This document shows positions 1-62,079 of a stretch of 62,079 nucleotides of DNA, one piece after another. Every line of letters starts with the position of its first letter. The first letter of the stretch is position 1. A model generated the notes under the pieces. It searched no databases. It was not told the origin of the DNA and was given only the letters and a program-made list of their open reading frames with translations. The position numbers and the translations under genes are program-made. Location: positions 1-62,079 of the forward strand of contig JAUCBJ010003609.1 in NCBI GenBank assembly GCA_032718475.1. The letters are read 5' to 3'. This DNA comes from Nemertoderma westbladi. Taxonomy: Eukaryota > Animalia > Xenacoelomorpha.

Positions 1-2
1 TT

Positions 3-3000
3 TGCTTCGTGATTATATGGGGAGGATGGGTCATGATGAATACCCCACTCTTTGCAGAAATTTCCGAAGTCGGTCCTGAACTGCGGTCCCCCGTCCGTGG
101 TAGCTCGAATTGGCACACCCATATATGCGAGCCAAATGCGAAATTTCTTGAGAACTGTGAATGTGTCAACTCCACCGTGTCCACAATCAAACACATCGAT
201 CCACCCTGAATATTTATCGACTATGACGAGAAATGATTTGGCGGCGTAGCTAAACAAATCTGCAGCTATTGCTTCACCTGAGCGGCTGGCTTTGTTATCT
301 GACATTAGGGGTTCTTTGTGGTTACTGTATTTATTCAATTCGCAATCGTTGCAGCTGGCGACCATTGTTGTGACATCGTTTGTAATTCCAGGCCAAAAAA
401 CACATTGCCTAGCTCTCCTGAGTGTCCGATCTCTGCCCTGATGGGCTGCGTGTAATCCGAGTAATATGTCTTTTCTCATGGTTTCTGGTATGACTATACG
501 TTCTTCACCATACATGACAATGCCGTCGAATGCAGAAAGTGCATTACGATAAATCCAATATGGGCGACAATTAATAGAAACGAGGTGTTTATTTTGAGGA
601 AACCCATTTGTTACAATTTTCAATAATTCGCAGTATGTGGCATCACCTGCAGCACTCTTCTTTACCTTTTGCCACGCCATATCGATGGTGTTTATTTTTA
701 TTGAGTTATTGCTGATCTGACTTTTGGTTTCCGCTCTATTGTCAGCAGGGTCGGTAGCTAGTATTGCGTTAATTTTTGCTGACGAGTTGCCGACAACCGT
801 GTTCACCATTTCTTCGATGTCGTCAGTATCCAAGTAGTCATCATCAATAGTTGGGTGTACAACGGGATGTCTGGACAGAACATCTACTACTGTATGCGCT
901 ATCCCCTGCCTCCAGATTGCTCTCGGTCGGAAGTTAGCTAATTTCTCTTTGAGACGAATTATTCTAGGCGTTTTAATTTGGTCTAAAGTTTTACCGTTTA
1001 TAATAGCAACTAATGGTTTATGGTCTACTACTAAGTCGAATGTAGTGCCTTGAAGGAACATTTTACATTTGTGTATTGCCCACACGACACCGAGTAGTTC
1101 CACTTCAGTGGCTGAATATCGGGTTTCTGTTGTAGTTAGTGTCCTTGATCCGCATTGTAAGAGCTTCCACTTGTCGCCCCCCTCTTCTTGCCACAAAGCG
1201 AATCCTAATCCTTTAGTTTGGGCGGCGTCAGTTTCTAAACGCAATGATGCTCCTGGGCGATAATTAGTAAGAACCCTTGGTGATACGAGAATATTAATTA
1301 TAGATTTGAATGCGTTTTTTTGATCTGCTTCCCACACAAATGGTGTTTTAGTAGATGTCAATGCTGTTAGTGGCTGTGCTAATTCGGCTAATTCAGTGGT
1401 AAATGAAGCAAACTGCTGTATTAGACCGCAGAATGACCTTACATCTGTTGATGACTTTGGTTCTGGGAATCTGCGGAGCGCATATGTAAGTGATGGGTTT
1501 ACTGTGTACCCGTCTCCATTGATTAGGAAACCACACCATTCGACCTGTGGTTCTCCGTATACAAATTTCCGTTTGTTAAGGGTAATTCCTGTTTCCTTAA
1601 GGCGTTTCAATATAGAACGGACGTGTTGTTCATGATCTGATTCATTTGAGTCATATATGATAATATCTTCCACAACCTTTTTAATGTTATCCATACCATC
1701 TAAGGCATCATCACCTCTAGAATCATGTTCGTCCCCTGCGCTTGATAGGCCCATTGGGTTCCGTAGATATTGGTATCTTCCCCATGGGGTGAGGAAGGTT
1801 GTTAAGGCGCTGGCTTCTTTCGTTAGGGCAACTTGCCAATACCCGTGGCGGGAGTCCATTGTTGTAAAAATTTTCATCCCACCAGGTATCTTGGCTACCT
1901 CTTCGCTCGGAGTTCTGGTTGGGTGTACTGGGCGTTTTACATATCTATTTAGAGCAGTTAGGTCGACTGTTATTCGGGGCTCAGTGGAATTCTTTTTTGC
2001 CACCACAACCATTGGATGTATCCAGTCAGTAGTTTCAGTTATGGGTACTTTTCTAACTATACCATCCAGCTCCATCTTTTCTAGTTTATTCTTTACCTGC
2101 TTTTCCCAATGTATGGGGATACTATATGGCTTGAACTTTTTAGTTGGGATTGCGCCCTCCTCTAGCTTGATGTCCATGGGTGGTCCTACCATTGGTCGTA
2201 GTGGGCCTTCATCTGCGAATACTTCTGGGAATTCGTTAATAAGTCTCTCCTTAGAACAATTTGGTTTGTCCTTACATAGTTGCTTGGCGTGTTTATCTTT
2301 TTCATTCTCGATACAAGTTAATGGTTTGGGTGGTTGTCTTTGTAATGACAACGCCGATATCGCTTCCTTGCAACGTCCATCGCATCTATTATGTGGCCAA
2401 TATTTTGGGATGAGGCCAAGTTCTTCGCAACCTTCAGCGCTTAACAATGGGTAATTAGTAGATTCTAAGACGTGGACAGTTGTGTTGTATTCCTTATTAT
2501 TCAGTTTAAGTATGAGCTGCACTTTTCCATGTGACTCAAGCTGTTTGCTGTCGGGCCCAAGAAGGATGTCGTCGTCGGGTGTCATCTGTATGCCACCAAC
2601 GGCTTCATTACCACCTAAGTCGGCTAAATCTTGCAAACTAATAGCGTTTCGCTTAGCTCCAGTATCAGCTAACCAGTGCAAGAAGCCATGACGGCTTTTA
2701 TTATTTATATTGCTGGTTTCAAGTTTTATCAGCCGTGAGTCACCATTGTGCACAGAAGATATGGATGAAGTTGTCTTTACATAAATGCTATTAAATTGAT
2801 TGCTGCTTTGAGCGGACCTCCTTTTAGAGTGGCACATCTTAGACAGATGACCTTTGATACCACAATTAAAACATACGATATGTTTAGCTGCGCATTTGTC
2901 TATATCGTGAATGCGACCGCATCTTCCACAGGTGCTGGTGTATTTGCCGTCAACAACATCGCTCCTCCTGTATTGCTGATGTGTCTGTGCTCTTATAAGA

Positions 3001-3089
3001 TGATTTCCCGAGAGCGCATATTTCAATATTGTGGTCAGATCCAAGTGCAAGCATTGTTGAAGTTTTTGGCTTTTCCAATTCGTTGTCAA
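3..3089 (-). CDS. pol: Gag C-terminus/Pol polyprotein (zinc knuckle, aspartic protease, RT, RNase H, integrase), open to window edge
   Basis: Stop-free minus frame from 3089 to the edge, missed by the ORF track because it has no stop. Motifs: CFNCGIKGHLSKMC, WLADTGA, WIHPMVVVAKK, RITVDLTALN, MDSRHGYWQV, NPMGLSSAGD, KVVEDIIIY, ETDAAQTKGLG, VDHKPL, HAAHQG..CNDC, ADLFSY, TTDGGPQF, SSPYNHEA. Confidence 0.93.
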   Translation of the reverse strand, partial: MTTNWKSQKLQQCLHLDLTTILKYALSGNHLIRAQTHQQYRRSDVVDGKYTSTCGRCGRIHDIDKCAAKHIVCFNCGIKGHLSKMCHSKRRSAQSSNQFNSIYVKTTSSISSVHNGDSRLIKLETSNINNKSRHGFLHWLADTGAKRNAISLQDLADLGGNEAVGGIQMTPDDDILLGPDSKQLESHGKVQLILKLNNKEYNTTVHVLESTNYPLLSAEGCEELGLIPKYWPHNRCDGRCKEAISALSLQRQPPKPLTCIENEKDKHAKQLCKDKPNCSKERLINEFPEVFADEGPLRPMVGPPMDIKLEEGAIPTKKFKPYSIPIHWEKQVKNKLEKMELDGIVRKVPITETTDWIHPMVVVAKKNSTEPRITVDLTALNRYVKRPVHPTRTPSEEVAKIPGGMKIFTTMDSRHGYWQVALTKEASALTTFLTPWGRYQYLRNPMGLSSAGDEHDSRGDDALDGMDNIKKVVEDIIIYDSNESDHEQHVRSILKRLKETGITLNKRKFVYGEPQVEWCGFLINGDGYTVNPSLTYALRRFPEPKSSTDVRSFCGLIQQFASFTTELAELAQPLTALTSTKTPFVWEADQKNAFKSIINILVSPRVLTNYRPGASLRLETDAAQTKGLGFALWQEEGGDKWKLLQCGSRTLTTTETRYSATEVELLGVVWAIHKCKMFLQGTTFDLVVDHKPLVAIINGKTLDQIKTPRIIRLKEKLANFRPRAIWRQGIAHTVVDVLSRHPVVHPTIDDDYLDTDDIEEMVNTVVGNSSAKINAILATDPADNRAETKSQISNNSIKINTIDMAWQKVKKSAAGDATYCELLKIVTNGFPQNKHLVSINCRPYWIYRNALSAFDGIVMYGEERIVIPETMRKDILLGLHAAHQGRDRTLRRARQCVFWPGITNDVTTMVASCNDCELNKYSNHKEPLMSDNKASRSGEAIAADLFSYAAKSFLVIVDKYSGWIDVFDCGHGGVDTFTVLKKFRIWLAYMGVPIRATTDGGPQFRTDFGNFCKEWGIHHDPSSPYNHEA

Positions 3090-4029
3090 CTATCTGGCTT
3101 GACTCTAGGGCTTTAGTTAATGTAAGCACATCTGGCATCGTTAACTTTTTCATGGGTGTTTTAAGCACTTCCTGACGGGACTTTGAGTCTCGTAACCCAG
3201 CTACGAATTGTGTCAATAATCGATCATGCCTATGTATGTCGGCATTGTCGCATACTTCTTCAAAATCGCAAGCACGGTCTAGCATTTGAAGTGTCATATA
3301 GTATTGTGTAACATTTTCTCCTGGCTGTTGTTTCCGTTGTACAAAGGCAACACGGTCTAACAGTTCATGGCGTTCACCTCGTAAATATACCCTGAGTAAT
3401 TTGACGATCGTATTTACGTCATCATCTGGTTTTATGTCTATGATGCCCTCGGTCCATAGCTTGGTCCATTCGGGATCTAGCGCAGATCGCAGTGTTCCCC
3501 TTCGTGCATCAAGATCTGAATCATTTAGCCTTGTAGCTGCTGCGAAATCCTTCCAACGTTGGTGCCAATCATCAAAATCAGCTAGCTTGAGGTCTATAGG
3601 TGATCTTAATGATGGTGTCTCCATGCGACGTGGCTTTGCCTTATCGTGTGTTGCTGAAGAGATGTTGGATGTCTCTATGCACATTCTATGTCCCTGTATT
3701 GCTTCCCGCTTTTTTGCAATATTTTTGGCGTAATAGATGGCTGATCTCTGAGCATTAGTAACTGCCTGCTCGGTGGCTACATCTTCGGACTCCTCGAGCT
3801 CCGATATTTCATTGTGACACGATACATATTTCTCGTTAGCGCTCAGAAACATATTTAGTGCACTCTCCAGTGCTTCTAGCTCAACATAGCCGCGGTTATC
3901 TGAGTCAAGAATCTCGAATTCATTGATTTCTGATTTGAGCACGTTTTCCGAACGTGTGCAATTGGCTTTAAAACCTCTTCTACTGGCCTTCAATCTTTTG
4001 ATTGTGGCGTCAACGTCGTACGTGGCCAT
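2950..4029 (-). CDS. gag: Gag (capsid-like) ORF, terminates before the zinc knuckle because of a frameshift
   Basis: 359-aa ORF with retrotransposon gag hallmarks (FDDWHQRWKDF, FVQRKQQPGENVTQY, QFVAGLRD), directly upstream of pol. Confidence 0.9.
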   Translation of the reverse strand: MATYDVDATIKRLKASRRGFKANCTRSENVLKSEINEFEILDSDNRGYVELEALESALNMFLSANEKYVSCHNEISELEESEDVATEQAVTNAQRSAIYYAKNIAKKREAIQGHRMCIETSNISSATHDKAKPRRMETPSLRSPIDLKLADFDDWHQRWKDFAAATRLNDSDLDARRGTLRSALDPEWTKLWTEGIIDIKPDDDVNTIVKLLRVYLRGERHELLDRVAFVQRKQQPGENVTQYYMTLQMLDRACDFEEVCDNADIHRHDRLLTQFVAGLRDSKSRQEVLKTPMKKLTMPDVLTLTKALESSQIVDNELEKPKTSTMLALGSDHNIEICALGKSSYKSTDTSAIQEERCC

Positions 4030-4115
4030 ATTTAATATTTTTAATATTAATATAATTTAAAACACTGAATAATCTAATAGCAATAGTTTCTAAATTCTAA
4101 ATTTAGTTACTACAC

Positions 4116-4124
4116 ACTGCGCCA
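4116..4124 (-). promoter_or_regulatory. Primer binding site (TGGCGCAGT, tRNA-Ser-like)
   Basis: TGG-initiated motif immediately inside the candidate LTR end and ~90 bp upstream of the gag ATG. The tRNA assignment is from recall. Confidence 0.7.
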
Positions 4125-4421
4125 TAGTATAGTTTGGTTATAATACGTAGTTTATTGTTTTAATCTTAAACATTATTTTTATCTCAACAAAATGACAAAT
4201 ATATTATACGATGTTAAACGTGACACCACCACCAGATAACTCATAATATAATAATTACTGTTTGACCTGATGGTCCATATGAAACGAATCATTAGGAAGA
4301 GTTGGCAATATCCCAGTGATAGTGGGACTAATGAGGAGTGGGGATTATTGCGGTTATTATGTAATTAATAGGGCCTACATTGTACAAGTACATTATATGT
4401 TATATGAGTTAGTTGATACTA
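4125..4421 (-). repeat. Candidate 5' LTR (~297 bp) with TAGTAT...ATACTA inverted termini
   Basis: Abuts the PBS, has 6-bp terminal inverted repeats at 4125-4130 and 4416-4421, and contains AATAAA (minus strand, ~4151). The second LTR is not in the window. Confidence 0.55.
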
Positions 4422-7400
4422 TACCAGTACACTACCTTGCTACACAACACGTATACCTTGGTACACTACCTTGCTACACAACACGTATACCTTGGTACAC
4501 TACCTTGCTACACAACACGTATACCTTGGAACACTACCTTGCTACACAACACGTATACCTTGGTACACTACCTTGCTACACAAAACGTATACCTTGGTAC
4601 TCTACCTTGCTACACAACACGTATACCTTGGTACACTACCTTGCTACACAACACGTATACCTTGGTACACTACCTTGCTACACAACACGTATACCTTGGT
4701 ACACTACCTTGCTACACAACACGTATACCTTGGTACACTACCTTGCTACACAACACGTATACCTTGGTACACTACCTTGCTACACAAAACGTATACCTTG
4801 GTACACTACCTTGCTACACAACACGTATACCTTGGTACACTACCTTGCTACACAAAACGTATACCTTGGTACACTACCTTGCTACACAACACGTATACCT
4901 TGGTACACTACCTTGCTACACAACACGTATACCTTGGTACACTACCTTGCTACACAACCCGTATACCTGGTTGGTACACTACCTTGCTACACAACACGTA
5001 TACCTTGGTACACTACCTTGCTACACAACACGTATACCTTGGTACACTACCTTGCTAAACAAAACGTATACCTTGGTACACTACCTTGCTACACAACACG
5101 TATACCTTGGTACACTACCTTGCTACACAACACGTATACCTTGGTACACTACCTTGCTACACAACACGTATACCTTGGTACACTACCTTGCTACACAACA
5201 CGTATACCTTGGTACACTACCTTGCTACACAACACCTATACCTTGGTACACTACCTTGCTACACAACACCTATACCTTGGTACACTACCTTGCTACACAA
5301 AACGTATACCTTGGTACACTACCTTGCTACACAACACGTATACCTTGGTACACTACCTTGCTACACAACACCTATACCTTGGTACACTACCTTGCTACAC
5401 AAAATGTATACCTTGGTACACTACCTTGCTACACAACACGTATACCTTGGTACACTACCTTGCTACACAAAACGTATACCTTGGTACACTACCTTGCTAC
5501 ACAACACCTATACCTTGGTACACTACCTCGGTACACTACCTTGCTACACAACACGTATACCTTGGTACACTACCTTGCTACACAACACGTATACCTTGGA
5601 ACACTACCTTGCTACACAACACGTATACCTTGGTACACTACCTTGCTACACAACACCTATACCTTGGTACACTACCTCGGTACACTACCTTGCTACACAA
5701 CACGTATACCTTGGTACACTACCTTGCTACACAACACGTATACCTTGGTACACTACCTTGCTACACAAAACGTATACCTTGGTACACTACCTTGCTACAC
5801 AACACGTATACCTTGGTACACTACCTTGCTACACAACACGTATACCTTGGTACACTACCTTGCTACACAAAACGTATACCTTGGTACACTACCTTGCTAC
5901 ACAAAACGTATACCTTGGTACACTACCTTGCTACACAACACGTATACCTTGGTACACTACCTTGCTACACAACACGTATACCTTGGTACACTACCTTGCT
6001 ACACAACACGTATACCTTGGTACACTACCTTGCTACACAACACGTATACCTTGGTACACTACCTTGCTACACAACACGTATACCTTGGTACACTACCTTG
6101 CTACACAACACGTATACCTTGGTACACAACACGTATACCTTGGTACACTACCTTGCTACACAACACGTATACCTTGGTACACTACCTTGCTACACAACAC
6201 GTATACCTTGGTACACTACCTTGCTACACAACACGTATACCTTGGTACACTACCTTGCTACACAACACGTATACCTTGGTACACTACCTTGCTACACAAC
6301 ACGTATACCTTGGTACACTACCTTGCTACACAACACGTATACCTTGGTACACTACCTTGCTACACAACACGTATACCTTGGTACACTACCTTGCTACACA
6401 ACACGTATACCTTGGTACACTACCTTGCTACACAACACGTATACCTTGGTACACTACCTTGCTACACAACACGTATACCTTGCTACACAACACGTATACC
6501 TTGGTACACTACCTTGCTACACAACACGTATACCTTGGTACACTACCTTGCTACACAACACGTATACCTTGGTACACTACCTTGCTACACAACACGTATA
6601 CCTTGGTACACTACCTTGCTACACAACACGTATACCTTGGTACACTACCTTGCTACACAACACGTATACCTTGGTACACTACCTTGCTACACAACACGTA
6701 TACCTTGGTACACTACCTTGCTACACAACACGTATACCTTGGTACACTACCTTGCTACACAACACGTATACCTTGGTACACTACCTTGCTACACAACACG
6801 TATACCTTGGTACACTACCTTGCTACACAACACGTATACCTTGGTACACTACCTTGCTACACAACACGTATACCTTGGTACACTACCTTGCTACACAACA
6901 CGTATACCTTGGTACACTACCTTGCTACACAACACGTATACCTTGGTACACTACCTTGCTACACAACACGTATACCTTGGTACACTACCTTGCTACACAA
7001 CACGTATACCTTGGTACACTACCTTGCTACACAACACGTATACCTTGGTACACTACCTTGCTACACAACACGTATACCTTGGTACACTACCTTGCTACAC
7101 AAAACGTATACCTTGGTACACTACCTTGCTACACAACACGTATACCTTGGTACACTACCTTGCTACACAACACGTATACCTTGGTACACTACCTTGCTAC
7201 ACAACACGTATACCTTGGTACACTACCTTGCTACACAACACGTATACCTTGGTACACTACCTTGCTACACAACACGTATACCTTGGTACACTACCTTGCT
7301 ACACAACACGTATACCTTGGTACACTACCTTGCTACACAACACGTATACCTTGGTACACTACCTTGCTACACAAAACGTATACCTTGGTACACTACCTTG

Positions 7401-10400
7401 CTACACAACACGTATACCTTGGTACACTACCTTGCTACACAACACCGTATACCTTGGTACACTACCTTGCTACACAACACGTATACCTTGGTACACTACC
7501 TTGCTACACAACACGTATACCTTGGTACACTACCTTGCTACACAACACGTATACCTTGGTACACTACCTTGCTACACAACACGTATACCTTGGTACACTA
7601 CCTTGCTACACAACACGTATACCTTGGTACACTACCTTGCTACACAACACGTATACCTTGGTACACTACCTTGCTACACAACACCTATACCTTGGTACAC
7701 TACCTTGCTACACAAAACGTATACCTTGGTACACTACCTTGCTACACAACACGTATACCTTGGTACACTACCTTGCTACACAACACGTATACCTTGGTAC
7801 ACTACCTTGCTACACAACACGTATACCTTGGTACACTACCTTGCTACACAACACGTATACCTTGGTACACTACCTTGCTACACAAAACGTATACCTTGGT
7901 ACACTACCTTGCTACACAACACCTATACCTTGGTACACTACCTCGGTACACTACCTTGCTACACAACACGTATACCTTGGTACACTACCTTGCTACACAA
8001 CACGTATACCTTGGTACACTACCTTGCTACACAACACGTATACCTTGGTACACTACCTTGCTACACAACACCTATACCTTGGTACACTACCTTGCTACAC
8101 AACACGTATACCTTGGTACACTACCTTGCTACACAACACGTATACCTTGGTACACTACCTTGCTACACAACACGTATACCTTGGTACACTACCTTGCTAC
8201 ACAAAACGTATACCTTGGTACACTACCTTGCTACACAACACGTATACCTTGGAACACTACCTTGCTACACAACACGTATACCTTGGTACACTACCTTGCT
8301 ACACAAAACGTATACCTTGGTACACTACCTTGCTACACAACACGTATACCTTGGTACACTACCTTGCTACACAACACGTATACCTTGGTACACTACCTTG
8401 CTACACAACACGTATACCTTGGTACACTACCTTGCTACACAACACGTATACCTTGCTACACAACACGTATACGTTGGTACACTACCTTGCTACACAACAC
8501 CTATACCTTGGTACACTACCTTGCTACACAACACGTATACCTTGGTACACTACCTTGCTACACAACACGTATACCTTGGTACACTACCTTGCTACACAAC
8601 CCGTATACCTTGGTACACTACCTTGCTACACAACACGTATACCTTGGTACACTACCTTGCTACACAACACGTATACCTTGGTACTCTACCTTGCTACACA
8701 ACACGTATACCTTGGTACACTACCTTGCTACACAACACGTATACCTTGGTACACTCACTACCTTGCTACACAACACGTATACCTTGGTACACTACCTTGC
8801 TACACAACACGTATACCTTGGTACACTACCTTGCTACACAACACGTATACCTTGGTACACTACCTTGCTACACAAAACGTATACCTTGGTACTCTACCTT
8901 GCTACACAACACGTATACCTTGGTACACTACCTTGCTACACAACACGTATACCTTGGTACACTACCTTGCTACACAACACGTATACCTTGGTACACTACC
9001 TTGCTACACAACACGTATACCTTGGTACACTACCTTGCTACACAACACGTATACCTTGGTACACTACCTTGCTACACAAAACGTATACCTTGGTACACTA
9101 CCTTGCTACACAACACGTATACCTTGGTACACTACCTTGCTACACAAAACGTATACCTTGGTACACTACCTTGCTACACAACACGTATACCTTGGTACAC
9201 TACCTTGCTACACAACACGTATACCTTGGTACACTACCTTGCTACACAACCCGTATACCTTGGGACACTACCTTGCTACACAACACGTATACCTTGGTAC
9301 ACTACCTTGCTACACAACACGTATACCTTGGTACACTACCTTGCTAAACAAAACGTATACCTTGGTACACTACCTTGCTACACAACACGTATACCTTGGT
9401 ACACTACCTTGCTACACAACACGTATACGTATACCTTGGTACACTACCTTGCTACACAACACGTATACCTTGGTACACTACCTTGCTACACAACACGTAT
9501 ACCTTGGTACACTACCTTGCTACACAACACCTATACCTTGGTACACTACCTTGCTACACAACACCTATACCTTGGTACACTACCTTGCTACACAAAACGT
9601 ATACCTTGGTACACTACCTTGCTACACAACACGTATACCTTGGTACACTACCTTGCTACACAACACCTATACCTTGGTACACTACCTTGCTACACAAAAT
9701 GTATACCTTGGTACACTACCTTGCTACACAACACGTATACCTTGGTACACTACCTTGCTACACAAAACGTATACCTTGGTACACTACCTTGCTACACAAC
9801 ACCTATACCTTGGTACACTACCTCGGTACACTACCTTGCTACACAACACGTATACTTTGGTACACTACCTTGCTACACAACACGTATACCTTGGAACACT
9901 ACCTTGCTACACAACACGTATACCTTGGTACACTACCTTGCTACACAACACCTATACCTTGGTACACTACCTTGCTACACAACACGTATACCTTGGTACA
10001 CTACCTTGCTACACAACACGTATACCTTGGAACACTACCTTGATACACAACACGTATACCTTGGTACACTACCTTGCTACACAAAACGTATACCTTGGTA
10101 CACTACCTTGCTACACAACACGTATACCTTGGAACACTACCTTGCTACACAACACGTATACCTTGGTACACTACCTTGCTACACAAAACGTATACCTTGG
10201 TACACTACCTTGCTACACAAAACGTATACCTTGGTACACTACCTTGCTACACAACACGTATACCTTGGTACACTACCTTGCTACACAACACGTATACCTT
10301 GGTACACTACCTTGCTACACAACACGTATACCTTGCTACACAACACGTATACGTTGGTACACTACCTTGCTACACAACACCTATACCTTGGTACACTACC

Positions 10401-13400
10401 TTGCTACACAACACGTATACCTTGGTACACTACCTTGCTACACAACACGTATACCTTGGTACACTACCTTGCTACACAACCCGTATACCTTGGTACACTA
10501 CCTTGCTACACAACACGTATACCTTGGTACACTACCTTGCTACACAACACGTATACCTTGGTACTCTACCTTGCTACACAACACGTATACCTTGGTACAC
10601 TACCTTGCTACACAACACGTATACCTTGGTACACTACACTACCTTGCTACACAACACGTATACCTTGGTACACTACCTTGCTACACAACCCGTATACCTT
10701 GGTACACTACCTTGCTACACAACACGTATACCTTGGTACACTACCTTGCTACACAAAACGTATACCTTGGTACTCTACCTTGCTACACAACACGTATACC
10801 TTGGTACACTACCTTGCTACACAACACGTATACCTTGGTACACTACCTTGCTACACAACACGTATACCTTGGTACACTACCTTGCTACACAACACGTATA
10901 CCTTGGTACACTACCTTGCTACACAACACGTATACCTTGGTACACTACCTTGCTACACAAAACGTATACCTTGGTACACTACCTTGCTACACAACACGTA
11001 TACCTTGGTACACTACCTTGCTACACAAAACTTATACCTTGGTACACTACCTTGCTACACAACACGTATACCTTGGTACACTACCTTGCTACACAACACG
11101 TATACCTTGGTACACTACCTTGCTACACAACCCGTATACCTTGGGACACTACCTTGCTACACAACACGTATACCTTGGTACACTACCTTGCTACACAACA
11201 CGTATACCTTGGTACACTACCTTGCTAAACAAAACGTATACCTTGGTACACTACCTTGCTACACAACACGTATACCTTGGTACACTACCTTGCTACACAA
11301 CACGTATACGTATACCTTGGTACACTACCTTGCTACACAACACGTATACCTTGGTACACTACCTTGCTACACAACACGTATACCTTGGTACACTACCTTG
11401 CTACACAACACCTATACCTTGGTACACTACCTTGCTACACAACACCTATACCTTGGTACACTACCTTGCTACACAAAACGTATACCTTGGTACACTACCT
11501 TGCTACACAACACGTATACCTTGGTACACTACCTTGCTACACAACACCTATACCTTGGTACACTACCTTGCTACACAAAATGTATACCTTGGTACACTAC
11601 CTTGCTACACAACACGTATACCTTGGTACACTACCTTGCTACACAAAACGTATACCTTGGTACACTACCTTGCTACACAACACCTATACCTTGGTACACT
11701 ACCTCGGTACACTACCTTGCTACACAACACGTATACTTTGGTACACTACCTTGCTACACAACACGTATACCTTGGAACACTACCTTGCTACACAACACGT
11801 ATACCTTGGTACATTACCTTGCTACACAACACCTATACCTTGGTACACTACCTCGGTACACTACCTTGCTACACAACACGTATACCTTGGTACACTACCT
11901 TGCTACACAACACGTATACCTTGGAACACTACCTTGATACACAACACGTATACCTTGGTACACTACCTTGCTACACAAAACGTATACCTTGGTACACTAC
12001 CTTGCTACACAACACGTATACCTTGGAACACTACCTTGCTACACAACACGTATACCTTGGTACACTACCTTGCTACACAAAACGTATACCTTGGTACACT
12101 ACCTTGCTACACAAAACGTATACCTTGGTACACTACCTTGCTACACAACACGTATACCTTGGTACACTACCTTGCTACACAACACGTATACCTTGGTACA
12201 CTACCTTGCTACACAACACGTATACCTTGCTACACAACACGTATACGTTGGTACACTACCTTGCTACACAACACCTATACCTTGGTACACTACCTTGCTA
12301 CACAACACGTATACCTTGGTACACTACCTTGCTACACAACACGTATACCTTGGTACACTACCTTGCTACACAACCCGTATACCTTGGTACACTACCTTGC
12401 TACACAACACGTATACCTTGGTACACTACCTTGCTACACAACACGTATACCTTGGTACTCTACCTTGCTACACAACACGTATACCTTGGTACACTACCTT
12501 GCTACACAACACGTATACCTTGGTACACTACACTACCTTGCTACACAACACGTATACCTTGGTACACTACCTTGCTACACAACCCGTATACCTTGGTACA
12601 CTACCTTGCTACACAACACGTATACCTTGGTACACTACCTTGCTACACAAAACGTATACCTTGGTACTCTACCTTGCTACACAACACGTATACCTTGGTA
12701 CACTACCTTGCTACACAACACGTATACCTTGGTACACTACCTTGCTACACAACACGTATACCTTGGTACACTACCTTGCTACACAACACGTATACCTTGG
12801 TACACTACCTTGCTACACAACACGTATACCTTGGTACACTACCTTGCTACACAAAACGTATACCTTGGTACACTACCTTGCTACACAACACGTATACCTT
12901 GGTACACTACCTTGCTACACAAAACTTATACCTTGGTACACTACCTTGCTACACAACACGTATACCTTGGTACACTACCTTGCTACACAACACGTATACC
13001 TTGGTACACTACCTTGCTACACAACCCGTATACCTTGGGACACTACCTTGCTACACAACACGTATACCTTGGTACACTACCTTGCTACACAACACGTATA
13101 CCTTGGTACACTACCTTGCTAAACAAAACGTATACCTTGGTACACTACCTTGCTACACAACACGTATACCTTGGTACACTACCTTGCTACACAACACGTA
13201 TACGTATACCTTGGTACACTACCTTGCTACACAACACGTATACCTTGGTACACTACCTTGCTACACAACACGTATACCTTGGTACACTACCTTGCTACAC
13301 AACACCTATACCTTGGTACACTACCTTGCTACACAACACCTATACCTTGGTACACTACCTTGCTACACAAAACGTATACCTTGGTACACTACCTTGCTAC

Positions 13401-14400
13401 ACAACACGTATACCTTGGTACACTACCTTGCTACACAACACCTATACCTTGGTACACTACCTTGCTACACAAAATGTATACCTTGGTACACTACCTTGCT
13501 ACACAACACGTATACCTTGGTACACTACCTTGCTACACAAAACGTATACCTTGGTACACTACCTTGCTACACAACACCTATACCTTGGTACACTACCTCG
13601 GTACACTACCTTGCTACACAACACGTATACTTTGGTACACTACCTTGCTACACAACACGTATACCTTGGAACACTACCTTGCTACACAACACGTATACCT
13701 TGGTACATTACCTTGCTACACAACACCTATACCTTGGTACACTACCTCGGTACACTACCTTGCTACACAACACGTATACCTTGGTACACTACCTTGCTAC
13801 ACAACACGTATACCTTGGAACACTACCTTGATACACAACACGTATACCTTGGTACACTACCTTGCTACACAAAACGTATACCTTGGTACACTACCTTGCT
13901 ACACAACACGTATACCTTGGAACACTACCTTGCTACACAACACGTATACCTTGGTACACTACCTTGCTACACAAAACGTATACCTTGGTACACTACCTTG
14001 CTACACAAAACGTATACCTTGGTACACTACCTTGCTACACAACACGTATACCTTGGTACACTACCTTGCTACACAACACGTATACCTTGGTACACTACCT
14101 TGCTACACAACACGTATACCTTGGTACACTACCTTGCTACACAACACATATACCTTGGTACACTACCTTGGTACACAACACGTATACCTTGGTACACTAC
14201 CTTGCTACACAACACGTATACCTTGGTACCTACCTTGCTCCAACACGTATACCTTGGTACACTACCTTGCTACACAACACCTATACCTTGGTACCTACTT
14301 GCTACACAACACGTATACCTTGGTACACTACCTTGCTACACAACACGTATACCTTGGTACACTACACTACCTTGATACACAACACATATACCTTGAAAAT
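4422..14400. repeat. 34-bp satellite (TACACAACACGTATACCTTGGTACACTACCTTGC), ~290 copies
   Basis: Direct tandem periodicity. The unit is 13-bp + 21-bp subrepeats sharing TACCTTG(G/C)TACAC, and it degenerates at 14200-14465. Confidence 0.99.
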
Positions 14401-14714
14401 GTAACCAATGTATGGTACACAAAATGTATACCTTGAACCCATGTATACCTAGGATGTCTACCTTGGATAGCATTTAGCGTTACTTCGCTTATAAAACTTT
14501 TAGACTTGAGTATATTATTTATATATTTTGGCCAGATCTGGAAAGAGCTCAAAAAGACGATTCCAATGGTATATAATATATTGGGGTTCGGTAAGAAATA
14601 AAAAAATATATATTTAGCAACGCTTTGAGCCACGTTTATTGATCAACGACCTTATAAATTAAATAATTTTTGTTACATCCACATGGTATGATTTGATCTT
14701 TACCCGACACTCAC

Positions 14715-16422
14715 CTCTAGTATTCTGGGATCCAGTAACCCCAACGAGGATTCCTCCGTCGCTATACTGTCTTCAAATTCCGAGAGAAACGTTGGGAATT
14801 CTGGGAGACAAGAATCGTTGGAGTTATCCTCAAAATCCCAGAGAATTCCAACACCAGACGCGGTTGGTGCAGTATCCATGGCTACATCAGTATCCATGGT
14901 CACCGCATTGGGATTCACTGAACACAGATCTGACAATGTTGGCACAGAAATTATCGCCGAGGATGAAGAGATCTGCGATTCAGATAACTTAGTAAAGGTT
15001 TCTTCCACCACGATTGACGTCTTTGTTGCATTTAAAGGTCTCGAGATAATTTGTTCAACTGTAGTAGATGTCAGTAAATTATAATAAGTTTCTTTAACTG
15101 ATTCAACGGCCACAGAATTATTTATCTCTGGAGGCGAATCGCATACTAATTTATTAAAAGTTACTTCGCAGTAATGTGGAGGATCTATATGGGATTGAGT
15201 TAGTTTCTGTGGAGTTTCCATATGTTTATCGAATGTTGTGTTATTGGATTGGGGTGTTTCGAGATCTTTATTAAAAGTTTGTTCGCCTTGTAGAAGTTGC
15301 GTCTCTGTGTGTTTATTAAAAGTTTGTTCGCCTTGTAGAAGTTGCGTCTCTGTGTGTTTATTAAAAGTTTGTTCGCCTTGTAGAAGTTGTGTCTCTGTGT
15401 GTTTATTAAAAGTTTGTTCGCCTTGTAAAAGTTGCGTCTCTGTGTGTTTATTAAATGTTGGTAGCGACGTTTCAACCAGATTCGAAAACGTAACATCTCG
15501 GATCAAATCCTCAGAAGATTCCGGCGTTTTAATAAAAGTAAAATTAGTTTCAGGGGCAACCAGAGGAGTGCTTGTGAGGTAGGTTGGGTCAGTGTGACGT
15601 GGCCCGTCTGCCAGTCTGAGAGGACACGGTGTGGTGTACTTACTGGCCGTTCTATTGGTCAGGGGATTCGCGCCTTTGTCTGGCAATAAAGGGGAAATCT
15701 TTCCGGAGTTCGGACTCATGATATTATGTTTGGGGTCGTCTTGTGGGAGTTGGTAACCGGAGTGCCTGTTGTAGACATGCGAGTATAATAAAGTGGTGGA
15801 AGAATCAATGTCTGATGAAGTAGAAACCTTAGAAGGTTCTAATTGGAATGTATTATTATTAAGTTTATTAGTTGTATTGGTGTTTGTAGGCGATCCTACA
15901 GTAACGCTTGCGATATACGGAGGAGCAGCTTTTATGATATACGAGTTATTATTATTTATATTATAACTAATTACAGATGTATTTGATTGGGGTAAGAAAT
16001 CTGGTTGACTTGAATGTGAAGCAATAATAGAAGAAGAAAAAGTTGAGTCTTTCAACTCGTTTAATATATTTGTTATTGCGGATTCCCTGTTAGTTGTAGA
16101 GACGTTGTTATTGGCGAAACGCAATCGTGTGTCCTCGTTGGAGAGGGAAACACTGCTGTTGTTGGTTAAAGAGGTGCTACGGGTTGGGAGGGGGATGTGT
16201 GAGGAGGGAGAAGTTATATTGGATTCCTCTAAAGAGGAAATACAAGGAGGAATAATTGTTGTAGATTCGATAGAGTTACGGATGTCGGATTCCTCGGCAG
16301 AAACGGAATGTTTGACGGATGAAGAACTTGTGGTGCTACCTGTACCAGCTGCTCTGGTGGGGTCAGAGTTCTGTTTTGGTTTCTTCATTACGGGCAACAA
16401 ACTGCGACGAACTGGCAATTTG
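14715..16422 (-). CDS. Large internal coding exon of an unidentified S/T/N-rich, probably disordered protein
   Basis: 572-codon ORF bounded by acceptor ttttattttccag|C at 16423/16422 and donor GAG|GTGAGT at 14715/14714 (1708 bp). Confidence 0.65.
15268..15455 (-). repeat. 45-bp in-frame coding minisatellite x4 (TFNKHTETQLLQGEQ)
   Basis: Four near-identical 45-bp units that preserve the reading frame. Confidence 0.95.
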
Positions 16423-16693
16423 CTGGAAAATAAAATTATAAATAATTAGACCAACCGGTGCCGGTTGTAAATATTATCGACTTTACCAATATCGGCTCAA
16501 TGCAGTTTCCGGTACCCACACTTTTTCTTACTTGTACTGCAGTACTGTTGCTAACCACTTTCAGACAGTTACCGGTACACTGTCCTGTCATACTTTCATA
16601 GGCTATACCTATCATAACCATTTATTCTTGTAAAGATCAGAAGATGGTTTGGTTTATTATTTTGGTTAGGGTTAGTTGGTCAGGCTACAACCA

Positions 16694-16802
16694 TAATTAA
16701 AACTGTCATGTAACCCTAAGTAATAATCTAAGAATTTAGCCTTATGCCTTAAGGCACGCAGGGCCGTTATAATGGGTTAGGGTTACATGACAGTTTTAAT
16801 TA
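16694..16802. repeat. Perfect 26-bp inverted repeat with 57-bp spacer (mini-MITE/hairpin)
   Basis: TAATTAAAACTGTCATGTAACCCTAA at 16694-16719 and its reverse complement at 16777-16802. Confidence 0.85.
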
Positions 16803-17074
16803 GGGGTTGAGGCCGCCACTACTCTGCTACTGTAACCATCGAGTTTCATACAGTATATAAATCCGATGGCCGCCTGGGTACCCCAAACTGCAAACTGCAT
16901 ATTCCCCCAATATCAATCAACTTTCAAACAAATTAATAGCCACAAACACTAGTCTGCTAGTCTAGTTATATACTTATCTATCATACTACAGTAGGCCTAC
17001 TATACTACTGTACTACCCCCCCCCCCCCCCCCCCCCCCCCCCCAGGCATAGATAACGGCTGACGATGGACTATA

Positions 17075-18790
17075 TCAGTATATACAACCTGCGCTGCATC
17101 ATTGGGGAGAAACTGATCCATCATGCAGTTCCCCAGTCCACTGCTAGAGGGCCAAATACTCAAAATTTTTACCTTCGATATTTCGTATTTTATAATCGTT
17201 TTGATGTGACACCTGGCAATCATTATATTAATAATTAAGGTGCATAATACTAGCTCAGGCACATTTTCCATACAAAAACATGTAGTTTTAATCTCTGTTA
17301 AGAAATTTCAGATTATAACAGACTCAGCATATTATATGATGTTATCGACGCAGATTCCATTTTTGCCAAATCTAAGGCTGCCTGACTGGATTGTGAGATG
17401 GTTAGAGGGGTCTGGATCAAGCCTTTGCACGCCGGATAGAAATAATTATAGAACATAAGGGAACACACGAGAACACAGTTAGAACATAATTAGAATACAC
17501 CCCGAACATAGGCTAACACATGCACGCATTGCACACATTAATGCACGCCTGTAATATTGTTCTTCCAATGTGACTAAACAATTGTAGGATTCCTTATACA
17601 AGCAGCTACCTCATTTTGATTGATCTAGGATAAGTGACTTCACCTCTTCCATTGATGCATCCATAGGTCTATGTTTCATTTGACGACAAAAATTATTAGA
17701 GTTATTCTTCAAGGATCTTATAATTCTTAATACATCTCCAGATACCTTTTTATCAATTAGAGACAATATTAGGGGTGAGTACAAAATAAAGAACCAAGGC
17801 CCAATTAAGTAACCTGCATAATCTTGTAAAATGTGTTAACTTTCGTTTATTGTTTTGGTTCCGCCAACACGCTTCTGTAACCTGCTCCTTTACTAACTTG
17901 CTCCTTTAAATGGCAATGGGACTTAAAGCGACTTTACCTCTTTGTTTTGTACACTCTAGGGTCTTTGGTCTTAACATTAAAACTATAATTATTGCTAGCC
18001 CTAAAATTAGTTAGAATTAAAACCCAATAGCGCTCAAGGTCTACATTTGTAGACCAAAAGTAGGTGTTATAATTATTTATGTTGTTATGTTGTTACTCGA
18101 ACGGGTTTTTGAACAACACATTCGTAGCAAGAAATTGATGTATGCAAGCGCATACATCACTGAAACTGATCATTACACATCATCATTAAATAAATTTCCG
18201 TATTAAGAAAAAGAAAATGTCTTATACGAAGTAGAATCGAAAAATCTAAAATTTGTCTCTCCGGAGAAGCGCCATGCCCCTCTTGAAGCACCCCGTAAAA
18301 TGAACTCAATCTAACATTGGTGTATTTTCCTAGGAAGGCCATTTAATATATTTGTTTTAGGTTTTAGGGCCATATCTCCGTATTTCTAATTCAGGGAATA
18401 TTCTAAGGAAATCTTGATATCACACTTCAATTGGGATTTTGGTGGATATTATTTATTATATAATACAATAACTGCTGTAAACAACGGTATGGGAGGTATG
18501 AGGGGAGGGGGTTAACTATAATATGCTGAGCCTGATATAATCTGAAATTTACAGGTACAGAGATTATAAATGCACGTTTTTGAATGGAAAATGTGCCTGT
18601 GCTAGTATTATGCACCTTAATTATTACTATAATGATTGCCAGGTGTCACGTCAAAATGATTATAAAATATGAAATATCGAAGGTTTTAAATTTTGTGAAA
18701 TTTAAAACTGCATATAAAAAACTTAAAAATCTGCATAGGCCCTATGGATCAGTTTCTCCCCAATGATGCAGCGCAGGTTGTATTATAGTA
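17075..18790. repeat. Diverged ~260-bp inverted repeat pair (17075-17336 / 18518-18790), possible old TIR element
   Basis: CAACCTGCGCTGCATCATTGGGGAGAAACTGATCCAT and the adjoining ~200 bp recur in reverse complement. The ORF track shows matching MENVP.LVLC peptides on opposite strands. Confidence 0.75.
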
Positions 18791-20000
18791 TTGATTTCAC
18801 AAGTTTCAGCTTAACGTATCATAAATAACGAAACTGGAGGAGGATTTCACTTTACTATTATTACTTACTTTTATTATTAACTTATAAGGCAATGGGCAAA
18901 TGGCAAGGCAAGCAGTAGAAGCCACCTTTGCCTCACATCTCTGATTGTAATCCCAATTATCCTTCCCCCTGCCTTTTCCGTTTGACACATGTCTGTCTGC
19001 CAGTCTATTTCTGCCAATAGACATCAATAAAATTAATTTATGAATTTAGGGCCATATTTTATATTTTGATATTATAAAGGGGCCACTGTTAATAAATTTA
19101 ATATAATTAACTGTAGATTATGAACTCAATCTAACATGGGTGTATTTTCCTAGGAAGGCCATTTAATATATTTGTTTTAGGTTTTAGGGCCATTTCATAT
19201 CTCTGTATTTCTAATTCAGGGAATATTCTAAGGAAATCTTGATATCGCACTTCAATTGGGATTTTGGTGGATATTATTATTATATAATACAATAACTGCT
19301 GTAAACAACGGTGGGAGGTATGAGGGGAGGGGGTAACTATAATATGCTGAGCCTGATATAATTTGAAATTTACAGGTACTATAGTACTGATTTCACAAGT
19401 TTCAGCTTAACATATCATAAATAACGAAACTGGAAAAGGATTTCACTTTACGACCATAATAATTTAATGCCTTTTGTAAGCGGCTTACAAGCCACTTACG
19501 AACCGATTATTACTTACTTTTATTATTAACTTATAAGGCGATGGGCAAATGGCAAGGCAAGCAGTAGAAGCCACCTTTGCCTCACATCTCTGATTGTAAT
19601 CCCAATTATCCTTCCCCCTGCCTTTTCCGTTTGACACATGTCTGTCTGCCAGTCTATTTCTGCCAATAGACATCAATAAAATTAATTTATGAATTTAGGG
19701 CCATATTTTATATTTTGATATTATAAAGGGGCCACTGTTAATAAATTTAAAGTAATTAACTGTAGATTATCAACTCATCTAACATCGGGTGTATTTTCCT
19801 GGGAAGGCCATTTAATATATTTGTTTTAGGTTTTAGGGCCATTTCATATCTCTGTATTTCTAATTCAGGGCATATTCTAAGGAAATCTTGATATCGCACT
19901 TCACTTGGGATTTCACTTCACGATGGGCACTTCAGTGGATGTAGACCTATATTTTTAATTATATGATACAATAACTGTTGTTAACAACGGTGGGACTGGG
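18300..20000. repeat. Local tandem triplication (units start ~18300, ~19120, ~19770; last partial)
   Basis: AACTCAATCTAACAT..GTGTATTTTCCTAGGAAGGCCATTTAAT recurs three times; the MMSIGRNRL.. ORF is duplicated. Confidence 0.9.
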
Positions 20001-21051
20001 AAGTAACATCGGGGGGAGTAACATTGTGCCCGTGTGTGTCTGAGTCTGTATTCACAGAAATACTCAATATTCAAATCCCTTAACTTTTCCTAGAATTAAC
20101 ATACGTTTTTAATGACTAAATCTGAAACATTTTGAAATCTTAAACTATATTTGAAAGTTATTTTTTGTGGTACTAATTATCGTCTGGTGTGTTTAAAAAT
20201 GGCCGAACCAAATAATTAAAAAAATAGGCCACAAAATGGCACTCTGCTGTGGCCAAAAGTGCCTTTTTGTGCAAATGGTACTCTGAACAAGTGTCAACAT
20301 TTCTGAACAAATTTCAAATCATTCCAGAAAAAATCGGCGGAGAAATAGCCGATTTCATGACAAAATATAATTCTTAGTTAAAGGTGTTTAATATGTCGCT
20401 TCATTTCTAAATTTAATATGTAGTCTGCGAAAATAACAATATTACGATCCATCGGTAGTCTTATCTGCTTACATTTCATAATATCGATCTTACGATTTAT
20501 ATTTTCATTAACTTTTTTTATTTTCTGAATTTATTTACTATTTCTCACTGAAAGTGGACATGTTTATTGAATTTTAATAGCAGTAAAATGGCCTACTTTA
20601 GACCATGTACTTAAAAGGCCATTAAAAGGGATATGGCCCCTACAAAACAATGCCCCCTGCCCTAAAGGCCTGTTAACACGTGGCAACTTTTAGAGCAACT
20701 TTCTCGGCAACTAGCAATGTGTTTGGAGCAATTTAATTTAATCGCTGTTTAATGTTTACACGTGGCAACTTTACCAGCAACTTCACCAGCAAAGTGGCCG
20801 GAAACTTTTATAGCAACTTGGCTATTTTGACTGTAAAATAGTGGGTACTGGTTCAGTATGCATACACCTCTCACCAAATTAAATATTTACTAGCTAGTTT
20901 TTGATAATTTATTTTTTTTGAAATTTAGCCATTTTATTTTGAAAAAATTAATGTTCTAGAACAAATATTTTTTTAGACAAAGGCCTGGTTAGTATTTAAA
21001 AAGAACGGGATGGATATAATACGTATATAAAATGAATAAAATAACTTTTTA

Positions 21052-22647
21052 GGCCGCGTTCACACTACCGAGTCAAAGTCAAAGTTAACCCTATTAAACC
21101 TGGGGGGGAGGGGCCAATATGACCCCCCCCCCCCGTGGTTTTTTTATTATAATTCTGAAACAAACGCAGTTGGGAATCTGAAATTTTATGACTTTTCCTA
21201 AAAATCTATTGTATACCTATATCCTATTCCTAATATCCTATTTTTTATTTACACCAGTTTTTTGGTCTTAGCAATTGGATGGAATTCATATAAATTGATT
21301 TAGAAATTTCAAACTTGTTTTTTTCGGCGGGTGCCAAATTTTGGTGCCATCACCAAATTTTGAAATATGTAATTTTGGAAATTGATTGTTTGAAACTTGT
21401 TTTTTACGCAATTGGGGTTTTTTGGGGTTCTGGTTTCGATGAAATATATACGAGTTGCACCAAGCGTATCAAACTTGTATTTTTCGGTGCTGTGTGCAAA
21501 TTTTGGTGCTAGCACGAAATTTTGGAAATCCATTTAATAGATAAAATTGCTTGTGACAATTTATTTCTTGCATTTTAGAGGTTTATGGCTGTTCTGAATT
21601 CAATGGAATATATAATTATCGAACTAGACATCTTAAACTTGTATTTTTCGGAAGTGGGTGCAAAATGTGGTGCTAGCACCAAATTTTGAAAACCATCAAA
21701 TATATCAATTGATTGTGCCATCTTGTTTCTTGCGTAATACGGGTTTGTTAGGGTTCTGAATTCAATGGAAAGTGTAAAAATTTCATAAGAGTTTTCAAAC
21801 TTGTATTTTTCGCCGGTGGGTGAAAATTGTTGTGCCAGCACCAAATTTTGGAAAATGAGTAAATTGATCAGTAGATAGTATCATCTTGTTTCTTGCGTTA
21901 TACGGGATTATGAGGGTCCTGAATCCGATGGAAAAACAGCACTGGACATCGCAAACTTGTACTTTTTGGTGATGGGTACGAAATTTGGTGCTAGCACCAA
22001 AATTTGTCAAATTACGCCGAAAAATACAAGTAGCAATGATCTGGCATATTTGAAATGTATTCCATTAGAATCAGCGCCCTAGAACACCTGAAAATGTGAT
22101 TTTATAGCATCATATAAGTGAATTAAAAATTTGTGTTCTAACTGAAAAGTGCTGGTTTCTTGTTTTTTCATTTTTTTCCTACGCAGAGAGGACTAAACAG
22201 CCATTTATGGTAATCATATCATTTTTAAATATTTTCCAATGTATTTTGCGCCCCAGAAAACCTATATTGAAAAACAATTAGCCGAAAAATGTAACTTTCA
22301 AATTTTGTGAAAATTGTGCACTACTTGTAATTTTGGTGCTGCAATATTACCACCCCAGTAAATTCAGACGTTTTCGTTAATATTTGTAGATTTTAGAGGG
22401 AAGGGTCAATATGACCCCCCCCCCCCCCCCCCCCCCCCGGTATTTGTACAGCATTTTATAGCCCGGTACTAATAGGGTTTTAAAAGACAAAATGTAAAAC
22501 ATATCACATGAAATTAATTTTTTCTAGAATGCTATTATGTATTATATTAGGCCTATATAATGTATTATTATTTATTATTGCTAGCTAGCTATATTTATTT
22601 TCTTTTGAATTTGACCTTGACTTTGACTCGGTAGTGTAAACGCGGTC
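21052..22647. mobile_element. PIF/Harbinger-type MITE (interrupted by a nested element)
   Basis: ~35-bp TIRs GGCCGCGTTCACACTACCGAGTCAAAGTCAA / TTGACTTTGACTCGGTAGTGTAAACGCGGTC, flanked by TTA on both sides. Confidence 0.8.
21089..22477. mobile_element. piggyBac-like non-autonomous element with internal ~162-bp tandem repeats
   Basis: TTAA|CCCTATTA ... TAATAGGG|TTTTAA termini, subterminal GG(C/T)CAATATGACCCCC motifs at both ends, and five AAACTTGTATTTTTCG..TTTTGGTGCTAGCACCAAA-type units at ~21310-22000. Confidence 0.7.
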
Positions 22648-22989
22648 TTAAAATTTTTGAAATTTTTCAATTAAATTATCATGATATCTAGTAAAATTTA
22701 TGGTAGCTAATAAATAATAAAAGCAATGATTAAAGTAATTTCAACAAGAAATTTTTTTTTTAATTTGTATTGTTTCACTAGCTAATAAAAAGTATTAGCT
22801 AACAGAAAATCAAAATTTCTAGCTACAATCTTACTGTCAAAATGTCAAATGTTCTAGAATAAAAACCTCATGATAAAAGCTATTTTTCAAAAGAAAAAAT
22901 TGGACTTCTGGATTTCTCTCACAAAAATACCGCTTTATCTAATACTGTTTAATTTAATTTGAATATATTTATAAAAACCTTTAAAAATG

Positions 22990-23400
22990 ATTGTCCCATG
23001 CAATACAATATTCCATTGGAGCCACTAAAATTCAAAATGACCTCTATTGGACACTGTTCATAAAGGGCCACCAAAAAATGAAATGGCTCTTACAAGACAT
23101 TGTCCATTAGAGCCACTTAAATATGAAATATATTTCATATATATTAGGCAATTTTCCCTTAAAGCCATTCAAATCTGAAATGGCCCATATTGGATAGAGT
23201 CGCTTGAAGCCACTCAACTATAATGTGGCCCGATATTAGCCAATTTTTATTAAACGCCTTTGAAAAGGCAATGGCCCATGCAAGACCATGTTCCTTTTGA
23301 GCCACTAAAGTTCGAAATGGCCTTAATTAGTCACTGTTCATAAAGGGCCACTAAAAAATATAATGGTTCTTACAAGACAATGTCCCCTTGGAGCCACCCA
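22990..23400. repeat. Degenerate GCCACT/AATGGCC short repeats, with an inverted counterpart cluster at 25060-25228
   Basis: Recurrent GGGCCAC/AAATGGCC motifs, and ACTGTTCATAAAGGGCCAC duplicated at ~23053 and ~23333. Resembles the subterminal repeats of a decayed DNA transposon. Confidence 0.5.
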
Positions 23401-23460
23401 AATGACAAATATTATTTAGATTATCTAAAAATAAAAAAAATAAAATGTTTGTTACAATAT

Positions 23461-24060
23461 ATTTTGTTACATTATGTCAACTTAACAGCGTTCTGGTGAA
23501 TTACTCATAACGCTGCAAAGTACTACTTTGCAGCGTTGCGGCCTATAGGACGGAACGTTGCAAAGTAATCAATGACATGGAAACAACTTCAATTACCGTA
23601 TTCCAGAATGTATTATTTCCATTTATGTTACTGATTGCAGCTTTATTATCCAATTTGCAGTGACGGGACTAGCTACTGGATGTAAATAATTGTTTAACAT
23701 GTACTGTAATCCATTATGGCGAAACGTCCAATAGAAGACACTAAATTAACCAAAGAAAGTGACGACAGTGTTCAGTAAAACTGTACGGACACAGACGGTG
23801 AATAAGTTTGCTTCAGTCGACTATAGTCAAGATGGATTAATGATTTATCACATCCAAGCAGGAGATAACTTCCAATAAACTTTAATTAGATTTAAATGTA
23901 TAATTAATACTGTGTACCAGTGTACCTGTTAATAAATTTCACTTATATTCGATACATGATTACATGGTTACGAGTACATGATTAAAATGTATAAATGAGC
24001 AACCATAAAATCCTTTCTTCACAAACCGAACGCTGATAAGTTGACATAATGTAACAAAAT
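23461..24060. mobile_element. MITE-like element with 33-bp inverted repeats
   Basis: ATTTTGTTACATTATGTCAACTTAACAGCGTTC (23461-23493) vs GAACGCTGATAAGTTGACATAATGTAACAAAAT (24028-24060). Superfamily not assigned. Confidence 0.6.
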
Positions 24061-25225
24061 TACATACATCATTGCTTTGCATAGGTCACTTTTCAGCGTT
24101 AAAGACCCTTGTTTATTGATGTAAACCTCCCTCGCTGCGCTCGCTCGGTACATAAATAGACTCGGGTCATAACGCTGCAAAGTGCTACTTTGCACACAAT
24201 GATGTAAATAGTTATTAGATTTAATTAATACGGGATAAAATTCACATTATATTTAATAGGCCTATAGATAATTGTTACATTAGGGTAAGAGGCAAAACGT
24301 CTACATTTATGTCTCCAATATATGAATTACTGGTGGGGGATGGAATTCGTAGGGGTCGTAAGATGTATTTAGGCTAGTCTATAAACTAATCCCCCACCAA
24401 TGACAAAATGTTAATAATGAAGTGTATAGTACGCGAAATAGTGATAAGTTATCCTTCCTAGAGGTACCGAACGGTCATACATTATTTCTTAAAAAAGCAC
24501 AAATTTTAATCGCTTGTCAGTGAGAATTTATTAAAACCTGTTGTTATTTACAGTATTGTTATTTACAATTTAACATATTTTGTTTGCACAAGTTTCGATC
24601 TTCAAACGGCTGAGACATCCAAATAGTGGCGCAAATTGACCATTAGTGAAAAGGTATTGTTTATTGTTTTGGGTAGAAAACACCGCCACTAATGTTTGAA
24701 ATTTAAATAAATTAATTTTTTAAATCATCTAAAAAACACATATTTTGTGTTTCCGGTCACTTTGCGCCATTAACTCGAGAAATCACATCCGCGTTTTTGA
24801 CTGTCGGTCATAAGTGATAATAATTATCTATAACGAAAGACTTAAAATCGTCTAAAAACTACTTATTGTACAACTCATAATCAGAAATTACACAAAAGTG
24901 AATTGTATGCGTTATTGTAGATATATATATTTTTTAAAATATCTGCAAAGGCATTTTTGGCTGTAGAATTAAATTGATAATAAATACTATTGTTTACCGC
25001 TAGGGGTGCAAGTTAAATTCATAAGAACTAAAGGCAATTTCCTTGTAATTGTTTATTTTGGGCCATTATGCCTAGATTGGGCCATTTTGTTCTAGGTGGG
25101 CAATATTTGCCCTAAGAGGACGTGTACCTTTTGGGCCATCGTAGTAGGATTAGGGCCATTGCTCCAAGCCCAAGGCCATTTAAGGGCCATTGGACCTTTA
25201 AAAGGTGGCCCTAATAGTGGGAAAG

Positions 25226-25227
<2 letters not shown>

Positions 25228-25264
<37 letters not shown>

Positions 25265-25270
25265 ATATAT
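25228..25270. repeat. (TA)n microsatellite
   Basis: Direct reading. Confidence 0.95.
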
Positions 25271-26213
25271 TTAAAGGTTATAGTAACGAACTTTTCTTAC
25301 CAAAACAAAACAATAAACGAAGAAAAGGGTTGGTTATTTACGTAGCGCATATAAACCTTTGGGAGTTAGTGTGGCGCCCTCGCTGTCTGATAGGTAACAG
25401 CCAAGACAGAGTCCGAGAAAGGGGGCTTCGGGGGGGCTCTGGTGTTTCGTGTTTCCAATGTTCAACAATTACTTTACTTTACCTTGGAGTAACCTTCAGA
25501 CCTTCCAAATTACAACTTTTTTTGTCAGATCGATCTCAAAACTAAGAAACGCATATAGCCGATTGTCTCAGTGGAAAGGGCCAGCGGTGAAAAATTACAT
25601 TCAAAGATCAACAAACTTCCCTACTTTATATGATATAGGCTTACAAAGACAAAAAACAAATTTTAGTAAATAAGCAGTGAGTCTGATCATGGGTAATTAA
25701 ACAAATTCTTACATAATATTTGGTTTATATTTTTCAGGTTAGAATAAAACAACCAAATTAAACCAATTCTTACTAAAAAAAATTTTGTTTTTTGGTCAGG
25801 TAAAAAAATAATAATAAATAAACAAACCAATTCGCCACCAAACAAAATAATGTGTAGGATCTTTCACCTTCAGGGTCTCCATACTTTTTCTATTATCACC
25901 ATCAATATTTTAGTTAGCACCTATAACCTATTATAATATACATACATCGATATTAAACTAGACTATGTGTATACATACCCAACACCACCCATCACCACTT
26001 ACAGTACCGGTACCTAATATAACAAAGTGAAATACAGAAACTAAACTAAAATACAACGGTACGATTAATATAATGCAGTAATGGCCTAATAATACAGTAA
26101 TAAAAACAGTCATAAAGTCACTCTCAAAGTCCCCAAATACAAAATATAAATGTTTAGTATTCGGCTCGACTGCGAATATCACAACCATTGAGCAAGGGTA
26201 GGCTGGCCTTTAT

Positions 26214-27530
26214 TCAATTGAATTCGTCTTTGGGAGGAGCAAAATAATCCTTCATTAGTCCGAGAACACCACGCCCACACCCGGTGCCCCTTCCGCGGGG
26301 CGCCAACCAGGGCGAGAGCGTAGCACCCCTACCGGTAGCGGGTTCTACGAACCGCGACGGCATGCGGCCCATCCCTCGACCAACAGCGCACGGCGGGTAT
26401 TCGAGGTTGCTAGGGGGTGCATTACCCGACTGGAATCTTCGGCGTTTTGGGCGAAGAACTTCGGCGCACGATGTCAAGTTGCGGCGCAGGTCGGCGCAGA
26501 GATTGGCTGCGTCGGCGCAGCCGACGCAGCCAATCTCTGCGCTGGCGCAGCCAATCTCTGCGTCGACGCAGCCAGGCAGCCAATCTCTGCGTCGGCGCAG
26601 CCAGGCAGCCAATCTCTGCACCGGCGTGCACTATCGATTTGAGTTTGAGTCGGCGCAGCGCGTAGCCATCTAAAATCTTGTATTGCAGGCACAGCCAGCT
26701 TTACCGTACATTTAAAATTTCCAGTTACAGTATGTATTTGTATTATTGTTACTTATTACATATTAGAACAGAGTAGCCTGCGCAGTGCGCTCACTTAAAA
26801 TTATAACAGTATATATATATAAAACAGTATATATATATATAACAGTATATATATATAAAACAGTATATATATATCAGTATATATAACAGTGTATATATAA
26901 CAGTATAGTTTGGTGTAAGTTGGATGCTGTTGTGTTGAAGTTGGGTGTAGGCCTATTTGCAGAGTTGGGTGTAGATGGGTGGTATAGTTGGGTGTAGTTG
27001 GTGAAAGTTGGGTGTAGTTGGGTGAAAGTTGGGTGAAAGTTGGGTGTAGTTGGGTGTAGTTGGCCAAGTTGGGTGAAAGTTGGGTGTAGTTGGGTGATTA
27101 GGCTGACCCCCTTTTTTCACTATTTTGTCGGCGCAAATTTTTTCGGCTGGCGCAAAAAAAATTAAGGTTGGCGCACAGGTACTTTGAGCTGGCGCAGATT
27201 TTTTTGACCCTTGGCGCACCTTCGGCGCACGAAACATAGAGATTCCAGTCTGGGTGCATTACTCCTGCCCATGGGTAGATAACGCCTTTCGGTAGGGGAA
27301 GTGCTGAGAGGTTGGAATCCTCTCCCTCTACCCATCGCAATAACCGGGGCCTCTGAAATTCTGAAGCAAGGATAACTATCGCGGCTGTTGTTGTCACTGC
27401 CGGTATCAGTAGGCCTATCATCGTCATCAAGATAGTCATCGAATGAAACAATCCTCCTACTGAGGTCGTATTTTTCACCTTGAATATAAATGACATAGGC
27501 TCCCTGCTCTCTACCATCAGTGTGAGACAT
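26214..27530 (-). pseudogene. RG/GRG-rich ~159-aa ORF disrupted by a TIR element
   Basis: Removing 26425-27253 plus one TSD copy joins MSHTDG...MGRSNAP in frame to PSNLEY...GRGTGCGRG...KDEFN*. AATAAA overlaps the TGA stop (26209-26214). Confidence 0.65.
26425..27253. mobile_element. 829-bp non-autonomous TIR DNA transposon with internal mini/microsatellites
   Basis: TIRs CCCGACTGGAATCT / AGATTCCAGTCTGG, TSD GTGCATTA (26417-26424 and 27254-27261; could be read as 10 bp), GGCGCA subterminal repeats, and AACAG(TA)n and GTTGGGTG(TA/AA) tracts. Confidence 0.85.
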
Positions 27531-28651
27531 ATTAGGCCTACAATCAGTTCAGAATAGTAAGAGTGGAGTGGCTTGTGTGGAATTGGCAGTAGGTGGGAGA
27601 GGCTGCTGCACTGACAGAGTGACAGACTGAGATGGTTGAAAATTCACTTACAGACTTAAAGGCTTTAAGATTAAGTCACAGTTAAATAAAAGGAAAACAT
27701 ACAGATATAGGAAAACATACATACTTACTTTTTGCTATTGCATATTAGATATTGATAAATAGTAAGGTGATACAGTAGTATACTACAGTCCATAACATTT
27801 TGGTTTCTATTAGCAGAGGCCGGTTTATTCAGTAGTTTCAGTTTGTAAAGTCAGTTGTGTGTAGTTTCAGTAGGCCTATGTATCTGTATCGACTTGATAT
27901 TAAATTAATTTATATATACAGTAGGTAACAACAATTTGGGCAAAATGCCCTTATTAATATTAATGTAATAAGGAGGTTGCAAATAGTGGTAAAATCTCGT
28001 GACAGCAGGTTAATCCTCCATAGCAGATTTCACGTTTATATTTAAGCTAAAATATTGACAGACAGTTTTGAGCGGAAATAAAGGTTCAAACTTTAAGACG
28101 ATTATCGCAAATAACATATTTTATATTCCAGTCAGTGGTTCTTTCTTCTCCGACATTTATAATTCAATTGTATTTCAGTTATTGAAAGACTTTCCAAAAT
28201 TACCTACCTAACCCAACATTATCTTAACTGCAATTAAAGTTCATTGACTTTGCGGTTGACCCTACAAATGATACTTTAATATAATTTAACATTATATCTA
28301 TGTAATCGCGTTTTAGATAGTGATCATACGTTTTAAGTTGAACTCGATTTTTTTTAATAAAAAAAAAAAAACTTTGTGATTGTTACGTTGAAAAAAAGGG
28401 GGGTTGCTGTTTTCGGCAATGGAAATAACAAAGACGGGGTTAAATGTTTGCTAGGGTTAAAGTTCGTTTCGGACCAATTATCCCATTGACTTCATATTCC
28501 ATATTTTACACCTCAGGATGAGTTTGTGAGCGAGAGACGGAATAGGTAGGTTGTTAAATTGAATATAGTTCACGATATAAAAACTGATTAACACAGTCAG
28601 ACCGTTATGAATCAATATCAATTCTTCAAACATACACATTTATTGTAATAA

Positions 28652-31600
28652 CTAGAAAGCCTGTGGCCCTTCGGGCCACAGCTTTCTAGTGCACGTGCAG
28701 ATGATATATGAATATGTGTGGGAGATTTGAGAACTGCATACGGAACAGACACCATCATTAAATAAAACACCACCCCCATAAGAGATAACTGTCAAGTTTC
28801 AACTTTAGGCAGATTGTAAATAACAAAATTTCCAGAAAATGATCACTTTCAGATCCACCCTCTACCTGCGGACTGGTGAAATGCAGACGGCGCTGCAGTT
28901 TGGTAAAGATGGGGTTTATGGTGAAGTAAAATGCCTGCCTTTCAAGTTTCAGCTTAAACAGATTGTAAATAACAAAATTGGTGTTCACATTCAGACTTCT
29001 AGCGGTAGACTGAAGAACTGTAGACGACTATGGGACTCCGTAAAGATACAGAATATGCTGCAGTAGATTCCTGCCAAGTTTCAGCTCAAAGGGATTAAAA
29101 AGAACCAATTGGGATGAGGTGTTCACTATCAGACAATTCGCCCTCTAGCGGAAGATAGGGGAACTGTATACAACTCTGCGACTCCGTAAAGGTAGAGCCT
29201 ATGCTGTAGTAGATGCCTACCAAGTTTCAGTCTAAACCGTTTGTAAATAACAAAGTTGGAGAAGATGTTAATTTTCAGACATTTCACCCTCTAGCGGTAG
29301 ACTGGGGAAGTGTATAGGACTCTGCAACTCCGTAAAGATAGAGCCTAGGATGTAGTAGATACCTGCCAAGTTTCAGCTCAAAAGGATTAAAAAGAACCAA
29401 ATGGGATGAGGATTTCACTATCAGACAATTCGCCCTCTTGCGGCTGACTGTGGAACTGTAGACGACTCTACTACTCCGCAAAGATATAGCCTATGCTATA
29501 GTAGATGCCTACCAAGTTTCAGTCTAAAAGGTTTGTAAATAACAAAGTTGGAGAAGATGTTAACTTTCATACATTTCGCCCTCTAGCGGCAGACGCGGGT
29601 ACTGTAGACAACTCTGCGCGACTCAGTAAAGATATAGCCTATGCTGTAGTAGATGCCTACCAAGTTCAGTCTAAATGGATTATAAATAACAAAGTTGGAG
29701 AAGATGTTAACTTGCAGACATTTCGCCCTCTAGCGGTAGACTGGGAAATTGTAGACGATTCTGCGACTCAGTAAAGATTCAGCCTATGCTGTAGTAGATG
29801 CCTACCAAGTTTCAGTCAAAACGGATTGTAAATAATAAAGTTGGAGAAGATGTTATCTCTCAGACATTTAGCACTCTAACGGTAGACTGGGGAACTGTAG
29901 ACAACCCAGTGACTCCGGAAATATACAGCCTATGCTGCAGTATATAGCTACCAAGTTTCAGCTCAAAAGCATTAAAAACAACCCAATAAGATCAGGTTTT
30001 CACTATCGGATAATTCGCCCTCTAGCGGCAGACGGGGGAACTTCAGACGGCTCTGAGTATTACGTTGCAACGAGTTAGGGCGAGACCTATCTAACGAGCT
30101 ATAGTAAGCGAGATTTCATCGAGATTAGATGTATAATATTAGATAAAATAATAATACAGTAAGTATAGGCCTACAGAAATAATTATTTTACTTTTAATAT
30201 TCATAACAGTAAAACAAAAATGTTATAAACCTCTCCTTCCATGCAGCCAATGATTGAGAAAGCAGAATTACTCTGAGCAATTCGCAACAGACAACCAAAA
30301 CCCACCCCAATCAACACTCCAGCCTGCTTGCTCCTTATCAGTGCCCAGCCAGCTAGCTGCGAGTTCAATAATTACCTTAACGTTGCTATGATACAGAAAA
30401 CAATCCTTCCCTATTCAATAACTATAGGCCAATTCGATCCTGCTTGGCAAATATGACATATTTATACACTATTTGATTTTTAATCAATAAATAATCATAC
30501 ATATTTATATTAAACACCTGAATAAAATAAAAACTTTGTGAGAATGGGACACGGCGAATCTACCCATGTTAATTTTAGACCAGGTGGGATAAATGTTAGC
30601 CCTCTAAATAATTAATTACCGATAGAAGAACCGAAATAATTCGATGAATTTCGCCCGAAAATCACGAAAATTGCCCTCTAGCGGCAGACGGGCGAACTTC
30701 AGACGGCTCTGAGTATTACGTTGCAACGAGTTAGGGCTAGACCTTTCTAACGAGCTATAGCAAGCGAGATTTCATCGAGATGGGTTCGATTGTATAGCCG
30801 ATGACAAACACACAGACAGACTGACTGACTGACTGACTGACAGACAATCGATATTTATATATATTAGACTAGAAAGCCTGTGGCCCTTCGGGCCACAGCT
30901 TTCTAGTGCACATGCAGATGATATATGAATATGTGTGGGAGATTTGATAACTGCATACGGAACAGACACCATCATTAAATAAAACACCACCCCCATAAGA
31001 GATAACTGTCAAGTTTCAACTTTAGGCAGATTGTAAATAACAAAATTTCCAGAAAATGATCACTTTCAGATCCACCCTCCACCTGCGGACTGGTGAAATG
31101 CAGACGGCGCTGCAGTTTGGTAAAGATGGGGTTTATGGTGAAGTAAAATGCCTGCCTTTCAAGTTTCAGCTTAAACAGATTGTAAATAACAAAATTGGTG
31201 TAGATGTTCACATTCAGACATTTCACCCTCTAGCAGTAGACTGAAGAACTGTAGACGACTCTGTGACTCCGTAAAGATACAGAATATGCTGTAGTAGATT
31301 CCTGCCAAGTTCCAGCTCAATAGGATTAAAAAGAACCAAATGGGATGAGGTATTCACTATCAGATATTTCGCCCTCTAGCGGCAGATACGGACTGTATAG
31401 AACTCTGTGACTCCGTAAAGGTACAGCCTATGCTACAGTAGAAGCCTACCAAGTTTCAGTCTAAACCGTTAGTAAATAACAAAGTTGAAGAAGATGTTAA
31501 CTTTCAGACATTTTACCCTCTAGCGGTAGACTGGGGAAGTGAATAGGATTCTGCAACCCCGTAAAGATACAGCCTATGATGTAGTAGATACCAACCAAGT

Positions 31601-33605
31601 TTCAGCTCAAAATGATTAAAAAGAACCAAATGGGATGAGGTTTTCACTATCAGACAATTCGCCCTCTAGCGGCTGACTGTGGAACTGTAGATGACTCTAC
31701 TACTCCGCAAAGATATAGCCTATGCTATAGTAGATGCCTACCAAGTTTCAGTCTAAAAGGATTGTAAATAACAAAGTTGGAGGAGATGTTAACTTTCATA
31801 CATTTCGCCCTCTAGCGGCAGACGCGGGTAATGTAGACAACTCTGCGCGACTCAGTAAAGATATAGCCTATGCTGTAGTAGATGCCTACCAAGTTCAGTC
31901 TAAATGGATTATAAATAACAAAGTTGGAGAAGATGTTAACTTTCAGACATTTCGCCCTCTAGCGGTAGACTGGGGAATTGTAGACGACTCTGCGACTCAG
32001 TAAAGATACAGCCTTTGCTGTAGTAGATGCCTACCAAGTTTCAATCTAAACGGATTGTAAATAACAAAGTTGGAGAAGATGTTAACTCTCAGACATTTAG
32101 CCCTCTAACGGTAGACTGGGGAACTGTGGACAACTCCGGAAATATACTGGTGAAAACTCAGAGACTCCGGAAATATACAGCCTATGCTGCAGTATATAGC
32201 TACCAAGTTTCAGCACAAAAGCCTTAAAAACAACCCAATGAGATCAGGTTTTCATTATCGGACAATTCGCCCTCTAGCGGCAGACGGGGGAACTTCAGAC
32301 GGCTCTGAGTATTACGTTGCAACGAGTTAGGGCGAGACCTATCTAACGAGCTATAGTAAGCGAGATTTCATGGAGATTAGATGTATAATATTAGATAAAA
32401 TAATAATACAGTAAGTTAAGTATAGGCCTACAGAAATAATTATTTTACTTTTAATATTCATAACAGTAAAACAAAAATGTTATAACCCTCTCCTTCCATG
32501 CAGCCAATGATTGAGAAAGCAGAATTACTCTTGAGCAATTCGCTATAGACAACCCAAACCCACCCCAATCAACACTCCAGCCTGCTTGCTCCTTATCTGT
32601 GCCCAGCCAGCTAGCTGCGAGTTCAATAATTACCTTAACGTTGCTATGATACAGAAAAAAATCCTTCCCTATTCAATAAGAATAGGCCAATTCGATCGTG
32701 CTTGGCGAATATGACATATTTATACACTATTTGCTTTTTAATCAATAAATAATCATACATATTTATATTAAACACTCGAATAAAATAAAAACTTTGTGAG
32801 AATGGGACACGGCGAATCTACCCATGTTAATGTTATACCAGGTGGGATAAATGTTAGCCCTCTAAATCATTAATTACCGATAGAAGAACCGAAATAATTC
32901 GATAAATTTCGCCCGAAAATCACGAAAATTGCCCAGCGGCAGACGGGCGAACTTCCGACGGCTCTGAGTATTACGTTGCAACGAGTTAGGGCGAGACCTT
33001 TCTAACGAGCTATAGCAAGCGAGATTTCATCGAGATGGGTTCGATTGTATAGCCGATGACAAACACACAGACAGACAATCGATATTTATATATATAGAAG
33101 ACTAGAAAGCCTGTGGCCCTTCGGGCCACAGCTTTCTAATGCATGTGCAGATGATATATGAATATGTGTGGGAGATTGGAGAACTGCATACGGAACAGAC
33201 ACCATCATTAAATAAAACACCACCCCCATAAGAGATAACTGTCAAGTTTCAACTTTAGGCAGATTGTAAATAACAAAATTTCCAGAAAATGATCACTTTC
33301 AGATCCACCCTCTACCTGCGGACTGGTGAAATGCAGACGACGCTGCAGTTTGGTAAAGATGGGGTTTATGGTGAAGTAAAATGCCTGCCTTTCAAGTTTC
33401 AGCTTAAACAGATTGTAAATAACAAAATTGGTGTAGATGTTCACATTCAGACATTTCACCCTCTAGCGGTAGACTGAAGAACTGTAGACGAATCTGGGAC
33501 TCCGTAAAGATACAGAATATGCTGTAGTAGATTCCTGCCAAGTTCCAGCTCAATAGGATTAAAAAGAACCAAATGGGATGAGGTGTTCACTATCAGATAT
33601 GTCGC
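28652..33605 (-). repeat. Family A units (left block; ~2.2 kb each, ~146-bp internal monomer)
   Basis: Shared TGCACGTGCAGATGATATATG-type 3' flank and GATGCCTACCAAGTTTCAG monomers. The third unit is fused to family B at ~33605. Confidence 0.9.
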
Positions 33606-34693
33606 CAAGTATCAGCCTAAAAGCATTTTTAATAAATAAATGTGAGAATGTTTTCACTTTTCAGACATTTCGCACCCTCTAGCAGGATACTGGAGAACTG
33701 CAGACTGGTTAGCATCCGCCCCAAACACACAGCCTATGGTGTAGTATACCTTTCCCAAGTATAAAAAAAGCATTAGAAACAACGAAATGGGAGAAGGTTT
33801 TCATTTCAGACATTTCACCCTCTAGCGGCAGACTGAGGAATTGCAGATTGGTCAGAGTTCTCCACAAAAACGCAGTCTATGGTGTAGTACACCTCTGCAA
33901 AGTATCAGCATAAAAGCATTATTAATAACGAAATGGGTGAAGGTTTTCACTTTCAGACATTGCGCCCCCTAGTGGCAGACAGAGGAATTGCAGATTGGTC
34001 AGAGTTCTCCAAAAACACGCAGCCTATGGTGTAGTAGACCTCTGCAAAGTGTCAGCATAAAAGCATTATTAATAACGAAATGGGTGAAGGTTTTCACTTT
34101 CAGACATCGCGCCCCCTAGTGGCAGACAGAGGAATTGCAGATTGGTCAGAGTTCTCCCCAAACACGCTGTATGGTGTAGTAGACCTCTGCCAAGTATCAG
34201 CAAAAAAGCATTATAAACAAAGAAATGGGAAAAGGTTTTCACTTTCAGATATTTCGCCCCCTAGCGGCCGAATGGAGAACTGCAGGTAGTTGGGCGTCCT
34301 CCACAGACAAACACCATATGGTGTAATTCACATCTGCCAAGTGTCAGCCTAAAAGCGTTATTAATAACGAAATGGGATAAGGTTTTCACTTTCAGACATT
34401 TGGCCCCCTAGCGGTAGACTGGAGAAATGCATACTGATTCTAGCTCCTCCCCAAACACGCTGTATGGTGTAGTAGACCTCTGCCAAGTATCAGCAAAAAA
34501 GCATTATAAACAAAGAAATGGGATAAGGTTTTCACTTTCAGATATTTCTCCCCCTAGCGGCAGACTGGGGAATTGCAGATTGGTCAGCATCCTCCCCAAA
34601 CACACAGCCTATGGTGTAGAAGACCTCTGCCATGTATCAGCTAAAAGGCTTTAATAATAACGAAATGGGAGATGTTTTCAGTTTCGGATATTT

Positions 34694-34724
34694 CGCCCCC
34701 TAGCGGCAGACTGGAGAACTGCAG
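34694..34724 (-). promoter_or_regulatory. Representative full-length CTCF-like motif (repeated once per monomer across the array)
   Basis: Minus strand CTGCAGTTCTCCAGTCTGCCGCTAGGGGGCG matches the core CCASYAGRKGGCR plus the upstream TGCAG module. Binding is not demonstrated. Confidence 0.6.
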
Positions 34725-37700
34725 ATTGATCAGTGTCCTCCCAAACACACAGTCTATGATCGGGAACGTATCTGCAAAGTATCATTTAGAACAGATTGAG
34801 TCTGTTGGTGCAACCGCTTTTATAGAGTTTCCTCCTTGGTGACAAATTTGGCTGAAAATTTTTATGAAATAATAACCCAATTTGACCACAAATACGCATT
34901 CACGCATAAATAATGCATAAAATTAGCCTCGATATAACGACGTTTCGCGTCCATGTGCTCGGGGCAGTCTGCATCACTTAGATGCGCATGAAAAAGTAGC
35001 ATAATTGTCGAGACCCAACGTGTAGAGTGACAGAATGAACTGCTAGGCCTACTGCGCTACCGGTACCGAATTCACGAAATTTGCATTCACGCAAACAAAC
35101 GCGTAAAATAAGACTCGAGATAGCGACAGTGCACGTGCTCGTGACGAGAGCTTTCGTTCGATGTATCGCGAGCTCCGATTGGTGCTTGTGTGTAGAAACG
35201 TATAGCTTGGACAGACAAACAGACAGACAGACACATGATATTTATATATATAGACTAGAAAGCCCGTGGCCTTCGGCCACGGCTTTCTAGTTCACAAGCT
35301 TCTATAGATACAGTCAATCAATCAATGGACAATATCAAACATAAATAAATTAATTAATTAACTTAACAAAACTTTACATAAGACTAACAGACTGATTCCG
35401 ATTTAGTTGCAGCTACATACAATAATAAACATAAGGCTTTATGTTGTAGTAGATACCTACCAAGTAACACCTCCAATGGATTACAAATAATAAAATGGGA
35501 AAAGGTTTCAACTGTGTGTGATATTTTCCCCTTAGTGGAAAACTGTATAACTGCAGAGTAGTGGGTAGCGTCCTCGCAAACACAACCTACTGTATAGTGC
35601 AGTAGGTCACTGCAGCAACTCTATCGTATTAAAATAGAAGGTTTTAATTTCAGACATTTCGCCCCCTAGTGGCAGACTGCATAATTTTGCACTTGTTAGC
35701 GTCCTCCCCAAACACGAAGACTATGGTGTAGTAGTCCTCTGCCAAGTGCCAAGTATCAGCAAAAAAGCATTCATAAACAACAAAATTGTAGGTTTCCTCA
35801 TTCAGACATTTCATCCCCTAATAGCGGCAGACTGGGGAACTGTAGATTGGTCATCATCTCCCCAAATACACACCCTACGGTGTAGTATACTCTGCTTGGT
35901 ATCAGCAAAAAAAAATTATAAACATATTGTGTAAAGGACCTAAGTATCAGCTAAAAATCATTATTAATAACAAAATAGGATAAGATTTTCACTTTCAGAC
36001 ATTTCGCCTCCTAGTGGCAGACTGAAGAACCGCAAACTGGTCGGCGTCCTCCCAACACGCAGCTATGGTCAGGTAGAATTTCTTCTGCAAAGTGCCAGTT
36101 AGAACAGAGTGGTTACGATGATGCAATAACTGCTGTTATAATTTCCTGCTTGCTGACCTGTAATTTGTCCGATAACAAAACAACTGCAGAATAATGCAAT
36201 TTTACCTCCAATACACATTCAGGCAAGTATCAAGTAAATGTGTAAAAAATCAGCCTCGAGATAGCCTTTACAATTCATGTTCATGGGCTCAGGATGGTCT
36301 GCATCATATAGATGCACGCACCTCCAACTTGTAGGATGACGGACTGACGACCTGCTAGGCCTACCTCGCTAGCACCCATCCCGTACATTGCAAAAAGGAA
36401 TAATTGAATCATTTTGTGTTTATGATTATAAACATGTGAACTGAAAAAAGCTAATCTAAGATTTACTGCTGGTTCTTACCAATGTAAGTCAAGAACCAAT
36501 CACAGTAGTTCCACTCCGCTCTCCTGCTGGGTCCTATTTATTTATTGAGATTACTACTTAACCAACCCAGCCTGCCTGCAGGCCACCTCAAGATATGATT
36601 GGTCTGCAAGTAGCTAGCTGCCTTTCTAACTAACTCTCAGCTTTGCCAGGCCTGTACTACCAAAAGGAATATTCGAATCACATTGAGATTTTGTCACACA
36701 ACATGTTGCAGCGAATACAAAATACGCATTCACGCAAGCATAAGCGTAAAATTAGCCTCGAGATAGCGATAGTTTACGTGCTCAGGACGAGACCTTTCGA
36801 TCGATGTATCATTTGCTCAGATTGGTACATGTGTGTCGGAGCGTATAGCTTGGACAGACTCACAGACTCACAGACAGACAATGCATATTTATATATATAA
36901 ACTAGAAAGCCCGTGGCCCTTCGGGCCACGGCTTTCTAGTTCACAAGCCTATTCACCATTCCAAACATTAGATTAATTAATTAACTTAACTTATAACAAA
37001 ACGTCACATGATTGAGTGTTCTCTCAAACAAAAGGACTGAAGCTGTTTTACTTTTCAAATATCTACATACTACGTACAACTTAAGGCTTAGGTTGTATAA
37101 AGTAGATAAATACCTGCCAAGTATCATTTCCAAAGGATAACAAATAGTAAAAATATGGAAGAAGGTTAAACTGTAGAACTGCAGGTGGTTATCATCCTCG
37201 TAAACACAACCTATAGTTTATTTAGTTTAGTAGGTACTGTACAGTACTTTTAGATCGCTGCCAAGAATAAACTCTAAAGAATTTAAATGGGAGAAGGATT
37301 TCACTTTCAGACAATTCGTCCCCTAGTGGCGGACTGGAGAACCGCAGACTGGTCAACGTCCTTCCCAAAGACGCAGCTTATGATGTACAGTACAGTAGAC
37401 CTCTGCCAAGTATCAGCCTAAAAGCATTTTTAATAAATAAATGTGAGAATGTTTTCACTTTTCAGACATTTCGCACCCTCTAGCAGGGTACTGGAGAACT
37501 GCAGACTGGTTAGCATCCGCCCCAAACACACAGCCTATGGTGTAGTATACCTTTCCCAAGTATAAAAAAAGCATTAGAAACAACGAAATGGGAGAAGGTT
37601 TTCATTTCAGACATTTCACCCTCTAGCGGCAGACTGAGGAATTGCAGATTGGTCAGAGTTCTCCACAAAAACGCAGTCTATGGTGTAGTACACCTCTGCA

Positions 37701-39010
37701 AAGTATCAGCATAAAAGCATTATTAATAACGAAATGGGTGAAGGTTTTCACTTTCAGACATTGCGCCCCCTAGTGGCAGACAGAGGAATTGCAGATTGGT
37801 CAGAGTTCTCCAAAAACACGCAGCCTATGGTGTAGTAGACCTCTGCAAAGTGTCAGCATAAAAGCATTATTAATAACGAAATGGGTGAAGGTTTTCACTT
37901 TCAGACATCGCGCCCCCTAGTGGCAGACAGAGGAATTGCAGATTGGTCAGAGTTCTCCCCAAACACGCTGTATGGTGTAGTAGACCTCTGACAAGTATCA
38001 GCAAAAAAGCATTATAAACAAAGAAATGGGATAAGGTTTTCACTTTCAGATATTTCGCCCCCTAGCGGCCGAATGGAGAACTGCAGGTAGTTGGGCGTCC
38101 TCTACAGACAAACACCATATGGTGTAATTCACATCTGCCAAGTGTCAGCCTAAAAGCGTTATTAATAACGAAATGGGATAAGGTTTTCACTTTCAGACAT
38201 TTGGCCCCCTAGCGGTAGACTGGAGAAATGCATACTGATTCTAGCTCCTCCCCAAACACGCTGTATGGTGTAGTAGACCTCTGCCAAGTATCAGCAAAAA
38301 AGCATTATAAACAAAGAAATGGGATAAGGTTTTCACTTTCAGATATTTCTCCCCCTAGCGGCAGACTGGGGAATTGCAGATTGGTCAGCATCCTCCCCAA
38401 ACACACAGCCTATGGTGTAGAAGACCTCTGCCATGTATCAGCTAAAAGGCTTTAATAATAACGAAATGGGAGATGTTTTCAGTTTCGGATATTTCGCCCC
38501 CTAGCGGCAGACTGGATAACTGCAGATTGATCAGTGTCCTCCCAAACACACAGTCTATGATCGGGAACGTATCTGCAAAGTATCATTTAGAACAGATTGA
38601 GTCTGTTGGTGCAACCGCTTTTATAGAGTTTCCTCCTTGGTGACAAATTTGGCTGAAAATTTTTATGAAATAATAACCCAATTTGACCACAAATACGCAT
38701 TCACGCATAAATAATGCATAAAATTAGCCTCGATATAACGACGTTTCACGTTCATGTGGTCGGGGCAGTCTGCATCACTTAGATGCGCATGAAAAAGTAG
38801 CATAATTGTCGAGACCCAACGTGTAGAGTGACAGAATGAACTGCTAGGCCTACTGCGCTACCGGTACCGAATTCACGAAATTTGCATTCACGCAAACAAA
38901 CGCGTAAAATAAGACTCGAGATAGCGACAGTGCACGTGCTCGTGACGAGAGCTTTCGTTCGATGTATCGCGAGCTCCGATTGGTGCTTGTGTGTAGAAAC
39001 GTATAGCTTG

Positions 39011-39042
<32 letters not shown>

Positions 39043-39292
39043 CATGATATTTATATATATAGACTAGAAAGCCAGTGGCCCTTCGGGCCACGGCTTTCTA
39101 GTTCACAAGCCTATTCACCATTCCAAACATTAATTCTGTAATTAATTAATTAACTTAACTTAACAAAACGTCACATGATTGAGTGTTCTCTCAAACAAAA
39201 GTACTGAAGCAATTTTACTACAAACTACTATGTACAACATAAGGCTTGTTGTATAGTAAATGCCTACCAAGTATCATTTCCAAAGGATTACA

Positions 39293-39797
39293 CGAAGTGG
39301 GGACTTCGCGCAGCACGAAGTTGGCAGAGCCTTAGCGAATTGACACTGTTAGGGGGTAGGTCAATTTATGCAAATAGTCACGTTGGCCCTCTAGCGGCAG
39401 ACTGGAGAACTGCAGATGGATTCGCCTCCTTTGAAAGTCACAGCTAATGGTCTAATACATATCTGCCAAGTTTCAGCTTAAACGGATTAAAAGCAAAGAA
39501 ATGGGAGGGCATTTAATGTTTAGACATGTGGCCCTCTAGCGGGAGACCATTGCACTGATGGTGTCTGAAAGTCTCTCAAAAATCTCAACTTTTGCTCATA
39601 TTGATACCTACAAATTTTCAACTTGGCAGCTTTAAATCCGACAAAGTTATTAGCATGTCAAAATCGTAACGACGACGACGACGACGACGACGACAACGAC
39701 GACGACGACGACGACGACAACTATTTGCATAAATTGACCCACCCCCTAACAGTGTCAATTCGCTAAGGCTCCGCCAACTTCGTGGCTCGCCCCACAA
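39293..39797. mobile_element. Helentron/DINE-1-like (HINE) insertion
   Basis: Absent from the sister unit (compare GGATTACAAAATAGT at ~42097). It has ~65-bp subterminal inverted repeats (39314-39378 / 39720-39784), a terminal ACTTCG..CGAAGT stem-loop and a (GAC)n microsatellite, and sits in an A/T run with no clear TSD. Confidence 0.7.
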
Positions 39798-41811
39798 AGT
39801 AGTAAAAATATGGAAAAAGGTTAAACTGTAGAACTGCAGGTGGTTATCATCCTCGTAAACACAACCTATAGTTTATTTAGTTTAGTAGGTACTGTACAGT
39901 ACTTTTAGATCGCTGCCAAGAATCAACTCTAAAGAATTTAAATGGGAGAAAGATTTCACTTTCAGACAATTCGTCCCCTAGTGGCAGACTGGAGAACTGC
40001 AGACTGGTCAACATCCTTCCCAAAGACGCAGCCTATGATGTAGTACAGTAGACCTCTGCCAAGTATCAGCCTAAAAGCATTTTTAATAAATAAATGTGAG
40101 AATGTTTTCACTTTTCAGACATTTCGCACCCTAGCAGTATACTGGAGAACTGCAGACTGGTTAGCATCCGCCCCAAACACACAGCCTATGGTGTAGTACC
40201 TTTCCCAAGTATAAGAAAAAAAGCATTAGAAACAACGAAATGGGAGAAGGTTTTCACTTTCAGACATTTCGCCCCCTAGCAGCCGAATGGAGAACAGCAG
40301 TTTGTTCGGCGTCCTCCCCAGATACACACCCTATTGTGTAATACACATCTGGCAAGTGTCAGCCTAAAAGCATTAAAAACAACGAAATGGGTGAAGGTTT
40401 TCACTTTCAGACATTTGGCCCCCAAGCGGTAGACTGGATAAATGCAGACTGGTTCTAGCTCCTCCCCAAACACACATTCTATGGTGTAGTAGACCTCTGC
40501 CCAGTATCAGCAAAAAAGCATTATAAACAATGAAATGCATAAGGTTTTCACTTTCAGACATTGCGTCCCCTAGCGGCAGACAGAGCTATTGCAGATTGGT
40601 CAGCGTTCTTCATAAACACACAGTCTTTGATGAAGTAGACCTCTGAAAAGTATCAGCCTAAAAACATTATAAACATCAAATGGGATAAGGTTTTCACATT
40701 CAGACATTCGCCCCCTAGCGGCCGAATTGAGAACTGCAGGTTGTTCGTCGTCCTCTCCAGACACACACCCTATGGTGTAATACACATCTGCCAAGCGTCA
40801 GCCTAAAAGCATTAAAAACAACGAAATGGGTGAAGGTTTTCACTTTCAGACATTGCGCCCCCTACTGGCAGACAGAGGAATTGCAGATTATTCAGAGTTC
40901 TCTACAAACACGCAGTCTATGGTGTAGTAGACTTCTGTCAAGTACCAGCAAAAAAGCATTATAAATAATGAAATGGGTGAAGGTTTTCACTTTCAGACAT
41001 TGCGCCCCCTAGCGGCAGGCAGAGGAATTGCAGATTGGCCAGAGTTCTCCACAAACACGCAGTCTATGGTGTAGTAGATCTCTGCCAAGAATCAGCAAAA
41101 AAGCATTAGAAACAACGACATGGGATAAGGTTTTCACTTTCGGATATCTCTCCCCCTAGCGGCGGACTGGGGAATTGCAGATTGGTCAGCATCCTCCGCA
41201 AACACACAGCCTATGGTGTAGTATACCTCTGCCACGTATCAATTAAAATGCCTTAATAATAACGAAATGGGAAAAGGTTTTCTTTTTCGGACATCTCGCC
41301 CCTTAATGGCAGACAGGAGATCTGCAGATTGATCAGTGTCCTTCCAAACACGCAGTCTATGGTCAGGAACATATCTGCAAAGTATCATTTACAACATATT
41401 GAGACTGATGGTGTTACCGCTGTTATAGAGTTTCCTGCTGGTTGATCAGTAATTTGGCCGAAAATGGTTATGGTATAGCCCAATTTGACCACAATAATAC
41501 GCATTCACGCATAAATGATACATAAAATCAGCGTCGATATAACGACGTTTCGCGTCCATGTGCTTGGGGCAGTCTGCATCAAGTAGATGCGCATCAAAAA
41601 GTAGCATAATAGTCGAGACCCAACGCAGAGTGACAGAATGAACTGCTAGGCCTAACGCGCTACCGGTACCAAATTCACAAATCTGCATTCACGCTAACAA
41701 ACGCGCAAAATAAGACTCGAGATAGCGACAGTGCACATGCTCGTGGCGAGAGCTTTCGTTCGATGTATCGCGAGCTCCGATTGGTGCTTGTGTGTAGAAA
41801 CGTATAGCTTG

Positions 41812-41843
<32 letters not shown>

Positions 41844-44800
41844 CATGATATTTATATATATAGATAAACTAGAAAGCCAGTGGCCCTTCGGGCCACGGCT
41901 TTCTAGTTCACAAGCCTATTCACCATTCCAAACATTAATTCTGTAATTAATTAATTAACTTAACTTAACAAAACGTCACATGATTGACTGTTCTCTCAAA
42001 CAAAATTTCTGAAGCTATTTTACTACAAACTACTATGTACAACATAAGGCTTGTTGTATATACTGTAGTAAATGCCTACCAAGTATCATTTCCAAAGGAT
42101 TACAAAATAGTAAAAATATGGAAAAAGGTTAAACTGTAGAACATCCTCGTAAACACAACCTATACTGTAGTTTATTTAGTTTAGTAGGTACTGTACAGTA
42201 ATTTTAGATCGCTGCCAAGAATCAACTCTAAAGAATTTAAATGGGAGAAGGATTTCACTTTCAGATAATTCGTCCCCTAGTGGCGGACTGGAGAACTGCA
42301 GAGTGGTCAACGTCCTTCCCAAAGACGCAGCCAATGATGTAGTACAGTAGACCTCTGCCAAGTATCAGCCTAAATGCATTTTTAATAAATAAATGTGAGA
42401 ATGTTTTCACTTTTCAGACATTTCGCACCCTAGCAGTATACTGGAGAACTGCAGACTGGTTAGCATCCGCCCCAAACACACAGCCTATGTATGGTGTAGT
42501 ACCTTTCCCAAATATAAGAAAAAAAGCATTAGAAACAACGAAATGGAAGAAGGTTTTCATTTCAGACATTTCACCCTCGAGCGGCAGACTGAGAAATTGC
42601 AGATTGGTCAGAGTTCTCCTCAAACACGCAGTCTATGGTGTAGTAGACCTCTGCCAAGCATCAGCCTAAAAGCATTATAAACATCGAAATGGGAGAGGGT
42701 TTTCACTTTCAGACATTTTGCCCCCTAGCGGCCGAATGGAGAACTGCAGTTTGTTCGGCGTCCTCCCCAGATACACGCCCTATGGTGTAATACACATCTG
42801 GCAAGTGTCAGCCTGAAAGCATATTAATAACGAAATGGGATAAGGTTTTCACTTTCAAGACATTTGGCCCCCTAGCGGTAAACTGGATAAATGCAGACTG
42901 GTTCTAGCTCCTCCCCAAATACACAGCCTATGGTGTAGTAGACCACTGCCAAGTAACAGCAAAAAAGCATTATAAACAATAAAATGCATAAAGGTTTTCA
43001 CTTTCAGATATTGCGCCCCCTAGCGGCAGACAAGAACTATTGCAGATTGGTCAGCGTTCTCCATAAACACGCAGTCTTTGATGAAGTAGACCTCTGACAA
43101 GTATCAGCCTAAAAACATTATAAACATAAAATGGGATAAGGTTTTCACATTCAGATATTCGCCCCCTAGTGGCCGAATAGAGAACTGCAGGTTGTTCGTC
43201 GTCCTCTCCAGACACACACCCTATGGTGTAATACACATCTGCCAAGTGTCAGCCTAAAAGCATTAAAAACAACGAAACGGGTGAAAGTTTTCACTTTCAA
43301 ACATTGCGCCCCCTACCGGCAGACAGAGGAATTGTAGATTATTCAGAGTTCTCTACAAACACGCAGTCTATGGTGTAGTAGACTTCTGCCAAGTACCAGC
43401 AAAAAAGCATTATAAATAACGAAATGGGTGAATGTTTTCACTTTCAGACATTGCGCCCCCTAGCGGCAGACAGAGGAATTGCAGATTGGCCAGAGTTCTC
43501 CACAAACACGCAGTCTATGGAGAGTAGATCTCTGCCAAGTATCAGCAAAAAAGCCTTAGAAACAACGACATGGGATAAGGTTTTCACTTTCGGATATCTC
43601 TCCCCCTAGCGGCGGACTGGGGAATTGAAGATTGGTCAGCATCATCCGCAAACACACAGCCTATGGTGTAGTATACCTCTGCCACGTATCAATTAAAAGG
43701 CCTTAATAATAACGAAATGGGAAAAGGTTTTCAGTTTCGGACATTTCGCCCCCTAGCGGCAGACAGGAGATCTGCAGATTGATCAGTGTCCTCCCAAACA
43801 CGCAGTCTATGGTCAGGAACATATCTGCAAAGTATCATTTATCATATTATATTATATTCATTATCACAGATTGAGACTGATGGTGTAACCGGTTGATCAG
43901 TAATTTGGCCGAAAATGGTTATGGTACAGTATAGCCCAATTTGACCACAATAATACGCCTTCACGCATAAATGATACATAAAATTAGCCTCGATATAACG
44001 ACGTTTCGCGTCCATGTTCTCGGGGCAGTCTGCATCACGTAGATGCGCATCAAAAAGTAGCATAATAGTCGAGACCCAACATGTAGAGTGACAGAATGAA
44101 CTGCTAGGCCTACCGCGCTACCGGTACCAAATTCACGAAATCTGCATTCACGCAAACAAACGCGCAAAATAAGACTCGAGATAGCGACAGTGCACGTGCT
44201 CGTGACGAGAGCTTTCGTTCGATGTATCGCGAGCTCCGATTGGTGCTTGTGTGTAGAAACGTATAGCTTGGACAGACAAACGACAGACAGACAGACAGAC
44301 ACATGATATTTATATATATAGACTAGAAAGCCCGTGGCCCTTCGGGCCACGGCTTTCTAGTTCACAAGCCTATTCACCATTCCAAACATTAGATTAATTA
44401 ATTAACTTAACATAATTAACAAAACGTCACATGATTGAGTGTTCTCTCAAACAAAAGGACTGAAGCTGTTTTACTTTTCAAATTTCTACATAATACGTAC
44501 AACGTACAACGTATTATGCTACTTAGGTTGTATAAAGTAGATAAATAACTGCCAAGTATCATTTCCAAAGGATTACAAATAGTAAAAATATGGAAGAAGG
44601 TTAAACTGTAGAACTGCAGGTGGTTATCATCCTCGTAAACACAAACTATAGTTTATTTAGTTTAGTAGGTACTGTACAGTACTTTTAGATCGCTGCCAAG
44701 AATAAACTCTAAAATAATTTAAATGGGAGAAGGATTTCACTTTCAGACAATTCGTCCCCTAATGGCGGACTGGAGAACTGCAGACTGGTCAACGTCCTTC

Positions 44801-47800
44801 CCAAAGACGCAGCTTATGATGTAGTACAGTAGACCTCTGCCAAGTATCAGCCTAAAAGCATTTTTAATAAATAAATGAGAGAATGTTTTCACTTTTCAGA
44901 CATTTCGCACCCTCTAGCAGTATACTGGAGAACTGCAGACTGGTTAGCATCCGCCCCAAACACACAGCCTATGGTGTAGTATACCTTTCCCAAGTATAAA
45001 AAAAAAGCATTAGAAAAAACGAAATGGGAGAAGGTATTCATTTCAGACATTTCACCCTCTAGTGGTAAGACTGTGGAATTGCAGATTTGTCAGAGTTCTC
45101 CACAAAAACGCAGTCTAGGGGGTAGTAGACCTCTGCAAAGTATCAGCATAAAAGCATTATTAATAACGAAATGGGTGAAGGTTTTCACTTTCAGACATTT
45201 CGCCCCCTAGTGGCAGACAGAGGAATTGCAGATTGGTCAGAGTACTCCACAAACACGCAGCCTATGGTGTAGTAGACCTCTGCCAAGTATCAGCCTATAA
45301 GTACTATAAACAACGAAATGGGATAAGGTTTTCACTTTTAGATATTTCGCCCCCTAGCGGCCGAATGGAGAACTGCAGGTAGTTGGGCGTCCTCCACAGA
45401 CACACACCATATGGTGTAATACACATCTGCCAAGTGTCAGCCTAAAAGCATTATTAATAACAAAATGGGATAAGGTTTTCACTTTCAGACATTTGGCCCC
45501 CTAGTGGCAGACAGAGGAATTGCAGATTGGTCAGAGTTCTCCACAAACACGCAGCCTAGGGTGTAGTAGACCTCTGCCAAGTATCAGCCTATAAGTATTA
45601 TAAACAACGAAATGGGATAAGGTTTTCACTTTCAGATATTTCGCCCCCTAGCGGCTGAATGGAGAACTGCAGGTTGTTGGGCGTCCTCCACAGACACTCA
45701 CCAAATGGTGTAATACACATCTGCCAAGTGTCAGCCTAAAAGCATTATTAATAACGAAATGTGATAAGGTTTTCACTTTCAGACATTTGGCCCCCTAGCG
45801 GTAGACTGGAGAAATGCAGACTGATTCTAGCTCCTCCCCAAACACGCTGTATGGTGTAGTAGACCTCTGCCAAGTATCAGCAAAAAAGCATTATAAACAA
45901 AGAAATGGGATAAGGTTTTCACTTTCAGATATTTCTCCCCCTTGCGGCAGACTGGGGAATTGCAGATTGGTCAGCATCCTCCCCAAACACACAGCCTATG
46001 GTGTAGAAGACCTCTGCCATGTATCAGCTAAAAGGCTTTAATAATAACGAAATGGGAGATGTTTTAAGTTTCGGATATTTCGCCCCCTAGCGGCAGACTG
46101 GAGAACTGCAGATTGATCAGTGTCCTCCCAAACACACAGTCTATGGTCGGGAACAGATCTACAAAGTATCATTTAGAACAGATTAAGTCTGGTATCAAAA
46201 AGTAGCATAATAGTCGGACCTAACATGTATAGTGACAGAATGAACTGCTAGGCCTAACTGCGCTACCGGTACCAAATTCACGAAATCTGCATTCACGCAA
46301 ACAAACGCGTAAAATAAGACTCGAGATAGCGACAGTGCACGTGCTCGTGACGAGAGCTTTCGTTCGATGTATCGCGAGCTCCGATTGGTGCTTGTGTGTA
46401 GAAACGTATAGCTTGGACAGACAAGCAGACAGACAGACAGACAGACAGACAGACACATGATATTTATATATATAGATAATAGAAAGCCAGTGGCCCTTCG
46501 GGCCACGGCTTTCTAGTTCACAAGCCTATTCACCATTCCAAACATCAATTAATTAATTAACTTAACAAAACTTCATATGATTGAGAGTGTTCTCTCAAAC
46601 AAAAGGACTGATGCTGTTTTACTTTTCAGATATCTACACTGGTCAACGTCCTTCACATTGATGCAGCCTTATGATGTAGTACAGTAGACCTCTGACAATT
46701 ATCAGCGTAAAAGCATTTTTAATAAATAAATGTGAGAATGTTTTTACTTTTCAGATTCAGATTTATCGCACCCTAGCAGTAGACTGGAAATCCGGAGACT
46801 GGTTAGCGTCCTCCCCATACAAACAGCCTATGGTCATCATGCCTTTCCCAAGTATAAGCAAAAAAGCATTAGAAACAACGAAAGGGGAGAAGAATTTCAC
46901 TTGAGACATTTCACCCTCTAGCGGCTGACTGAGAAATTGCAGATTGGTCAGAGTTTTTCACAAACGCGCAGTCTATGGTGTAGTAGACCTCTGACAAGTA
47001 TCAGCCTAAAAGCATTAGAAACAACGAAACGGGATAAGGTTTTCACTTTCAGACATTTCGCCCCTTAGCGGCCGAATGGAGAACTGCAGTTTGTTCGGCA
47101 TCTTACCTAGACACACACCCTATGGTGTACTACACATCTGGCAAGTGTCAGCCTGAAATCATATTAATAACGAATTGGGATAAGGTTTTCACTTTCAGAC
47201 ATTTGGCCCCCAAGCGGTAGACTGGATAAATGCAGACTGGTTCTATCTTCTCCCCAAACACACAGTCTATGTTGTAGTAGACCTCTGCCAAGTATCAGCA
47301 AAAATGCATTATAAACAATGAAATGCATAAAGGTTTTCACTTTCAAACATTGCGCCCCCTAGCGGCAGACAGAGCTATTGCAGATTGGTCTTAGTTCTCC
47401 ACAAACACGCAGTCTTTGATGTAGTAGACCTCTGACAAGTATCAGCCTAAAAACATTATAAACATCAAAATGGGATAAGGTTTTCACGTTCAGACATTTC
47501 GCCCCCTAGCGGCCAAATAGAGAACTGCAGGTTGTTCCTCGTCCTCTTCAGACACACAGCCTATGGTGTAATACACATCTGCCAAGTGTCAGCCTAAAAG
47601 CATTATTAATAACGAAATGGTATAAGGTTTTCACTTTCAGACATTAGGCCCCCTAGTGGCAGACAGAGGAATTGCAGATTGGTCAGAGTTCTCCACAAAC
47701 ACGCAGCCTATGGTGTAGTAGACCTCTGCCAAGTACCAGGCTATAAGAATTATAAACAACGAAATGGGATAAGGTTTTCACTTTCAGATATTTCGCCCCT

Positions 47801-49549
47801 TAGTGGCCGAATGGAGAACTACAGGTAGTTGGGCGTCCTCCACAGACACACACCATATGGTGTAATACACATCTGCCCAGTGTCAGCCTAAAAGCATTAT
47901 AAACAACGAAACGGGATAAGGTTTTCACTTTCAGACATTTCGCCCCCTAGCGGCCGAATGGAGAACTGCAGTTTGTTCGGCGTCTTACCTAGACACACAC
48001 CCTATGTTGTACTTCACATCTGGCAAGTGTCAGCCTGAAATCATATTATTAACGAAATGGGATAAGGTTTTCACTTTCAGCCATTTGGCCCCCAAGCGGT
48101 AGACTGGATAAATGCAGACTGGTTCTAGCTCCTCCCCAAACACACAGTCTATGGTGTAGTAGACCTCTGCCAAGTATCAGCAAAAAAGCATTATAAACAA
48201 TGAAATGCATAAAGGTTTTCACTTTCAGACATTGCGCCCCCTAGCGGCAGACAGAGCTATTGCAGATTGGTCTTAGTTCTCCACAAACACGCAGTCTTTG
48301 ATGTAGTAGACCTCCGACAAGTATCAGCCTAAAAACATTATAAACATCAAAATGGGATAAGGTTTTCACGTTCAGACATTTCGCCCCCCAGCGGCCGAAT
48401 AGAGAACTGCAGGTTGTTCGGCGTCCTCTCCAGACACACACCCTATGGTGTAATACACATCTGCCATGTGTCAGCCTAAAAGCATTATTAATAACGAAAT
48501 GGGATAAGGTTTTCACTTTCAGACATTTGGCCCCCTAGCGGTAGACTGGAGAAATGCAGACTGGTTTTAGCTCCTCCCCAAACAGGCAGTCTTGGTGTAG
48601 TAGACCTCTGCCAAGTATCAGCAAAAAAGCAGTATAAACAACGAAATGGGTGAAGGTTTTCACTTTCAGACATTGCGCCTCCTACCGGCAGACAGAGGAA
48701 TTTCAGATTATTCAGAGTTCTCTACAAACACGCAGTCTATGGTGTAGTCGACTTCTGCCAAGTATCAGCAAAAAAGCATTATAAACAACGAAATTGGATA
48801 AGGTTTTCACTTTCAGATATTTCGCCCCCTAGCGGCAGACTGGGGAATTGCAGATTAGTCAGTATCCTCCAAAACACACAGCCTATGGTATAGTAGACCT
48901 CTGCCACGTATAAGCTAAAAGGCATTAATAATAACGAAATGGGAGAAGGTTTTCAGTTTCTGACATTTCGCCCCCTAGCGGCAGACTGGAGAACTGCAGA
49001 TTGATCAGTGTCTTCCCAAACACACAGTCTATGGTCAGGAACGTATCTGCAAAGTATCATTTAGAACAGATTGAGTCTGTTGGTGCAACCGCTGTTATAG
49101 AGTTCCCTGCTGGTTGACAAATTTGGCTGAAAATTGTTATGGAATAATAGCGCAATTTGACCACAAATAACCATTCACACATAAATGATGCATAAAATTC
49201 GCCTCGATATAACGACGTTTCGCGTCCATGTGCTCAGGGCAGTCTGCATCACGTAGATGCGCATCAAAAAGTAGCATAATAGTCGAGACCCAACATGTAG
49301 AGTGACAGAATGAACTGCTAGGCCTACTGCGCTACCGGTACCAAATTCACGAAATCTGCATTCACGCAAACAAACGCGTAAAATAAGACTCGAGATAGCG
49401 ACAGTGCACGTGCTCGTGACGAGAGCTTTCGTTCGATGTATCGCGAGCTCAGATTGGTGCTTGTGTGTAGAAACGTATAGCTTGGACAGACAAACAAACA
49501 AACAGACAGACAGACAGACAGACACATGATATTTATATATATAGATATA

Positions 49550-52500
49550 CTAGAAAGCCTGTGGCCCTTCGGGCCACAGCTTTCTAGTGCACGTGCAGAT
49601 GATATATGAATATGTGTGGAAGATTTGAGAACTGCATACGGAACAGACACCATAATTAAATAAAACACCACCCCCATACGAGATAACTGTCAAGTTTCAA
49701 CTTTAGGCAGATTGTAATTAACAAAATTTCCAAAAATTATCACTTTCAGATCCACCCTCTACCTGCGGACTGGTGAAATGCAGACGGCGCTGCAGTTTGG
49801 TAAAGATGGGGTTTATGGTGAAGTAAAATGCCTGCCTTTCAAGTTTCAGCTTAAACAGATTGTAAATAACAAAATTGGTGTAGATGTTCACATTCAGACA
49901 TTTCACCCTCTAGCGGTTGACTGAAGAACTGTAGACGACTCTGGGACTCCGTAAAGATACAGAATATGCTGTAGTAGATTCCTGCCAAGTTTCAGCTCAA
50001 AAGGATTAAAAAGAACCAATTGGGATGAGGTGTTCACTATCAGACATTTCGCCCTATAGCGGCAGATGGGGGAACTCTATACAACTCTGCGACTCCGTAA
50101 AGGTACAGCCTATGCTGTAGTAGATGCCTACCAAGTTTCAGTCTAAACCGTTTGTAAATAACAAAGTTGGAGAAGATGTTAACTTTCAGACATTTCACCC
50201 TCTAGCGGTAGACTGGGGAAGTGTATAGGACTCTGCAACTCCGTAAAGATACAGCCAATGAGTAGATACCTGTCAAGTTTCAGCTCAAAATGATTAAAAA
50301 GAACCAAATGGGATGAGGTTTTCACTATCAGACAATTCGCCCTCTTGCGGCTGACTGTGGAACTGTAGACGACTCTACTACTCCGCAAAGATATAGCCTA
50401 TGCTATAGTAGATGCCTACCAAGTTTCAGTCTAAAAGGTTTGTAAATAACAAAGTTGGAGAAGATGTTACCTTTCATACATTTCGCCCTCTAGCGGCAGA
50501 CGCGGGTACTGTAGACAACTCTGCGCGACTCAGTAAAGATATAGCCTATGCTGTAGTAGATGCCTACCAAGTTCAGTCTAAATGGATTATAAATAACAAA
50601 GTTGGAGAAGATGTTAACTTGCAGACATTTCGCCCTCTAGCGGTAGACTGGGAAATTGTAGACGACTCTGCGACTCAGTAAAGATTCAGCCTATGCTGTA
50701 GTAGATGCCTACCAAGTTTCAGTCAAAACGGATTGTAAATAATAAAGTTGGAGAAGATGTTAACTCTCAGACATTTAGCCCTCTAACGGTAGACTGGGGA
50801 ACTGTAGACAACCCAGTGACTCCGGAAATATACAGCCTATGCTGCAGTATATAGCTACCAAGTTTCAGCTCAAAAGCATTAAAAACAACCCAAATAAGAT
50901 CAGGTTTTCACTATCGGATAATTCGCCCTCTAGCGGCAGACGGGCGAACTTCAGACGGCTCTGAGTATTACGTTGCAACGAGTTAGGGCGAGACCTTTCT
51001 AACGAGATATAGCAAGCGAGATTTCATCGAGATGGGTTCGATTGTATAGCCGATGACAAACACACAGACAGACTGACTGACTGACAGACAATCGATATTT
51101 ATATATATTAGACTAGAAAGCCTGTGGCCCTTCGGGCCACAGCTTTCTAGTGCACGTGCAGATGATATATGAATATGTGTGGGAGATTGGAGAACTGCAT
51201 ACGGAACAGACACCATCATTAAATAAAACACCATCCCCCTAAGAGATAACTGTCAAGTTTCAACTTTAGGCAGATTGTAAATAACAAAATTTCCAGAAAA
51301 TGATCACTTTCAGATCCACCCTCTACCTGCGGACTGGTGAAATGCAGACGGCGCTGCAGTTTGGTAAAGATGGGGTTTATGGTGAAGTAAAATGCCTGCC
51401 TTTCAAGTTTCAGCTTAAACAGATTGTAAATAACAAAATTGGTGTAGATGTTCACATTCAGACATTTCCCCTCTAGCGGTAGACTGAAGAACTGTAGACG
51501 ACTCTAGGACTCCGTAAAGATACAGAATATGCTGTAGTAGATTCCTGCCAAGTTCCAGCTCAATAGGATTAAAAAGAACCAAATGGGATGAGGTGTTCAC
51601 TATCAGATATTTCGCCCTCTAGTGGCAGATGGGGGGACTGTATACAACTCTGCGACTTCGTAAAGGTACAGCCTATGCTGTAGTAGATGCCTACCAAGTT
51701 TCAGTCTAAACCGTTAGTAAATAACAAAGTTGGAGAAGATGTTAACTTTCAGACATTTCACCCTCTAGCGGTAGACTGGGGAAGTGAATAGGATTCTGCA
51801 ACCCCGTAAAGATACAGCCTATGATGTAGTAGATACCAACCAAGTTTCAGCTCAAAATGATTAAAAAGAACCAAATGGGATGAGGTTTTCACTATCAGAC
51901 AATTCGCCCTCTAGCGGCTGACTGTGGAACTGTAGACGACTCTACTACTCCGCAAAGATATAGCCTATGCTATAGTAGATGCCTACCAAGTTTCAGTCTA
52001 AAAGGTTTGTAAATAACAAAGTTGGAGAAGATGTTAACTTTCATACATTTCGCCCTCTAGCGGCAGACGCGGGTACTGTAGACAACTCTGCGCGACTCAG
52101 TAAAGATATAGCCTATGCTGTAGTAGATGCCTACCAAGTTCAGTCTAAATGGATTATAAATAACAAAGTTGGAGAAGATGTTAACTTGCAGACATTTCGC
52201 CCTCTAGCGGTAGACTGGGAAATTGTAGACGACTCTGCGACTCAGTAAAGATTCAGCCTATGCTGTAGTAGATGCCTACCAAGTTTCAGTCAAAACGGAT
52301 TGTAAATAATAAAGTTGGAGAAGATGTTAACTCTCAGACATTTAGCCCTCTAACGGTAGACTGGGGAACTGTAGACAACCCAGTGACTCCGGAAATATAC
52401 AGCCTATGCTGCAGTATTTAGCTACCACGTTTCATCTCAAAAGCATTAAAAACAACCCTATAAGATCAGGTTTTCACTATCGGATAATTCGCCCTCTAGC

Positions 52501-55500
52501 GGCAGACGGTGGAACTTCAGACGGCTCTGAGTATTACGTTGCAACGAGTTAGGGCGAGACCTATCTAACGAGCTATAGTAAGCGAGATTTCATCGAGATT
52601 AGATGTATAATATTAGATAAAATAATAATACAGTAAGTATAGGCCTACAGAAATAATTATTTTACTTTTAATATTCATAACAGTAAAACAAAAATGTTAT
52701 AAACCTCTCCTTCCATGCAGCCAATGATTGTGAAAGCAGAATTACTCTGACCAATTCGCAACAGACAACCCAAACCCACCCCAATCAACACTCCAGCCTG
52801 CTTGCTCCTTATCTGTGCCCAGCCAGCTAGCTGCGAGTTCAATAATTACCTTAACGTTGCTATGATACAGAAAACAATCCTTCCCTATTCAATAACTATA
52901 GGCCAATTCGATCCTGCTTGGCGAATATGACATATTTATACACTATTTGATTTTTAATCAATAAATAATCATACATATTTATATTAAACACTCGAATAAA
53001 ATAAAAACTTTGTGAGAATGGGACACGGCGAATCTACCCATGTTAATTTTAAACCAGGTGGGATAAATGTTAGCCCTCTAAATCATTAATTACCGATAGA
53101 AGAACCGAAATAATTCGATAAATTTCGCCCGAAAATCACGAAAATCGCCCTCTAGCGGCAGACGGGCGAACTTCAGACGGCTCTGAGTATTACGTTGCAA
53201 CGAGTTAGGGCGAGACCTTTCTAACGAGATATAGCAAGCGAGATTTCATCGAGATGGGTTCGATTGTATAGCCGATGACAAACACACAGACAGACAATCG
53301 ATATTTATATATATAGACTAGAAAGCCTGTGGCCCTTCGGGCCACAGCTTTCTAGTGCACGTGCAGATGATATATGAATATGTGTGGAAGATTTGAGAAC
53401 TGCATACGGAACAGACACCATCATTAAATAAAACACCACCCCCATAAGAGATAACTGTCAAGTTTCAACTTTAGGCAGATTGTAAATAACAAAATTTCCA
53501 GAAAATGATCACTTTCAGATCCACCCTCTACCTGCGGACTGGTGAAATGCAGACGGCGCTGCAGTTTGGTAAAGATGGGGTTTATGGTGAAGTAAAATGC
53601 CTGCCTTTCAAGTTTCAGCTTAAACAGATTGTAAATAACAAAATTGGTGTAGATGTTCACATTCAGACATTTCACCCTCTAGCGGTAGACTGAAGAACTG
53701 TAGACGACTCTGGGACTCCGTAAAGATACAGAATATGCTGTAGTACAGTAGATTCCTGCCAAGTTCCAGCTCAATAGGATTAAAAAGAACCAAATGGGAT
53801 GGGTGTTCACTATCAGATATGTCGCCCTCTAGCGGCAGATGGGGGGACTGTATACAACTCTGTGACTCCGTAAAGGTACAGCCTATGCTGTAGTAGATGC
53901 CTACCAAGTTTCAGTCTAAACCGTTAGTAAATAACAAAGTTGGAGAAGATGTTAACTTTCAGACATTTCACCCTCTAGCGGTAGACTGGGGAAGTGAATA
54001 GGATTCTGCAACCCCGTAAAGATACAGCCTATGATGTAGTAGATACCAACCAAGTTTCAGCTCAAAATGATTAAAAAGAACCAAATGGGATGAGGTATTC
54101 ACTATCAGAAAATTCGCCCTCTAGCGGCTGACTGTGGAACTGTAGACGACTCTACTACTCCGCAAAGATATAGCCTATGCTATAGTAGATGCCTACCAAG
54201 TTTCAGTCTAAAAGGATTGTAAATAACAAAGTTGGAGGAGATGTTAACTTTCATACATTTCGCCCTCTAGCGGCAGACGCGGGTAATGTAGACAACTCTG
54301 CGCGACTCAGTAAAGATATAGCCTATGCTGTAGTAGATGCCTACCAAGTTCAGTCTAAATGGATTATAAATAACAAAGTTGGAGAAGATGTTAACTTTCA
54401 GACATTTCGCCCTCTAGCGGTAGACTGGGGAATTGTAGACCTCTCTGCCACTCAGTAAAGATACAGCCTATGCTGCAGTATATAGCTACCAAGTTTCAGC
54501 TCAAAAGCATTAAAAACAACCCAATGAGATCAGGTTTTCACTATCGGACAATTCGCCCTCTAGCGGTAGATGGGGGAACTTCAGACGGCTCTGAGTATTA
54601 CGTTGCAACGAGTTAGGGCGAGACCTATCTAACGAGCTATAGTAAGCGAGATTTCATCGAGATTAGATGTATAATATTAGATAAAATAATAATACAGTAA
54701 GTATAGGCCTACATAAATAATTATTTTACTTTTAATATTCATAACAGTAAAACAAAAATGTTATAAACCTCTCCATCCATGCAGCCAATGATTGAGAAAG
54801 CAGAATTACACTTGAGCAGTTCGCAACAGACAACCCAAACCCACCCCAATCACACACTACAGCCTGGCTTGCTCCTTATCTGTGCCCAGCTAGCTGCGAT
54901 TTCAATAATTACCTTAACGTTGCTATGATACAGAAAAAAATCCTTCCCTATTCACTACAGCATAATACAGCATAGGCCAATTCGATCCTGCTTGGCGAAT
55001 ATGACATATTTATACACTATTTGATTTTTAATCAATAAATAATCATACATATTTATATTAAACACTCGAATAAAATAAAAACTTTGTGAGAATGGGACAC
55101 GGCGAATCTATTCATGTTAATTTTATACCAGATGGGATAAATGTTACCCCTCTAAATCATTAATTACCGATAGAAGAACCGAAATAATTCGATAAATTTC
55201 GCCCGAAAATCACGAAAATCGCCCTCTAGCGGCAGACGGGCGAACTTCAGACGGCTCTGAGTATTACGTTGCAACGAGTTAGGGCGAGACCTTTCTAACG
55301 AGATATAGCAAGCGAGATTTCATCGAGATGGGTTCAATTGTATAGCCGATGACAAACACACAGACAATCGATATTTATATATATTAGATATAGACTAGAA
55401 AGCCTGTGGCCCTTCGGGCCACAGCTTTCTAGTGCACGTGCAGTGCAGATGATATATGAATATGTGTTTGAGATTTGAGAACTGCATACGGAACAGACAC

Positions 55501-58237
55501 CATCATTAAATAAAACGCCACCGCCATAAGAGATAACTGTCAAGTTTCAACTTTAGGCAGATTGTAAATAACAAAATTTCCAGAAAAATGATCACTTTCA
55601 GATCCACCCTCTACCTGCGGACTGGTGAAATGCAGACGGCGCTGCAGTTTGGTAAAGATGGGGTTTATGGTGAAGTAAAATGCCTGCCTTTCAAGTTTCC
55701 GCTTAAACAGATTGTAAATAACAAAATTGGTGTAGATGTTTACATTCAGACATTTCACCCTCTAGCGGTAGACTGCAGAACTGTAGATGACTCTGGGGCT
55801 CCGTAAAGATACAGAATATGCTGTAGTAGATTCCTGCCAAGTTCCAGCTCAATAGGATTAAAAAGAACCAAATAGGATGAGGTGTTCACTATCAGATATT
55901 TCGCCCTCTAGCGGCATATGGGGGGGGGGACTGTATACAACTCTGCGACTCCGTAAAGGTACAGCCTATGCTGTAGTAGATGCCTACCAATTTTCAGCTC
56001 AAAATGATTAAAAAGAACCAAATGGGATGAGGTTTTCACTATCAGACAATTCGCCCTCTAGCGGCTGACTGTGGAACTGTAGACGACTCTACTACTCCGC
56101 AAAGATATAGCCTATGCTATAGTAGATGCCTACCAAGATTCAGTCTAAAAGGATTGTAAATAACAAAGTTGGAGGAGATGTTAACTTTCATACATTTCGC
56201 CCTCTAGCGGCAGACGCGGGTAATGTAGACAACTCTGCGGGACTCAGTAAAGATATGGCCTATGCTGTAGTAGATGCCTACCAAGTTCAGTCTAAATGGA
56301 TTATAAATAACAAAGTTGGAGAAGATGTTAACTTTCAGACATTTCGCCCTCTAGCGGTAGACTGGGGAATTGTAGACGACTCTACTACTCCGCAAAGATA
56401 TAGCCTATGCTATAGTAGATGCCTACCAAGTTCCAGTATAAACGGATTGTAAATAACAAAGTTGGAGAAGATGTTAACTCTCAGACATTTCACCCTCTAG
56501 CGGTAGACTGGGGAAGTGAATAGGATTCTGCAACCCCGTAAAGATACAGCCTATGATGTAGTAGATACCAACCAAGTTTCAGCTCAAAATGATTAAAAAG
56601 AACCAAATGGGATGAGGTTTTCACTATCAGACAATTCGCCCTCTAGCGGCTGACTGTGGAACTGTAGATGACTCTACTACTCCGCAAAGATATAGCCTAT
56701 GATATAGTAGATGCCTACCAAGTTCAGTCTAAACGGATTATAAATAACAAAGTTGGAGAAGATGTTAACTTTCAGACATTTCGCCCTCTAGCGGCAGACG
56801 CGGGTACTGTAGACGACTCTGCGACTCAGTAAAGATACAACCTATGCTGTAGTAGATGCCTACCAAGTTTCAGTCTAAACGGATTGTAAATAACAAAGTT
56901 GGAGAAGATGTTAACTCTCAGACATTTAGCCCTCTAACGGTAGACTGGGGAACTGTAGACAACTCAGTGACTCCGGAAATATACAGCCTATGCTGCAGTA
57001 TATAGCTACAGAGTTTCAACTCAAAAGCATTAAAAACAACCCAATGAGATCAGGTTTTCAATATCGGACAATTCGCCCTCTAGCGGCAGACGGGGGAACT
57101 TCAGACGGCTCTGAGTATTACGTTGCAATGAGTTAGGGCGAGACCTATCTAACGAGCTATAGTAAGCGAGATTTCATCGAGATTAGATGTATAATATTAG
57201 ATAAAATAATAATACAGTAAGTATAGGCCTACAGAAATAATAATTATTTTACTTTTAATACCGGTATTCATAACAGTAAAACAAAAATGTTATAAACCTC
57301 TCCTTCCATGCAGCCAATGATTGAGAAAGCAGAATTAATTACTCTTGAGCAATTCGCAATAGACAACCCAAACCCACCCCAATCAACACTCCAGCCTGCT
57401 TGCTCCTTATCTGTGCCCAGCCAGCTAGCTGCGAGTTCAATAATTACCTAACGTTGCTATGATACAGAAAACAATCCTTCCCTATTCAATAGCAATAGGC
57501 CAATTCGATCGTGCTTGGCGAATATGACATATTTATACACTATTTGATTTTTAATCAATAAATAATCATACATATTTATATTAAACACTCGAATAAAATA
57601 AAAACTTTGTGAGAATGGGACACGGCGAATCTACCCATGTTAATTTTATACCAGGTGGGATAAATGTTAGCCTTCTAAATCATTAATTACCGATAGAAGA
57701 ACATAAATAATTCGATAAATTTCGCCCGAAAATCAAGAAAATCGCCCTCTAGCGGCAGACGGGCGAACTTCAGACGGCTCTGAGTATTACGTTGCAACGA
57801 GTTAGGGCGAGACCTTTCTAACGAGCTATAGCAAGCGAGATTTCATCGAGATGGGTTCGATTGTATAGCTGATGACAAACAGACAGACAGACAGACAATC
57901 GATATTTATATATATTAGACTAGAAAGCCTGTGGCCCTTCGGGCCACAGCTTTCTAGTGCACGTGCAGATGATATATGAATATGTGTGGGAGATTGGAGA
58001 ACTGCATACGGAACAGACACCATCATTAAATAAAACACCACCCCCATAAGAGATAACTGTCAAGTTTCAACTTTAGTCAGATTGTAAATAACAAAATTTC
58101 CAGAAAATGATCACTTTCAGATCCACCCTCTACCTGCGGACTGGTGAAATGCAGACGGCGCTGCAGTTTGGTAAAGGTGGGGTTTATGGTGAAGTAAAAT
58201 GCCTGCCTTTCAAGTTTCAGCTTAAACAGATTGTAAA
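49550..58237 (-). repeat. Family A units (right block; 1563, 2205, 2077, 2525 bp and a truncated copy)
   Basis: Same ends and monomers as 28652-33605. Confidence 0.9.
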
Positions 58238-59737
58238 AGCCTTTGCTGAATTGCCCCGTTATTTTTATTATCTTTTACCTTAAAATACTCTGTAGTTGAT
58301 TTAATAAGTGTAAGAGACCGTATTATTGCTGTATCGGTGTTTTTAGAGGATCTAAGACCTATTTCCTCCGTATGTGTACTGTGAAAGGCATATTTTTATG
58401 ATTCTATGGCAATTCGTGACGCAAAAGGGTGATAGCTACTCTTGAACAGTAGTTACTATGACTACGGTTAACAGCTGACATTCATACGTGTTGATTTCCT
58501 TTGTTCTACGGCGTCTCTCAGTTCAGTCAGCCAATGAGAGCGTTTTTGTGGCTCCTTGTACAGAAAATTTCCGAGAAATGACGCAATGCCTATGTGCAGT
58601 GTTTACATTCAGTCTTGAGCCAAAGAAAGAACGGCTTAGAAGTATTTTGTGCTGTACTGCTTTTTAGTCGTACACTAGTAGGTTTAATTATAAAGGGCAT
58701 ATATCCTTTAACTGACTGATGATCATACAAAACAAACTGACTACTTGAATATCTCATGCCTATGTACCGGTACTGACTTGTTGTTTTATACTGCTATTTG
58801 CTGTCAGTTCTTCATAATATGGTTGATGAATAATTATATTTGGAACAACGATAAATAACCCCGCAACCCAATATTCTTGATATACCTAAGGTAAGAGAGA
58901 AAGGTTACCAATAACGATTGTGACTTATGTTAAAGTGGTTTGAAGTGAATCTAATGTTATTTGATAGACCCTACATGAGTCAGCCTGTGTTCCTTTTATA
59001 TGTGACTAAAATCAGTGAAGATTGGCAGATTAGTGTGCAGTATTGTGCAGCATAGTGTATGAGTGAGTCTGTTAAAGAAGCAATTCCTAAAGAATGCGCC
59101 ATATATGTGAATTATAATTAAGCCATATCGTTGTGAGTAGTTTAAGTCATAACTCTGTTTATGTAGATAAAGCGCCACGTCCTAAAGGAACTGTTAATAT
59201 TACCGAAGGTGAATAATATTGTCAGAGATTGTATAGTACTGTCAGTCGAATAATACATTAGGCTTACATAGCAATAAAAATTAAACCGTCGAACCCAATC
59301 TCCCGGGAATATCCAGCGGGTGAATGGTCGCGCACGGATTGGTTTCGACTAGTGTAGTGAATCAAATATTTGTCATAGACTAAAAAGCGATTTATTATCT
59401 AGAAGACATTCTAATTTGGCGGGTTAAACTGCCAAAGGTCTGAAAGCGCGAACATTAAAGGATATAGCTTCTTTATTGCAGTAAGCAATAAAGTCGAAAG
59501 TATCGGTCGACCGGTAACCAGTAGGCCTGATCGCCTGATCATCCGGACCGGTACCTACTTCCGTATAAGTACAGCAGTATTATTCGATTTGATTATATAT
59601 GCCGGTAGGTCTTAATAATTAATCGGGGACGCCTGGTTTTTATTGGGATTTTACTTAGGCCTATTTCTGTCAGTTTTATTTGTTTGTAGGCCAGTATTGA
59701 ACAGAAGGCGTGTAAACCTGATCAGATTGTACAGACA

Positions 59738-60300
59738 ATTTGTAGGCTGAGCTGTTGTCTGATTGCTGTTAAGTCCGAACGAATTGCAGTGTGTGTAGAG
59801 CACTTGTCCGATTAAGTACGGTTAGGAAGTAGGGGCAGCCACGCTGTAAGGTAAACCCCCAACTAAAGAATAAGTCGCACTACTGGGTTAGAGCGCATAC
59901 TCCCTAATCATTTCGGAGTCTGCATGTCCTGTAGTTTATTTAGGCTTGAGAGTAGTCTGCCATCGTTTAGTCTGTACTTTGTTTGTGTAAGTCTGTACGG
60001 GTAGCGTATACTTTTATTTAAATAATTTGTAGGCTGGATAGTTGTCTGGCTGTTATTAAGTCTGAACGGATTGCCGCGTGTGTAGATCATCTGTCCGATT
60101 AAGTACGATTAGGCAGTAGGGGCAGCAACGCTGTAAGGTAAACCCCCAACTAAAGAATAAGTCGCACTACTGGGTTAGAGCGCATACTCCCTAATCATTT
60201 CGGAGTCTGCATATACCGTAGTTTGTTTAGGCTTGATAGTAGTCTGTCGGTGTTCGGTCTGTATTTTGTTTGAGTAGTTTGTACGCGTAGCGTAATATTT
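59738..60300. repeat. 287-bp tandem duplication
   Basis: GTAAACCCCCAACTAAAGAATAAGTCGCACTACTGGG at 59851 and 60138. Confidence 0.9.
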
Positions 60301-61234
60301 ATTATTCAGAGTTTATGCGATTATTCGCAACATTCAAGTCCCCAAGTTTGTTCCTACAGTAATTGTGTTTGTTATACATACCGTTATAGTTAAATTAACC
60401 TCGGTACTACACGGGCTGCTCGGCGTAGGTAAAGACTGGTGATTTTGTGCATCGGTCACTCCAGCAGATGCCGTGGTTCTTTTAGCTGTTCAAGTATATT
60501 TAACTACTGATTATTTGTTATACAAGTACTCGTACCTAATTTAGGGTTTAGTGTACGGTGCTTTCCGAAGTAATTATTGTAGGCATTATATTTGTGTTGT
60601 AAAGTGGTTGATAGGCACATTCGATTAGCTCTATTAACTTCTAGGTAGGAACACTCCGTGATACATAACGTAGAACCTATAGCGATACGGCTATAGGTCG
60701 TCAGGCGGTGGCATTTTCCTATCTAGACAACGCAGTGTATTTACTACTACTTATTATTTCAAATACCGTAGTACCCTGTCCGCTGTAATAATCAGATTTC
60801 TAACCCTTTGTTAGGCTGGTTTGTAGACTTCTTGTAAAATTACCCTAAAAATTCGTATTTGTGTTTTTGTAAGATTTTATGTTTATTTAGAGATTGTAAT
60901 CTCACCCGAATTGTAAGTAATTTGTAGTATTAAGTAACTTAGGTAAATTAGTATTATTTGTTTTAGTGTCCTGTACGTAACACTTCACTGAAAGCGCACC
61001 GCTTTGTGTAGTGATTACTCCCCAGAAATAATAACATTTATTTCAAACATTGACAAAACCCATTAAAACGGGTATATATATATTATAAATCAAATCTAAC
61101 GATTTATAAATCGTAGGCCTACCATACAACCATTAGGCCTCAATATCAGTTGGATTACTGCTCAAATAACGGTAATAAAGTAAGTAAAGTAACCAAGTAA
61201 CCCTAAAGTAACAGAAATTCAATTATTTGAAATA

Positions 61235-61660
61235 ATTGATATACCGGTATTTACGATAGGCCTATTATCTTTATTTCTATAAATTTCGGCTGAAATTATA
61301 CCGGTACTTGTAATTAATTCTAGTTTGTAATTATACTTATATATATACACTATAAGTGTAAACTGCATACCGGTATTTACGATAGGCCTATTATCTTTAT
61401 TTCTATAAATCTAGGCTGAAATTATACCGGTACTTGTAATTAATTCTATTTCAGAATTATATATCCTACAAACTGTAAGCTGTATACCGGTATTCAGATA
61501 GGCCTATTATATATTTATATATATTTGTGCTAAAATTATACCGGTATTCTGTGATAAACCTAGTCTGTAATAATACTTATATAGTTATATATACTATAAG
61601 TATACCGGTATTCTAATATATTATATATATCACGCTATACTGAGTAGCAGTACCGGTAAT
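61235..61660. repeat. AT-rich ~60/120-bp tandem repeat with TACCGGTA cores
   Basis: ATACCGGTATTTACGATAGGCCTATTAT-type units at ~61241, 61367 and 61484; ACCGGT recurs every ~60 bp. Confidence 0.85.
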
Positions 61661-61746
61661 TAATTACTAGGCTAGTAGTTAATACTGAGTTACTAGACTT
61701 GCTCAGACTGTAATACGGCAGTAGACATTCAACTGTACACATAAGC

Positions 61747-62079
61747 ATGTCTGACGCAAAGCAGAACCTGTCAGACAGTCTACTAGATACAACCGAGAGT
61801 GAAGTGACAGCAGAGAAACCGCATAAGAGGGATGCCATTGACATCTATCTGTCAGACTATCAGCGTTTTTTGGGAGATAAAGAGTTGAGGAGAAGGCTAG
61901 AGGGACTTAGCCCTAATAGCGAAGGAGCCAAACTTGTGTTAGATGCGATTGATGTGGATAGGTTAGCGGCGAACCAAGCTAAATTCGATGAACAACTCCG
62001 CATCGCTAGAGAAAGGGAAGAACAAGTAAGGAAAAAACGTATAGATGACAGAAAGACAGCGGCAGTGGCAGCAGCAGTG
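61747..62079 (+). CDS. ORF start open to window end (charged/coiled-coil; possible retroelement gag N-terminus)
   Basis: 111 stop-free codons MSDAKQNLSDSLLDTTESE...FDEQLRIAREREEQVRKKR, with an abrupt shift from AT-rich to coding-like composition. No diagnostic motif is visible. Confidence 0.55.
   Translation, partial: MSDAKQNLSDSLLDTTESEVTAEKPHKRDAIDIYLSDYQRFLGDKELRRRLEGLSPNSEGAKLVLDAIDVDRLAANQAKFDEQLRIAREREEQVRKKRIDDRKTAAVAAAV

Follow-up and report, generated by a model that had tools for sequence, protein, structure and literature searches.

Within the window, by which we mean the whole 62,079-nt stretch of DNA analysed, lies a stack of Helitron-type elements [Table 1] that all share one orientation and one plan: a 5' TC, a microsatellite, central repeats of about 146 bp and a hairpin ending in CTAG. 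The assignment of the motif array to a Helitron-type carrier, already made in the preliminary description, is supported by both termini. TC followed by a TA run, in some cases after 2-6 extra bases, was found at 12 of the 13 intact 5' ends, E4 starting with TT and E14, at the outermost 5' end of the stack, being truncated. At the opposite end the hairpin, which folds as DNA at -17 to -19 kcal/mol in three ends, closes on CTAG in 13 of the 14 elements and on CTAT in E9, and a T directly follows the 3' end in all 14. In family A the 3' ends contain a 12-bp inverted match, AT-rich and interrupted by one mismatch, of which E5-E9 have none; the ends read TC/CTAG. The array (28652-58237) has no open reading frame above 131 aa. 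E3 is a chimera: its 5' part is of family B, sharing 99% identity with E5 along 1659 nt, its 3' part is of family A, and the two are fused inside a monomer near 33600. Of the ten motifs of E1, one is found at some 185 nt from the 5' end, outside the tandem array. An origin of the stack as a single rolling-circle concatemer was rejected on three counts: the presence of three families, differences of 3-18% between copies within a family, and extra bases or a TT start at 6 of 13 junctions.

Table 1. Features of the window, in order of position
Feature	Position	Strand	Basis
Lone related monomer in a separate repeat beyond the stack (74% to consensus; carries TGCAGTTCC; core degenerate)	17102..17202	+	
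Fourteen non-autonomous Helitron-type elements stacked head to tail	28652..58237	-	14 terminal hairpins, termini, junctions
E1 3' terminus, near-perfect hairpin ending in CTAG, then host T	28652..28690	-	DNA fold, junction list
E1, family A, 10 motifs	28652..30868	-	
E2, family A, 9 motifs, 94% identity to E1	30869..33101	-	
E3, A/B chimera, 10 motifs	33102..35254	-	
Complete two-part site, given as an example: TGCAGTTCT and GCCGCTAGGGGGCG, separated by a 7-nt spacer	34694..34723	-	
E4, family C, 4 degenerate motifs	35255..36901	-	
E5-E9 (starts 36902, 39064, 41869, 44323, 46479), family B, 9-16 motifs each, upstream module TGCAG/TGCAA	36902..49549	-	
HINE-like element nested in E6	39292..39795	-	
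E10-E13 (starts 49550, 51113, 53318, 55395), family A, 9-12 motifs each, upstream module TACAG or weaker	49550..57919	-	
E14, a 318-nt member of family A truncated at its 5' side, with a single degenerate motif	57920..58237	-	

No host gene could be recognised at the locus, and no Pfam family scored above cut-off in nine ORFs. A flanking Gypsy-type pol matches arthropod and sponge proteins, among its best named matches, at 50-57%, and the flanking gag had no match in the protein search. The CpG observed/expected ratio of 0.7-1.0 makes the host look non-vertebrate. One contig of the X1 run departs from the flank at exactly 28651, so that the insertion of the array may be polymorphic.

A hand count had put the co-oriented motifs at about 120, and this figure holds up well: a loose anchor returned 134 matches, two of them spurious and dropped, leaving 132 motif-bearing units (62 in family A, 64 in B, 4 in C and 2 in the nested element), all facing the same way. 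The pattern GCC(G/A)CTAG(A/G)GGGCG, first described as near-universal, is matched exactly 49 times, always on the minus strand and inside 28652-58237, rising to 83 and 104 matches with one or two mismatches; across the whole window, none at up to two mismatches falls on the plus strand or outside this interval. Near-universality applies to the core rather than to the exact pattern, which 49 of the 132 units contain: with profiles that exclude the motif, a core was missing nearby from just 5 of 116 matches to the left half and 3 of 120 to the right half, and few core-less monomers can therefore have been missed. The proposed 146-147-bp spacing is likewise right locally, 91 of the 131 gaps between motifs measuring 145-148 bp and 111 of them 131 to 174 bp, but the motifs are split over 14 separate elements with 1-16 each and do not form one continuous array.

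The likeness to CTCF sites was assessed with a core matrix from zebrafish ChIP (PMC7182764 Data S1), which penalises T at position 6, so that it under-scores the sites of the window. At p<1e-4 this matrix matched 61 times on the minus and 17 times on the plus strand, against a mean of 7.2 (maximum 14, both strands) in 50 dinucleotide shuffles. The stricter p<1e-5 left 12 matches on the minus strand and none on the plus strand, against 0.72. The p<1e-4 threshold was reached by 58 of the 132 anchored units, and 89 contain the 11-bp IUPAC core. The core of family B agrees letter for letter with that of the chicken HS4 CTCF site; CCGCTAGGGGGC, the 12-mer of HS4 in an oligonucleotide of PMC12885311, is present in 24 units, and the IL3-type CCACTAGGGGG occurs 9 times. 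An averaged matrix for the upstream module was positive at one single gap in 116 of the 132 units, whereas none of the remaining gaps between 0 and 30 gave more than 29 positive units; the 12 nt that separate the end of TGCAG from the CC of the core equal the distance in the IL3 +2.9 insulator oligonucleotide (PMC12885311), which bears out the suggestion that the module stands at about the spacing read by CTCF zinc fingers 9-11. The comparison with shuffled monomers proposed earlier favours the match: the two-part score of the consensus monomer was reached by none of 3000 shuffles and none of 1000 column-permuted matrices, with an analytic p of about 2e-5 for each monomer. All monomers of the window share one ancestor, and the match therefore represents one or few independent events.

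These data support a non-chance, two-part CTCF-type match, as predicted from sequence, with its two parts spaced as in a vertebrate site for which binding is experimentally known. To call the motifs full-length, as was done at first, overstates the case, an intact 11-bp core together with TGCAG/TGCAA being found in 34 of the 132 units, about a quarter. The module described 12 nt upstream is found as TGCAR in 47 of 64 family-B units, but in none of the 62 of family A, where the G of TGCAG is lost and the sequence reads TACAG or weaker. The 3'-terminal C, typical of sites bound by invertebrate CTCF according to section 7 of bioRxiv 2026.10.19.759930, is present in 16 of the 132 units. We note that the upstream motif is reported to lack enrichment at Drosophila sites, and that echinoderm CTCF has lost two fingers.

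The motif block had been placed among the most conserved parts of the monomer, which proves correct for its core but not for its upstream module. The core shows 0.92 changes per column against 1.97 among 18 monomer types (Mann-Whitney p=0.007), with p=0.03 over 96 monomers, whereas the upstream 9-mer is no more conserved than the remainder of the monomer (p=0.68 and 0.30). Ranked among 146 windows of the monomer, the core comes fourth (tied) over the 18 types and 16th over the 96 monomers; TACTACACCATA and TCTGAAAGTGAA are conserved equally or better. The six near-invariant CTCF positions accumulated 2 changes over the 18 types (0.33 per column vs 1.9 overall), a figure equally low in 4 of 146 circular shifts, and the degenerate purine positions of the CTCF motif vary among monomer types. 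The core is also conserved between families whose monomers share 67% identity. A neighbouring conserved block, GAAAGTGAAA (43 occurrences), is IRF/Blimp-like.

The monomer is common to the stacked elements and to two further element types of the window, the HINE-like element and a third repeat [Table 1]. The former has the features of a HINE/Helentron, namely a T-run target, a (GTC)n microsatellite, a 3' palindrome and 65-bp subterminal inverted repeats (39314-39378 and 39720-39784, 96.9% identity), arms that are longer than the published 11-15 bp. It contains two monomers about 73% like family B with a core in each, and E7 represents its empty site, with no target duplication. Outside the window, depth over the element end was about 1,400-6,700 times that of unique flank in three runs, a ratio that is not itself a copy number and that suggests thousands of copies genome-wide. 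In independent runs the best supported of the loose ends listed are diverged contigs, 16-27 in each run, whose alignment is confined to the core-bearing block at 29563-29594 and whose further sequence reads TGCAGTTCT on the motif strand. A metagenome scan (6 of 64 parts; 127 loci, some overlapping on one contig) recovered from animal-like contigs largely unrelated repeats of about 146 bp with an identical core, whose period peaks at 144-148 bp, a range that takes in 169 of 213 exact pairs when 132-162 bp is allowed. These repeats have no blastn similarity to the window monomers and give short profile matches only, nearly all starting at the motif; 124 of the 127 loci belong to one monomer superfamily, and about four independent families are present overall. 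The scan selected for the motif and is therefore uninformative on its conservation. The upstream module was not found in these monomers, no gap of 4 to 13 giving more than 13 positives out of 726, and the tandem-motif pattern had no match in viral contigs.

Among the titles listed in searches of the open-access literature, none dealt with CTCF motifs in the central repeats of Helitrons. Helitrons have been tied to chromatin architecture in Xenopus tropicalis sperm, where Helitron-marked supersized loops (Shi et al. 2023) reportedly have anchors without CTCF. Dense clusters of one factor's motif also occur in the HSE-bearing Helitrons of Caenorhabditis, which contribute a large share of the HSEs in the genome, eight copies holding more than 100 (PMC6927752); there the factor is HSF-1 and binding was established by ChIP, whereas the motif of the stacked elements is of CTCF type, occurs once in each 146-bp monomer and is predicted from sequence. 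DNA transposons bound by CTCF in ChIP and spreading its two-part sites include TDR13B, DNA25TWA1 and others in zebrafish, where they are non-autonomous (PMC7182764), and hAT-Tip100 in lamprey (PMC5504073); these hosts are vertebrates, the available portions of both papers describe no tandem arrays with one site per monomer, and the word Helitron is absent from the zebrafish supplement. HINE/DINE-1 elements, including the oyster Cg_HINEs, share with the window elements a 5' microsatellite, central repeats (of 140-180 bp), a 3' palindrome and conserved boxes common to diverged monomers, as described in PMC4067079 and PMC7492417; the stacked elements differ from them in having canonical TC and CTAG ends in place of TT targets, and only the nested element clearly fits HINE. 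Helraiser/Helibat and Heli1Xen1 (PMC4778049, PMC12001565) resemble the stack in their 5' TC, TA-rich left end, 3' hairpin with CTAG, tandem arrays and perhaps A|T target, but their hairpin ends 11 nt before CTAG whereas here it reaches CTAG directly, and the stack, unlike them, mixes three families.

The reading we favour, tentatively and at a little under even confidence, is that the CTCF-type motif in each 146-bp repeat of this gene-less Helitron-type stack is likely bound by the host CTCF and likely kept for the accessibility of the element. An ancestral monomer would have acquired a CTCF site and been multiplied as the central repeat, and the elements, presumably mobilised in trans by a RepHel transposase, would have entered resident copies time and again at their TA-rich 5' end, so that one fixed orientation would result. 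Because 146 bp cannot fit a nucleosome and CTCF in every unit, CTCF would sit on only some units, where it may serve the element by organising nucleosomes or forming a local barrier in chromatin, and not as a directional loop-extrusion stop. These high-copy elements have likely spread very many CTCF-type sites, and thousands of copies would provide the host with a large store of them; the CTCF sink envisaged earlier is accordingly plausible in terms of copy number, which looks high enough by read depth. Any benefit of the motif to the element is purely inferred.

Alternatively, a real CTCF site captured once in the founding monomer may have been copied along as a neutral passenger, unselected, decaying and perhaps bound. 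Such a history would agree with an upstream module that is unconserved and degraded in family A, and with the rank of the core over 96 monomers, other blocks being equally conserved; it appears somewhat unlikely in that the core survives in monomers of A, B, C and HINE type, which share 67-73% identity, and recurs at about the same period in repeats without blastn similarity to those of the window. That the block is bound by another protein, either the element transposase or a different host zinc-finger factor, with a coincidental likeness to CTCF sites, we regard as unlikely: the absence of the terminal C from most units and the resemblance of neighbouring conserved blocks such as GAAAGTGAAA to motifs of other factors are suggestive of it, but the two parts match at the exact known distance, the monomer is common to elements with different termini, and, in the case of the transposase, the cleavage determinants of Helraiser lie within the terminal 40 bp (PMC4778049).

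More doubtful still is the loop-extrusion barrier proposed at the outset, in which the 30-kb co-oriented array would serve the host as a functional directional boundary. All 132 motifs face the same way, the strongest insulation in vertebrate assays comes from sites that have the upstream module, and amphioxus boundaries show a slight convergent bias of just over 52%. Co-orientation, however, follows from tandem repeats and head-to-tail stacking with no need for insulator function, and the host looks non-vertebrate; echinoderm boundaries have no motif orientation pattern, invertebrate CTCF orthologs did not form TADs, and according to two papers CTCF of invertebrates does not form barriers that depend on orientation. 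The locus, moreover, lacks a recognisable host gene and its insertion is perhaps polymorphic. Selection of the monomer as a nucleosome-length mechanical or positioning unit with an incidental motif is highly improbable: its 146-147-bp period and the 10-bp-periodic barriers ascribed to C. elegans Helitron minisatellites in bioRxiv 2026.08.08.743475 would fit, but 10-bp WW periodicity was found in none of 19 consensus sequences and AA/TT periodicity in one (p<0.05).

A bolder extension of our preferred reading, which we think rather doubtful, is that the repeat of about 146 bp with one CTCF site is a recurrent, element-selected rolling-circle cargo across invertebrates, swapped between Helitrons and Helentrons. 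This host would then hold tens of thousands of bound sites, many in the two-part form thought to be vertebrate-specific, and Helitrons would be a main author of its CTCF landscape. Family A alone, at thousands of copies with about 10 motifs each, would approach a whole vertebrate set of CTCF sites, the zebrafish set comprising 36,540 peaks (PMC7182764). The finding touches on two open questions, the role of CTCF outside vertebrates and the time of origin of the upstream readout by zinc fingers 9-11. The full upstream modules of family B and the weakened ones of family A form natural pairs with roughly ten sites per copy, which, together with possibly filled and empty alleles, make both questions directly testable; the same system would put to the test the idea that transposons recruit CTCF to their own advantage.

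The interval that carries the candidate CTCF motifs consists of 14 head-to-tail elements (E1 to E14) of three families, A, B and C, each opened on the plus strand by a shared hairpin [Table]. On the minus strand, every element reads from a TC and a TA run through a microsatellite of (TGTC)n, a 5' region particular to its family and an array of ~146-bp repeats (monomers) to a near-perfect 3' hairpin terminating in CTAG. A TC 5' end and a hairpin-CTAG 3' end are canonical Helitron termini (PMC4778049, PMC12001565), in agreement with the carrier proposed in the preliminary description, and no ORF longer than 131 aa was found within the array; judged by their termini, the elements are thus assigned to the non-autonomous Helitrons. 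Their microsatellite and central repeats recall those of HINE/DINE-1 elements (PMC4067079, PMC7492417).

Features of the window
Feature	Position	Strand	Remarks
Gypsy-type LTR retrotransposon	1-4056	minus	extends past window start; gag (368 aa) and pol (at least 1029 aa) open in different frames
34-bp satellite	4427-14395		~10 kb, 93% match
Low-complexity open frame	14700-16445	minus	581 codons, four 15-aa repeats; reads towards the satellite; no Pfam match
Long diverged inverted repeat pair	~17060-17330 / 18560-18810		left arm contains the lone CTCF-type monomer
Single related monomer	17102-17202		within a third repeat
Short tandem array	21469-22006		162-bp period, in decayed repeats
E1-E14, left to right	28652-58237	minus	A, A, A/B chimera, C, B x5, A x4, truncated A
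Family-A spacers	30030-30690, 52500-53160, 54565-55235, 57085-57760		650-670 bp each, flanked on both sides by a copy of the motif-bearing 5' segment; absent from E10
E3 chimera breakpoint	~33600		GCC common to family-A core start and family-B monomer
GAAAGTGAAA (example)	33940-33955	minus	directly 3' of core in family-B monomers
HINE-like nested element	39292-39795		inside E6
Short tandem array	59737-60294		287-bp period, in decayed repeats
Gag-like or coiled-coil open frame	61747-62079	plus	begins here, runs past window end

The unit of the 34-bp satellite contains no stops, which is the sole reason why several of its frames run open through thousands of codons. Elsewhere, TAGGCCTA (12 copies) and ACCGGT (15 copies) recur in ~18 kb (14400-28651 and 58238-62079), possibly as a lineage signature.

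Motif-bearing units number 132, 49 of them fitting exactly the minus-strand pattern proposed earlier. Scored with zebrafish ChIP-derived matrices (PMC7182764 supplement) at p<1e-4, the array yielded 61 matches on the minus strand and 17 on the plus strand, where shuffles gave 7.2; at p<1e-5 the two strands yielded 12 and 0, where shuffles gave 0.72. For the upstream matrix there is a single peak gap, in 116 of the 132 units, at which the end of TGCAG lies 12 nt ahead of the CC, the same distance as in the IL3 +2.9 oligo printed in PMC12885311; the HS4 core, from an oligo printed there as well, equals the family-B core. By our own alignment, the sites would fall in the 5-bp spacer class, reported to be stronger in vitro (bioRxiv 2026.01.05.696797), the spacer being spanned by ZF8 in the structure (PMC10484683). 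The two-part score of the consensus monomer exceeded 3000 of 3000 shuffles (p ~2e-5 per monomer), which counts as one test rather than 132 because all monomers share one ancestor. At the level of sequence, the candidate motif has the attributes of a CTCF site and is probably truly CTCF-derived or CTCF-selected. The array is real and above chance, and was somewhat overstated as ~120 full-length motifs: core and TGCAR upstream module are intact together in 34 of the 132 units, and the term fails for the remainder, including every family-A unit.

The claim that the motif block is among the most conserved parts holds for the core, which varies less than the remaining monomer (p=0.007 across 18 types; p=0.03 across 96 internal monomers, 36 edge units being left out), with two other blocks conserved equally well; it does not extend to the upstream 9-mer, for which this comparison found no constraint. 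GAAAGTGAAA, with 43 copies, all on the motif strand, falls in the best-conserved window across the 96 monomers and resembles the IRF/Blimp-1 consensus. The terminal C linked to invertebrate CTCF (bioRxiv 2026.10.19.759930) was found in 16 of 132 units.

A T directly follows the 3' end of all 14 elements, and junctions between them are an exact CTAG|TC in 7 of 13 cases, the other six having 2-6 extra bases or a TT start. These inexact junctions, the 3-18% divergence between copies of one family and the 67% identity of A and B monomers argue against a single concatemer. We infer instead that elements inserted repeatedly into the TA-rich 5' ends of copies already present, and this would suffice to explain the uniform facing of all motifs. 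Two related monomers in the HINE-like element, whose empty site is seen in E7, and the one in the third repeat indicate that the monomer moves between carriers.

Across the initial 200 bases of E1, summed depth was 27,000-129,000 against ~19 on the unique flank (three contig runs, two samples; a fourth run did not cover that flank), a measure of depth rather than copy number that we read only as thousands of copies. One contig tracks the flank until exactly 28651, diverges from there on and may be an empty allele; the best supported among the loose ends shown are diverged contigs aligning over the core-bearing block alone. A motif-selected metagenome scan without control, which required two cores at a distance of 132-162 bp, gave 127 loci (~1500 stretches estimated), and exact core pairs had a 144-148-bp period in 169 of 213 cases. 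All but three loci (124) form one superfamily, alignable to the window monomers only by short matches at the motif, in which the upstream module was not found. Of the 127 loci, 12 have, upstream on the motif strand, a short 5' block that is also present in families B and C, and none has it on the other strand. An exon-like stretch in one locus (L074), recognised by eye as an LDL-receptor class A repeat, suggests animal DNA. Another (L023, 2263 bp) is a distinct repeat whose strongly diverged units hold several CTCF-like cores, some in closely spaced inverted pairs, one a GGTGG variant and several with the terminal C.

The array, whose CTCF status is read from its sequence, would work similarly to the Caenorhabditis Helitrons that carry HSEs (PMC6927752) and to DNA transposons bound by CTCF in zebrafish and lamprey; no title in the literature searched describes one CTCF site per Helitron central repeat. 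That the repeat reflects its own mechanics is very improbable, the 10-bp periodicity looked for being absent. Service to a factor other than CTCF is unlikely, and carriage of the motif as a neutral passenger, without benefit, is a somewhat better but still doubtful candidate.

CpG o/e values of 0.7-1.0 and relatives of the flanking Gypsy-type element point to an invertebrate host. A directional loop-extrusion barrier is quite improbable there: echinoderm boundaries have no CTCF orientation pattern and echinoderm CTCF has lost two fingers (PMC13317027), invertebrate orthologs reportedly did not form TADs, and the convergent bias in amphioxus is only slight (PMC10013865). These findings lead us to prefer a local role, and we tentatively propose that putative CTCF binding would make the array a local barrier or nucleosome organiser, to the advantage of the element itself.
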